From contig OZ076409.1 of NCBI GenBank assembly GCA_964187785.1, positions 70,496,001 through 70,560,000 on the forward strand: a stretch of 64,000 bases of DNA. Reading direction: 5' to 3'. A model generated the notes under the pieces. That model had not been told where the DNA came from, did no database searches, and worked only from the letters and a program-made list of their open reading frames with translations. The translations under genes were made by a program, and so were the position numbers. The DNA comes from Amphiscolops sp. MND2022 (taxonomy: Eukaryota). This document shows, piece after piece, positions 1-64,000 of this stretch (positions within the stretch are counted from its first letter, which is position 1; every line of letters begins with the position of its first letter).

Positions 1-51
1 TTTTTATTAGGTCTCATTATGGAAGCTGAAACCTCACGTTTTAACTTGATT

Positions 52-173
52 AACGTCAACGCCACATACTTTACATCAACGCCCACCGTCTGTGGGCATG
101 CCGAGGCATGCCCTTCGACGACGTATACCAAACAACCTCCATATCTACACCCACCCGCGGTAGCAGCTAGGTG
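52..173 (+). other. Conserved unit-end/junction module (representative copy; 32 copies in window)
   Basis: TCAACGCC at 56 and 76; palindrome GGGCATGCC-GA-GGCATGCCC at 94-113; TTCGACGACGTAT; variable tail; CTAGGTG at 167-173. The same order recurs at every junction. Confidence 0.95.
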
Positions 174-203
174 CGGGGGGGTAACCCCAACTTTTTTCTT
201 GGA

Positions 204-227
204 GGAATCGGGTAGGGTCCTGATTCC
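204..227 (+). other. 5' subterminal hairpin with TAGGGT loop (representative copy)
   Basis: GGAATCGGG-TAGGGT-CCTGATTCC here versus GGATTCGGG-TAGGGT-CCTGAATCC in other A units, a compensatory A-T/T-A swap. Confidence 0.85.
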
Positions 228-1702
228 GAGTTCAGTGCCGCCAGCTATCGTTAAAAACCCATACCTTTTAAACCCGATCTCGGGAACTAACCACGCCCCT
301 TCTTTAATTTTTTGGCCCCCACTCACTTTTTGAGAGTAGATCGCCCCCCATTGGGTTCGATGTTGGGCAAAAATGGAGATCATGGGTAACGGGGACCGTT
401 AAGGGGTAACTCAGGGGGTAAAATTTATTTTTTGCGTCATATCTTTTCCCCCCGTGGATTTAGCGTTTCCGGTCAGCAGACAAAACCTCATGTACGTGAT
501 ACGGGGCCTCCATAGGTCCAAACAAAATTTTTCTATCATGCACCGTTACGGACTTGGCCCCCCGGCCCAACCGTTATTTTACCGGAAATTGCACTTTTTG
601 ACCGGGAAGGAGTCGTCTGAGCACGGAGTCGTTTGGTAATGTTTTGTAGTGCATCTGGAGACGTGTTGGGGGACATGTAGTTTGCCGGCCCCAGTTTACC
701 CCCCGTACGGGAAATGACCGTTATGTGAGTTTTAAAACTACCCCCCTTCAATTTTCCCCGTTATTTCCGGTGTGAAGGAGTGGGAGTAGCGCGTCGGGTA
801 CCATATATCAAAAGTAGGTTTAGACAAGGACCAACCGGAAACTTGTTGTTTGGGACCCCCTGACCCAACCCATTAGCCGTTATAAGGGTGATCGCCTCCT
901 TTTTTTACTCTCAAAACCGGAAATGGGCATTGAGGGGTAAATATCTCGTGAACGCGTGGAGCAATCGTGTCCATCACTACTACAAGGTTTCATACCCATG
1001 ATATGGTGCCTTCAGGTGGGCAAACAGATTACCGCTATCTATCACCGTTACCGACTTGGCCCCCCAGCCTAACCGCTATGTGACCGGAAATTGCACTTTT
1101 TGAGCCCAAAGGGTCGATCCTAGCCGGGCAACGTTAGGTAACTTATTGTAGTACTCATTGAAACGAGTTGGGGGACATAGTTTCAGTCACCACCCGTTAC
1201 CTCTTAGGACCGGAAATGACCGTTATGAGGGTAAAATTGCAATTTTTATACATTTTGAAGGGCATTTAGGTGCGGAAGGAATGGTAATAGGTGCTTGGAC
1301 ACTATATGATGTAATGGAGGTCGTGAGGAGAGCATTCGGAAGTAACCGTTACGTTGACCCCAAAGTCCCCCTGGTACCGTTAACAACCGGAAATGGCCAA
1401 ATTTTGTGTTTATAGGGTACAAATGTTTGGTATTTTATGGATGAAAGTACCTGGAAGGTGTTTTAAAGGCCTCCAGAAGTGAACATAGTCATGAAACTTT
1501 GTGGGGGGTAACGGTATATAGCACCGGAAGTCCAAACCGTTGGTCACAGAATAGGTTTTTTGGTTTCAAAATGTCTTTAGGCGTAGTTTTGTGGGTTGAA
1601 TCGTCATAATATCAACTAATACGGACTTTTTTCGGAAATAAAATTTTTTCACATTAGTTTCAGGGACCTCCAATGTTTCAGTCAACATAACCGTTACATT
1701 TT

Positions 1703-1746
1703 GATAGCCTTTCAAGTTGGCCTGGTGTCAACTTGGAAGGGCTATC
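1703..1746 (+). other. A-family subterminal long hairpin (representative copy, one per A unit)
   Basis: GATAGCC-TTTCAAGTTG-GCCTGGTGT-CAACTTGGAA-G-GGCTATC: an imperfect inverted repeat about 400-420 nt before the unit end, nearly invariant across A units. Confidence 0.85.
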
Positions 1747-4700
1747 CTTCTAAAATCGTTAATCAAGAGTGTTTTTGGATAGATATATGTTGCATTAGTA
1801 CCAATTAGAGCTTCATCAACAGTTTGCCAACGGCAAAACAATGTCGTGATAATTCCGTTATAAGAATATTAATTAACAAATTGTTTCCAAAGTTGATTTT
1901 TTCCATTCGAAATGTGTCCTAATGTCACCAAATTGAATAAAATAATAAATGGTATTGACTAAACCTAAATAACATTGAAAAAGAAGCTCAACATTTTTAA
2001 TAGGTCTCATTATGGAAGCTGAAACCTCACGTTTTAACTTAATTAACGTCAACGCCACATACTTTACATCAACGCCCACCGTCTGTGGGCATGCCGAGGC
2101 ATGCCCTTCGACGACGTATACCAATTACATATATATCTACACCCACCCGCGGTAGCAGCTAGGTGCGGGGGGGTAACCCCAACAAAATTTTTGGAGGATT
2201 CGGGTAGGGTCCTGAATCCGATTTCAACTCTAATAGCTATCGATAGGAAATCTTGCAAAAATTTCGGGATCTCGTGATCTAACCATAGGATTTTAAAGTT
2301 GGAGCGGCCCCCACCAGATTTTCCGAAAATTAGCGCCCCCCACCGGGTTCCATACCCCGGAAAATTTTTTTCTGGCAACACGGGCGACCGTTAGGGGGTC
2401 ATTTTAGGGGTAAAATTCATATTGGTCCATATAACTTTTTTCCTGTTGATTTAAAAGTTTGGGAACCCTACTAAAGGTTTTTTGACCATGTTGCAAGGGC
2501 TCCGGAGGTGCAAACCAAATTTTTCTATCTTGAAGCTATCTCCAAGTACCCCCCCGCTCAAACCGTTATTTTTCCGGAAACGCAGGTTTTTGACCCGGAA
2601 GGAGTCGTCTGAGCGCGGGGTCGTTAGGTGATGTATTGGGGACGGCCTTGAGACGAAGTGGGGGACATGCAGTTTGCCAACCTCAGTTTACCCCCCGGAC
2701 GGGAAATGACCGTTATATGAGCGGGAAAAATGCCCCCCTCCACGTTTTACCGCTATTTCCGGTGTGAAGGAGTGGGAGTAGCGCGTCGGGTGCCATATAT
2801 CAAAAGTAGGTTTAAACAAAGACCTATCGGAAACATGTGGTTTGGGACCCCCTGGACCAACCCGTTAGCGGAAAATGGGGCTTCCGCCTCCTTTTTTTAC
2901 GGTTAAAAACGGAAAATGGGCATTGAGGGGTAAATATCTCGTGAACGCGTGGAGCTACGGTGTCCTTCACTACTACCAGGTTTCATACCCATGATATGGT
3001 GCCTTCAGGGGGGCAAACAGATTTCCGCTATCTATCACCGTTACGGACTTGGCCCCCCAGCCTAACCGTTAAGTGACCGGAAATGTCACTTTTTGAGCCC
3101 AAAGGGTCGGTCCCAGCTAGGGAACGTTAGGTAACTTATTGTAGTACTCATTGAGATGAGTTGGGGGACATAGTTTCAGTCACCCCCCGTTACCTCTTAA
3201 GACCGGAAATGACCGTTATGTGAGTAAATTTGCCGTTTTTGTCCTATTTGAAGGGCATTTAGATGCGGAAGGAGTGGTAATCGGTGCTTGGACACTATAT
3301 GAGGTAAGGGAGGATATGAGGCGAGCATTCGGAAATAACCGTTATGTTGACCCCAAAGTCCCCCTGGTACCGTAAACGACCGGAAATGGTCAAATTTTCT
3401 GTTTATAGGGTACAAATGTTTGGTATTTTGTAGATAAAAGTATCTATTAGGTGTTTCGACGGTCTGCAGTAGTGAACATAGTCATGAAACCTTGTGGGGG
3501 GTAACGGTATATAGCACCGGAAGTCCAAACCGTTGGAGACAGGATAAGTTTTTTGGTTTTAAAATGTCTTTCGGCGTACTTTTGTCGACTATTAAGGACT
3601 ACTTTTAAAAATTAAAGTTTTTCCATATAGTTTTAGAGACTCCGAAACCTCAACCAACATAACCGTTACATCATGATAGCCTTTCAAGTTGGCCTGGTGT
3701 CAACTTGGAAGGGCTATCCTTCAAAAATCGTCAATCAAGTGTGTTTTTGGGTATGTTTGTATCATTTTAGAATCAAATAGAGCTTGAAGAAAAGTTTGCC
3801 AAAGACAAAAACTATGTCGTGATGATTCCGTTATTTGAATAATAGTTAGCAAATTGTTGAGAAAATTGATTTTTTCCATATAAAATGTGTCCTAATTGCC
3901 AGGAAACCTATTTAACTAACAAATGGTATTGATTGGAATGTATGTAACAGAGTTATAAAAGTTCAAATTGATTATTACGTTTCATTATGGAAGCTGAAAC
4001 GTAATATTTTAGTTTAATTAACGTCAACGCCACACACTTTACATCAACGCCCACCGTCTGTGGGCATGCCGAGGCATGCCCTTCGACGACGTATGGCAAA
4101 TCCCTTCTAACGACGCCCGTACATCCCGGGCTAGGTGCGGGGGGGAAACCCCATCCCTTATCTTGGAGGATTCGGGTAGGGTCCTGAATCCGAGTTCAGT
4201 GCCGCCAGCTCTCAGTAGAAATCTGGGAAATTTTTTGCGATCTCGTGATCTAACCATAGGATTTTAAAGTTGGAGCGGCCCCCACCAGATTTTCCAAAGT
4301 TATTCGCCCCCCACCGGGTTCCAGCGTGATTGAAATATTCTGACGGGGTACACGGGCGACCGTTAGGGGTCATTTTAGGGGTAAAATTTATAAAAGTTCG
4401 CATAACTTTTTTCCTGTTGGTTTAAAACTTTAGGACCCTGCTAAAAGTTTCTTGACCATGTTGCAGGGGCCCCGGAGGTCCAAACCAAATTTTTCTATCT
4501 TGAAGCTATCTCCAAGTACCCCCCCGCCCAAACCGTTATTTTTCCAGAAACGCCGGTTTTTGACCCGGAAGGAGTCGTCTGAGCGCGGGATCGTTAGGTG
4601 ATGTTTTGGGGACGGCCTCGAGACGAAGCGGGGGATATATAGTTTGCCGACCCCAGTTTACCCCCCGCACGGGAAATGACCGTTATATGAGCGGGAAAAA

Positions 4701-7700
4701 TGCCCCCCTCCACGTTTTACCGCTATTTCCGGTGTGAAGGAGTGGGAGTAGCGCGTCGGGTGTTATATAACAAAAGTAGGTTTAGACAAGGACCTATCGG
4801 AAACATGTAGTTTGGGACCCCCTGGACCAACCCGTTAGCGGGAAATGGGGCTTCCGCCTCCTTTTTTTACTGCTAAAACCGTAAAATGGGCATTGAGGGG
4901 TAAATATCTCGTGAACGCGTGGAGCAATCGTGTCCATCACTACTACAAGGTTTCATACCCATGATATGGTGCCTTCAGGGGGGCAAACAGATTTCCGCTA
5001 TCTATCACCGTTACCGACTTGGCCCCCCAGCCTAACCGCTATGTGACCGGAAATGTCACTTTTTGAGCCCAAAGGGTCGGTCCCAGCCGGGGAACGTTAG
5101 GTAACTTATTGTAGTACTCAATGAGACGAGTTGGGGGACATAGTTTCAGTCACCCCCCGTTACCCCTTGGGACCGGAAATGACCGTTAAGTGGGTAAAAT
5201 TGCATTATTTATACTTTTTCAAGTGTATTTAGGTGCGGAAGGAGTGGTAATAGGTGCTTGGACACTATATGAGGTAAGGGAGGACGTGAGGCGAGCATTC
5301 GGAAATAACCGTTATGTTGACCCTAAAGTCCCCCTGGTACCGTAAACGACCGGAAATGGTCAAATTTTGTGTCTATTGGGTACAAATGTTTAGTATTTTG
5401 TAGATAAAAGTATCTATTAGGTGTTTCGACGGTCTGCAATAGTGAACATAGTCATGAAACCTTGTGGGGGGTAACGGGGTATATAGCGCCGGAAGTCCAA
5501 ACCGTTGGACACAGGATAGGTTTTTGGTTTGAAAATGTCTTTCGGCGTACTTTTGTCGACTATTATGGACTATTATTAAAAATTAAAGTTTTTCCATATA
5601 GTTTCAGAGACTCCGAAACCTCAACCAACATAACCGTTACATTTTGATAGCCTTTCAAGTTGGCCTGGTGTCAACTTGGAAGCGCTATCCTTCTGAAATC
5701 GTTAATCAAGAGTGTTTTTGGGTAGGTATATATTGTATTAGTACCAATTAGAGCTTCATCAACAGTGTATCAACGACAAAAACTATGCCGTCATGATTCC
5801 GTTATTAGAATCATAGTGAGCAAATTGTTGAAAAAATGGTTTTTTCCATACAAAATGTGTCCTAAATGCCAGGAAACCTATTTACCTAACAAATGATATT
5901 ATTGGAATGTATGTAACAGATTTATAAAAGTTCAAATTGAATATTACATTTCATTATGGAAGCTGAAACGTCATATTTTAGTTTAATTAACGTCAACGCC
6001 ACGCACTTTACATCAACGCACACCGTCTGTGGGCATGCCGAGGCATGCCCTTCGACGACGTATGACAAATCCTTATCAAACGACGCCCGTACATCCCGGG
6101 CTAGGTGCGGGGGGGTAACCCCAACAAAATTTTTGGAGGATTCGGGTAGGGTCCTGAATCCGAGTTCAGTGCTGCCAGCTTTCGTTAAGAAAATTTGGAT
6201 AGGATTCGGGATCTCGTGATCTAACCATAGGATTTTAAAGTTGGAGCGGCCCCCACCAGATTTTCCGAAAATTAGCGCCCCCCACCGGGTTCCATACCCC
6301 GGAAAATTTTTTTCTGGCCACACGGGCGACCGTTAGGGGGTCATTTTAGGGGTAAAATTCATATTGGGCCACATAACTTTTTTTCTGTTGATTTAAAACT
6401 TTGGGACCCTGCTAAAAGTTTCTTGACCGTGTTGCAGGGGCCCCGGAGGTCCAAACCAAATTTTTCTATCTTGAAGCTATCTCCAAGTACCCCCCCGCCC
6501 AAAACGTTATTTTTCCGGAAACGCAGGTTTTTGACCCGGAAGGAGTCCTCGGAGCGCGGGGTCGTTAGGTGATGTATTGGGGACGGCCTTGAGACGAAGT
6601 GGGGGACATGCAGTTTGCCAGCCCCAGTTTACCCCCCGGACGGGAAATGACCGTTATATGAGCGGGAAAAATGCCCCCCTCCACGTTTTACCGCTATTTC
6701 CGGTGTGAAGGAGTGGGAGTAGCGCGTCGGGTGCCATATATCAAAAGTAGGTTTAGACAAGGACCTATCGGAAACATGTAGTTTTGGACCCCCTGGTCCA
6801 ACCCGTTGGCAGGAAATGGGGCTTCCGCCTCCTTTTTTAACTGCTAAAACCGTAAAATGGGCATTGAGGGGTAAATATCTCGTGAACGCGTGGAGCTACA
6901 GTGTCCATCACTACTACAAGGTTTCATACCCATGATATGGTGCCTTCAGGGGGGCAAACAGATTTCCGCTATCTATCGCCGTTACCGACTTGGCCCCCCA
7001 GCCTAACCGCTATGTGACCGGAAATGTCACTTTTTGAGCCCAAAGGGTCGGTCCCAGACGGGGAACGTTAGGTAACTTATTGTAGTACTCAATGAGACGA
7101 ATTTGGGGATATAGTTTCAGTCACCCCCCATTACCCCTTGGGACCGGAAATGACCGTTATGTGGGTAAAATTGCAATTTTTATACTTTTTCAAGTGTATT
7201 TAGGTGCGGAAGGAGCGGTAATAGGTGCTTGGACACTATATGAGGTAAGGGAGGATATGAGGCGAGCTTTCGGAATTAACCGTTATGCTGACCCTAAAGA
7301 CCCCCTGGTACCGGAAGTGACCGGAAATTATCAAATTTTGTGTTTAAAGGGTACAAATGTTTGGTATTTTATGGATAAAAGTACCTATTAGGTGTTTCGA
7401 CGGTCTGCAGTTGTGAACATGGTCATGAAACCTTGTGGGGGGTAACGGTATATAGCACCGGAAGTGCAAACCGTTGGAGACAGGATAAGTTTTTTGGTTT
7501 TAAAATGTCTTTCGGCCTACTTTTGTTGACTATTAGGGACTATTTTTGAAAAATACAGTTTTTCCATATAATTTCAGAGACTCCGAAACCTCAACCAACA
7601 TAACCGTTACCTTATGATAGCCTTTCAAGTTGGCCTGGTGTCAACTTGGAAGGGCTATCCTTCAAAAATCATTAATCAAGTGTGTTTTTGAGTATGTTTG

Positions 7701-8079
7701 TATTACATTAGAATCAATTAGAGCTTCAAGAAAAGTTTGCCAACGACAAAAACTATGTCGTGATGATTCCGTTATTAGAATACTTGTTAACAAAGTTTTA
7801 AAAACGTTGATTTTTTACATTTCAAATGTGTCCTAAATGCCAGAAAACCTCTTTACCAAACAAATGGTATTGATTGAATTGTATATAACAGCTAATAAAA
7901 GTTCAAACTGAATATTACGTTTCATTTTGGAAGCTGAAACGTCATTTTATAGTTTCATTAACGTCAACGCCACATACTTTACATCAACGCCCACCGTCCG
8001 TAGGCATGCCGAGGCATGCCTTTCGACGACGTATACCAAATTCCTTTAACACAACACCCTCGAGCGCGGTAGCAGCTAG

Positions 8080-9351
8080 GTGCCGGGATTTCTATTCGAT
8101 AAGGTATTTTGCGCGGTTGGGTAGGGCCCCGTGAGCGCGCCAGGGGATAGTGTTAGAACAACAAGGATTTGGGCATCAGTTGGGAGCGATTTTCTAAACT
8201 ATCCGTACGATTTTGCTGAAATTTGGCACGAAGCTTCCTTGGAACATTCTAAGAACAAATCCCTACTGGCGTTTTGCTGGGAAAAATCAAAAAGTTGGTC
8301 AAAAATGCGATTTTCCGACAAAATTTTGGGGTAAAATTTTTTTGAAACGTTATATCTCGCCACAGGGTCACGCTAGCGCCTCGCAACCTATGATCGTGTT
8401 TTGTTGGGCGTTGTCTGTAGAACACGTATGCCAAATTTGGTGGCGATCGGACTTAAACTCAGGGAGATATAGCGATTTTTTAGGTGCATTTTTTGACATT
8501 TTTTGCATTTGCCGATTTATCTCTGCCGTTTTTGCCCAAATTTTTTTTGAGACACTCTCCTAAAGACCTCCCCTGGCCGGTTTACCTCCCAGAAAAACCA
8601 TTTGGCCCTAAATACGAAGTTTCAGCGTTCTAGCAATCCCGGGCGAAAAGTTATGGGACTTAGAAAATTTTTTTCGAAAACGCAAAATGTGTAAAGTCAA
8701 CTTCAGACCTCCCAAAGTCAAGGAACTTCCACACAACTAGTATTGCAAGTGAATGCATGTGGAAAGTACTCGAATAGACGAGGAAAATGAGCTCTAGAAC
8801 GACTCTGTATCTTAACCTGACGTTGACTTATGGTGTTTTGAATGTGGGCTTCCTGAGGGTTCTGAAAAGCAAAAATTGAAAATGGAAACTAAGTCCTATT
8901 GAAAACTCACCGGAATCCTTGCAATCGACCCCAGAACGTGCTCAATTGTAGTTTCCTAATCTATCAACGCCATTCAAGGTCTTTTGACTAATGTTGAAAA
9001 AATTGACACCGTATTATGTATCATTCATTCGATGGCACGAAACAGTTGAGTACATTCCATCTCCCTTTCGGGGGAGATGAGAATGTACTCGCTAAAGTCC
9101 AGGTACTACAGCCCATATTTCTTTTGATGCAACGCTCTTTATGCTAGTGCGCACAAGTATTATTCTTTTAATTGAATTTTCTTTTTAACTGCAGTTTGAC
9201 TTGGACTTGACATAAACTAAACGTTTTTGTCCCTACAACATACACATGACTAACGTCAACGCCCCATCCTTGCATCAACGCCCACCGTCCGTGGGCATGC
9301 CGAGGCATGCCCTTCGACGACGTATGCCCTCACAATCGCGGTAGCCGCTAG
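8080..9351 (+). mobile_element. Short-family unit, subfamily C (1272 bp)
   Basis: Starts GTGCCGGGATTTCTATTCG. The interior is unlike A but has short-family blocks (CCATTTGGCCCTAAATAC, ACGTTGACTTATG, GAGTACATT hairpin) and the same end module. Confidence 0.7.
9048..9090 (+). other. Short-family subterminal hairpin (representative copy, one in each of 12 short units)
   Basis: GAGTACATTC-CATCTCCC-TTTCGG-GGGAGATG-A-GAATGTACTC: 10+8 bp stems with one bulged A. The loop varies between subfamilies while the stems are kept. Confidence 0.88.
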
Positions 9352-12300
9352 GTGCGGGGGGGAAACCCCTTCCTTTATCTTGGAGGATTCGGGTAGGGTC
9401 CTGAATCCGAGTTCAGTGCCGCCAGCTCTCAGTAGAAATCTGGGCATTTTTTTGCGATCTCGTGATCTAACCATAGGATTTTAAAGTTGGAGCGGCCCCC
9501 ACCAGATTTTCCAAAGTTATTCGCCCCCCACCGGGTTCCAGCGTGATTGAAACATTTTGACGGGGTACACGGGCGACCGCTAGGGGTCATTTTAGGGGTA
9601 AAATTTATATAATGTCGCATAACTTTTTTCCTGTTGGATTAAAACTTTGGGACCCTGCTAAAAGTTTCTTGACCGTGTTGCGGGGGCTCCGGAGGTCCAA
9701 ACCAAATTTTTCTATCTTGAAGCTATCTCCAAGTACCCCCCCGCCCAAACCGTTATTTTTCCGGAAATGCAGGTTTTTGACCCGGAAGGAGTCGTCTGAG
9801 CGCGGGGTCGTTAGGTGATGTATTGGGGACGGCCTTGAGAAGAAGCGGGGGATATATAGTTTGCCGACCCCAGTTTACCCCCCGGACCGGAAATGACCGT
9901 TATATGAGCGGGAAAAATGCCCCCCTCCACGTTTTACCGCTATTTCCGGTGTGAAGGAGTGGGAGTAGCGCGTCGGGTGCCATATATCAAAAGTAGGTTT
10001 AGACAAGGACCTATCGGAAACATGTGGTTTGGGACCCCCTGACCCAACCCGTTAGCCGCTATTAGGGTGATCGCCTCCTTTTTTTACTGTCAAAACCGGA
10101 AAACGGGCATTGAGGGGTAAATATCTCGTGAACGCTTGGAGCAATCGTGTCCATCACTACTACAAGGTTTCATACCCATGATATGGTGCCTTCAGGGGGG
10201 CAAACAGATTACCGCTATCTATCACCGTTACCGACTTGGCCCCTCAGCCTAACCGCTATGTGACCGGAAATTGCACTTTTTGAGCCCAAAGGGTCGATCC
10301 TAGCCGGGCAACGTTAGGTAACATATTGTAGTACTCATTGAGACGAGTTGGGGGATCTAGTTTCAGTCACCCCCCGTTACCCCTTGAGACCGGAAATGAC
10401 CGTTATGTGAGTAGAATTGCAATTTTTATACCTTTTGAAGGGCATTTAGGTGCGGAAGGAATGGTGATAGGTGCTTGGACACTATATGATGTAATGGAGG
10501 TCGTGAGGAGAGCATTCGGAAGTAACCGTTACGTTAACCCCAAAGTCCCCCTGGTACCGTTAACAACCGGAAATGGCCAAATTTTGTGTTTATAGGGTAC
10601 AAATGTTTGGTATTTTATGGATAAAAGTACCTGGAAGGTGTTTTAAAGGCCTCCAGAAGTGAACATAGTCATGAAACTGTCTGGGGGTAACGGTATATAG
10701 CACCGGAAGTCCAAACCGTTAGTTACAGAATAGGTTTTTTGGTTTCAAAATGTCTTTAGGCGTAGTTTTGTGGGTTGAATCGTCATAATATCAACTAATA
10801 CGGACTTTTTTCGGAAATAAAATTTTTTCACATTAGTTTCAGGGACCTCCAATGTTTCAGTCAACATAACCGTTACATTTTGATAGCCTTTCAAGTTGGC
10901 CTAGTGTCAACTTGGAAGGGCTATCCTTCTAAAATCGTTAATCAAGAGTGTTTTTGGGTAGGTATATGTTGCATTAGTACCAACTAGAGCTTCATCAACA
11001 GTTTGCCAACGGCAAAAACGATGTCGTGATAATTCCGTTATAAGAATATTATTTAACAAATTGTTTCCAAAGTTGATTTTTTCCATTCGAAATGTGTCCT
11101 AATGCCACCAAATTGAATAAAATAATAAATGGTAATGACTAAAACTAAATAACATTGAAAAAGAAGCTCAACATTTTTAATAGGTCTCATTATGGAAGCT
11201 GAAACCTCACGTTTTAACTTAATTAACGTCAACGCCACATACTTTACATCAACGTCCGCCGTCTGTGGGCATGCCGAGGCATGCCCTTCGACGACGTATA
11301 CCAATTACCTATATATCTACACCCACCCGCGGTAGCAGCTAGGTGCGGGGGGGTAACCCCAACAAATATATTGGAGGATTCGGGTAGGGTCCTGAATCCG
11401 ATTTTAACTCTAATAGCTATCGATAGGAAATCTTGCAAAAATTTCGGGATCTCGTGATCTAACCATAGGATTTTAAAGTTGGAGCGGCCCCCACCAGATT
11501 TTCCGAAAATTAGCGCCCCCCACCGGGTTCCATACCCCGGAAAATTTTTTTCTGGCCACACGGGCGACCGTTAGGGGGTCATTTTAGGGGTAAAATTCAT
11601 ATTGGGCCACATAACTTTTTTTCTGTTGATTTAAAACTTTGGAACCCTGCTAAAAGTTTCTTGACCGTGTTGCAGGGGCCCCGAAGGTCCAAACCAAATT
11701 TTTCTATCTTGAAGCTATCTCCAAGTACCCCCCCGCTCAAACCGTTATTTTTCCGGAAACGCAGGTTTTTGACCAGGAAGGAGTCGTCTGAGCGCGGGGT
11801 CGTTAGGTGATGTATTGGGGACGGCCTTGAGACGAAGTGGGGGACAAGTAGTTTGCCAACCTCAATTTACCCCCCGGACGGGAAATGACCGTTATATGAG
11901 CGGGAAAATTGCCCCCCTCCACGTTTTACCGCTATTTCCGGTGTGAAGGAGTGGGAGTAGCGCGTCGGGTGTTATATAACAAAAGTAGGTTTAGACAAGG
12001 ACCTATCGGAAACATGTAGTTTGTGACCCCCTGGACCAACCCGTTAGCGGGAAATGGGGCTTCCGCCTCCTTTTTTTAGTGCTAAAACCGTAAAATGGGC
12101 ATTGAGGGGTAAATATCTCGTGAACGCGTGGAGCAATCGTGTCCATCACTACTACAAGGTTTCATACCCATGATATGGTGCCTTCAGGGGGGCAAACAGA
12201 TTTCCGCTATCTATCACCGTTACCGACTTGGCCCCCCAGCTTAACCGCTATGTGACCGGAAATGTCACTTTTTGAGCCCAAAGGGTCGGTCCCAGCCGGG

Positions 12301-15300
12301 GAACGTTAGGTAACTTATTGTAGTACTCAATGAGACGAGTTGGGGGATATAGTTTCAGTCACCCCCCGTTACCCCTTGGGACCGGAAATGACCGTTATGT
12401 GGGTAAAATTGCAATTTTTATACTTTTTTAAGTGTATTTAGGTGCGGAAGGAGTGGTAATAGGTGCTTGGACACTATATGAGGTAAGGGAGGACGTGAGG
12501 CGAGCATTCGGAAGTAACCGTTATGTTGACCCTAAAGTCCCCCTGGTACCGTAAACGACCGGAAATGGTCAAATTTTGTGTCTATTGGGTACAAATGTTT
12601 TGTATTTTGTAGATAAAAGTATCTATTAGGTGTTTCGACGGTCTACAGTAGTGAACATAGTCATGAAACCTTGTGGGGGGTAACGGTATATAGCACCGGA
12701 AGTCAAACCGTTGGAGACAGGATAGGTTTTTTGGTTTTAAAATGTCTTTCGGCGTAATTTTTTCGACTCTTGTGGACTATTTTTAAAAATTAAAGTTTTT
12801 CCATATAGTTTCAGAGACTCCGAAACCTCAACCAACATAACCGTTACCTTATGATAGCCTTTCAAGTTGGCCTGGTGTCAACTTGGAAGCGCTATCCTTC
12901 TGAAATCGTTAATCAAGAGTGTTTTTGGGTAGGTATATATTGCATTAGTACCAATTAGAGCTTCATCAACAGTGTATCAACGACAAAAACTATGCCGTCA
13001 TGATTCCGTTATTAGAATCATAGTGAGCAAATTGTTGAAAAAAATGGTTTTTTCCATACAAAATGTGTCCTAAATGCCAGGAAACCAATTTACCTAACAA
13101 ATGGTATTAATTGGAATGTTTGTAACAGATTTATAAAAGTTCAAATTGAATATTACATTTCATTATGGAAGCTGAAACGTCATATTTTAGTTTAATTAAC
13201 GTCAACGCCACACACTTTACATCAACGCACACCGTCTGTGGGCATGCCGAGGCATGCCCTTCGACGACGTATGACAAATCCTTATCAAACGACGCCCGTA
13301 CATCCCGGGCTAGGTGCGGGGGGGTAACCCCAACAAATATATTGGAGGATTCGGGTAGGGTCCTGAATCCGATTTTAACTCTAATAGCTATCGATAGGAA
13401 ATCTTGCAAAAATTTCGGGATCTCGTGATCTAACCATAGGATTTTAAAGTTGGAGCGGCCCCCACCAGATTTTCCGAAAATTAGCGCCCCCCACCGGGTT
13501 CCAGCGTGATTGAAATATTTTGACGGGGTACACGGGCGACCGTTAGGGGTCATTTTGGGGGTAAAATTTATAAAAGTTCGCGTAACTTTTTTCCTGTTGG
13601 TTTAAAACTTTAGGACCCTGCTAAAAGTTTCTTGACCGTATTGCAAGGGCTCCGGAGGTCCAAACCAAATTTTTCTATCTTGAAGCTATCTCCAAGTACC
13701 CCCCCGCTCAAACCGTTATTTTTCCGGAAACGCAGGTTTTTGACCCGGAAGGAGTCGTCTGAGCGCGGGGTCGTTAGGTGATGTATTGGGGACGGCCTTG
13801 AGACGAAGTGGGGGACATGTAGTTTGCCAACCTCAGTTTACCCCCCGGACGGGAAATGACCGTTATATGAGCGGCAAAAATGTCCCCCTCCACGTTTTAC
13901 CGCTATTTCCGGTGTGAAGGAGTGGGAGTAGCGCGTCGGGTGCCATATATCAAAAGTAGGTTTAGACAAGGATCTATCGGAAACATGTGGTTTGGGACCC
14001 CCTGGACCAACCCGTTAGCAAGAAATGGGGCTTCCGGCCCGTTTTTTTACGGTTAAAAACGGAAAATGGGCATTGAGGGGTAAATATCTCGTGAACGCGT
14101 GGAGCTACGGTGTCCTTCACTACTACAAGGTTTCATACCCATGATATGGTGCGTTCAGGGGGGCAAACAGATTTCCGCTATCTATCACCGTTACGGACTT
14201 GGCCCCCCAGCCTAACCGCTAAGTGACCGGAAATGTCATATTTTGAGCCCAAAGGGTCGGTCCCAGCCAGGGAACGTTAGGTAACTTATTGTAGTACTCA
14301 TTGAGACGAGTTGGGGGACATAGTTTCAGTCACCCCCCGTTACCCCTTGGGACCGGAAATGACCGTTATGTGAGTAAATTTGCCTTTTTTGTCCTACTTG
14401 AAGGGCATTTAGATGCGGAATGAGTGGTAATAGGTGCTTGGACACTATATGAAGGAAGGGAGGATATGAGGCGAGCATTCGGAAATAACCGTTATGTTGA
14501 CCCTAAAGTCCCCCTGGTACCGTAAACGACCGGAAATGGTCAAATTTTCTGTTTATAGGGTACAAATGTTTGGTATTTTGTAGATAAAAGTATCTATTAG
14601 GTGTGTCGACGGTCTGCAGTAGTGAACATAGTCATTAAACCTTGTGGGGGGTAACGGTATATAGCACCGGAAGTCCAAACCGTTGGAGACAGGATAGGTT
14701 TTTTTGGTTTTAAAATGTCTTTCGGCGTACTTTTGTCGACTATTAAGGACTACTTTTAAAAATTAAAGTTTTTCCATATAGTTTTAGAGACTCCGAAACC
14801 TCAACCAACATAACCGTTACCTCATGATAGCCTTTCAAGTTGGCCTGGTGTCAACTTGGAAGGGCTATCCTTCAAAAATCGTCAATCAAGTGTGTTTTTG
14901 GGTATGTTTGTATCATTTTAGAATCAAATAGAGCTTCAAGAAAAGTTTGCCAACGACAAAAACTATGTCGTGATGATTCCGTTATTAGAATAATAGTTAG
15001 CAAATTGTTGAGAAAATTGATTTTTTCCATATAAAATGTGTCCTAAATGCCAGGAAACCTATTTAACTAACAAATGGTATTGATTGGAATGTATGTAACA
15101 GATTTATAAAAGTTCAAATTGAATATTACCTTTCAATATGGAAGCTGAAACGTAATATTTTAGTTTAATTAACGTCAACGCCACACACTTTACATCAACG
15201 CCCACCGTCTGTGGGCATGCCGAGGCATGCCCTTCGACGACGTATGGCAAATCCCTTCTAACGACGCCCGTACATCCCGGGCTAGGTGCGGGGGGGTAAC

Positions 15301-17258
15301 CCCAACAAAAATTTTGGAGGATTCGGGTAGGGTCCTGAATCCGATTTTAACTCTAAAAGCTATCGATAGGAAATCTTGCAAAAATTTCGGGATCTCGTGA
15401 TCTAACCATAGGATTTTAAAGTTGGAGCGGCCCCCACCAGATTTTCCGAAAATTAGCGCCCCCCACCGGGTTCCAGCGTGATTGAAATATTTTGACGGGG
15501 TACACGGGCGACCGTTAGGGGTCATTTTGGGGGTAAAATTTATAAAAGTTCGCATAACTTTTTTCCTGTTGGTTTAAAACTTTAGGACCCTGCTAAAAGT
15601 TTCTTGACCGTATTGCAAGGGCTCCGGAGGTCCAAACCAAATTTTTCTATCTTGAAGCTATCTCCAAGTACCCCCCCGCTCAAACCGTTATTTTTCCGGA
15701 AACGCAGGTTTTTGACCCGGAAGGAGTCGTCTGAGCGCGGGGTCGTTAGGTGATGTATTGGGGACGGCCTTGAGACGAAGTGGGGGACATGTAGTTTGCC
15801 AACCTCAGTTTACCCCCCGGACGGGAAATGACCGTTATATGAGCGGCAAAAATGTCCCCCTCCACGTTTTACCGCTATTTCCGGTGTGATGGAGTGGGAG
15901 TAGCGCGTCGGGTGCCATATATCAAAAGTAGGTTTAGACAAGGATCTATCGGAAACATGTGGTTTGGGACCCCCTGGACCAACCCGTTAGCAGGAAATGG
16001 GGCTTCCGGCCCGTTTTTTTACGGTTAAAAACGGAAAATGGGCATTGAGGGGTAAATATCTCGTGAACGCGTGGAGCTACGGTGTCCTTCACTACTACAA
16101 GGTTTCATACCCATGATATGGTGCGTTCAGGGGGGCAAACAGATTTCCGCTATCTATCACCGTTACGGACTTGGCCCCCCAGCCTAACCGCTAAGTGACC
16201 GGAAATGTCATATTTTGAGCCCAAAGGGTCGGTCCCAGCCAGGGAACGTTAGGTAACTTATTGTAGTACTCATTGAGACGAGTTGGGGAACATAGTTTCA
16301 GTCACCCCTCGTTACCCCTTGGGACCAGAAATGACCGTTATGTGAGTAAATTTGCCGTTTTTGTCCTACTTGAAGGGCATTTAGATGCGGAATGAGTGGT
16401 AATAGGTGCTTGGACACTATATGAAGGAAGGGAGGATATGAGGCGAGCATTCGGAAATAACCGTTATGTTGACCCTAAAGTCCCCCTGGTACCGTAAACT
16501 ACCGGAAATGGTCAAATTTTCTGTTTATAGGGTACAAATGTTTGGTATTTTGTAGATAAAAGTATCTATTAGGTGTTTCGACGGTCTGCAGTAGTGAACA
16601 TAGTCATGAAACCTTGTGGGGGGTAACGGTATATAGCACCGGAAGTCCAAACCGTTGGAGACAGGATAGGTTTTTTGGTTTTAAAATGTCTTTCGGCGTA
16701 CTTTTGTCGACTATTAAGGACTACTTTTAAAAATTAAAGTTTTTCCATATAGTTTTAGAGACTCCGAAACCTCAACCAACATAACCGTTACCTCATGATA
16801 GCCTTTCAAGTTGGCCTGGTGTCAACTTGGAAGGGCTATCCTTCAAAAATCGTCAATCAAGTATGTTTTTGGGTATGTTTGTATCATTTTAGAATCAAAT
16901 AGAGCTTCAAGAAAAGTTTGCCAACGACAAAAACTATGTCGTGATGATTCCGTTATTAGAATAATAGTTAGCAAATTGTTGAGAAAATTGATTTTTTCCA
17001 TATAAAATGTGTCCTAAATGCCAGGAAACCTATTTAACTAACAAATGGTATTGATTGGAATGTATGTAACAGATTTATAAAATTTCAAATTAATTATTAC
17101 GATTCAAAATGGAAGCTGAAACGTAATATTTTAGTTTAATTAACGTCAACGCCACACACTTTACATCAACGCCCACCGTCTGTGGGCATGCCGAGGCATG
17201 CCCTTCGACGACATATACCAAATACATACCCAAACGACGCCCGTACATCCCGGGCTAG
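9352..17258 (+). mobile_element. Four A-family units (1991, 1971, 1972, 1973 bp)
   Basis: Collinear with 171-8079. The units at 13314 and 15286 are near-identical neighbours except at the 3' end. Confidence 0.7.
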
Positions 17259-18527
17259 GTGGCCGGGAATTTTTTTTCCACTCAATTCTTTGCCAACTGG
17301 GGGAGGGGCCCCTGGTGGCTGGTGTTCGGATTTACATACTACTGTATTCGGGGCTACATTTTAACGATCTCGAGATCTAACCATACGATTCGCCTGAAAC
17401 TTTGCATGCAGGCCCAAAATGAGATTGTAAGAACAATGATATAAGCGTTTTTCCTGAATTTTTGCAAAAAGTTGGTCAAAAACGCAAAAAATGGGCCAAA
17501 ATTGACCTCTTTTTCAACTTTTTTATTTTTGAGAGCCCATATCTCGGAACGAGGTGGCCGTAGCGGGCCGCATAAGGACTCCGTTTTTGCTGGGCACTTG
17601 ATGAGGAGTGCGTGGACAAATTTTCGTCCAAATCGAAGGAAAATTGACTGAGTAATGAGTGATTTTTTGACGACCTTTTTTGCGAACCCCATTGTATCTC
17701 TGCCATTTTCCGCCAAAATTTTCAAAAATGCTTCTACAGGAGGCAATCCCTGCCCAATTTTCTGCAAAACAAAACCATTTGGCCCTAAATACGAGGTTTC
17801 AGCGTTCTAGCATTCCCCGGTGAAAAGTTATGGGACTTAGAAATTTGTCAGTGAAACGCAAAATTTGTAAAGTCAACTTCCGGTGCCCAAAAGTCACAAA
17901 ACTTTCACACAACTAGTATTGTAAGTGAATGCATGTGCAAAGTACTGAAATAGACGAGAAAAATGAGCTATAGAACGACTCTCTACCTTAACTTGACGTT
18001 GACTTATGATGTTTTGAATGTGAGCATCCTATCTGATTTTAATGTCAAAAATGAGATTTTGTAAGTCATGTCTCATCAAAAACTCAACGGAATACGTTCA
18101 ATCATCCCCATAGCTGTTCAATTGCCGTGGCTTAGCGCAGCAACGCCATTTAATGTCTTTGGACCCATTCTGAAAAATTTTGACACCGTCTTATTCGTCC
18201 GATATCACGAAGCAGTTGAGTACATTCCATCTCCCCCTTGAGGGGAGATGAGAATGTACTCGCTAAAGAGCTGGTACTATGGCCCATATTTGTTTTTAAT
18301 TGACGCTTCCTATGAGGTTTCACACGGATACCTCTATTTGGTAACACATTTTCTTTTGCACCATGTTTATATATGCTAAACCACTTCATTAGCTTCTACT
18401 ATCTATACTCACACATGACTAACGTCAACGCCACATACTCGCATCAACGCCCACCGTCCGTGGGCATGCCGAGGCATGCCCTTCGACGACGTATACCTAG
18501 TATACGCGTTAGCGCGGTAGCCGCTAG
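17259..18527 (+). mobile_element. Short-family unit, subfamily D (1269 bp)
   Basis: Starts GTGGCCGGGAATTTTTTT; has short-family blocks and the end module; related to 28971-30244. Confidence 0.7.
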
Positions 18528-21500
18528 GTGCGGGGGGGAAACCCCATCCCTTATCTTGGAGGATTCGGGTAGGGTCCTGAATCCGAGTTCAGTGCCGCCA
18601 GCTCTCAGTAGAAATCTGGGCATTTTTTTGCGATCTCGTGATCTAACCATAGGATTTTAAAGTTGGAGCGGCCCCCACCAGATTTTCCAAAGTTATTCGC
18701 CCCCCACCGGGTTCCAGCGTGATTGAAATATTTTGACGGGGTACACGGGCGACCGTTAGGGGTCATTTTGGGGGTAAAATTTATAAAAGTTCGCATAACT
18801 TTTTTCCTGTTGGTTTAAAACTTTAGGACCCTGCTAAAAGTTTCTTGACCATGTTGCAGGGGCCCCGGAGGTCCAAACCAAATTTTTCTATCTTGAAGCT
18901 ATCTCCAAGTACCCCCCCGCCCAAACCGTTATTTTTCCGGAAACGCCGGTTTTTGACCCGGAAGGAGTCGTCTGAGCGCGGGGTCGTTAGGTGATGTATT
19001 GGGGACGGCCTTGAGACGAAGCGGGGGATATATAGTTTGCCGACCCCAGTTTACCCCCCGCACGGGAAATTACCGTTATATGAGCGGGAAAAATGCCCCC
19101 CTCCACGTTTTACCGCTATTTCCGGTGTGAAGGAGTGGGAGTAGCGCGTCGGGTGTTATATAACAAAAGTAGGTTTAGACAAGGACCTATCGGAAACATG
19201 TAGTTTGGGACCCCCTGGTCCAACCCGTTAGCGGGAAATGGGGCTTCCGCCTCCTTTTTTACTGCTAAAACCGTAAAATGGGCATTGAGGGGTAAATATC
19301 TCGTGAACGCGTGGAGCAATCGTGTCCATCACTACTACAAGGTTTCATACCCATGATATGGTGCCTTCAGGGGGGCAAACAGATTTCCGCTATCTATCAC
19401 CGTTACCGACTTGGCCCCCCAGCCTAACCGCTATGTGACCGGAAATGTCACTTTTTGAGCCCAAAGGGTCGGTCCCAGCCGGGGAACGTTAGGTAACTTA
19501 TTGTAGTACTCAATGAGACGAGTTGGGGGATATAGTTTCAGTCACCCCCCGTTACCCCTTGGGACCGGAAATGACCGTTATGTGGGTGAAATTGCCATTT
19601 TTGTCCTATTTGGAGGGCATTTAGATGCGGAAGGAGTGGTAATAGGTGCTTGGACACTATATGATGTAAAAGAGGACGTGATGCGAGCATTCGAAATTAA
19701 CCGTTATGTTGACCCCTAAGTCCCCCTGGTACCGTAAATGACCGGAAATGGTCTAATTTTGTGTTTATTGGGTACAAATGTTTGGTATTTTATGAATTAA
19801 AGTACATGGAAGGTGTTTCAAAGGCCTCCAGAAGTGAACATCATCATGAAACCTTGTGGGGGGTAACGGTATATAACACCGGAAGTCCAAACCGTTGGTC
19901 ACAGAATAGGTTTTTTGGTTTCAAAATATCTTTAGGCGTAGTTTTATGGGTTGAATCGTCATAATATCAACTATTACGGACATTTTTCGGAAAAAAAAAT
20001 TTTTCACATTAGTTTCAGAGACCTCCAATGCTTCAGTCAACATAACCGTTACATTTTGATAGCCTTTCAAGTTGGCCTGGCGTCAACTTGGAAGGGCTAT
20101 CCTTCTAAAATCGTTAATCAAGAGTGTTTTTGGGTAGGTATATGTTGCATTAGTACCAATTAGAGCTTCATCAACAGTTTGCCAACGGCAAAAACGATGT
20201 CGTGATAATTCCGTTATAAGAATATTAATTAAAAAATTGTTTACAAAGTTGATTTTTTTCATTTAAAATGTGTCCTAATGCCACCAAATTGAATAAAATA
20301 TTAAATGGTATTGACTAAAACTAAATAACATTGAAAAAGAAGATCAACATTTTTATTAGGTCTCATTATGGAAGCTGAAACCTCACGTTTTAACTTGATT
20401 AACGTCAACGCCACATACTTTACATCAACGCCCACCGTCTGTGGGCATGCCGAGGCATGCCCTTCGACGAATTATACCAAACAACCTCCATAACTACACC
20501 CAATTGCGGTAGCGGCTAGGTGCGGGGGGGTAACCCCAACAAATATATTGGAGGATTCGGGTAGGGTCCTGAATCCGATTTTAACTCTAATAGCTATCGA
20601 TAGGAAATCGTGCAAAAATTTCGGGATCTCGTGATCTAACCATAGGATTTTAAAGTTGGAGCGGCCCCCACCAGATTTTCCAAAGTTATTCGCCCCCCAC
20701 CGGGTTCCAGCGTGATTGAAATATTTTGACGGGGTACACGGGCGACCGTTAGGGGTCATTTTGGGGGTAAAATTTATAAAAGTTCGCATAACTTTTTTCC
20801 TGTTGGATTAAAACTTTGGGACCCTGCTAAAAGTTTCTTGACCGTGTTGCAAGGGCTCCGGAGGTGCAAACCAAATTTTTCTATCTTGAAGCTATCTCCA
20901 AGTACCCCCCCGCTCAAACCGTTATTTTTCCGGAAACGCCGGTTTTTGACCCGGAAGGAGTCGTCTGAGCGCGGGGTCGTTAGGTGATGTATTGGGGACG
21001 GCCTTGAGACGAAGTGGGGGACAAGTAGTTTGCCAACCTCAATTTACCCCCCGGACGGGAAATGACCGTTATATGAGCGTGAAAAATGCCCCCCTCCACG
21101 TTTTACCGCTATTTCCGGTGTGAAGGAGTGGGAGTAGCGCGTCGGGTGCCATATATCAAAAGTAGGTTTAGACAAGGATCTATCAAAAACATGTGGTTTG
21201 GGACCCCCTGATCCAACCCGTTAGCGGGAAATGGGGCTTCCGCCTCCTTTTTTTACGGTTAAAACCGGAAAATGGACATTGAGGGGTAAATATCTCGTGA
21301 ACGCGTGGAGCAATCGTGTCCATCACTACTACAAGGTTTCATACCCATGACATGGTGCCTTCAGGGGGGCAAACTGATTTCCGCTATCTATCACCGTTAC
21401 CGACTTGGCCCCCCAGCCTAACCGCTATGTGACCGGAAATGTCACTTTTTGAGCCCAAAGGGTCGGTCCCAGCCGGGGAACGTTAGGTAACTTATTGTAG

Positions 21501-22490
21501 TACTCAATGAGACGAGTTGGGGGATATAGTTTCAGTCACCCCCCGTTACCCCTTGTGACCGGAAATGACCGTTATGTGGGTAAATTTGCAATTTTTATAC
21601 TCTTTGAAGGGCATTTAGATGCGGAAGGAGTGGTAATAGGTGCTTGGACACTATATGAGGTAAGGGAGGATATGAAGCGAGCATTCGGAAATAACCGTTA
21701 TGTTGACCCCAAAGTCCCCCTGGTACCGTAAACGACCGGAAATGGTCAAATTTTCTGTTTATAGGGTACAAATGTTTGGTATTTTGTAGATAAAAGTATC
21801 TATTAGGTGTTTCGACGGTCTGCAGTAGTGAACATAGTCATGAAACTTTGTGGGGGGTAACGGTATATAGCACCGGAAGTCCAAACCGTTGGAGACAGGA
21901 TAGGTTTTTTGGTTTTAAAATGTCTTTCGGCGTACTTTTGTCGACTATTAAGGACTACTTTTAAAAATTAAAGTTTTTCCATATAGTTTTAGAGACTCCG
22001 AAACCTCAACCAACATAACCGTTACCTCATGATAGCCTTTCAAGTTGGCCTGGTGTCAACTTGGAAGGGCTATCTTTCAAAAATCGTCAATCAAGTGTGT
22101 TTTTGGGTATGTTTGTATCATTTTAGAATCAAATAGAGCTTCAAGAAAAGTTTGCCAACGACAAAAACTATGTCGTGATGATTCCGTTATTAGAATAATA
22201 GTTAGCAAATTGTTGAGAAAATTGATTTTTTCCATATAAAATGTGTCCTAATTGCCAGGAAACCCATTTAACTAACAAATGGCATTGATTGGAATGTATG
22301 TAACAGAGTTATAAAAGTTCAAATTGAAAATTACGTTTCATTATGGAAGCTGAAACGTAATATTTTAGTTTAATTAACGTCAACGCCACACACTTTACAT
22401 CAACGCCCACCGTCTGTGGGCATGCCGAGGCATGCCCTTCGACGACGTATGACAAATCCCTTCTAACGACGCCCGTACATGCCGGGCTAG
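18528..22490 (+). mobile_element. Two A-family units (1992, 1971 bp)
   Basis: Collinear with other A units; junctions at 18528, 20520 and 22491. Confidence 0.7.
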
Positions 22491-25400
22491 GTGGCCGTGT
22501 CTTTTCGACGTGCTTTTGCATTGAGGAGTGGGTAGGGCCCCGCGACGACCTAGAAGAATTGGATGCTCACCGAAACGTGCAGAATTCTACGAGATCTCAT
22601 AGTTTGAGCCATACGATTTTGCTGAAATTTGGCATGTGGCCTGGAATTGGTGAGTAGGTAAAACGTGTAGGAGGTGATTTTTCCCAAATTCCACTGTGAG
22701 ACGAGATATGGGCAAATAACGGTCCCAAAAATGGCAAAAATGCACTTTTTTCAACTTTGTCAGCCCATATCTCGTTCCCAGGTGCCCGGAGCGGGACGCG
22801 TTAAGCTGATTATAAACTCTAGGGTGTTGAGGCTGTACGGGGAAGTCAGGCCCGTTCCGATCGGACTTGTAGTCTTGGAGAAATAACGGTATTTTTGGGG
22901 AACCTTTTCTAACGGTCCAGCTTATCTTTGCCATTTTTTCGAAAATGTACTCGCCTAAAGGCCTCCCCCTGGCCGAATTTACTCCCAGCAAAACCATTTG
23001 GCCCTAAATACGGAGTTTCAGCGTTCCAGCATTCCCGGGCGAAAAGTTGTGGGACTTGGAAAATTTTCAAAAATTTTCAAAAAATTTTTTTTTCGTTTTC
23101 CGGGCCCCCAATGAAGGGGAAACGACCCCCCAACCAGTATTTTGAGTGAATTCATGTGGAAAGCCCTTGTTTTGACGAGAAAAATACCGTTTAGAACATC
23201 TTTTTATCTTGACTCAACGTTGACTTATGACGTTTTGAATGTGATGTAAGGATGTAGGAGGCATGTGAAAAGTTGATGTTTTGAGTCTTTATCTCATATG
23301 AAAGCGGTTGAGATGCAAGCTGTCCTGGTCAAAACGTCTTTCGTTGTAATTTTCCAGTGCACCAATACCCTTTGGTGTCATATAAACATACTTTTCGTCG
23401 ATATATTAACAATTTTAATGTATTTATTCCAATTTTTATTATCTTATAACTCAAAACAGTTGAGTACATTTCATCTCCCTTTCGGGGGAGATGAGAATGT
23501 ACTCGCTAAAGACCTAGCGCCATGACCAAAAGTTTGAAACCCGCGTTTTTTATCTTCTTACAGACTTGTTTTTGTATTTTTTCGGAATTTTTTAAAAATT
23601 AATATACTTGAAATACATTACTTGACTTTACTACTACAATCCCCCTCCAACGTCAACGCCCCCCTGCTTGCATCAACGCCCACCGTCCGTGGGCATGCCG
23701 AGGCATGCCCTTCGACGACGTATGCCAAATGCCCAGTGCCACGCAGTCATTTTCGCTAGGTGGCCGTGTCTTTTCGACGTGCTTTTGCATTGAGGAGTGG
23801 GTAGGGCCCCGCGACGACCTAGAAGAATTGGATGCTCACCGAAACGTGCAGAATTCTACGAGATCTCATAGTTTGAGCCATACGATTTTTCTGAAATTTG
23901 GCATGTGGCCTGGAATTGGTGAGTAGGTAAAACGTGTAGAAGGTAATTTTTCCCAAATTCCACTGTGAGACGAGATATGGGCAAATAACGGTCCCAAAAA
24001 TGGCAAAAATGCACTTTTTTCAACTTTGTCAGCCCATATCTCGTTCCCAGGTGCCCGGAGCGGGACGCGTTGAGCTGATTATAAACTCTAGGGTGTTGAG
24101 GCTGTACGGGGAAGTCAGGCCCGTTCCGATCGGACTTGTAGTCTTGGAGAAATAACGGTATTTTTGGGGAACCTTTTCTAACGGTCCAGCTTATCTTTGC
24201 CATTTTTTCGAAAATGTACTCGCCTAAAGGCCTCCCCCTGGCCGAATTTACTCCCAGCAAAACCATTTGGCCCTAAATACGGAGTTTCAGCGTTCCAGCA
24301 TTCCCGGGCGAAAAGTTGTGGGACTTAGAAAATTTCAAAAATTTTCAAAAAAAATTTTTTTTTGTTATTTGGGCCCCCAAAGTGGGGGAAAGGACCCCCC
24401 AACCATTAATTTGAGTGAATGCATGTGGAAAGCCCTTGTTTTGACGAGAAAAATACCGTTTAGAACATCTTTTTATCTTGACTCAACGTTGACTTATGAC
24501 GTTTTGAATGTGATGTAAGGATGTAGGAGGCATGTGATAAGTTGATGTTTTGAGTCTTTATCTCATATGAAAGCGGTTGAGATGCAAGCTGTCCTGCTCA
24601 AAACGTCTTTCGTTGTGATTTTCCAGTGCACCAATACCCTTTGATGTCATATAAACATACTTTTTGTCGATATATTAACAATTTTAATGTATTTATTCCA
24701 ATTTTTATTATCTTATAACTCAAAACAGTTGAGTACATTTCATCTCCCTTTCGGGGGAGATGAGAATGTACTCGCTAAAGACCTAGCGCCATGACCAAAA
24801 GTTTGAAACCCACGTTTTTTTATCTTCTTACAGACTTGTTTTTGTATTTTTTCGGAATTTTTTAAAAATTAATATACTTGAAATACATTACTTGACTTTA
24901 CTACTACAACCCACCTCCAACGACAACACCCCCCTGCTTGCATCAACGCCCACCGTCCGTGGGCATGCCGAGGCATGCCCTTCGACGACGTATGCCAAAT
25001 GCCCAGTGCCACGCAGTCATTATCGCTAGGTGGCCGTGTCTTTTCGACGTGCTTTTGCATTGAGGAGTGGGTAGGGCCCCGCGACGACCTAGAAGAATTG
25101 GATGCTCACCGAAACGTGCAGAATTCTACGAGATCTCATAGTTTGAGCCATACGATTTTTCTGAAATTTGGCATGTGGCCTGGAATTGGTGAGTAGGTAA
25201 AACGTGTAGGAGGTGATTTTTCCCAAATTCCACTGTGAGACGAGATATGGGCAAATAACGGTCCCAAAAATGGCAAAAATGCACTTTTTTCAAGTTTGTC
25301 AGCCAATATCTCTTTTCCAGGTGCCCGGAGCGGGACGCGTTAAGCTGATTATAAACTCTAGGGTGTTGAGGCTGTACGGGGAAGTCAGGCCCGTTCCGAT

Positions 25401-27566
25401 CCGACTTGTAGTCTTGGAGAAATAACGGTATTTTTGGGGAACCTTTTCTAACGGTCCAGCTTATCTTTGCCATTTTTTCGAAAATGTACTCGCCTAAAGG
25501 CCTCCCCCTGGCCGAATTTACTCCCAGCAAAACCATTTGGCCCTAAATACGGAGTTTCAGCGTTCCAGCATTCCCGGGCGAAAAGTTGTGGGACTTAGAA
25601 AAATTTCAAAAATTTTCAAAAAATTTTTTTTCCGTTTTCCGCCCTCCCCCCCGAGGGGAAAAGACCCCCCAACCAGTAATTTGAGTGAATGCATGTCAAA
25701 AGCCCTTGTTTTGACGAGAAAAATACCGTTTAGAACATCTTTTTATCTTGACTCAACGTTGACTTATGACGTTTTGAATGTGATGTAAGGATGTAGGAGG
25801 CATGTGATAAGTTGATGTTTTGAGTCTTTATCTCATATGAAAGCGGTTGAGATGCAAGCTGTCCTGCTCAAAACGTCTTTCGTTGTAATTTTCCAGTGCA
25901 CCAATACCCTTTGGTGTCATATAAACATACTTTTTGTCGATATATTAACAATTTTAATGTATTTATTCCAATTTTTATTATCTTATAACTCAAAACAGTT
26001 GAGTACATTTCATCTCCCTTTCGGGGGAGATGAGAATGTACTCGCTAAAGACGTAGCGCCATGACCAAAAGTTTGAAATCCACGTTTTTTATCTTCTTTC
26101 AGACTTGTTTTTGTATTTTTTCGGAATTTTTTAAAAATTAATATACTTGAAATACATTACTTGACTTTACTACTACAATCCACCTCCAACGTCAACGCCC
26201 CCCTGCTTGCATCAACGCCCACCGTCCGTGGGCATGCCGAGGCATGCCCTTCGACGACGTATGCCAAATGCCCAGTGCCACGCAGTCATTATCGCTAGGT
26301 GGCCGTGTCTTTTCGACGTGCTTTTGCATTGAGGAGTGGGTAGGGCCCCGCGACGACCTAGAAGAATTGGATGCTCACCGAAACGTGCAGAATTCTACGA
26401 GATCTCATAGTTTGAGCCATACGATTTTTCTGAAATTTGGCATGTGGCCTGGAATTGGTGAGTAGGTAAAACGTGTAGAAGGTAATTTTTCCCAAATTCC
26501 ACTGTGAGACGAGATATGGGCAAATAACGGTCCCAAAAATGGCAAAAATGCACTTTTTTCAACTTTGTCAGCCCATATCTCGTTCCCAGGTGCCCGGAGC
26601 GGGACGCGTTAAGCTGATTATAAACTCTAGGGTGTTGAGGCTGTACGGGGAAGTCAGGCCCGTTCCGATCGGACTTGTAGTCTTGGAGAAATAACGGTAT
26701 TTTTGGGGAACCTTTTCTAACGGTCCAGCTTATCTTTGCCATTTTTTCGAAAATGTACAAGCCTAAAGGCCTCCCCCTGGCCGAATTTACTCCCAGCAAA
26801 ACCATTTGGCCCTAAATACGGAGTTTCAGCGTTCCAGCATTCCCGGGCGAAAAGTTGTGGGACTTGGAAAATTTTCAAAAATTTTCAAAATTTTTTTTTT
26901 CGTTTTCCGGGCCCCCAATGAAGGGGAAACGACCCCCCAACCAGTATTTTGAGTGAATTCATGTGGAAAGCCCTTGTTTTGACGAGAAAAATACCGTTTA
27001 GAACATCTTTTTATCTTGACTCAACGTTGACTTATGACGTTTTGAATGTGATGTAAGGATGTAGGAGGCATGTGATAAGTTGATGTTTTGAGTCTTTATC
27101 TCATATGAAAGCGGTTGAGATGCAAGCTGTCCTGCTCAAAACGTCTTTCGTTGTAATTTTCCAGTGCACCAATACCCTTTGGTGTCATATAAACATACTT
27201 TTTGTCGATATATTAACAATTTTAATGTATTTATTCCAATTTTTATTATCTTATAACTCAAAACAGTTGAGTACATTTCATCTCCCTTTCGGGGGAGATG
27301 AGAATGTACTCGCTAAAGACCTAGCGCCATGACCAAAAGTTTGAAACCCACGTTTTTTATCTTCTTACAGACTTGTTTTTGTATTTTTTCGGAATTTTTT
27401 TAAAATTAATATACTTGAAATACATTACTTGACTTTACTACTACAACCCACCTCCAACGACAACGCCCCCCTGCTTGCATCAACGCCCACCGTCCGTGGG
27501 CATGCCGAGGCATGCCCTTCGACGACGTATGCCAAATGCCCAGTGCCACGCAGTCATTATCGCTAG
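22491..27566 (+). mobile_element. Four short-family units, subfamily B (1269, 1270, 1269, 1268 bp)
   Basis: Start GTGGCCGTGTCTTTTCGACG; near-identical tandem copies; tail GCCAAATGCCCAGTGCCACGCAGTCATT(T/A)TCG-CTAG. Confidence 0.7.
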
Positions 27567-28970
27567 GTGGTCGGGTATTTTTTTTTACTCGTAGATGGCG
27601 TTTGCGAGGCTTTGGGGAGGGCCCCGTGCCGAGCCTGTTCCGAAATTGGCCACATGTAGAAATCTGGCACTAAAATGCGAGATCTCAAAAAGTAGCCGTT
27701 AGAAATGTCTGAAATTTTGCATGTGGCTCAGAATTAATGAGTAATGAAAAAGTGTAGGAGTGAAGGTTGCTGAAAAAATGGTCCTTGTTGCACTTTTTGC
27801 GCAATTTTTGTCTGATTGTTGCGTTTTTTATGTCATTTTCGACTTTTCAAGCAAAAAACTCATGGATGCTTTGTTCCTAGCGCATCAAGTGTGGAGCACG
27901 AAAAGTTGCAGCATCTCCAAGTGCGTATGCTGAGAAAATTTGGTTGCCGTCGGGTTACCCCCCACAGAGCTAGAGGGGTACTTCCGGTTAATTTTGACCC
28001 CCTAAATTAGGTAAACTGCTACTTTTTGTAATGAAGCCGTAGATTTAGCGTGTCCGCACCCTGCTGAAGTTTTTTTAGGCATTTTGAGAGAGACCCAATG
28101 ACATGTGTTCAGTTCACCCCCCATCACCCCCTTGACCGGAAATGAACGTTTTTGTGCACTTTCAGACCGGATGTCTCCATTTTCACCGGTAAGGAGGCCT
28201 TGTACGACCAATTAGCAGGATATCAAAATTGAAGTATAACCCAGGGTCAACCTAATGACCACGTGTTGTCCAGTCATGGGTTTCACTATGACCGGAAATG
28301 GGCTCAAAACCCCACTTTTAAAAGTTTTTTATCAATTTGAATAGTGTTTGGTCCACATTCAGGTGGCGTAAGTCACTTGCACCAGTGTGAGTATTAACTG
28401 CATGTTCCCTGCGTAGACGTAACTGACACTGTCAGATACCGGAAGTAACCCCATGTGACCGGATGTGGTCAATTTTGACCGGAAATGGTCCAAAAACTAG
28501 CGTCAAAGCAGTTTTTCACTACTTTTTAGGGACAATTTTTTTACTTTTTTTCAATCTGAATGCCTCCTTTATACTACCAAAGCTAACATCGTTGCCTGTT
28601 TTGCTAAAGATTTGGCTATTGATTACCTTTATCAACCCCGATAGCCTTCCAAGTTGACCTTGGGTCAATCTTGAAGGCTATCTATACTTAAAACGAAAAA
28701 TCGAGATAAGTTGTTTTCTCCATTACGTTGATAATTTTTCCTTGATGTCAAATTGTTAAGCAAAGACTTTTAAGCAAATAAATGATCTGAATCTTGTTCA
28801 GAGGTCTCACCCTGAGGAAGATTATTTGAGATTGAAGTAAACTGAGAATGAGGTTAGTATTTGTCAACATCAGAGAATCTTATCAACGCCCACCGTCTGT
28901 GGGCATGCCAAGGCATGCCCTTCGACGACGTATGCCAAATAGCGCCACAGGGCGCCCACACTTTTGCTAG
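27567..28970 (+). mobile_element. Singleton hybrid unit F (1404 bp)
   Basis: The 5' part resembles B (GAGATCTCA...CTGAAATTTTGCATGTGGC). The 3' part has A-like GACCGGAAATG motifs and an A-type hairpin at 28640-28682. The palindrome loop is AA instead of GA. Confidence 0.65.
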
Positions 28971-30244
28971 GTGGCCGGGAATTTTTTTTCTGCATTTTTC
29001 TGTCCAATTGGGGGAGGGGCCCCAAGTGGCTGTTATCCGGTTTTACTACCTACCCTAAACACGCTCAAAAAATGACGATCTCGAAAACCACCCCTTAGAT
29101 TTTCCTGAAACTTTGCATACAGGCTTAGAATCAAATCCTAAGAACTATTTCCTACTGGCGTTTTTCTGAATTTTTTCAAAAAGTTGGTCAAAAATGCAAC
29201 AAAAGTTGCCAATGGACATAAAAAACGCAACTTTTCGACTTTGAGGGCTCATAACTTTTTCCAGAGTGCCCGGAGCAATTCGCACAGTAAGAACAATATT
29301 GCTCAGCATTGTTGGAGGAGTGCGTGGACAAATTTGGGGTTGAATTGGATGAAAATTGACTGAGAAATAAACGAAAATTTTGGTGCATTTGTTGCAAATA
29401 CCAGTTTATCTCTGCCATTTTCGCCCAAAATTTTTCCCAGAGCCTTTACAGGAGGCAACCCCTGCCCAAATTCCTGCCGAGCAAACCCATTTGGCCCTAA
29501 ATACGAGGTTTCAGCATTCTAGCATTTGCTGGCAAAAAGTTGTGGGACTCAGAAAAATTTCAAAAAAACGCAAAAATTGTAAAAATTAACTTCTGGCGTC
29601 CCAAAGTCAAAAAACTTTCACACAACTAGTATTGCAAGTGAATGCATGTGGAAAGTACTTGCATAGACGAGAAAAATGGGCTATAGAACGACTCTGTAGC
29701 TTAATCTGACGTTGACTTATGACATTTTGAGTGTGAGCTTCCTATAGGATTTTAATGTCAAAAATGAGATTTTGTAAGTCATGTCTAATCAAAAACTCAT
29801 CGGAATACGTTCAATCATCCCCATAGCTGTTCAATTACAGTGGCTCAGTAGAGCAACGCCATTTAATGTCCTTGGACCCATTTTGAAAATTTTCCTTACC
29901 GTCTTATTCGTCCGATATCACGAAACAGTTGAGTACATTCCATCTCCCCCCTTGTGGGGGAGATGAGAATGTACTCGCCAAACACCTGACACAATGGCCC
30001 ATATTGGTTTTTATTTGACCTTTCTCACGATATTACACACGGATAGCTGTGTTTGGTAAAAGTTTTCCATTGCACCATGTCTCCAGAAGCTAAACCACTT
30101 CTTTAGCCTACTACTTCTACTCAAACATCACTAACGTCAACGCCACATACTCGCATCAACGCCCACCGTCCGTGGGCATGCCGAGGCATGCCCTTCGACG
30201 ACGTATGCCAAATAGCGCCACCTGGCGCCCCCAATTTCCGCTAG
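28971..30244 (+). mobile_element. Short-family unit, subfamily D-like (1274 bp)
   Basis: Starts GTGGCCGGGAATTTTTTT; collinear with but diverged from 17259-18527. Confidence 0.7.
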
Positions 30245-32211
30245 GTGCGTGGGGGAAACCCCAACAAATATATTGGAGGATTCGGGTAGGGTCCTGAATC
30301 CGATTTTAACTCTAATAGCTATCGATAGGAAATCTTGCAAAAATTTCGGGATCTCGTGATCTAACCATAGGATTTTAAAGTTGGAGCGGCCCCCACCAGA
30401 TTTTCCGAAAATTAGCGCCCCCCACCGGGTTCCATACCCCGGAAAATTTTTTTCTGGCCACACGGGCGACCGTTAGGGGGTCATTTTAGGGGTAAAATTC
30501 ATATTGGGCCACATAACTTTTTTTCTGTTGATTTAAAATTTTGGAACCCTGCTAAAAGTTTCTTGACCGTGTTGCAAGGGCTCCGGAGGTCCAAACCAAA
30601 TTTTTCTATCTTGAAGCTATCTCCAAGTACCCCCCCGCTCAAACCGTTATTTTTCCGGAAACGCAGGTTTTTGACCCGGAAGGAGTCGTCTGAGCGCGGG
30701 GTCGTTAGGTGATGTATTGGGGACGGCCTTGAGACGAAGTGGGGGACATGTAGTTTGCCAACCTCAGTTTACCCCCCGGACGGGAAATGACCGTTATATG
30801 AGCGGGAAAATTGCCCCCCTCCACGTTTAACCGCTATTTCCGGTGTGAAGGAGTGGGAGTAGCGCGTCGGGTGCCATATATCAAAAGTAGGTTTAGACAA
30901 GGATCTATCGGAAACATGTGGTTTGGGACCCCCTGGACCAACCCGTTAGCAGGAAATGGGGCTTCCGGCCCGTTTTTTTACGGTTAAAAACGGAAAATGG
31001 GCATTGAGGGGTAAATATCTCGTGAACGCGTGGAGCTACGGTGTCCTTCACTACTACAAGGTTTCATACCCATGATATGGTGCCTTCAGGGGGGCAAACA
31101 GATTTCCGCTATCTATCACCGTTACGGACTTGGCCCCCCAGCCGAACCGTTAAGTGACCGGAAATGTCATATTTTGAGCCCAAAGGGTCGGTCCCAGCCA
31201 GGGAACGTTAGGTAACTTATTGTAGTACTCATTGAGACGAGTTGGGGGACATAGTTTCAGTCACCCCCCGTTACCCCTTAAGACCGGAAATGACCGTTAT
31301 GTGAGTAAATTTGCCGTTTTTGTCCTATTTGAAGGGCATTTAGATGCGGAAGGAGTGGTAATAGGTGCTTGGACACTATATGAGGTAAGGAAGGATATGA
31401 GGCGAGCATTCGGAAATAACCGTTATGTTGACCCCAAAAGTACCCCTGGTACCGTAAACGACCGGAAATGGTCAAATTTTCTGTTTATAGGGTACAAATG
31501 TTTGGTATTTTGTAGATAAAAGTACCTATTAGGTGTTTCGACGGTCTGCAGTAGTGAACATAGTCATGAAACCTTGTGGGGGGTAACGGTATATAGCACC
31601 GGAAGTCCAAACCGTTGGAGACAGGATAGGTTTTTTGGTTTTAAAATGTCTTTCGGCGTACTTTTGTCGACTATTAAGGACTACTTTTAAAAATTAAAGT
31701 TTTTCCATATAGTTTTAGAGACTCCGAAACCTCAACCAACATAACCGTTACCTCATGATAGCCTTTCAAGTTGGCCTGGTGTCAACTTGGAAGGGCTATC
31801 CTTCAAAAATCGTCAATCAAGTGTGTTTTTGGGTATGTTTGTATCATTTTAGAATCAAATAGAGCTTCAAGAAAAGTTTGCCAACGACAAAAACTATGTC
31901 GTGATGATTCCGTTATTAGAATAATAGTTAGCAAATTGTTGAGAAAATTGATTTTTTCCATATAAAATGTGTCCTAATTGCCAGGAAACCTATTTAACTA
32001 ACAAATGGTATTGATTGGAATGTATGTAACAGAGTTATAAAAGTTCAAATTGATTATTACGTTTCATTATGGAAGCTGAAACGTAATATTTTAATTAACG
32101 TCAACGCCACACACTTTACATCAACGCCCACCGTCTGTGGGCATGCCGAGGCATGCCCTTCGACGACGTATGGCAAATCCCTTCTAACGACGCCCGTACA
32201 TCCCGGGCTAG
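30245..32211 (+). mobile_element. One A-family unit (1967 bp)
   Basis: Collinear with other A units; flanked by D-like and E units at CTAGGTG junctions. Confidence 0.7.
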
Positions 32212-34789
32212 GTGCCGGGATTTCTATTCGATAAAGTATGTGGCGCGCCTTGGGTAGGGTCCCTTGCGCGCTTTTGGGTATGGTGTTCACCAGCTAGGAA
32301 ATAGGGGTCGATTTTTCGGGATCTCCTAAACTAGCCACACGATTTGGCTGAAATTTGGCACACGTACTCCCCTCGGCACGGTGAAGATGATTTCCTACTG
32401 ACGTTTTTCCCGCAAAATTTTTTTTGTTGTCCAAAATAACGGTTTTTGGGGGAAAATTTTGAACTTTTTTTAAATTTCATCTTATATCTCGCCACGGGTT
32501 TACGCTAGCGCTTCAAAACCCTGCTAAAGAAAGCTTGCAAACTGTCTCAGGAATGCGGTGTGAAATTTTCAGCTCAATCGGACTCAAACTCGGGGAGATA
32601 TAGCGTTTTTCCGGAGCGGGGGGGTTTCATTTTTCTAACGGTCCAGTTTATCTTTGCCATTTTTTCGAAAATGCACTCGCCTAAAGGCCTCCCCTGGCCG
32701 GTTTTATTCCCAGCAAAACCATTTGGCCCTAAATACGGAGTTTCAGCGTTCCAGCATTCCCGGGCGAAAAGTTGTGGGACTTAGAAAATTTCAAAAATTT
32801 TCAAAAATTTTTTTTTCCGTTATTTGGGCCCCCGAAGTGGGGGAAAAGACCCCCCAACAAGTAAAGCAAGTGAATGCATGTGCAAAGCCCTTGTTTAGAG
32901 GAGAAAAATGCCGTTTAGAACGTCTTTTTATCTTGGCTCAACGTTGACTTATGACGTTTTGAAGGTGATGTTTGGAGGTGTAAAGCACGTGAATAGTAAA
33001 CGTTATGAGTATTTATCTGATCTGAAAGCCATTGAGATGCAATATGGTTTGCTCAAAACGTAATTCATGGCAGTTTGGCAATCAATCAACACCCTTTGTT
33101 GTCGTTTGACATACTTTTTTGTTGTTATAATAAAAAATTTTGTGTATTTATTCATTTTTTTCTCATCAAATAACTTGAAACAGTTGAGTACATTCCATCC
33201 CCCCCTTCCGGGGGAGATGAGAATGTACTCGCAAAAAGCACCGAACTACGGCCCTTACCTTCCCGAGCTACGCAGTATAAGGATTACATATTGGTTCCGA
33301 CATTTTCATAGAGTTAAATCTTGGTAATCTGTCTGGATATGCAGAAAAATCAGCACGTGCCTTTTAATACCAAGTTGCTCACAACGACATTTATTTTATA
33401 TCAACGCCCCCATATTTATCAACGCCCCCCGTCCGTGGGCATGCCGAGGCATGCCCTTCGACGACGTATACCAAGATATGTTCGAGCGCGTTAGCCTAGG
33501 TGCCGGGATTTCTATTCGATAAAGTATGTGGCGCGCCTTGGGTAGGGTCCCTTGCGCGCTCTTGGGTATTGTGTTCACCAGCTAGGAAATAGGGGTCGAT
33601 TTTTCGGGATCTCCTAAACTAGCCACACGATTTGGCTGAAATTTGGCACACGTACTCCCCTCGGCATGGTGAAGATGATTTCCTACTAGCGTTTTGCTCG
33701 CAAAATTTTTTTTGTTGTCCAAAATAACGGTTTTTGGTGGAAAATTTTGAACTTTTTTTAAATTTCATCTTATATCTCGCCACGGGTTTACGCTAGCGCT
33801 TCAAAACCCTGCTAAAGAAAGCTTGCAAACTGTCTCAGGAATGCGGTGTGAAATTTTCAGCACAATCGGACTTAAACTCAAGGAGATATAGCGTTTTTCC
33901 GGAGCGGGGGGGTTTCATTTTTCTAACGGTCCAGCTTATCTTAGCCATTTTTTCGAAAATGTACTCGCCTAAAGACCTCCCCTGGCCAGTTTTATTCCCA
34001 GCAAAACCATTTGGCCCCAAATACGGAGTTTCAGCGTTCCAGCATTCCCGGGCGAAAAGTTGTGGGACTTAGAAAAATTCAAAAATTTTCAAAAAATTTT
34101 TTTTCTGTTTTCCGCCCTCCCCCCCGAGGGGAAAAGACCCCCCAACCAGTAATTTGAGTGAATTCATGTGGAAAGGCCATGTTTAGAGGAGAAAAATCCC
34201 GTTTAAATCGTCTTTTTATCTTTATTCAACGTTGACTTATGACGTTTTGAAGGTGATGTTTGGAAGGTGTGAAGCACGTGAAAAGTAAACGTTATGAGTA
34301 TTTATCTGATCTGAAAGCCATTGAGATGCAATCTGTTTTGCTCAAAACGTAACTCATATCAGTTTGGTAGTCAATCAACACCCTTTGTTGTCGTTTGACA
34401 TCTTTTTTTGTTGATATAAGAAAAAATTTCGTGTATTTATTCATTTTTTTCTCATCAAATAACTTGAAACAGTTGAGTACATTCCATCCCCCCTTCACGG
34501 GGGAGATGAGAATGTACTCGCAAAAAGCCCCAAACTACGGCCCTTACCTTCCCGAGCTACGCAGTATAAAGATTGCATATTGGTTCCGACATTTTGATAG
34601 AGTTATATCTTGGTAATCTGTCTGGGTATGCAGAAAAACCAGCACGTGCTTTTTTATACCAAGTTGCTCACAACGACATTTATTTTATATCAACGCCCCC
34701 ATATTTATCAACGCCCCCCGTCCGTGGGCATGCCGAGGCATGCCCTTCGACGACGTGCACCAAGATATACTTCGAGCGCGTTAGCCTAG
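32212..34789 (+). mobile_element. Two short-family units, subfamily E (1288, 1290 bp)
   Basis: Start GTGCCGGGATTTCTATTCGATAAAG (like C); end TTCGAGCGCGTTAGC-CTAG; short-family hairpin present. Confidence 0.7.
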
Positions 34790-37700
34790 GTGCGGGGGGG
34801 AAACCCCAACAAATATATTGGAGGATTCGGGTAGGGTCCTGAATCCGATTTTAACTCTAATAGCTATCGATAGGAAATCTTGCAAAAATTTCGGGATCTC
34901 GTGATCTAACCATAGGATTTTAAAGTTGGAGCGGCCCCCACCAGATTTTCCGAAAATTAGCGCCCCCCACCGGGTTCCATACCCCGGGAAATTTTTTTCT
35001 GGCCACACGGGCGACCGTTAGGGGGTCATTTTAGGGGTAAAATTCATATTGGGCCACATAACTTTTTTTCTGTTGATTTAAAACTTTGGAACCCTGCTAA
35101 AAGTTTCTTGACCGTGTTGCAGGGGCCCCGAAGGTCCAAACCAAATTTTTCTATCTTGAAGCTATCTCCAAGTACCCCCCCGCTCAAACCGTTATTTTTC
35201 CGGAAACGCAGGTTTTTGACCCGGAAGGAGTCGTCTGAGCGCGGGGTCGTTAGGTGATGTATTGGGGACGGCCTTGAGACGAAGTGGGGGACAAGTAGTT
35301 TGCCAACCTCAATTTACCCCCCGGACGGGAAATGACCGTTATATGAGCGTGAAAAATGCCCCCCTCCACGTTTTACCGCTATTTCCGGTGTGAAGGAGTG
35401 GGAGTAGCGCGTCGGGTGTTATATAACAAAAGTAGGTTTAGACAAGGACCTATCGGAAACATGTAGTTTGGGACCCCCTGGACCAACCCGTTAGCGGGAA
35501 ATGGGGCTTCCGCCTCCTTTTTTTAGTGCTAAAACCGTAAAATGGGCATTGAGGGGTAAATATCTCGTGAACGCGTGGAGCAATCGTGTCCATCACTACT
35601 ACAAGGTTTCATACCCATGATATGGTGCCTTCAGGGGGGCAAACAGATTTCCGCTATCTATCACCGTTACCGACTTGCCCCCCAGCCTAACCGCTATGTG
35701 ACCGGAAATGTCACTTTTTGAGCCCAAAGGGTCGGTCCCAGCTGGGGAACGTTAGGTAACTTATTGTAGTACTCAATGAGACGAGTTGGGGGATATAGTT
35801 TCAGTCACCCCCCGTTACCCCTTGGGACCGGAAATGACCGTTATGTGGGTAAAATTGCAATTTTTATACCTTTTCAAGTGTATTTAGGTGCGGAAGGAGT
35901 GGTAATAGGTGCTTGGACACTATATGAGGTAAGGGAGGACGTGAGGCGAGCATTCGGAAATAACCGTTATGTTGACCCTAAAGTCCCCCTGGTACCGTAA
36001 ACGACCGGAAATGGTCAAATTTTGTGTCTATTGGGTACAAATGTTTTGTATTTTGTAGGTAAAAGTATCTATTAGGTGTTTCGACGGTCTACAGTAGTGA
36101 ACATAGTCGTGAAACCTTGTGGGGGGTAACGGTATATAGCACCGGAAGTCAAACCGTTGGAGACAGGATAGGTTTTTTGGTTTTAAAATGTCTTTCGGCG
36201 TAATTTTTTCGACTCTTGTGGACTATTTTTAAAAATTAAAGTTTTTCCATATAGTTTCAGAGACTCCGAAACCTCAACCAACATAACCGTTACCTTATGA
36301 TAGCCTTTCAAGTTGGCCTGGTGTCAACTTGGAAGCGCTATCCTTCTGAAATCGTTAATCAAGAGTGTTTTTGGGTAGGTATATATTGCATTAGTACCAA
36401 TTAGAGCTTCATCAACAGTGTATCAACGACAAAAACTATGCCGTCATGATTCCGTTATTAGAATCATAGTGAGCAAATTGTTGAAAAAAATGGTTTTTTC
36501 CATACAAAATGTGTCCTAAATGCCAGGAAACCTATTTACCTAACAAATGGTATTAATTGGAATGTTTGTAACAGATTTATAAAAGTTCAAATTGAATATT
36601 ACATTTCATTATGGAAGCTGAAACGTCATATTTTAGTTTAATTAACGTCAACGCCACACACTTTACATCAACGCACACCGTCTGTGGGCATGCCGAGGCA
36701 TGCCCTTCGACGACGTATGACAAATCCTTATCAAACGACGCCCGTATATCCCGGGCTAGGTGCGGGGGGGTAACCCCAACAAAGATATTGGAGGATTCGG
36801 GTAGGGTCCTGAATCCGATCTTAGTACCGTCAGCTATCAGTAGAAAATTTCCCTCAAAAACCGGGATCTCGGGAACTAACCGTAGGATTTGAAAGTTGGA
36901 GCGGCCCCCACCAGATTTTCCCGAATAGATCGCCCCCCACCGGGCTCCATACCCCGGAAAATTTTTTTTTGGCCACACGGGCGACAGTTAGGGGGTCATT
37001 TTAGGGGTAAAATTCATATTGGTCCATATAACTTTTTTGCTGTTGGTTTAAAAGTTTGGGAACCCTTCTAAAGGTTTTTCGACCATGTTGCAAGGGCTCC
37101 GGAGGTGCAAACCAAATTTTTCTATCTTGAAGCTATCTCCAAGTACCCCCCCGCTCAAACCGTTATTTTTCCGGAAACGCAGGTTTTTGACCCGGAAGGA
37201 GTCGTCTGAGCGCGGGGTCGTTAGGTGATGTTTTGGGGACGGCCTTGAGACAAAGTGGGGGACAAGTAGTTTGCCAACCTCAATTTACCCCCCGGACGGG
37301 AAATGACCGTTATATGAGCGTGAAAAATGCCCCCCTCCACGTTTTACCGCTATTTCCGGTGTGAAGGTGTGGGAGTAGCGCGTCGGGTGCCATATATCAA
37401 AAGTAGGTTTAGACAAGGATCTATCAAAAACATGTGGTTTGGGACCCCCTGACCCAACCCGTTAGCGGGAAATGGGGCTTCCGCCTCCTTTTTTTTCGGT
37501 TAAAAACGGAAAATGGGCATTGAGGGGTAAATATCTCGTGAACGCGTGGAGCTACGGTGTCCTTCACTACTACAAGGTTTCATACCCATGATATGGTGCC
37601 TTCAGGGGGGCAAACAGATTTCCGCTATCTATCACCGTTACGGACTTGGCCCCCCAGCCTAACCGCTATGTGACCGGAAATGTCACTTTTTGAGCCCAAA

Positions 37701-40700
37701 GGGTCGGTCCCAGCCAGGGAACGTTAGATAACTTTTTGTAGTACTCATTGAGACGAGTTGGGGGACATAGTTTCAGTCACCCCCCGTTACCCCTTGTGAC
37801 CGGAAATGACCGTTATGTGGGTAAAATTGGGATTTTTGTACTTTTTGAAGGGCAATTAGGTGCGGAAGGAGTGGTAATAGGTGCTTGGACACTATATGAT
37901 GGAATGGAGGACGTGAGGCGAACATTCAGACATAACCGTTATGTTGACCCTAAAGTCCCCCTGGTACCGTAAACGACCGGAAATGGTCAAATTTTGTGTC
38001 TATTGGGTACAAATGTTTGGTATTTAGTAAATAAAAGTATCTATTAGGTGCTTCGACGGTCTGCAGTAGTGAACATAGTCATGAAACCTTGTGGGGGGTA
38101 ACGGTATATAGCACCGGAAGTCCAAAACGTTAGAGACGGGATAGGTTTTTCCGTTTTAAAATGTCTTTCGGCGTACTTTTGTCAACTAATATGGAATATT
38201 TTTTAAAATTAAAGTTTTTCCATATAGTTTCAGAGACTCCCAAACCTCAAACAACATAACCGTTACCTTATGATAGCCTTTCAAGTTGGCCTGGTGTCAA
38301 CTTGGAAGGGCTATCCTTCAAAAATCGTTGATCAAGTGTGTTTTTGGGTATGGTTGAATCAATTTAGAATCAATTAGAGCTTCAAGAAATGTTTGCCAAC
38401 GACAAAAACTATGTCGTGATGATTCCGTTATTAGAGTAATAGTTAACAAAATATTGATTAAGTTGACTTTTTACATTTCAAAAGTGTCCTAAAAGCCAGA
38501 AAACCTCTTTACCAAACAAATGGTATTGATTGGATTGTATATAACAGGTAATAAAAGTTCAAATTGATTATTACGTTTTATTATGTAAGCTGAAACGTCA
38601 TATTATAGTTTAATTAACGTCAACGCCACATACTTTACACCAACGCCCACCGTCTGTGGGCATGCCGAGGCATGCCCTTCGACGACGTATACCAAATACA
38701 TTTCATATCTACACCCACCCGCGGTAGCAGCTAGGTGCGGGGGGGAAACCCCAACAAAGATATTGGAGGATTCGGGTAGGGTCCTGAATCCGATCTTAGT
38801 ACCGCCAGCTATCAGTAGAAAATTTCCCTCAAAAACCGGGATCTCGGGAACTAACCGTAGGATTTGAAAGTTGGAGCGGCCCCCACCAGATTTTCCCGAA
38901 TAGATCGCCCCCCACCGGGCTCCATACCCCGGAAAATTTTTTTTTGGCCACAAGGGCGACAGTTAGGGGGTCATTTTAGGGGTAAAATTCATATTGGTCC
39001 ATATAACTTTTTTCCTGTTGGTTTAAAAGTTTGGGAACCCTTCTAAAGGTTTTTCGACCATGTTGCAAGGGCTCCGGAGGTGCAAACCAAATTTTTCTAT
39101 CTTGAAGCTATCTCCAAGTACCCCCCCGCTCAAACCGTTATTTTTCCGGAAACGCAGGTTTTTGACCCGGAAGGAGTCGTCTGAGCGCGGGGTCGTTAGG
39201 TGATGTTTTGGGGACGGCCTTGAGACAAAGTGGGGGACAAGTAGTTTGCCAACCTCAATTTACCCACCGGACGGGAAATGACCGTTATATGAGCGTGAAA
39301 AATGCCCCCCTCCACGTTTTACCGCTATTTCCGGTGTGAAGGTGTGGGAGTAGCGCGTCGGGTGCCATATATCAAAAGTAGGTTTAGACAAGGATCTATC
39401 AAAAACATGTGGTTTGGGACCCCCTGACCCAACCCGTTAGCGGGAAATGGGGCTTCCGCCTCCTTTTTTTTCGGTTAAAAACGGAAAATGGGCATTGAGG
39501 AGTAAATATCTCGTGAACGCGTGGAGCTACGGTGTCCTTCACTACTACAAGGTTTCATACCCATGATATGGTGCCTTCAGGGGGGCAAACAGATTTCCGC
39601 TATCTATCAGCGTTACGGACTTGGCCCCCCAGCCTAACCGCTATGTGACCGGAAATGTCACTTTTTGAGCCCAAAGGGTCGGTCCCAGCCAGGGAACGTT
39701 AGATAACTTTTTGTAGTACTCATTGAGACGAGTTGGGGGACATAGTTTCAGTCACCCCCCGTTACCCCTTGTGACCGGAAATGACCGTTATGTGGGTAAA
39801 ATTGGGATTTTTGTACTTTTTGAAGGGCAATTAGGTGCGGAAGGAGTGGTAATAGGTGCTTGCACACTATATGATGGAATGGAGGACGTGAGGCGAACAT
39901 TCAGACATAACCGTTATGTTGACCCTAAAGTCCCCCTGGTACCGTAAACGACCGGAAATGGTCAAATTTTGTGTCTATTGGGTACAAATGTTTGGTATTT
40001 TGTAAATAAAAGTATCTATTAGGTGTTTCGACGGTCTGCAGTAGTGAACATAGTCATGAAACCTTGTGGGGGGTAACGGTATATAGCACCGGAAGTCCAA
40101 AACGTTAGAGACGGGATAGGTTTTTCCGTTTTAAAATGTCTTTCGGCGTACTTTTGTCAACTAATATGGAATATTTTTTAAAATTAAAGTTTTTCCATAT
40201 AGTTTCAGAGACTCCCAAACCTCAACCAACATAACCGTTACTTTATGATAGCCTTTCAAGTTGGCCTGGTGTCAACTTGGAAGGGCTATCCTTCAAAAAT
40301 CATTAATCAAGTGTGTTTTTGAGTATGTTTGTATTACTTTAGAATCAATTAGAGCTTCAAGAAAAGTTTGCCAACGGCAAAAACTATGTCGTGATGATTC
40401 CGTTATTAGAATAATAGTTAACAAAATGTTGATAAAGTTGATTTTTTACACTTAAAATATGTCCTAAATGCCAGAAAACCTCTTTACCAAACAAATGGTA
40501 TTGATTGGATTGTATATAGCAGCTAATAAAAGTTCAAATTGAGTATTACGTTTCATTATGCAAGCTGAAACGTCAAATTATAGTTTAATTAACGTCAACG
40601 CCACATACTTTACATCAACGCCCACCGTCCGTAGGCATGCCGAGGCATGCCTTTCGACGACGTATACCAAATTCCTTTAACACAACACCCCCGAGCGCGG

Positions 40701-43700
40701 TAGCAGCTAGGTGCGGGGGGGTAACCCCAACAAATATATTGGAGGATTCGGGTAGGGTCCTGAATCCGATTTTAACTCTAATAGCTATCGATAGGAAATC
40801 TTGCAAAAATTTCGGGATCTCGTGATCTAACCATACGATTTTAAAGTTGGAGCGGCCCCCACCAGATTTTCCGAAAATTAGCGCCCCCCACCGGGTTCCA
40901 TACCCCGGAAAATTTTTTTCTGGCCACACGGGCGACCGTTAGGGGGTCATTTTAGGGGTAAAATTCATATTGATCCATATAACTTTTTTCCTGTTGATTT
41001 AAAAGTTTGGGAACCCTACTAAAGGTTTTTTGACCATGTTGCAAGGGCTCCGGAGGTGCAAACCAAATTTTTCTATCTTGAAGCTATCTCCAAGTACCCC
41101 CCCGCTCAAACCGTTATTTTTCCGGAAACGCCGGTTTTTGACCCGGAAGGAGTCGTCTGAGCGCGGGGTCGTTAGGTGATGTATTGGGGACGGCCTTGAG
41201 ACGAAGTGGGGGACAAGTAGTTTGCCAACCTCAATTTACCCCCCGGACGGGAAATGACCGTTATATGAGCGTGAAAAATGCCCCCCTCCACGTTTTACCG
41301 CTATTTCCGGTGTGAAGGAATGGGAGTAGCGCGTCGGGTGCTATATATCAAAAGTAGGTTTAGACAAGGATCTATCAAAAACATGTGGTTTGGGACCCCC
41401 TGACCCAACCCGTTAGCGGGAAATGGGGCTTCCGCCTCCTTTTTTTACGGTTAAAACCGGAAAATGGACATTGAGGGGTAAATATCTCGTGAACGCGTGG
41501 AGCTACGGTGTCCATCACTACTACAAGGTTTCATACCCATGACATGGTGCCTTCAGGGGGGCAAACAGATTTCCGCTATCTATCACCGTTACGGACTTGG
41601 CCCCCCAGCCTAACCGCTATGTGACCGGAAATGTCACTTTTTAAGCCCAAAGGGTCGGTCCTAGCCGGGGAACGTTAGGTAACTTATTGTAGTACTCAAT
41701 GAGACGAGTTGGGGGATATAGTTTCAGTCACCCCCCGTTACCCCTTGTGACCGGAAATGACCGTTATGTGGGTAAATTTGCAATTTTTATACTCTTTGAA
41801 GTGCATTTATTTGCGGAAGGAGTGGTAATAGGTGCTTGGACACTATATGAGGTAAGGGAGGACGTGAGGCGAGCATTCGAAAATAACCGTTATGTTGACC
41901 CCAAAGTCCCCCTGGTACCGGAAGTGACCGGAAATTGTCAAATTTTGTGTTTTTAGGGTACAAATGTTTAGTGTTTTATGGATTAAAGTACAGGTTAGGT
42001 GTTTTCACGGTCTGCAGTAGTGAACATAGTCATGAAACATTGTGGAGGGTTACGGTATATAGCACCGGAAGACAAAAACGTTGGAGACATGTTAGGTTTT
42101 TTGGTTTTAAAATGTCTTTCGGCGTACTTTTGTCCACTATTATGAACTATTTTTGAAAATTAAAGTTTTTCCATATAGTTTCAGAGACTCCCAAACCTCA
42201 ACCAACATAACCGTTACATTTTGATAGCCTTTCAAGTTGGCCTGGTGTCAACTTGGAAGGGCTATCCTTCAAAATTCGTTAATCAAATGTGTTTTTGGGT
42301 ATGTTTGTATCATTTTAGAATCAATTAGATCTTCAAGAAAAGTTTGCCAACGACAAAAACTATGTCGTGATGATTCCCTTATTAGAATAAAAGTTAGCAA
42401 ATTGTTAAACAAACTGATTTTTTTCCATTTAAAATGAGTCCTAAATGCCAGGAAACCTATTCACTTAAAAAATGGTATTGATTGGAATGTATGTAACAGA
42501 TTTATAAAAGTTCATATTGATTATTACGTTTCATTATGGAAACTGAAACGTAATATTTTAGTTTAATTAACATCAACGCCACACACTTTACATCAACGCC
42601 CACCGTCTGTGGGCATGCCGAGGCATGCCCTTCGACGACATATACCAAATACATACCTAACGACGCCCGTACATCCCGGGCTAGGTGCGGGGGGGAAACC
42701 CCAACAAAATTTTTGGAGGATTCGGGTAGGGTCCTGCATCCGATTTCAACTCTAATAGCTATCGATAGGAAATCTTGCAAAAATTTCGGGATCTCGTGAT
42801 CTAACCATAGGATTGTAAAGTTGGAGCGGCCCCCACCAGATTTTCCAAAATTGATCGCCCCCCACCGGGTTCCATACCCCGGAAAATTTTTTTCTGGCCA
42901 CACGGGCGACCGTTAGGGGGTCATTTTAGGGGTAAAATTCATATTGGGCCACATAACTTTTTTTCTGTTGATTTAAAACTTTGGGACCCTGCTAAAAGTT
43001 TCTTGACCGTGTTGCAGTGGCTCCGGAGGTCCAAACCAAATTTTTCGATCTTGAAGCTATCTCCAAGTACCCCCCTGCTCAAACCGTTATTTTCCCGGAA
43101 ACGAAGGTTTTTGACCCGGAAGGAGTCGTCTGAGCGCGGGGTCGTTAGGTGATGTTTTGGGGACGGCCTTGAGACGAAGTGGGGGACATGTAGTTTGCCA
43201 ACCTCAGTTTACCCCCCCGACGGGAAATGACCGTTATATGAGCGGCAAAAATGTCCCCCTCCACGTTTTACCGCTATTTCCGGTGTGAAGGAGTGGGAGT
43301 AGCGCGTCGGGTGCCATATATCAAAAGTAGGTTTAGACAAGGATCTATCGGAAACATGTGGTTTGGGACCCCCTGGACCAACCCGTTAGCAGGAAATGGG
43401 GCTTCCGGCCCGTTTTTTTACGGTTAAAAACGGAAAATGGGCATTGAGGGGTAAATATCTCGTGAACGTGTGGAGCTACGGTGTCCTTCACTACTACAAG
43501 GTTTCATACCCATGATATGGTGCCTTCAGGGGGGCAAACAGATTTCCGCTATCTATCACCGTTACGGACTTGGCCCCCCAGCCTAACCGCTAAGTGACCG
43601 GAAATGTCACTTTTTGAGCCCAAAGGGTCGGTCCCAGCCAGGGAACGTTAGGTAACTTATTGTAGTACTCATTGAGATGAGTTGGGGGACATAGTTTCAG

Positions 43701-46700
43701 TCACCCCCCGTTACCCCTTAAGACCGGAAATGACCGTTATGTGAGTAAATTTGCCGTTTTTGTCCTATTTGAAGGGCATTTAGATGCGGAAGGAGTGGTA
43801 ATAGGTGCTTGGACACTATATGAGGTAAGGGAGGATATGAGGCGAGCATTCGGAAATAACCGTTATGTTGACCCCAAAGTCCCCCTGGTACCGTAAACGA
43901 CCGGAAATGGTCAAATTTTCTGTTTATATGGTACAAATGTTTGGTATTTTGTAGATAAAAGTATCTATTAGGTGTTTCGACGGTCTGCAGTAGTGAACAT
44001 AGTCATGAAACCTTGTGGGGGGTAACGGTATATAGCACCGGAAGTCCAAACCGTTGGAGACAGGATAGGTTTTTTGGTTTTAAAATGTCTTTCGGCGTAC
44101 TTTTGTCGACTATTAAGGACTACTTTTAAAAATTAAAGTTTTTCCATATAGTTTTAGAGACTCCGAAACCTCAACCAACATAACCGTTACCTCATGATAG
44201 CCTTTCAAGTTGGCCTGGTGTCAACTTGGAAGGGCTATCCTTCAAAAATCGTCAATCAAGTGTGTTTTTGGGTATGTTTGTATCATTTTAGAATCCAATA
44301 GAGCTTCAAGAAAAGTTTGCCAACGACAAAAACGATGTCGTGATGATTCCGTTATTAGAATAATAGTTAGCAAATTGTTGAGAAAATTGATTTTTTCCAT
44401 ATAAAATGTGTCCTAATTGCCAGGAAACCTATTTAACTAACAAATGGTATTGATTGGAATGTATGTAACAGAGTTATAAAAGTTCAAATTGATTATTACG
44501 TTTCATTATGGAAGCTGAAACGTAATATTTTAGTTTAATTAACGTCAACGCCACACACTTTACATCAACGCCCACCGTCTGTGGGCATGCCGAGGCATGC
44601 CCTTCGACGACGTATGGCAAATCCCTTCTAACGACGCCCGTACATCCCGGGCTAGGTGCGGGGGGGAAACCCCAACAAAATTTTTGGAGGATTCGGGTAG
44701 GGTCCTGAATCCGAGTTCAGTGCTGCCAGCTTTCGTTAAGAAAATTTGGATAGGATTCGGGATCTCGTGATCTAACCATAGGATTTTAAAGTTGGAGCGG
44801 CCCCCACCAGATTTTCCGAAAATTAGCGCCCCCCACCGGGTTCCATACCCCGGAAAATTTTTTTCTGGCCACACGGGCGACCGTTAGGGGGTCATTTTAG
44901 GGGTAAAATTCATATTGGGCCACATAACTTTTTTTCTGTTGATTTAAAACTTTGGGACCCTGCTAAAAGTTTCTTGACCGTGTTGCAGGGGCCCCGGAGG
45001 TCCAAACCAAATTTTTCTATCTTGAAGCTATCTCCAAGTACCCCCCCGCCCAAAACGTTATTTTTCCGGAAACGCAGGTTTTTGACCCGGAAGGAGTCGT
45101 CGGAGCGCGGGGTCGTTAGGTGATGTATTGGGGACGGCCTTGAGACGAAGTGGGGGACATGCAGTTTGCCAACCCCAGTTTACCCCCCGGACGGGAAATG
45201 ACCGTTATATGAGCGGGAAAAATGCCCCCCTCCACGTTTTACCGCTATTTCCGGTGTGAAGGAGTGGGAGTAGCGCGTCGGGTGCCATATATCAAAAGTA
45301 GGTTTAAACAAGGAACTATCGGAAACATGTGGTTTGGGACCCCCTGGACCAACCCGTTAGCGGGAAATGGGACTTCCGCCTCCTTTTTTTACGGTTAAAA
45401 ACGGAAAATGGGCATTGAGGGGTAAATATCTCGTGAACGCGTGGAGCTACGGTGTCCTTCACTACTACAAGGTTTCATACCCATGATATGGTGCCTTCAG
45501 GGGGGCAAACAGATTTCCGCTATCTATCACCGTTACGGACTTGGCCCCCCAGCCTAACCGTTAAGTGACCGGAAATGTCATATTTTGAACCCAAAGGGTC
45601 GATCCTAGCCGGGCAACGTTAGGTAACAAATTGTAGTACTCATTGAGACGAGTTGGGGGATCTAGTTTCAGTCACCCCCCGTTACCCCTTGAGACCGGAA
45701 ATGACCGTTATGTGAGTAGAATTGCAATTTTTATACCTTTTGAAGGGCATTTAGGTGCGGAAGGAATGGTAATAGGTGCTTGGACACTATATGATGTAAT
45801 GGAGGTCGTGAGGAGAGCATTCGGAAGTAACCGTTACGTTGACCCCAAAGTCCCCCTGGTACCGTTAACAACCGGAAATGGCCAAATTTTGTGTTTATAG
45901 GGTACAAATGTTTGGTATTTTATGGATAAAAGTACCTGGAAGGTGTTTTAAAGGCCTCCAGAAGTGAACATAGTCATGAAACTTTGTGGGGGGTAACGGT
46001 ATATAGCACCGGAAGTCCAAACCGTTAGTTACAGAATAGGTTTTTTGGTTTCAAAATGTCTTTAGGCGTAGTTTTGTGGGTTGAATCGTCATAATATCAA
46101 CTAATACGGACTTTTTTCGGAAATAAAATTTTTTCACATTAGTTTCAGGGACCTCCAATGTTTCAGTCAACATAACCGTTACATTTTGATAGCCTTTCAA
46201 GTTGGCCTGGTGTCAACTTGGAAGGGCTATCCTTCTAAAATCGTTAATCAAGAGTGTTTTCGGGTAGGTGTATGTTGCATTAGTACCAATTAGAGCTTCA
46301 TCAACAGTTTGCCAACGGCAAAAACGATGTCGTGATAATTCCGTTATAACAATATTAATTAACAAATTGTTTCCAAAGTTGATTTTTTTCCATTCGAAAT
46401 GTGTCCCAATGCCACCAAATTGAATAAAATAATAAATGGTATTGACTAAAACTAAATAACATTGAAAAAGAAGCTCAACATTTTTAATAGGTCTCATTAT
46501 GGAAGCTGAAACCTCACGTTTTAACTTAATTAACGTCAACGCCACATACTTTACATCAACGCCCACCGTCTGTGGGCATGCCGAGGCATGCCCTTCGACG
46601 ACGTATACCAAATACATATATATCTACACCCACCCGCGGTAGCAGCTAGGTGCGGGGGGGTAACCCCAACAAATATATTGGAGGATTCGGGTAGGGTCCT

Positions 46701-48622
46701 GAATCCGATTTTAACTCTAATAGCTATCGATAGGAAATCTTGCAAAAATTTCGGGATCTCGTGATCTAACCATAGGATTTTAAAGTTGGAGCGGCCCCCA
46801 CCAGATTTTCCAAAATTATTCGCCCCCCACCGGGTTCCAGCGTGATTGAAATATTTTGTCGGGGTACACGGGCGACCGTTAGGGGTCATTTTGGGGGTAA
46901 AATTTATATAATGTCGCATAACTTTTTTCCTGTTGGATTAAAACTTTGGGACCCTGCTAAAAGTTTCTTGACCGTGTTGCGGGGGCTCCGGAGGTCCAAA
47001 CCAAATTTTTCTATCTTGAAGCTATCTCCAAGTACCCCCCCGCCCAAACCGTTATTTTTCCGGAAACGCAGGTTTTTGACCCGGAAGGAGTCGTCTGAGC
47101 GCGGGGTCGTTAGGTGATGTATTGGGGACGGCTTCGAGACGAAGCGGGGGACGTGTAGTTTGCCGACCCCAGTTTACCCCCCGGACGGGAAATGACCGTT
47201 ATTTGAGCGGGAAAAATGTCCCCCTCCACGTTTTACCGCTATTTCCGGTGTGAAGGAGTGGGAGTAGCGCGTCGGGTGTTATATAACAAAAGTAGGTTTA
47301 GACAAGGACCTATCGGAAACATGTAGTTTGGGACCCTCTGGACCAACCCGTTAGCGGGAAATGGCGCTTCCGCTTCCTTTTTTTACTGCTAAAACCGTAA
47401 AATGGGCATTGAGGGGTAAATATCTCGTGAACGCGTGGAGCAATCGTGTCCATCACTACTACAAGGTTTCATACCCATGATATGGTGCCTTCAGGGGGGC
47501 AAACAGATTTCCGCTATCTATCACCGTTACCGACTTGGCCCCCCAGCCTAACCGCTATGTGACCGGAAATGTCACTTTTTGAGCCCAAAGGGTCGGTCCC
47601 AGCCGGGGAACGTTAGGTAACTTATTGTAGTACTCAATGAGACGAGTTGGGGGATATAGTTTCAGTCACCCCCCGTTACCCCTTGGGACCGGAAATGACC
47701 GTTATGTGGGTAAAATTGCAATTTTTATACTTTTTCAAGTGTATTTAGGTGCGGAAGGAGTGGTAATAGGTGCTTGGACACTATATGAGGTAAGGGAGGA
47801 CGTGAGGCGAGCATTCGGAAATAACCGCTATGTTGACCCTAAAGTCCCCCTGGTACCGTAAACGACCGGAAATGGTCAAATTTTGTGTCTATTGGGTACA
47901 AATGTTTAGTATTTTGTAGATAAAAGTATCTATTAGGTGTTTCGACGGCCTGCAATAGTGAACATAGTCATGAAACCTTGTGGGGGGTAACGGGGTATAT
48001 AGCACCGGAAGTCCAAACCGTTGGACACAGGATAGGTTTTTGGTTTGAAAATGTCTTTCGGCGTACTTTTGTCGACTATTATGGACTATTATTAAAAATT
48101 AAAGTTTTTCCATATAGTTTCAGAGACTCCGAAATCTCAACCAACATAACCGTTACACTTTGATAGCCTTTCAAGTTGGCCTGGTGTCAACTTGGAAGCG
48201 CTATCCTTCTGAAATCGTTAATCAATAGTGTTTTTGGGTAGGTATATATTGCATTAGTACCAATTAGAGCTTCATCAACAGTGTATCAACGACAAAAACT
48301 ATGCCGTCATGATTCCGTTATTAGAATCATAGTGAGCAAATAGTTGAAAAAAATGGTTTTTTCCATACAAAATGTGTCCTAAATGCCAGGAAACCTATTT
48401 ACCTAACAAATGGTATTAATTGGAATGTATGTAACAGATTTATAAAAGTTCAAATTGAATATTACATTTCATTATGGAAGCTGAAACGTTATATTTTAGT
48501 TTGATTAACGTCCACGCCACATACTTTACATCAACGCCCACCGTCTGTGGGCATGCCGAGGCATGCCCTTCGACGACATATACCAAATACATACCTAACG
48601 ACGCCCGTACATCCCGGGCTAG
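34790..48622 (+). mobile_element. Seven A-family units (1970, 1975, 1976, 1974, 1971, 1994, 1973 bp)
   Basis: Collinear A units. Those at 36760 and 38735 share a distinctive 5' variant (GATCTTAGTACCG...CCCTCAAAAACCGGG). Confidence 0.7.
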
Positions 48623-51600
48623 GTGGCCGTGTCTTTTCGACGTGCTTTTGCATTGAGGAGTGGGTAGGGCCCCGCGACGACCTAGAAGAATTGGATGCTC
48701 ACCGAAACGTGCAGAATTCTACGAGATCTCATAGTTTGAGCCATTGGATTTTTCTGAAATTTGGCATGTGGCCTGGAATTGGTGAGTAGGTAAAACGTGT
48801 AAAAGGTAATTTTTCCCAAATTCCACTGTGAGAGGAGATATGGGCAAATAACGGACCCAAAAATGGCAAAAATGCACATTTTTCAACTTTGTCAGCCAAT
48901 ATCTCTTTTCCAGGTGCCCGTAGCGTTCCGCACGTGGACATCAATATTGCTCAGCGCTGTTGGAGGAGTGCGTGGACAAATTTTGGTTTAAATCGGAGTT
49001 AAACTTGACGAGAAATTAACGGTTTTTTGGGCGTTTCCGGGGTAAATTTTTTAACGGTCCAGCTTATCTTTGCCATTTTTTCGAAAATGTACATGCCTAA
49101 AGGCCTCCCCCTGGCCGAATTTACTCCCAGCAAACCCATTTGGCCCTAAATACGGAGTTTCAGCGTTCCAGCATTCCGGGGCGGAAAGTTGTGGGACTTG
49201 GAAAAATTTCAATTTTTTTTCAAAAATTTTTTTTCCCGTTTTCCGGGCCCCCAATGAAGGGGAACGACCCCCCAACCAGTATTTTGAGTGAATTCATGTG
49301 GAAAGCCCATGTTTGGAGGAGAAAAATGCCGTTTAGCACATCTTTTTATCTTAACTTGACATTGACTTATGACGTTTTGAATGTGATGTTAGGATATATG
49401 AAGCATGTTAAAAGTTGAAGTTTTGAGTCTTTATCTCATCGGAAAACCATTGAGATACAAGCAGTTTTGCTAAAAACGATTTTCATTGTAGGTTAGCAGA
49501 GTATTAGTACACTTTGATGTCATTTGAGTATATTTTTCTTCTATATAATAACTGTTTTTATGTATTTATTCCAATTTATCTCATCTTTTAACATCAAGCA
49601 GTTGAGTACATTTCATCTCCCTTTCGGGGGAGATGAGAATGTACTCGCTAAAAACCTAATGCTATGGCGCCAATGTTTGGATGGGAAGTTTTCTATGCTT
49701 TGAAAAAAGTTATTTTTAATTACTTGATTTTTTAAAACAATAATTAACATGAAGTACATTACTTGCTCCTACTACTACCACCATACATCTCTAACGTCAA
49801 CGCCCCCTGCTTGCATCAACGCCCCATCGTCCGTGGGCATGCCGAGGCATGCCCTTCGACGACGTATGCCAAATGCCCAGTGCCACGCAGTCTTTTCCCG
49901 CTAGGTGGCCGTGTCTTTTCGACGTGCTTTTGCATCGAGGAGTGGGTAGGGCCCCGCGACGACCTAGAAGAATTGGATGCTCACCGAAACGTGCAGAATT
50001 CTACGAGATCTCATAGTTTGAGCCATACGATTTTTCTGAAACTTGGCATGTGGCCTGGAATTGGTGAGTAGGTAAAACGTGTAGGAGGTAATTTTTCCCA
50101 AATTCCATTGTGAGAGGAGATATGGGCAAATAACGGACCCAAAAATGGGGAAAATGCACTTTTTTCAAGTTTGTCAGCCAATATCTCATTTCCACGTGCC
50201 CGTAGCGTTCCGCACGTGGACATCAATATTGCTCAGCGCTGTTGGAGGAGTGCGTGGACAAATTTTGGTTTAAATCGGACTTAAACTTGACGAGAAATTA
50301 ACGGTTTTTTGGGCGTTTCCGGGGTAAATTTTTTAACGGTCCAGCTTATCTTTGCCATTTTTTCGAAAATGTACATGCCTAAAGGCCTCCCCCTGGCCGA
50401 ATTTACTCCCAGCAAACCCATTTGGCCCTAAATACGGAGTTTCAGCGTTCCAGCATTCCGGGGCGGAAAGTTGTGGGACTTGGAAAAATTTCAAAATTTT
50501 TTCAAAAATTTTTTTTCCCGTTTTCCGGGCCCCCAATGAAGGGGAACGACCCCCCAACCAGTATTTTGAGTGAATTCATGTGGAACGCCCATGTTTGGAG
50601 GAGAAAAATGCCGTTTAGCACATCTTTTTATCTTAACTTGACATTGACTTATGACGTTTTGAATGTGATGTTAGGATATATGAAGCATGTTAAAAGTTGA
50701 AGTTTTGAGTCTTTATCTCATCGGAAAACCATTGAGATACAAGCAGTTTTGCTAAAAACGATTTTCATTGTAGGTTAGCACAGTATTAGTACACTTTGAT
50801 GTCATTTGAGTATTTTTTTCTTCTATATAATAACTGTTTTTATGTATTTATTCCAATTTATCTCATCTTTTAACATCAAGCAGTTGAGTACATTTCATCT
50901 CCCTTTCGGGGGAGATGAGAATGTACTCGCTAAAAACCTAATGCTATGGCGCCAATGTTTGGATGGGAAGTTTTCTATGCTTTGAAAAAAGTTATTTTTA
51001 ATTACTTGATTTTTTAAAACAATAATTAACATGAAGTACATTACTTGCTCCTACTACTACCACCATACATCTCTAACGTCAACGCCCCCTGCTTGCATCA
51101 ACGCCCCATCGTCCGTGGGCATGCCGAGGCATGCCCTTCGACGACGTATGCCAAATGCCCAGTGCCACGCAGTCTTTCCCCGCTAGGTGGCCGTGTCTTT
51201 TCGACGTGCTTTTGCATTGAGGAGTGGGTAGGGCCCCGCGACGACCTAGAAGAATTGGATGCTCACCGAAACGTGCAGAATTCTACGAGATCTCATAGTT
51301 TGAGCCATACGATTTTTCTGAAATTTGGCATGTGGCCTGGAATTGGTGAGTAGGTAAAACGTGTAGAAGGTAATTTTTCCCAAATTCCACTGTGAGAGGA
51401 GATATGGGCAAATAACGGACCCAAAAATGGCAAAAATGCACATTTTTCAACTTTGTCAGCCAATATCTCTTTTCCAGGTGCCCGTAGCGTTCCGCACGTG
51501 GACGTCAATATTGCTCAGCGCTGTTGGAGGAGTGCGTGGACAAATTTTGGTTTGAATCGGACTGAAACTTGACGAGAAATTAACGGTTTTTTGGGCGTTT

Positions 51601-52464
51601 CCGGGGTAAATTTTTTAACGGTCCAGCTTATCTTTGCCATTTTTTCGAAAATGTACATGCCTAAAGGCCTCCCCCTGGCCGAATTTACTCCCAGCAAACC
51701 CATTTGGCCCTAAATACGGAGTTTCAGCGTTCCAGCATTCCGGGGCGGAAAGTTGTGGGACTTGGAAAAATTTCAAAATTTTTTCAAAATTTTTTTCCCG
51801 TTTTCCGGGCCCCCAATGAAGGGGAACGACCCCCCAACCAGTATTTTGAGTGAATTCATGTGGAACGCCCATGTTTGGAGGAGAAAAATGCCGTTTAGAA
51901 CATATTTTTATCTTAACTTGACATTGACTTATGACGTTTTGAATGTGATGTTAGGATATATGAAGCATGTTAAAAGTTGAAGTTTTGAGTCTTTATCTCA
52001 TCGGAAAACCATTGAGATACAAGCAGTTTTGCTAAAAACGATTTTCATTGTAGGTTAGCAGAGTATTAGTACACTTTGATGTCATTTGAGTATTTTTTTC
52101 TTCTATATAATAACTGTTTTTATGTATTTATTCCAATTTATCTCATCTTTTAACATCAAGCAGTTGAGTACATTTCATCTCCCTTTCGGGGGAGATGAGA
52201 ATGTACTCGCTAAAAACCTAATGCTATGGCGCCAATGTTTGGATGGGAAGTTTTCTATGCTTTGAAAAAAGTTATTTTTAATTACTTGATTTTTTAAAAC
52301 AATAATTAACATGAAGTACATTACTTGCTCCTACTACTACCACCATACATCTCTAACGTCAACGCCCCCTGCTTGCATCAACGCCCACCGTCCGTGGGCA
52401 TGCCGAGGCATGCCCTTCGACGACGTATGCCAAATGCCCAGTGCCACGCAGTCATTATCGCTAG
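48623..52464 (+). mobile_element. Three short-family units, subfamily B' (1282, 1282, 1278 bp)
   Basis: B-type 5' end and tail, but with a different internal block (TTGCTCAGCGCTGTTGGAGGAGTGCGTGGACAAATTT, resembling the D-like unit). Confidence 0.7.
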
Positions 52465-52840
52465 GTGGCGGGGGGCTGTCCCCAATAGAATATAGTGAGG
52501 TAGGGTAGGGTTCCCTACCGAACATTCAGTACTGAAAGACTCTTGTAGTATGAAAATTTTTCGATGTTTTGAGACCGATTTCGGATTCCACCCGTCAGAA
52601 GTTTATGATTTTTTGGCCCCCACCCAGATTTTGGGCACTGATCGCCCCCCACCAGGTTCCATACCCGTGGTTTCGTTGTGACGGGTACACGAGCGACCGT
52701 TAGGGGTCAATCAGGGGGTAAAATTTATAAAAGTGTGAATAACTTTTCCCCCCGTCGTTTTAGCAGGTCCGGTCACTAGTAAAGGTTTGTTGGGCATCAT
52801 GCAGTGGGTACGGGGGGCCAAACAAAAATTTTCTATCTTG

Positions 52841-54880
52841 CACCGTTACGGACTTGGCCCCCCGCCCAAACCGCTATTTTACCGGAAATTGCACTTTTTG
52901 ACCGGGAAGGAGTCGTCTGAGCGCGGAGTCATTTGGTAATGTTTTGTAGAGCATCTGGAGACGTGGTGGGGGACATGTAGTTTGCCGACCCCAGTTTACC
53001 CCTCGGACGGGAAATGACCGTTATGTGAGTTTCAAAAATGCCCCCCTCCAATTTTCCCCGCAATTTCCGGTGTGAAGGAGTCGGAATAGCGTGTCGAGTG
53101 CTATATATCAAAAGTAGCTTTAAACAAGGACCTATCAGAAACATGTGGTTTGGGACCCTTTGAACGGACCCGTTAGCCGGAAATAGGGTGACCGCCTCCT
53201 TTTTTTGGTGGTAAAACCGTAAAACGGGCATTAAAGTGTAATTATCTCGTGAACGCGTGGAGCAATCGTGTCCATCACTCCTACAAGGTTTCATACCCAT
53301 GACATGGTGCCTTCAGGGGGGCAAACAGATCAGCGCTATCTATCACCGTTACGGACTTTGCCCCCCAGCCTAACCGCTATATTACCGGAAATTGCCCTTT
53401 TTGACCGGGAAGGAGTCGTCTGAGAGTGGAGTCGTTAAGTAATGTTTTGTAGAGCATCTAGAGACGTGTTGGGGGACATGTAGTTTGCCGACCCCGGTTT
53501 ACCCCTCGGACGGGAAATTACCGTTATGTGAGTTTTAAAATTGGCCCCCTTCAACTTTCCCCGTTATTTCCGATGTGAAGGAGTGAGGGTAGCGCGTCGG
53601 GTGTCATATATCAAAAGTAGGTTAAGACAAGGACCAACCGGGAACATGTTGTTTGGGACCCCCTGGCCCAACCCATTAGCCGCTATTAGGGTGATCGCCT
53701 CCTTTTTTTACTGCTAAAACCGGAAAACGGGCATTGAGGGGTAAAGATCTCGTGAACGCGTGGAGCAATCGTGTCCATCACTACTACAAGGTTTCATACC
53801 CATGATACGGTGCCTTCAGGGGGGCAAACAGATTACCGCTATCTATCACCGTAACAGACTTCCCCCCCAGCCCAACCGCTATGTGACCGGAAATTGCACT
53901 TTTTGAACGGGAAGGAGTCGTCGGAGAGCGAGCTCTTTAGGTAATGTTTTGTAGAGCATCTGGATGCGTGATGGGGGACATATAATTCGTCGACCCCGGT
54001 TCACCCCTCTTACGGGAAATAACCGTAATTTGAGCTAAAATATTGAACCCCTCCATGTTTAACCGCTACTTCCGGCGTGAAGAAGTAGGATTAGTGTGTC
54101 AAGTGCCATATATCGAAAGTAGGTTCTGACAAGGACCTATATGAAACATGTAGTTTGGGACCCACCGCTCCAACCCGTTAGCCGGAAATGAGGAGATTTT
54201 GTACTTCGTTTAATGTTAAAAGGGAGAAAATGACTTTGAGGGAGAAATGTCTCGTGAACGCGTGTAGCTACGAACTCCTTCACTACTGCATGGTTTCATA
54301 CCCATGATACGGTGCCTTCAGGGGGACAAACAGATTAGCGATATCAATCACCGTTGCGGACTTGGCCCCCAGCCTAACCGCTATGTGACCAGAAATGCCA
54401 CTTTTTGACGCCCATGAGTCGGTCCCAGCCTGGCAACGGTAGGTAACTTATTGTTGTACTCATTGAGACGACATTGGGGATATAGTTTCAGTCATCCCCT
54501 TCGGACTGAATATGACCGTCATGTTGGAAAATTTAGAATTTTAGTAGTTTTTTAAGGCCATTTATGTCGGGAGAGAGCGGTAATAGGGCTTTGGACATTA
54601 AATTATGGAAGAAGTGTAGTGAGAAGTGCATTCAGAATTGATTATTACGATGACCCGGAAGTACCCCTATCATAGGAAGTTACTGAATATGGTCAATGTG
54701 TGAGTTTCAACTTAAACATTTTTTGTGAATCAGCAAAAAATGTTAGTAACTTTTTATCGCCTTCAGAACTAATAAGTTTTGTTAAATGGTGTGAAATAGC
54801 AGTATTTAATAACGGAAGTCCAACCTGTATCAGTCTATAAATACCAAATTGGTTTCAGAATAACTTTAGACGTGTTTTTG
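52841..54880 (+). repeat. ~503-bp subrepeat: three copies plus a diverged fourth
   Basis: CACCGTTACGGACTTGGCC-like anchor at 52841, 53344, 53847 and 54349. The same anchor occurs twice in the first A unit (541, 1043). Confidence 0.9.
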
Positions 54881-54949
54881 TGGATAAAATATCAAATACA
54901 GATTTGCACAATTTAAAAGATTAATATTTTCATTTGAGGTACCCTGATT

Positions 54950-55460
54950 ATAGAATATTATAGTATAGTATAGAATACAATAGTATAGAATATTATAGTA
55001 TAGAAAAATATAGTATAGAATTTTCTGTTATAGTATAGTATAGTATAGAATAGAACAGTATAGAATATTAAGATCATTATTGTTTAGTAAAGTATAGTAT
55101 AGTATAGTATAGTATAGTATAGAGTAGTATAGTATAGTATAGTGTAGTATAGAATTGTATAGTTTAGAACATTATATTACAGTACAGTATAGAATAGTAT
55201 AGTTTAGTATTGTTCAATATATTATATTATATTATTGAATAGAATATTATTGTAAATTTTAGTATAGTATAGTGTATTAAATTATATTCTATCATAGTAA
55301 AGTATAGTATAGTATTTATAGTTTATTATATTATATTATATTATACTATAGTATTGTATAGTACAGTATATTACATTAAAATATAGTACAGTATAATATA
55401 TTTTTGAATAATATACTAAAGTATAGTATAGTGTGGTATAGTTTAATATAGTATATAGTA
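54950..55460. repeat. Degenerate (AGTAT)n/(TATAG)n pentanucleotide microsatellite
   Basis: Runs such as AGTATAGTATAGTATAGTAT at 55091-55140, with AT-rich degenerate flanks. Confidence 0.95.
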
Positions 55461-55519
55461 TGCATTATGATAAAAATTTTAGTTCTCCTTGATCAAGTTT
55501 AAATTTATTTATGATTAAA

Positions 55520-56990
55520 ACCGAGGTCATTTTTGTCAATGCTTATACCTACAGCATGAAACAAGTGAATAGGCAGTTTCTAGGAGCATAGTAGCGAAAA
55601 ACATTTGGTCCTAAGTGTCATTCATGGACTAATATTTTCATTGTGTCATTAAAATCGCCTAATTCAATTCTGTTAGGAGGATTTTTGAGCATGTAAAAAT
55701 GGTTTTTAAATGCTTCTAGCATCCGATATAACCATTACAGTGAGAAAGGAAACATAATAAAGACCCCTAATTGGTTTTAGAAATTTAAAGTTCTTATAAA
55801 TTATTTTACCATTCGCCTTTTTGCAGGTTTTGATTGTTTACTTCAGACTGGTTGCATATAGCTCAGACCAATGTATCAAAATGTTGCAGAATCTGAAAAT
55901 AAATCTCATAGCCAACGATGTTGATATTTAACAATTCTCGTACATAAAGAATGTTTTAAAGGTTTTTCACTGAATGGAGCATCCGATAGAACTGTTAGAG
56001 GGAGAAAGCATATATAGAAAGAACCCTGTTGCATCTTGGAAATGTAGGAGTTTTCGCTTTGTATAGTTTCCCTTGGCTCTTTTAGTATCTCTTATAACGT
56101 ATACAAAGAGCAACAGGCATTTGTAAACACCAAAAAAGGTTTCAGAATTTTTTCTCTTTTATTGGCGGTTTTAGCAGGGTCTACACGTGCAAGTCAAAAT
56201 TATAAATTGATCATTTTGAAATAGAAATATTCATCGGATCTTGTCTACAATGATCACTTTGCAAATCGACAGACTTGTTGTCGACTGAATGAAAAATTAT
56301 TTCGTGAAACTAAATTTTTTTTAAACGAGCTTACAACATATTTCAGATATTTGGAGTTTATTTTATGTTGTTTCACATTTACTGACTGTTCACTCCCAAA
56401 AGAAAGGTGTCAGTTTTACAAAAAGTTGCTGTAAGTGCTAGTGGGTAGAGTAAAAATATTTGTTGAGGTTTAAAAAACTCTATCTAATACAAAAAGACAT
56501 TGACATTTTGATTAGTGAACTTTTTTTAAACTCCCACACTAAAAAAGCATGTTGTTGACAAGTAGAAAATTGAATTAGACATTTTTGGACGTCATAAATG
56601 ACACTGTCGTAAAATATGGGCCCAATGATACATGGAACAAGCACCAATAATCATGTAATAGAAGATATATCATATTTATCTACTATAAGACGTTACTTTT
56701 GGTGTATTTAGCATTTTGATTAAAAGTGTTTGTCTCTGTGGAACAAGTTGAAACTTGTTTGTGACCACAACTAAGGTCATATTTGTCAACTCTATAAGTA
56801 CAGTATGCAACAGGTGTATGGGAATATTATAGGACTATAAACGGAAATGGTTCGGTCTCGAGTGTTCATTCATTGACCAATGTTTTAATTGTGTCTGTAA
56901 AATGGCTTCGTTTAATTCTAATAGGAGGATTGTGGAGAATGTAAAAATGGTTGTTAATTGCTTCAAGCACCCAATAGTAACATTATTATG
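55520..56990 (+). repeat. Diverged ~230-bp direct repeat pair (~55520-55750 and ~56770-56990)
   Basis: Shared in order: AGGTCAT.TTTGTCAA, TACAG.ATG.AACA.GTG, TCATTCAT.GAC, ATTGTGTC, AATTCT..TAGGAGGATT, ATGTAAAAATGGTT.TTAA.TGCTTC.AGCA. Confidence 0.8.
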
Positions 56991-57754
56991 AGGAAGCAAA
57001 TATCAAAAAGATTCCTGCCAGGTTTCGGAAATGTAGATCTGTTCTAAATTCTTTTTCCACACGCCTAATTGCTGTTTTTTATAGTTTACTTCAAAACTGT
57101 TGTATTCAGCTCGGCAGACAAATCTGACTAAATGTTCCCCAGTCTGAAAGTATGATAGCTTACCTTCATGCATATGAATTATTTTGATTTTCAATGTTCA
57201 TATAGACACCTATGTTAAGACCGTCGTTTTTGCCTAACTCTACGTTGACTTATGTTGTTTTGAAGCTGCGATTCTGGTGTGTCAAGTTCCAAATATAGTA
57301 TGAAGCATCCAATTTTTGTGAAGCCTAAGTATGCACTCCGATGTTATCAGTGGGCCCATGATATTCGAGAACACGAATGGCACTGTTACAACTGCTACCG
57401 AAATTAATTGAGAACCAATAAGACAGTTTTCATAGGAAAAATTCTGGAATGAAGTAAACATCTCGGAATTGTGGAAATATAATTAAAAGTGATGTAAACA
57501 AAATTTAACCCATTGATGTCAATCACTATGTACACAGAACGCGTTGTGTGCGTTTCAGTAGTAAAATGAGGTTTTTCAAGAAGAAAGTCTGTTCAAGGAA
57601 TGACTATTAAACATTCTTTCGGTATTTGGTTGCATTTCTTATGTCAATTTTTGGTTCTAGTCGTTATATCGTTGTTCCAGGGCATCATTGTCGTTTTTGC
57701 TCCTCCTACGTTGACTTGCAACATCTGAAAATAAATTTGTGAATAGTTCTAATA

Positions 57755-57860
57755 TAATTATTAATTTACATACAATATATATATATATATAAGATAAAAT
57801 ATATATTATTATATTATATACTCAATTAATGTATTATGTATAAAATATATATATATTCCT
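57755..57860. repeat. AT-rich low-complexity/(TA)n tract
   Basis: ATATATATATATAT runs in almost pure A/T sequence. Confidence 0.8.
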
Positions 57861-58162
57861 TCTTTGTGAAATTAAAATATTATAATATACATAACATTCG
57901 TTGGTGTAAAATAAATCCCAGAAAAGATTTTTGAGAAGCAGACAAATACATCTGAGAAAAAAATTTTGTTGTAATGAAGTTAATGTTGCTTCTTTGTTCT
58001 AGCTAAAATATTGAATATTGTTGCATATGGTGTCATTTGAGGGACTGACTGATTTTATCATGACTTTACTTAGTATTGCTTGTTTTTTTCAGAATCACTT
58101 TATCAAGAAAATCAAGAATCATCAAACAATTGGCTACAACTTAAATTTTTTCAGAAAAAAAC

Positions 58163-58748
58163 ATGAGTCAAAACGCTGTTAATGCGAATGCGCAAAAAGT
58201 AAAGAGTAAAGAAGTTATGAAAGAAGGTGAAAAAGACATGTTCCTCACGGTGGTTCTAAAGTCAAAAAGTCTAAAGTCAGAGGTGGATTTCCAGAATAAA
58301 AAAGAATGCTATGTATTCGCAGAGAGCCTTATGGAAAGAATGAACTTGAAAGCGTCGAAAATAACGGTCGCAGCATTCAAGCAGAAATGGATATTTTTCA
58401 ATTTTGAAACAATGTAGGTTAACTTTCTTCCGAAAATTTGTTCATAAACATAATTTTTTACACGTAAAATATGATTTACAGGATGCGAAAGAATGCAGAG
58501 AATGGCTGACAAGTAACCAAGAAATACACGAAAAAAATACAATTTATGTAACCAATTTTCAAAAAACTCCTAGCATTTTCCATCAAAGTTGTAACCAAGC
58601 CTTCAAACGATCTCCTCACTTTCTTGACCCCAACCCCTCCTGCTCGACTCAACCAACCAGACAATACACTGCAAAGGACTTGAAATCACGCGATGGGCAA
58701 CTCCACCATGATATTTTCATCAAAACTAAAAGACCAAAGATGTTTTAA
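58163..58748 (+). pseudogene. Two-exon small gene (58163-58417 + 58482-58748) encoding an RRM-like protein, with an in-frame TAG at the exon junction
   Basis: A 64-nt GT..AG intron (AG|GTTAAC...TTACAG|G, 58418-58481) joins two ORFs in frame to give ...KWIFFNFETM*DAKECREWL..., an RNP1/helix-2-like pattern. AATAAA follows at 58795-58800. Fold assignment is by eye only. Confidence 0.5.
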
Positions 58749-59597
58749 CGTATCGATTCCAACTTTCACTTTAACTTTTAACTCTTTAAATTGTAATAAA
58801 AATTAATGATTTTGTTTTTTTTAGGACTGACTTGCAGTTGAGACTTTTAAAATCATAACAACTTCAATTTCAAAATCGAAAAATAATGTTAAAATATAAT
58901 TTAATGTGTTTTTTAATTTTTTTTTCATGATCCAATTTTTGTTATGATTTTAAATAAAGTCTCTCAGGTACGTGGCAACTGTGGATCCTGATGTCAGCGG
59001 GTTGTTCAACAATCAGACGTGGAATAGATGTCACAATTTCATATTTCATAATGGTAATTGATCATGATTGGATATGCACGTCAATCAAATGAAACATATG
59101 CAACAAAAAATCCTAATGACAAAGTTCTGCGAACAGGAAAGGGAGAAATATGATAAAACGAAAACACCAACTGGAATTACTTCAATTAAACCCTCATAAT
59201 TTCTTTACTTATATAACATAATTTAACGAATAATATACATTCATAATTATCTATAGCATAGGTTTGAAAATTAATAACTATTTAATGTAATGTTCAGTTA
59301 TATGACGCCTTGTTTATTTTTGCTGCGTTACTCATGAACCGGGAATAATTCCTGGTCATTAGTGATTGGAATTGTTTAATTTATCTAAATGACCTATACT
59401 TTTTTTTTTCAAATTTTTAATACGAGTTAATCAATAGTTATAAAGTTAGACTGTTAATAATTATTTGAGAAGGCCAAACTATATTTCTTATTCAAAAAAA
59501 TACATTAGCAGCGCAATTGTTATGAAGTGTTTAATAAGTATTTCAAATATGTAGTACTTAATAGAATAAATGCTTAATTGTTGAAAAGTGGTTAAAT

Positions 59598-59699
59598 TAC
59601 GGCTCATCAGGAGTTAGCTTGCTGCGTTATGCGGAAGGCCCTCCTGATGAAGCTATGTCCCCCCTTTTTTCAGTGGGTAACCTATGCCCAATTTTTTTT
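59598..59699 (+). ncRNA. Structured ~100-nt element, copy 1 (unknown class; RNA status inferred)
   Basis: TCATCAGGAG pairs with CTCCTGATGA; there is an inner stem, a second small hairpin TGGGTA..TGCCCA and a T-run. It is a GC-richer island in AT-rich DNA. Confidence 0.45.
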
Positions 59700-60503
59700 C
59701 AAGCAAAATTTTCCAGCTTTTAGATCAGTAACTTGTATTATTTTTCATTGACATTGATAATTTTTGAATATTTTGGTCATTTTTAGTCATAAACCTTTAA
59801 CCATTAAATTGTGCTCTCATTGAAGGTACTGTTGTATCATGCGTTTGCTGTTTTGAAACATCCTGACAAGTTTGATTCATTGAATGACTCCGGTCATTTC
59901 TTTTTATTTTGATAAAAAGTTTCATTGTAATAGAAATTTGGTTAGATACAACAGTTATTAATTTACCTTTTAAAAAATGTAATATTCCATATAGGGTTTA
60001 TAAGTTTTATAAAAATATATGGTATATGGATTTTACTGATTTTTGCAAACATGAAATTCTCACGAGCCCATGTGAATTTTCTGACAATGCCTGACAAGAA
60101 TTTTCACAATGCCATTGAAGCAATTGAAGAAAATGGTTATTTTGATATTTTCTCATTTCAGACATAAACTACATTCAACATACCTACAGTTGAAATAATA
60201 TCGAACACTTATAGAAAACCAATACATTTTTTCATCAATTAAAATCCTTATCTTTCGCTTATCAAGAAAAACACCGAAAATTTGAAATTTACTCGAAAAT
60301 TTGCAGCAAACAGCGTTTTCATACAGTGCGCAATTACAATTTTTAGCTCCAAGTGTAATAACTATTTTTGTTAGAAAGTTTAATAACTTATCTACAATAA
60401 ACTAGTTGAAATCCTTTGGAAATCTATTGCGTATATCAAATTCCTAGTCACGCGTTTCGTTAAATAACAAAGATTCACACGGATAAATATTTTGTTGGAA
60501 AAA

Positions 60504-60606
60504 TACGGCTCATCAGAAGTTAGCTTGCGGCGTTATGCTGAAGGCCCTTCTGATGATGCTATGTCCCCCCCATTTTTCGTGGGTAACCTATGCCCAATTT
60601 TTTTTT
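60504..60606 (+). ncRNA. Structured ~100-nt element, copy 2
   Basis: TCATCAGAAG pairs with CTTCTGATGA (compensatory relative to copy 1); 906 bp downstream of copy 1, with unrelated flanks. Confidence 0.45.
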
Positions 60607-61437
60607 GGTCAAGAATTTGCGTATCCTAGTTTTAAAACATACATTTTCATCAATAACAAGTAAGTAATTTTATCATTGTTTACATAAATTAATATTGAGA
60701 TTTGTAAAAAAATGTTACATATCAACCTTGTTATATCTGTTGCAATTATCTGATACAAAACCCCAAAAAATTTTCGGCGAATACAAACTACAAGAAATAG
60801 CAAATATTTCAGTTTTAAAGTTCTTATGTCAAAAATTTTGCATGATGGTAATGTCATTACTTCAAAAAAATTTAACATTTTCATTGAAATAGATTTAAAA
60901 AATTTTTTGGCAACAGATATATCATTTTGTTTTCTTCTGTGTACCTATTATTGTTATAAAAATGTAATCGGATAATTGTAAATCAAATAATTATTTCGAA
61001 CTAATGTCTTTTCTAATATAATTTAAAGCACCATTTATGGTTCAAATCTCACTCAATCGTTTACCTCAAATTTTTGATAGAGAATCATTTTGTTTGGTAC
61101 AAAGTCGAATTCGTGCAATCGAGAATCATCAATGCGATTTCGGTAACTCAATCGTTTCAGTATGTTATAATGAGAAAATTTTCATCGGATGCGTTATTAC
61201 TCGAGAAAATTATTTTTCAACAAAATAAACTACTTTCAGATGTTGAATTTTTAGTTTATTCTTTAATTTGTGTATTTTTAAACCTTTCCACATCTAAAAA
61301 TTCCAACGAATTTTTGCGTTCAAAAAAATGCGCTTCGATGTTTCCGTCCTTATTTTCGTTTTCGGATTACTTTAATTTATTGAGATAACATCTTCAATAC
61401 ATTTTTTTCATTTTCGGTATTATTACTTCAGGTGGTC

Positions 61438-64000
61438 ATGCCTAAAAAGAAAAGAGTTGTCAAAAAGGATCCTAATACTGGACGGTTCCTTCCAAAAGTC
61501 GAAAATACAGATGATTGTGTTTTTACCACACAGTGCCAAGAAGTAGTTTCTACTGAAGATTCAACTGGTAGCCAAGTTGTTCTAGACGTTGGCGACATCG
61601 CGAATTCAAATTTGGAATCTTCATCAGAAAAAACAAATGGAGAAAGTAAAAAGATGCATCCATTTACTGAATATAACGTGACACAAGACAGCGTTTCAAT
61701 TCAAAATGCAATGGACAACTTTGTTACAATCGGGAAAACGATGAAGAGAATTGTGAGTGTTAATTTGACAAGACTTTACATTACCGCTGGAGTTTTCCTG
61801 TGTTTGAAAACATCTATTGATAATGTTTGTGAAAATTGTTACCGAGAATCAACAACTGGTTATCCTTTACATTTCCAATCAGTTCATTCATCTGCACTAA
61901 GAAAACGTAAATTTTGCAGAGACTTTCATGAAAACCAAGAAGTAGTTCTGTGTGACGACTGTTTGCTCTATTATAACAAACCATGTTGGAATCATGCGTG
62001 GCCGTCGGTTTTGTGCACACTTTTTTTCAGTGGTGACAAATATGGATGCAATGGCCGATACTTTTTTACTTTGTTCCCAAAATCTTTTACAGACTCTTGG
62101 GCAAAGGTGTCTTGTCGTTTTGGATATTGTAATCTGGAAACTTTACCTTTGTTTGAAGATTATACTTTAATCAAAAAACAATTCGATCAATTAGTAATGT
62201 CACACAGAGGCCATGATTTGAAACATAACTTAAATAATTTTAGTTTCCCCTTCATTAAATGTCCAGTTGGATGTAATACCCTCATTAATGAAACTGGCAA
62301 AATTTCTTTCGTGCACTTATTAAATTACCTTTTCCCCAATTTCAAATCTTTTGGAGCAAACAAAAATTACCTGCGAAGCATGCGAGAAGACTGGTTGAAT
62401 TCTACGTTACATTTGGATACATTCTTAAGTTCACCATGTTTATCCGTCGACGAAAATGGTTTAGCTCTGGTTACTTGTTACATGCACAACAAAAAGATTG
62501 ACAAACAAATTGTTCACATGGCTCCTTCTTGTTTCGGAAATTTATTTCACGTACAGGTGGATCGTTTAGCTCCAATGGCAACAAAAGTCAGAGGTTACTT
62601 ACCAGCAAAAGTTGGAGAATTTAGTCATGGATTTACAATTTCAACAAGTTTGGGCGGTCAGTTCGGCATAAGTTGTTTACAGCTGACAAATAAACGATGT
62701 TTCAATGTGAAAAGTGACTACTTATTACCAACTTTAGAACCCGTTATTTATGCCAATCGACAAGATGTTCGTAATGTAGTTAATTTACTTTACAATGACC
62801 ATTCGTTGAATATGGATTTTATCGAATACTTGAAAAGTAGTACCTGCACTCTTGGTAGAGAGGTGTTAGAATCATTCAATGAATCCAGTAACTCGCTTTC
62901 CATGTTCGCAATGCTCTGCGTAAAGAAGTATTTGGAAGAAAATAATGATCTCAAAAAGCCAATACCATCTTCATTGCTAAATTGTCATAACATGAACAAA
63001 ACAGGTCTCCAACCTTTTCTTGCAGCTCGGAAGCACTTTAATAGAAGAGTTTCTTTATTTCTTTTGATTTCTTGGTTCATTAATTATGAATATTTTGGAT
63101 TCATTTGCTTAGTCGACAGTAGAATCTCCAGTTTGCTAATTCAACAATTGAACGGTCTTCACCGGACAAAAAGTTACTGCAATTCATCAACTCTGAACTC
63201 TTTGGAAACAAGTTTCCGTGAATCGTTCAATTTGGAAGATAGTAGTTCGATCCATTTAGATTTCATGACTCGAATACTTGACACGATAGACGGTTGTAAA
63301 GTTATTTATTGCCCTGAACGAAAAATCATCAATATGTTAGAGTTTCACAGTTTTGTTGATAATTCTGAATCAGTTAACGTTGTCTGTATCATCAACCAAG
63401 AAGATAAGTCTTTGAGAAACTTTGGAATTCCTGAAATTATTCAAATTTACAACAAGCAGTTTCAATTAGTTTATTTATTTGCGACAATTAATGATCCTAT
63501 CCTGATGAGGTACGGTAATGAATTCTTTGAATGGTGGTGTTTCGATTCAAAAAATAACCTTGTGTTAGATGCAACTACCATGTGTAACTGCAAATGTAAT
63601 TTCGAAAGGAGTTGGAAAATTTTACTTTATTTGGGTGATTACACAGACATAAAACCCTCTGTGATGTCGAGTATCTTTGGGAGTGGGCAAGATAAAATCA
63701 AATGTGGGTATCATGAAAAACTCTTATCTACTGATCTTAGTGATTCAACCTATAAATGCTCCATTACCAATTGTCAACGGAAGTCCGCGTACAGATGTCC
63801 TGAAACGAATTGTTTTACTAGTGTCTGTAACAGGCATTTGAAAAGTTTAGAAGACAACAAATTGCATTTTTTGAAATGTTCCGAAAATTTTGAAAATAAT
63901 GATAGCTACGAAACTTTGGATATGCATCGAGTTATTGAAGATGACGAAAATCAACTTGGAATTGATTATGTATTAGAAGGCATACAAGAAACCGGTTTTG
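61438..64000 (+). CDS. Large Cys/His-rich protein, N-terminal 854 codons, open at window edge; possibly the N-terminal region of a Helitron-like Rep/helicase
   Basis: Translated by hand: MPKKKRVVKKDPNTGRFLP...GIDYVLEGIQETGF with no stop in 2563 nt of AT-rich DNA. NLS-like start; CENC/CDDC pair, HAWPS, KCPVGC, and CGYH...CSITNC...RCPETNC...CNRH clusters. Confidence is for coding status; the product call is much weaker. Confidence 0.9.
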   Translation, partial: MPKKKRVVKKDPNTGRFLPKVENTDDCVFTTQCQEVVSTEDSTGSQVVLDVGDIANSNLESSSEKTNGESKKMHPFTEYNVTQDSVSIQNAMDNFVTIGKTMKRIVSVNLTRLYITAGVFLCLKTSIDNVCENCYRESTTGYPLHFQSVHSSALRKRKFCRDFHENQEVVLCDDCLLYYNKPCWNHAWPSVLCTLFFSGDKYGCNGRYFFTLFPKSFTDSWAKVSCRFGYCNLETLPLFEDYTLIKKQFDQLVMSHRGHDLKHNLNNFSFPFIKCPVGCNTLINETGKISFVHLLNYLFPNFKSFGANKNYLRSMREDWLNSTLHLDTFLSSPCLSVDENGLALVTCYMHNKKIDKQIVHMAPSCFGNLFHVQVDRLAPMATKVRGYLPAKVGEFSHGFTISTSLGGQFGISCLQLTNKRCFNVKSDYLLPTLEPVIYANRQDVRNVVNLLYNDHSLNMDFIEYLKSSTCTLGREVLESFNESSNSLSMFAMLCVKKYLEENNDLKKPIPSSLLNCHNMNKTGLQPFLAARKHFNRRVSLFLLISWFINYEYFGFICLVDSRISSLLIQQLNGLHRTKSYCNSSTLNSLETSFRESFNLEDSSSIHLDFMTRILDTIDGCKVIYCPERKIINMLEFHSFVDNSESVNVVCIINQEDKSLRNFGIPEIIQIYNKQFQLVYLFATINDPILMRYGNEFFEWWCFDSKNNLVLDATTMCNCKCNFERSWKILLYLGDYTDIKPSVMSSIFGSGQDKIKCGYHEKLLSTDLSDSTYKCSITNCQRKSAYRCPETNCFTSVCNRHLKSLEDNKLHFLKCSENFENNDSYETLDMHRVIEDDENQLGIDYVLEGIQETGF

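Follow-up and report, generated by a model that had tools for sequence, protein, structure and literature searches.

The 64,000-nucleotide stretch analysed here (the window) is probably a pile-up of Helitron-like rolling-circle transposons of a deep RepHel lineage that insert at their own regenerated nick site, judging from the patterns in the sequence. Each element begins with 5'-GTG, ends with CTDG-3' (D = A, G or T) and lies 3' of a CTDG without duplication, so that adjacent elements meet at a CTDG|GTG seam. The window, which is free of N, holds 32 CTAGGTG sites on the + strand and none on the − strand, and these delimit 31 complete units of 1,268–1,994 bp with no spacer DNA. The cut falls inside the 7-mer, CTAG being the end of one unit and GTG the start of the next, and all 32 units of the window begin with GTG. 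An end module containing a palindrome is common to all units and stands before 32/32 seams, and the 31 units are intact and co-oriented, with no inverted unit in the window. Site count and unit delimitation confirm what the initial annotation had described, namely 31 units of several families in one orientation, without spacer and with a common end module. Its single 7-nt joining site holds for all 32 window seams, but outside the window the end is CTGG or CTTG in some families, and others carry a wholly different tail. The features are as follows.

1–170 (+): 3' end of the preceding A unit; the array goes on leftward for at least 35 kb
171–52464 (+): 31 complete non-autonomous units in a head-to-tail train, each running GTG...CTAG, without spacer or target-site duplication
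94–113 (+): example of the conserved 3' palindrome, GGGCATGCC-GA-GGCATGCCC, 45–75 nt upstream of the CTAG end
167–173 (+): example of a CTAG/GTG seam, cut after CTAG
2159, 4131, 6101, 8076, 9348, 11339, 13310, 15282, 17255, 18524, 20516, 22487, 23756, 25026, 26295, 27563 (+): other seams, first part
28967, 30241, 32208, 33496, 34786, 36756, 38731, 40707, 42681, 44652, 46646, 48619, 49901, 51183, 52461 (+): other seams, second part
204–227 (+): example of the 5' subterminal hairpin, with family-specific stem and conserved loop (G/T)AGGG(T/C/G), ~40–49 nt from the GTG start
171–8079 (+): family A units 1–4; more A units at 9352–17258, 18528–22490, 30245–32211 and 34790–48622
8080–9351 (+): family F/B unit; two more within 32212–34789
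17259–18527 (+): family C unit; C' at 28971–30244
22491–27566 (+): four D units in tandem, 97–99% alike
27567–28970 (+): family E unit, 1,404 bp
48623–52464 (+): three D' units, 98–99% alike
52396–52464 (+): 3' module and terminal CTAG of the D' unit adjoining the autonomous element
52465–64000 (+): first 11.5 kb (5' part) of the 20,207-bp autonomous element, which ends at C1:70568671, 8.7 kb past the window, with module and CTAG/GTG
52499–52519 (+): hairpin near the autonomous element's 5' end, with a 7-bp stem and the loop TAGGGTT
52773–54409 (+): about three internal repeats of ~500 bp, 77–83% alike, also present in family A
54949–55455 (+): (TATAG)n microsatellite in the autonomous element
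61438–64000 (+): start of the RepHel ORF, residues 1–854 of 2,189; ATG at 61438, open past the window edge

Family A is the largest (18 units of ~1.97–1.99 kb, mutually 80–99% alike), followed by D/D' (7 units, ~1.27–1.28 kb), F/B (3 units, ~1.27–1.29 kb) and C, C' and E (one unit each, E of 1.40 kb). Divergence within families is 1–20%. The 1.3-kb families are 68–85% alike among themselves over part of their length and have only the ~100-bp end module in common with family A. ORFs in the short units are limited to a few incidental antisense frames of 150–156 aa. An Rfam search of the window gave no match, and a retrozyme, ribozyme or spliced-leader array was rejected on this ground and on that of the RepHel driver. 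In integrons, a tyrosine recombinase assembles gene cassettes bounded by attC into an ordered array behind a promoter. The "integron-like ordered array" of the initial annotation is not supported: no recombinase domain occurs in the scanned ORFs, the short units lack long ORFs and their order shows nothing beyond same-family runs.

The long terminal unit, first seen as an element of more than 11.5 kb with a large ORF, carries a 2,189-aa HUH-Y2/PIF1 RepHel with a GIY-YIG exon, and both the Rep and helicase domains and the terminal palindrome+CTAG module proposed for it were found. Its 5' part matches family A at 76–80%, and the array carries on past its 3' end. Autonomous elements here measure 13.7–20.2 kb, and their RepHel usually has a GIY-YIG domain at its C-terminus. 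The HUH, Y2 and PIF1 motifs, the GIY-YIG exon and ORF2 all lie beyond the window; Pfam returned nothing significant for the 872-aa in-window frame, and the domains are visible only with the full protein. In the latter, PF14214 scores above the cut-off, PF05970 (PIF1-like helicase) covers residues 1743–1906, the PDB entries matched at E<0.001 are helicases of the Pif1 type, and the N-terminal ~850 aa have no Pfam match. Across 20 aligned members, H1146-x-H1148, Y1317 and the Walker A motif are invariant and Y1321 is kept in at least 90%.

Pfam places a GIY-YIG domain in 14/20 long members of the clade, of which it is a hallmark, and in the window element and its relatives L060–L062 it forms an intron-separated exon. 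This raises the alternative that self-targeting is real, with GIY-YIG cutting the seams like a homing endonuclease and the elements being copied in via repair. Most members have RLxxHN, the Arg of which is a catalytic residue in GIY-YIG enzymes, but the young 20-kb lineage has SALRRHN and L060–L062 have EELxxHN, and the seams are precise, as with HUH joining; we regard this alternative as very improbable.

An HUH Rep with two tyrosines fused to a PIF1-like SF1B helicase assigns the transposase to the Helitron superfamily, and no target-site duplication or long TIRs were seen at seams, at edges or at paralogous element-free seams (available for 4/8 copies). In an unrooted tree with limited references the protein stands apart from the sampled HLE1 and HLE2 with 100/100 support. 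The six HLE1-type references from which it separates (100/100) are relatives of one seed, and the 7–16 sampled HLE2 do not include algal Helitron2, FoHeli, proto-Helentron or subgroups c/d, the tree being unrooted here too. Motif anchors missed 12 of 59 proteins (1 of the clade, 10 HLE1 and 1 HLE2), which were dropped, and the final tree comprises 28 of the remaining 47.

The termini fit neither HLE1 nor HLE2. With HLE1 the elements have in common the RepHel with HUH, two tyrosines and PIF1, the 3' hairpin and CTRR end (here CTAG preceded by palindromes) and the lack of target-site duplication. They differ from HLE1 in starting with GTG instead of TC, inserting after CTDG instead of at A^T (CTDG lies immediately 5' of 814/817 A heads), and also ending in CTGG or CTTG; further differences are the extra conserved-loop 5' hairpin, the long separate protein branch, the ~850-aa N-terminal region and the GIY-YIG tail. 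For canonical Helitrons, the accessible text of two papers reports RTS-LTS joints in head-to-tail order as well as tandem arrays (PMC5876387, PMC11417382), whereas here many families are mixed in the arrays, which house most of the elements (96% of ends). The RepHel, the hairpins near both ends and an OTU domain (3/20 clade members) recall HLE2 (Helentron, Helitron2, FoHeli, proto-Helentron), and the accessible text of one source mentions GIY-YIG in one Sphagnum HLE2 family (PMC11417382). Unlike HLE2, our elements lack the T^T insertion site, DUF6570 and AP endonuclease (both 0/20 clade members at E<=0.01) and asymmetric terminal inverted repeats (longest match 4–6 nt, mean 4.9 vs. 5.7 in a cross-family control, 31 units). 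Proto-Helentron, according to the sections available, has a CTAG end, a TT start and A^T insertion (PMC4067079).

The "third clade" Helitrons of Paramecium are likewise a deep RepHel clade outside HLE1/HLE2 with long ORFs, strict orientation, ORF-less derivatives and accumulation in one compartment via target specificity (PMC13085455). Compared by description, theirs have a CCAA end and a telomeric C4A2 target, whereas ours have a CTDG end, are flanked by other units and probably target their own seam (PMC13085455). The same logic of a self-regenerating site is found in IS91, a Y2 HUH element without target-site duplication whose target, CTTG/GTTC, lies beside the origin end and resembles the tetranucleotide at the terminator end; IS91, however, is bacterial and has no fused helicase, and its source, as far as accessible, does not describe long mixed arrays or a preference for its own seams (PMC13181058). 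HELIANO placed "unclassified HLEs" from 19 genomes outside HLE1/HLE2 in no fewer than four further clusters, whose termini, target and array behaviour are not described in the accessible main text (PMC11417382); the present clade may be one of them. Local Helitron-derived accumulation at the megabase scale, autonomous and non-autonomous, is known from Hydractinia (PMC11934779) and Meloidogyne centromeres (PMC13404089), but what the accessible parts of these papers describe is one repeat of 372 bp, or else HLE1 elements lying between satellites, and no precise-seam trains of mixed whole elements. Replitrons, in the accessible account, have a Y1 Rep, no helicase and short terminal direct repeats (PMC10288648), and are excluded by Y2 and PIF1.

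Genome-wide, the end module, which the initial annotation proposed to search for, occurs in 5,080–5,085 copies at many loci, in many arrays and on both strands (reversed-pattern control, 0), and CTDG|GTG follows it directly in 4,882/5,085 copies (~96% of ends). Among 124 sampled seams, 112 read CTAG, 10 CTGG and 2 CTTG, and they join 24 head families in 70 tail|head combinations. Across these families the stem of the head hairpin covaries while the loop is conserved; a variable hairpin often lies nearer the 3' end than the conserved palindrome. All 17 clade-type Rep matches in the region C1:71.6–76.5 Mb are on the + strand. The view that this is not an ordinary satellite is borne out: a single monomer homogenised by unequal exchange is ruled out by the 24 head families and the driver at seams. 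The chance of an ordinary satellite beside a host gene, or of an assembly artefact, is practically negligible: the organisation is tandem and is judged from the assembly, but the ORF is a RepHel transposase present in about 10 near-identical copies across 5 contigs, the long element has the end module, and the arrays stand at many loci on both strands with units divergent within families.

The remaining 203/5,085 module ends, some of them solo-like, are not at seams and show little constraint on the host side (G at +1 in 6/12, T at +2 in 9/12), which indicates that plain sites are usable by the enzyme. At array or solo edges, sampled within the first 38–71 Mb of C1, the host left flank was CTAG or CTTG in all three cases seen. 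These edges and solo-like ends would suit a model in which only a short IS91-like target counts (CTDG followed mostly by G/T) and clustering is due to chromatin preference and purging elsewhere, and the IS91 target is itself a tetranucleotide resembling its own end, according to the accessible text (PMC13181058). We find this quite unlikely, as none of the 57 other CTAG sites inside the window units, usable on either strand, served as an insertion point, the 31 units being intact and co-oriented; moreover, seams make up only ~8–9% of genomic CTAGGTG, yet the young driver copies end at seams throughout (see below). The 7-nt site named in the initial annotation is not sufficient as a target: only 4,168 of 53,189 genomic CTAGGTG copies have the head motif. 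Homology-guided target choice, raised by a single solo copy (L024) whose left flank resembles its own tail, was also rejected.

Evidence also comes from the neighbours of the near-identical 20-kb copies. Located 5' ends fall at seams in 9/9 cases, as do located 3' ends (9/9); the copies are 99.7–100% identical over the 300 bp compared inside, and flanks switch exactly at the seam. At least six different flank pairs exist among the eight copies with both ends located, and for 4/8 the identical tail|head pair was found element-free among the 124 sampled seams. Copies C2, C3 and C4 have similar flanks on three contigs and may represent one insertion copied as a block; in copy C13 the 5' end is absent from its expected place. 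The landing pad of the initial annotation, where each insertion regenerates the target, is thereby supported at the level of sequence, and it is from such genome patterns that we infer self-targeting.

The contrary explanation is that own ends are not targeted, and that rolling-circle read-through multimers, of the kind reported for plant and bat Helitrons, and unequal exchange built the arrays, with mixed seams arising as module crossovers or co-moved blocks. It would account for the same-family runs (D ×4, D' ×3, F ×2; same-family neighbours in 50/82 vs. 32 expected, p=1e-4), the mosaic A units and the three driver copies with similar flanks, and Helitron head-to-tail junctions and tandem arrays are known from the text available (PMC5876387). 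Module crossover would nevertheless tie the tail to the next head, whereas over 81 units the tail depends on its own family given the next unit (p=0.0002) and is independent of the next unit given its own family (p=0.80). In 9/9 copies the 20-kb element has retained its own tail while neighbours change, unrelated tails and a second lineage with 36% aa identity and a different tail are joined at an identical point, sharing just 4 nt, and no higher-order block exceeds chance (longest repeat 4; shuffles mostly 4). This explanation therefore seems unlikely, although the same-family excess and mosaic units imply that duplication or recombination produced some of the array.

Returning to self-targeted insertion, RepHel would, by analogy with Helraiser and IS91 chemistry, nick the top strand at CTDG^GTG; one strand would be peeled off and circularised, the circle joint again reading CTDG^GTG, and the circle would be joined to a target nicked after CTDG. 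The preferred target would be a resident element's end, most simply its origin (CTDG^GTG with the conserved-loop hairpin), a site the enzyme would already bind at the start of transposition, although recognition of head or tail would both fit. As each insertion would keep the target site and add one, arrays would grow from within, in one orientation, accepting any family of the lineage. The many short non-autonomous families retain the ends only. New arrays would be founded by rare insertions at plain host CTDG sites, and rolling-circle multimers, tandem duplication and recombination would then add same-family runs and mosaic units. The array share could be inflated by selection against dispersed copies. 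We lean slightly towards an undescribed, deeply diverged RepHel-GIY-YIG lineage for which the own origin hairpin would be the integration target, as for an HUH site-specific integrase.

Helitrons are known for dinucleotide targets and a scattered distribution, and their tandem arrays have been put down to rolling-circle multimers. In this genome, ~5,000 elements, drawn from dozens of families and several transposase lineages, are located almost exclusively at one another's ends. If targeting holds, this would be a host-sparing strategy and a self-made safe harbour, and would lead directly from a transposon to a satellite-like domain of megabase size; no such strategy was found in literature searches on eukaryotic DNA transposons. 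Lineages as distant as 36% aa identity would use one landing site in common and give rise to polar fields of many families, up to megabases in length. It would also be a natural system for integrating 20-kb cargo at a short portable site, scarless and site-regenerating, of interest to genome engineers. Helitron target choice is testable here, with intact, near-identical young copies and a candidate target of <100 bp.

The autonomous elements have a second conserved ORF (ORF2), which may encode an OB-fold ssDNA-binding protein: ESM Atlas feature matches of 0.90–0.93 with a low recognition score are a lead only, AlphaFold2 models have pLDDT 30 and 31, and Pfam and PDB gave no credible match. A provirus was rejected, only RepHel and ORF2 being found and viral contigs containing no relative of RepHel; five pattern matches in viral contigs were not similar to the units and were taken to be chance matches. 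The protein family has 237 representatives at 50% clustering, with long members mostly 21–49% identical, and being old and diverse it probably merits a clade name of its own. A metagenome scan found four contigs, each too short to include a neighbour; the only one to reach the head, with a 42%-identical relative (L062), has the head hairpin.

The system behind the unit train is real and genome-wide in this eukaryotic assembly of 1.07 Gb: the elements are Helitron-like, belong to a rolling-circle lineage whose termini are new, and very probably insert at ends of their own kind. Within the window, which spans C1:70496001-70560000, positions 171-52464 resolve into 31 units with zero spacer, and a pattern count gave 32 CTAGGTG sites, every one on the + strand and preceded by the palindrome-containing 3' end common to the units (the module). 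These counts confirm the initial annotation, which had described units joined at one 7-nt site, without spacer and with a common end module. A second motif lies 40-49 nt 3' of the site in 32/32 cases, the sites having been located independently of it.

Units in the window, by family of short non-autonomous elements
Family A: 18 units
Families D and D': 7 units
Families F and B: 3 units
Families C, C' and E: 1 unit each

The array reaches at least 35 kb leftward of the window units and at least 60 kb rightward of the long autonomous element (the driver). Between 70.46 and 70.63 Mb of the same contig (C1) there are 83 seams, i.e., joints of the form CTDG/GTG (D = A, G or T), and each interval corresponds to a single unit, 1.0-3.1 kb long, or to the element of 20,207 bp.

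The cut position was defined from array and solo edges. Left edges read host-CTAG/GTG at locus L021 and host-CTTG/GTG at L024 and L027, the last with an 80-bp spacer before it. At right edges host DNA begins directly after CTDG, with G at +1 in 6/12 rows and T at +2 in 9/12, two of these rows being one duplicated site, one having a mutated tail and nine being known over 150 bp only. The terminal tetranucleotide follows the family (CTAG 112, CTGG 10 and CTTG 2 among 124 seams) and so belongs to the upstream element. Together, these edges and the family-specific tetranucleotide indicate elements running 5'-GTG...CTDG-3' that sit 3' of CTDG without duplication. Asymmetric terminal inverted repeats were absent from the elements. 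At the L024 solo copy (4600-5870) TCACTCT..CTTG is present on either side, so that the host left flank is like the tail of the element itself; this one instance may reflect chance or homology-assisted target choice. At L027 (- strand, near 4400-4550) two seams about 80 bp apart, CTAG/GTT...CTTG/GTG, enclose non-element DNA, which may be a local insertion beside a resident end.

In the head hairpin the conserved motif makes up the loop, and the stem differs from family to family. Across 24 families, own arms folded at a mean of -7.65 kcal/mol and permuted arms at -5.33 +/- 0.33 (0/20,000 permutations), the families being related and the own arm ranking first or second in just 10/24. This stem covariation supports the hairpin, short of proving it. 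One metagenome contig, whose transposase is 42% identical, starts in the same hairpin, with an 11-bp stem, and has 5' blocks common to families C, D and F.

The last unit had been predicted to encode HUH-Y2 and PIF1 domains and to end in the same palindrome plus CTAG, and both predictions held. The ORF from window position 61438 (protein P0001, 2,189 aa; the library version differs by a few residues) contains Helitron_like_N (1047-1151) and PIF1 (1743-1906) Pfam domains, and the element closes with a module variant plus CTAG, immediately followed by the GTG of an F unit. All of 20 long relatives retain T1061, H1146, H1148, Y1317 and the Walker A residues, and nearly all retain Y1321; a PDB search at E<0.001 matched nothing besides Pif1-type helicases. 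Family A and the 5' part of the long element are 76-80% alike, and the same array contains a 2.79-kb derivative, 96% identical to the long element over the first 1.57 kb. Genome-wide, the ORF has 10 DNA matches at ~100% identity; since the 22 protein matches split into nine at 99-100% and the rest at 36-43%, several lineages coexist in this genome.

A predicted 67-nt GT-AG intron would connect the RepHel ORF, with the reading frame kept, to a GIY-YIG exon (PF01541, E=2.4e-4, slightly below cut-off). The relatives L060-L062 carry a separate GIY-YIG frame at the equivalent position 3' of the ORF, and the domain occurs in 14/20 clade members. Could this domain be the targeting nuclease? The Arg of R-L-x-x-H-N is catalytic in GIY-YIG enzymes, and because it is missing in the window lineage and in L060-L062, such a role in this lineage is unlikely. 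In the young window lineage the domain lacking this Arg lies at L005:7071-7602, and most other checked clade members retain the residue. Downstream of the main exon, at L005:8250-8850, the autonomous element contains two further copies of it in decayed form, at 66% and 35% aa identity. Following the GIY-YIG exon, a second ORF of 436 aa is 34% identical to the ORF equally placed in a second RepHel lineage and, by language-model features only, resembles OB-fold ssDNA-binding proteins. Upstream of RepHel, short exon-like frames at window 58145-58745, with no credible Pfam match, are possibly a small passenger gene. The autonomous element also contains internal duplications around window 57462-59152, one pair of 445 bp (72% alike, about 55462-55901 and 56711-57152) and one pair of 106 bp (91% alike, window 59594-59699 and 60500-60605).

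The case for the probable insertion at resident seams comes from patterns in the genome. The initial annotation had proposed looking for the module elsewhere, and 5,085 exact copies were found, 4,882 of them (96.0%) with CTDG/GTG 25-55 nt downstream; 4,333 matches (a few counted twice) contain module, CTDG/GTG and head motif, and reversed-pattern controls gave 0 matches genome-wide. Family A heads are preceded by CTDG in 814/817 cases. For the 20-kb element we inspected the expected 5' end in nine other copies and the 3' end in eight. The 5' end was located in 8/9, the C13 copy lacking it at the expected place. Including the window copy, 9/9 located 5' ends directly follow another unit's tail and 9/9 3' ends directly precede another unit's head. 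The eight copies with both ends show at least six distinct flank pairs, counting the C2, C3 and C4 copies with similar flanks once, and four of the eight, the window copy among them, have a tail and head pair that is also present element-free in the sample of 124 seams. Across 81 units of the window array, tail type is tied to the unit's own family (p=0.0002) and, given that family, carries no information about the next unit (p=0.80); exchange therefore takes place at the seam and not in the shared module.

We rejected the short target as sufficient alone: of 53,189 CTAGGTG copies in the genome, the strict head motif accompanies only 4,168. Within the units of the window there are 57 CTAG sites, none of them hit. 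Plain sites are nevertheless usable, since 203 modules lie away from seams, and array enrichment may partly be due to selection. As all 9/9 driver copies adjoin both a resident head and a resident tail, head and tail recognition are not separable here. We favour the resident head as the putative recognised feature because families whose tails are unrelated share it, in a set that had been chosen by head motif, and because it is conserved in another organism.

Insertion at seams is not the only force shaping the arrays. Same-family neighbours are in excess (50/82 vs 32 from shuffling, p=1e-4), family A units are mosaics whose closest relative switches along their length, and no repeated higher-order unit block rose above chance level in the array of 83 seams, so multimer insertion or local duplication with recombination acts besides seam insertion. 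Adjacent A units are 90.3% similar vs 89.9% for distant ones. At L019:6199-8716 a + strand array abuts a - strand array, which suggests an inversion or two converging arrays. Families of ~1.07 kb with other tails form small scattered clusters, not long trains, at C1:37.9-38.07 Mb (L025-L027), and their seam targeting may be less strict.

Helraiser nicks DNA on the plus strand and forms circles in which RTS and LTS are precisely joined; it also cleaves joints of this kind (PMC5876387). IS91 inserts beside a tetranucleotide similar to its own terminator cleavage site (PMC13181058). If both chemistries are combined, CTDG^GT(G) would be the sequence at the donor origin, at the terminator, in the circle joint and in the target alike, and a resident origin would be the best substrate because the binding hairpin is also on offer there.

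The element is a member of the Helitron superfamily. In a Rep plus helicase tree of 462 columns, 15 clade members fall on one side of a 100/100 branch (total stem ~1.8 changes/site), separate from six HLE1-type and seven HLE2-type proteins, and FastTree on 47 rows was concordant; this tree is unrooted, its long branches meet, each group was collected by likeness to one seed and labelled from Pfam content, and its sampling contains none of the named proteins of Repbase, FoHeli, proto-Helentron or Paramecium. Terminal and target tests separate the window element from HLE1 and likewise from HLE2. The clade may be among the at least four unclassified clusters that HELIANO lists without description (PMC11417382). 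Conceptually, the closest case is a Paramecium clade whose targets are telomeric repeats (PMC13085455), and occasional self-insertion is reported in Fusarium (PMC5148889); further comparison literature includes PMC3627910, PMC5714925, PMC13404089, PMC4067079, PMC10288648, PMC6431247, PMC11934779 and bioRxiv 10.64898/2026.09.17.752431. GTG...CTAG termini or mixed seam-targeted arrays appeared in no title or abstract from a full-text literature search, Repbase, subscription journals and supplements being outside its scope; how novel the clade is could depend in part on the supplements to the HELIANO and Paramecium papers.

The second lineage is represented by an element of 13.7 kb whose RepHel is 36% identical, with an in-frame GIY-YIG and an unrelated tail; the element is located at seams of a different array, and its 5' part matches the 1.3-kb families. 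This lineage has an additional 222-aa ORF (L029:4362-5027, - strand) without Pfam match and without tblastx match within the window element; the VALVGASN at its start is reminiscent of a GDSL/SGNH motif. Among 150 of 152 rows of a PF14214 genome scan, strong HLE1-type and weaker HLE2-type matches are dispersed across many contigs. Downstream of the window, a stretch of about 5 Mb at C1:71.6-76.5 Mb holds at least 17 weak clade-type matches, all on the + strand and most in frames of ~1,900-2,550 aa, possibly a single multi-megabase polar transposon field and perhaps a centromeric or heterochromatic one. Centromeric tandem Helitrons were reportedly described in a 2016 Plant Journal paper. Helitrons of the HLE1 and HLE2 types, in which long open frames are present (L048-L050), also occur in this genome and offer an internal comparison for target choice.

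Follow-up and report, generated by a model that had tools for sequence, protein, structure and literature searches.

A Rep-helicase transposase gene of a young Helitron-like element in polarised Amphiscolops arrays, and its likely insertion at the joints between array units

The open frame that runs off the 3′ edge of the window—that is, of the whole 64,000-nucleotide stretch analysed—is probably the N-terminal part of the Rep-helicase transposase (RepHel) of a young 20.2-kb Helitron-like element, unit E; judged from sequence, this enzyme likely nicks CTAG^GTG and probably adds copies singly to the joints between units, building polarised mixed arrays.

The Transposase Gene

The frame was re-read and found open from ATG 61438 to the edge over 854 codons, as the original prediction had stated. 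Counted from stop to edge (872 aa), it is the window's sole stop-free frame longer than 160 aa; the longest frame in 200 base shuffles of window positions 55001-64000 was 166 aa. The SV40-like PKKKRV after the first Met (a putative NLS) and the TTCAG just upstream (61427-61431), both part of that prediction, are present, and the Cys clusters that it listed (CENC 61828, CDDC 61951, CPVGC 62260, and the group at 63703-63837) all lie where they had been placed and are family-conserved, putative zinc ligands. A further set, C347/H350/H360, had been missed.

61438..64000, + strand: first 854 codons of the 2,189-codon RepHel transposase frame (frame reading; domain searches beyond the window)
61828..62517, + strand: conserved Cys/His motifs C131/C134, C172/C175, C275-C279, and C347/H350/H360 (putative zinc ligands; 110 aligned relatives)
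63703..63837, + strand: near-invariant cluster C756, H759, C774, C779, C787, C792, C797, H800 (putative two-zinc module)

Among the 110 aligned relatives, conservation was about 0.5 for C131/C134, about 0.6 for C172/C175, 0.76-0.91 for C275/G278/C279, 0.95-0.98 for C347/H350/H360, and 0.89-1.00 for the C756-H800 cluster, all residues of which except H800 are invariant in alignment A4. The N-terminal 854 residues gave no Pfam match under E 0.2, no Atlas match, and, in this part of the profile, no PDB match under E 9.

Continued past position 64000, the frame runs to 2,189 codons, with its stop at L009 8007 (window position = L009 position + 60000). The suspected Helitron-like Rep/PIF1 character is borne out by this translation, which holds a Helitron_like_N domain (E 1.8e-8) with HUH and Y2 motifs and a PIF1 domain (E 4.6e-9); an HUH Rep with two tyrosines upstream of PIF1 in one frame is a mark of the Helitron superfamily (HLE). 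The gene is multicopy rather than a conserved single-copy host gene, and neither an RT/DDE domain nor a separate LTR/TIR boundary was seen. Described originally as intronless, it is so over the 854 and indeed all 2,189 codons, but one intron is predicted at its 3′ end.

RepHel residues 1056-1321: HUH Rep (motif I 1056, HYH 1146-1148, YLNKY 1317-1321)
RepHel from residue 1743: PIF1 helicase (Walker A 1775)
L009 8004-8070, + strand: predicted intron, 67 nt
L009 8071-8602, + strand: predicted SLX1-like GIY-YIG exon
L010 2187-3497, downstream of RepHel: ORF2, 436 aa, predicted tandem OB fold, RPA/CST-like

The predicted intron has the same position and phase in 5/5 families with a locatable motif, and agrees with intronless relatives. 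The GIY-YIG domain is retained throughout the family, and its conserved Arg is present in 14/28 aligned rows; in unit E's own family this Arg is absent, and there the domain is, on sequence grounds, probably dispensable for cutting. For ORF2, the fold was predicted with a pLDDT of 32 from the single sequence and of 86 with 22 rows, and a sequence search of the PDB returned nothing under E 0.4.

Unit E and Its Copies

52465..64000 in the window (whole: G000:C1:70548465-70568671), + strand: autonomous element unit E, 20,207 bp; past the window, the rest of RepHel, ORF2, a 3′ hairpin, and CTAG at L010 4668-4671, then the GTG of a B unit
52461..52525, + strand: CTAG/GTG joint and unit E 5′ end with two predicted hairpins
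52773..54409, + strand: internal subrepeats of about 500 bp, common to units A (about 80%) and D
54949..55455, + strand: TATAG microsatellite within unit E

The second 5′ hairpin holds a GGGTAGGG-type motif, which is found in 46 of 48 start types. Unit D, a non-autonomous derivative, carries both ends of its autonomous element, as HLE derivatives do, with 93-96% identity to unit E across the initial 1.5 kb and 83.5% across the final 85 bp. Ten copies of unit E, about 99.8% identical and therefore recent, are spread over five contigs, and six of them are apparently intact, with the full frame and both ends. The copy on contig C2 is 99.955% identical over its full length and has identical ends but different neighbours. 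A CTAG/GTG joint stands at the start of 9/10 copies and also at the end of 8/10, with at least six neighbour pairs; three copies sharing neighbour types have flanks just 84-94% identical in five of six comparisons. Two E copies have one pair of flanks that is 99.5% identical, and some multi-unit copying may therefore occur. The proposal that the protein drives the array stands in so far as the gene's unit has the array's own ends, these shared ends being the one link between the two.

Array Structure and Target Sites

171..52464, + strand: mixed head-to-tail array of 30 complete non-autonomous units (18 A of 1.97 kb, 7 C, 2 B, and one each of F, G, and H)

Each of these units starts with GTG and ends with a GGCATGCC hairpin region followed by CTAG. 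The frame had been said to share the strand of the array; indeed, all 57 CTAGGTG joints in the surrounding 118 kb lie on its strand and 0 on the opposite one. The array was estimated by sampling to span about 6 Mb of contig C1, A-unit starts number 817 by pattern count, and heterogeneous arrays occur on many contigs of the single assembly from which, as sequence, all of the array evidence comes. The arrays hold nine or more autonomous types, the unit E family being one, and divergent autonomous relatives are bounded by CTAG/GTG joints at 16/19 loci. Runs of one family are common, and the C1 array shows regional clustering of families—a hairpin-less type, for example, forms runs at 73.46-73.88 Mb—so that local copying contributes. 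Furthermore, 3′ tails are swapped among array units, and one base near the 3′ end of unit E has three states among 8 copies, both of which point to recombination or conversion inside arrays. No telomeric repeat was seen at the array joints.

CTAG, CTGG, or CTTG precedes 231/234 unit starts, and units with unrelated 3′ ends meet at an identical joint. Two comparisons of filled and empty sites gave CTAG^AT and CTTG^GT, with no duplication and with an element-borne CTAG. Solo insertions have CTTG or CTCG before them and CTAG at the end, in unrelated DNA, again with no duplication and no homology; insertion without target-site duplication is an HLE trait. A 4-bp target duplication had been considered and was ruled out. 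One solo start is preceded by GTCC, and some insertions lie off the joints, at internal or host sites. Where 3′ ends of one type are free, AT or TT comes next in 17/17; among the free ends of a second type, TA is next in 5/19 (one repeated flank). Among counted ends, GTG comes next in 737/754 of one type, and G in 173/192 of the hairpin-less type. Over 165.5 kb of array, the opposite strand has 48 CTAG(A/G/T)T sites, and no unit sits at any of them. One-ended transposition was not adopted for seven free 3′ ends with no 5′ end within 8.5 kb, the unit library being incomplete, and a free 3′ end at L160 looked like a chance match.

Concatemers, Recombination, or Single Insertions

The arrays could also have been built by an ordinary, non-targeted Helitron-like transposon, as rolling-circle concatemers later shuffled through unequal crossing over and gene conversion, with dispersed copies purged, but this is unlikely. 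Tandem Helitron arrays with head-to-tail joints are known and are attributed to concatemers (PMC5876387, PMC11934779), and such an origin would suit the one-family runs, the regional clustering, the swapped tails, and the 4/41 A units whose nearest relative is adjacent. Concatemers, however, predict identical neighbours, whereas 0/30 adjacent A pairs reach 99% identity and 8 non-adjacent or cross-contig pairs do; identity is 90.6% for adjacent and 89.9% for non-adjacent A units (p=0.54), and the pairs at 99.9% sit on different contigs. That neighbours are no more alike than distant units thus argues against concatemers, and would favour single-unit insertion at joints. Moreover, the 20-kb copies, 99.8% alike, stand singly among differing neighbours, and families with unrelated ends share one exact joint.

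Less probable still is entry of excised circles into arrays through host homologous recombination (using the 3′ hairpin tract that units share, or the internal subrepeats) or following a GIY-YIG cut, rather than by Rep strand transfer. Most units have in common some 60 bp of nearly identical subterminal sequence, and tails are exchanged there; yet units lacking this tract occupy identical joints, and the solo insertions obey the CTNG rule in DNA that offers no homology. Cutting by GIY-YIG would accord with retention of the domain and of its Arg in half of the aligned rows, but the unit E family, from which the Arg is missing, has ten near-identical, recent copies. It is very improbable, and largely refuted, that the frame belongs to a host gene or to some unrelated RT/DDE element beside a satellite, or that the array is an assembly artefact: although nothing in Pfam, PDB, or Atlas matches the first 854 residues by themselves, there are Rep and PIF1 domains, ten near-identical copies on five contigs with exact shared ends, and heterogeneous units in arrays on many contigs.

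Proposed Mechanism

The findings established directly are the domains, the precise ends, the number of copies and how alike they are, their neighbours, the order and polarity of the array, and insertion after CT(A/T)G with no duplication; the steps of Rep-mediated insertion that follow are modelled on HUH, IS91, and Helraiser precedent. RepHel would bind the 5′ hairpin and nick the top strand 3′ of CTNG; PIF1 would unwind the unit while ORF2 coats the displaced strand; and a second cut after the terminal CTAG would be followed by closure of a circle whose joint reads CTAG/GTG. RepHel would favour as its target the 5′ end of a resident unit, because this end, with CTAG before it, presents a substrate identical to the circle joint. 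Each insertion would remake one joint and add one, and arrays would therefore draw more insertions from all families. New arrays would be founded by occasional insertion at CTNG^(A/G/T)T sites of the host. The role of the GIY-YIG domain would be either to trim flaps or to resolve the branch formed in strand transfer.

Comparison with Known Elements

With HLE1/Helitron1 (Helraiser), the element shares an HUH-Y2 Rep and PIF1 in one protein, absence of target duplication, an RPA-like gene downstream of RepHel, and head-to-tail joints; its 3′ CTAG and the 3′ subterminal hairpin of most array units partly match the HLE1 pattern of a hairpin and a CTRR end (PMC11417382, PMC5876387). Array units end in CTAG or CTGG, but the hairpin begins 54-73 nt upstream of the final CTAG, and some end types lack it. 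They start, however, with GTG and not TC, and the target is CTNG^DT—as in the preceding CT(A/G/T)G counted above—rather than A^T (PMC11417382, PMC5876387). The unit E family also differs in its GIY-YIG tail, and the Pfam E-values of the query (1e-8, 1e-9) contrast with those of the genome's HLE1-type proteins (1e-58, 1e-70). The Helraiser structure 7lcc was unmatched by the single query protein and matched by the profile at merely 2e-14.

HLE2/Helitron2/Helentron elements resemble the family in their long N-terminus, 5′ hairpin, and C-terminal nuclease, and in an OTU domain in some relatives, and Chlamydomonas Helitron2 likewise inserts 3′ of a tetranucleotide, TTTT (PMC11417382, PMC3627910). 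Unlike in HLE2, the target is CTNG^DT and not T^T, and the nuclease is GIY-YIG and not an AP endonuclease (PMC11417382, PMC3627910). Of two HLE2 marks, DUF6570 is absent from the query and from 27/27 scanned database relatives (present in 9/13 reference frames), and inspection by eye of 48 start and 50 end types showed no terminal inverted repeats. The Sphagnum element HelenSM92, an HLE2 with a captured GIY-YIG, has TIRs and TT sites, unlike unit E, when compared by description only (PMC11417382, PMC3627910).

Like IS91, which inserts beside a tetranucleotide (CTTG/GTTC, with T fixed in second place) without duplication, closes its far end in a like tetranucleotide (CTCG), and has subterminal palindromes (PMC13181058), the element has a tetranucleotide target beside its presumed origin end and a like one at its far end, with no duplication. 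IS91 is prokaryotic, with one or two small genes and no helicase, OB-fold gene, or GIY-YIG, and no multi-family arrays are described for it in the part of the source used (PMC13181058), whereas RepHel has a fused PIF1 and a predicted spliceosomal intron. The Paramecium HLE clade is a third Helitron clade, for which site-specific insertion has been proposed; its polarity is absolute, its 3′ tetranucleotide (CCAA) resembles its target, its alternative 3′ ends are numerous, and its non-autonomous copies lie in clusters (PMC13085455). Compared by description only, it differs in that its target is the host telomeric repeat, not its own joint, and in its 9-10 kb ORFs; GIY-YIG goes unmentioned in the portions of the text and supplements used (PMC13085455). 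Replitrons have a Rep without a helicase and short terminal direct repeats (PMC10288648); here a helicase is present.

Helitron-rich centromeric or subtelomeric blocks likewise consist of local clusters or tandem arrays, with embedded autonomous copies in Meloidogyne (Meloidogyne PMC13404089, Hydractinia PMC11934779, Xenopus PMC12001565). These blocks differ in being HLE1/HLE2-type and interleaved with satellites or locally amplified, with arm-specific clades in Hydractinia, and none is described in those portions as whole elements of many families at one fixed joint (PMC13404089, PMC11934779, PMC12001565).

Significance

Helitrons are held to show little beyond a dinucleotide insertion preference, and concatemer formation is the accepted explanation of their arrays. 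The present element is a eukaryotic Rep-helicase element that obeys an IS91-like tetranucleotide rule and appears to target its own end joints. If so, whole elements of many families would be assembled into megabase tandem DNA by a new route, the element would have a strategy for landing harmlessly, and it would supply a natural site-specific integrase able to carry cargo of 1-20 kb; the young, apparently intact E copies make the mechanism testable. The GIY-YIG family would evade end annotation based on TC/CTRR or TIRs, and may therefore be missed in many genomes.

Relatives and Phylogeny

In unrooted quick trees of Rep and helicase with few references, the GIY-YIG family does not group with HLE1 but lies on a separate side from the genome's HLE1-type proteins (SH-aLRT 99; only two HLE1-type rows, both from this genome). 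The same branch (99) parts it from 6-8 HLE2-type rows; HLE2 is weakly or not monophyletic, and a root could place the family inside it. More tentatively, the family may constitute an undescribed major HLE clade (Rep-PIF1-SLX1-like GIY-YIG with an OB-fold partner, and hundreds of public relatives), its transposase site-specific for its own CTAG/GTG joints, with at least nine autonomous families, along with dozens of passengers, sharing a self-made safe harbour, a polarised block of 6 Mb with a possible role as (peri)centromeric DNA. No description of the family or its arrays was found in the literature searched; HELIANO sequence sets and Repbase entries may already include members. The relatives in public data, hundreds in number, are unnamed. 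The IMG/VR scan gave no relative, and two minus-strand metagenome matches to ORF2 were discarded, the search profile having included three unrelated rows. On the nine short metagenome contigs (1-17 kb) of distant relatives, no CTAG/GTG joints or ends were recognisable. In the metagenome scan, 9 loci held relatives, with the GIY-YIG tail in 5 and an ORF2 homologue in 1.

The Open Frame and Its Gene Products

The frame starting at ATG 61438 of the window (contig C1, positions 70496001-70560000, of the 1.07-Gb assembly G000) was found to be open to the window edge for 854 codons, as the original prediction had it, with no other frame in the window exceeding 156 aa; this length is far above the longest frame obtained in 200 shuffles (166 aa). 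The frame has the NLS-like start and the Cys clusters described for it, in the places given, with the TTCAG at 61427 ahead of it; the clusters are kept across 110 aligned relatives, the last one being nearly invariant. On their own, the 854 residues gave no match in Pfam, the PDB, or the Atlas. Past the window edge, the frame extends to 2,189 codons (RepHel), and the two domains proposed as worth looking for beyond 64000—that is, Helitron_like_N (HUH, Y2) and PIF1—were both detected with Pfam, at residues 1047-1151 (E 1.8e-8) and 1743-1906 (E 4.6e-9), respectively. Rep motif I, HUH, YxxxY, and the helicase motifs align over 24 rows. As judged from its sequence, unit E, the array unit carrying these genes, is an autonomous element of the Helitron superfamily.

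A GTAAGT donor overlaps the RepHel stop; with a predicted 67-nt intron removed, RepHel would continue in frame into an exon encoding GIY-YIG (PF01541, E 2e-4, slightly below the cut-off). An intron is predicted at the same place and in the same phase in four other families (194, 144, 170, and 192 nt), a sixth being unread because the motif is absent from the stretch examined, and the joined peptide is close to two of the three intronless families compared. The best matches of the family profile for the GIY-YIG domain are SLX1 nucleases (E 3e-9). One column, with Arg in 14 of 28 rows—presumably the catalytic Arg of GIY-YIG enzymes—has Ala in the unit E family. Downstream of the exon lies ORF2 (436 aa), the first 338 residues of which gave a predicted fold with pLDDT 86 (alignment of 22 rows); the best Foldseek matches of this fold are RPA (E 2e-4, probability 0.96, TM only 0.25) and CST, and the Atlas weakly indicates OB folds.

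Beyond the window, a 1-kb internal duplication of unit E (68% identical), in the region covered by positions 8237-10000 of fetched locus L009 and L010 up to 2531, left a decayed second GIY-YIG and a decayed first ORF2 piece beside the intact ones. Other features were noted in the 5′ arm of the unit (window positions):

58163-58417: Lys-rich frame of 84 codons
59594-59699 and 60500-60605; 55462-55901 and 56711-57152: two dispersed direct repeats (91% and 72%)
57340-57600: 250-bp non-coding stretch common to three other long families

Unit E and Its Copies

The 118 kb around the window contain 57 CTAGGTG sites, on a single strand. Cuts at 56 CTAGGTG sites after the hairpin motif yielded ten clusters of 1.3-3.5 kb units and a single 20,207-bp unit, unit E, which starts at window 52465 and carries the genes; both of its ends are common to the non-autonomous unit D. 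A copy on contig C2, set between different neighbors, shows 99.955% identity over its full length. Ten near-identical copies were found, nine of which start at a joint (CTAG|GTG between two units), with eight also ending at one; one copy is truncated at the 3′ end, and another consists of an internal fragment. Eight are 99.73-99.98% alike over the 5.5 kb compared. The copies show at least six neighbor pairs; for three copies with the same neighbor types, five of six flank comparisons gave 84-94% identity and the sixth gave 99.5%. Among 19 divergent autonomous loci, with N-terminal identity of 23-39%, 16 have joints on both sides; the other three are two loci outside arrays and one that enters an inverted duplicate close to a gap in the assembly.

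In the last 10 bases of unit E, one base is A, G, or T among eight copies (L010 4662-4671; L079, L083, L085, L087, L089; C2 102.55 Mb; C4 77.32 Mb). This three-state base, in copies otherwise 99.8% alike, points to conversion between array ends or to strand exchange extending into the end. At C5 24.26 Mb (L028, L030), a solo autonomous copy has LTR-retroelement-like frames beyond its 3′ CTAG. Families with a 2,376-aa protein contain extra frames of 214-292 aa with GDS/GASN and DxxH-like motifs (in Pfam, only DUF459, E 0.003), which are reminiscent of SGNH hydrolases:

L020 2135-3013: extra frame
L022 5219-5878: extra frame
C1 24.0 Mb, C6 15.57 Mb, C8 25.68 Mb: elements with extra frames

Ends and Insertion Target

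Every unit begins with GTG, and a GGG(T/G)AGGG-type hairpin motif lies within 70 nt in 46 of 48 start types; the 3′ ends are of unrelated types having only CT(A/G)G in common. Nearly all distinct unit starts (231 of 234) are preceded by CTAG (211), CTGG (13), or CTTG (7). In a short repeat, the sequence around one solo copy is CTAG|GTG...CTAG|AT, and CTAG^AT is found in two copies of this repeat without the insertion; a unit within a B unit reads CTTG|GTG...CTAG|GT, and the empty site, CTTG^GT, is present in six B units. These filled and empty comparisons indicate that there is no target duplication and that the last CTAG is the element's own. All 17 free 3′ ends of a first type have AT or TT next (one is likely a chance match), and those of a second type (n = 19) have AT (13), TA (5), or CT (1).

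Unit ends and target match the pattern of IS91—target CTTG/GTTC, far end CTCG, and no duplication, in the available part of PMC13181058—and the ends of the element would work like those of IS91. In contrast, they are unlike those of the known Helitron groups HLE1 (TC, A^T) and HLE2 (TIRs, T^T), as described in the accessible part of PMC11417382.

One B unit at C8 25.69 Mb (L103, L104) holds two unit starts, at CTTG^GT and CTGG^GT, with 13 nt of B sequence between them. The repeat hosting the solo insertion (L167, L168, L169, L160) appears by eye to be tRNA- or SINE-like.

Relatives and Classification

A search with the Rep region gave 55 proteins at 90% clustering and, against 50% clusters, 675, 368, and 136 representatives at E 1e-3, 1e-10, and 1e-30, nearly all unnamed. 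Because several close matches are identical or nearly identical to families of the Amphiscolops sp. MND2022 genome, any breadth across species would have to come from the distant matches. Relatives were also found at nine metagenome loci, one with an ORF2 homologue. With Pfam, GIY-YIG was detected in 14 of 20 distant relatives and six of seven others, and DUF6570 in none of the 27 relatives scanned; our own tail profile matches 73 of 97 long relatives, partly by construction.

In quick unrooted trees of the Rep (68 rows) and helicase (42 rows) regions, which omit three of 13 reference loci and in which family rows were selected for similarity to the query and long branches come together, the family is set apart by a branch with SH-aLRT 99. 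The opposite side comprises two HLE1-type and six to eight HLE2-type frames, all from the query genome and labeled in this analysis from Pfam scores and DUF6570. The trees thus support a distance from HLE1 and HLE2, rather than a rooted third clade. Unit E lies outside HLE1, and the HLE2 marks tested were absent. The same genome also contains HLE1-type and DUF6570-bearing HLE2-type RepHel frames (L200-L212), some with JAB or OTU.

Neither a Rep-PIF1-GIY-YIG clade with GTG...CTAG ends nor joint-targeted Helitron arrays were found in the literature searched, which lay outside subscription papers and Repbase Reports. According to the accessible portions of the papers cited, the nearest known systems include a Sphagnum HLE2 family that captured a GIY-YIG and has TIRs and TT sites, the unclassified clusters of HELIANO (both PMC11417382), and Replitrons (PMC10288648). 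The others, within the same limits, are a Paramecium clade that inserts into telomeric repeats (PMC13085455), Chlamydomonas Helitron2, which inserts after TTTT (PMC3627910), Helraiser, for which circles and joint cleavage are described (PMC5876387), and the Helitron clusters of Meloidogyne (PMC13404089), Hydractinia (PMC11934779), and Xenopus (PMC12001565); the available parts of PMC12730594 and 10.64898/2026.09.17.752431 have no bearing on the element.

Arrays and Likely Self-Targeting

There are 4,241 occurrences of a 28-mer from the common 3′ end. One 3′ end type is followed by GTG in 737 copies and by A or T in 17 (ends with G but not GTG next being excluded), and a hairpin-less type by G in 173 and by another base in 19. 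In the fetched loci (290 kb), the density of CTAG(A/G/T)T is ~910 per Mb; therefore, by extrapolation, host sites would outnumber joints about a hundredfold. Within 165.5 kb of array, none of 48 opposite-strand CTAG(A/G/T)T sites holds a unit, and three same-strand internal starts lie within two composite units. Adjacent A units resemble each other no more than non-adjacent ones do (90.6% vs. 89.9%; 30 and 526 pairs, p = 0.54), and the nearest relative is a neighbor in four of 41.

The element is likely self-targeting, since young single units sit between varying neighbors, one exact joint serves families with unrelated ends, and abundant alternative sites stay unused. A pure form of targeting is, however, opposed by the clustering of families by region, the existence of runs, and the swapping of tails. 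The 5′ side of the joint is favored as the putative guide, being the conserved side and because runs arise without a 3′ hairpin.

A host CTAG precedes the window's array, the start of which lies near C1 70.455 Mb. Between 71.2 and 75.9 Mb, all 14 samples contained plus-strand joints, whereas none of the five from 76.6 Mb on did, and we infer an array ~6 Mb long, continuous between samples. Many contigs carry smaller arrays.

Regional domains were observed in the mega-array at C1 73.46-73.88 Mb, with hairpin-less 1.28-kb units clustering around 2,376-aa autonomous elements, whose 3′ end they share. At C1 23.977-23.980 Mb, two arrays meet in opposite orientations.
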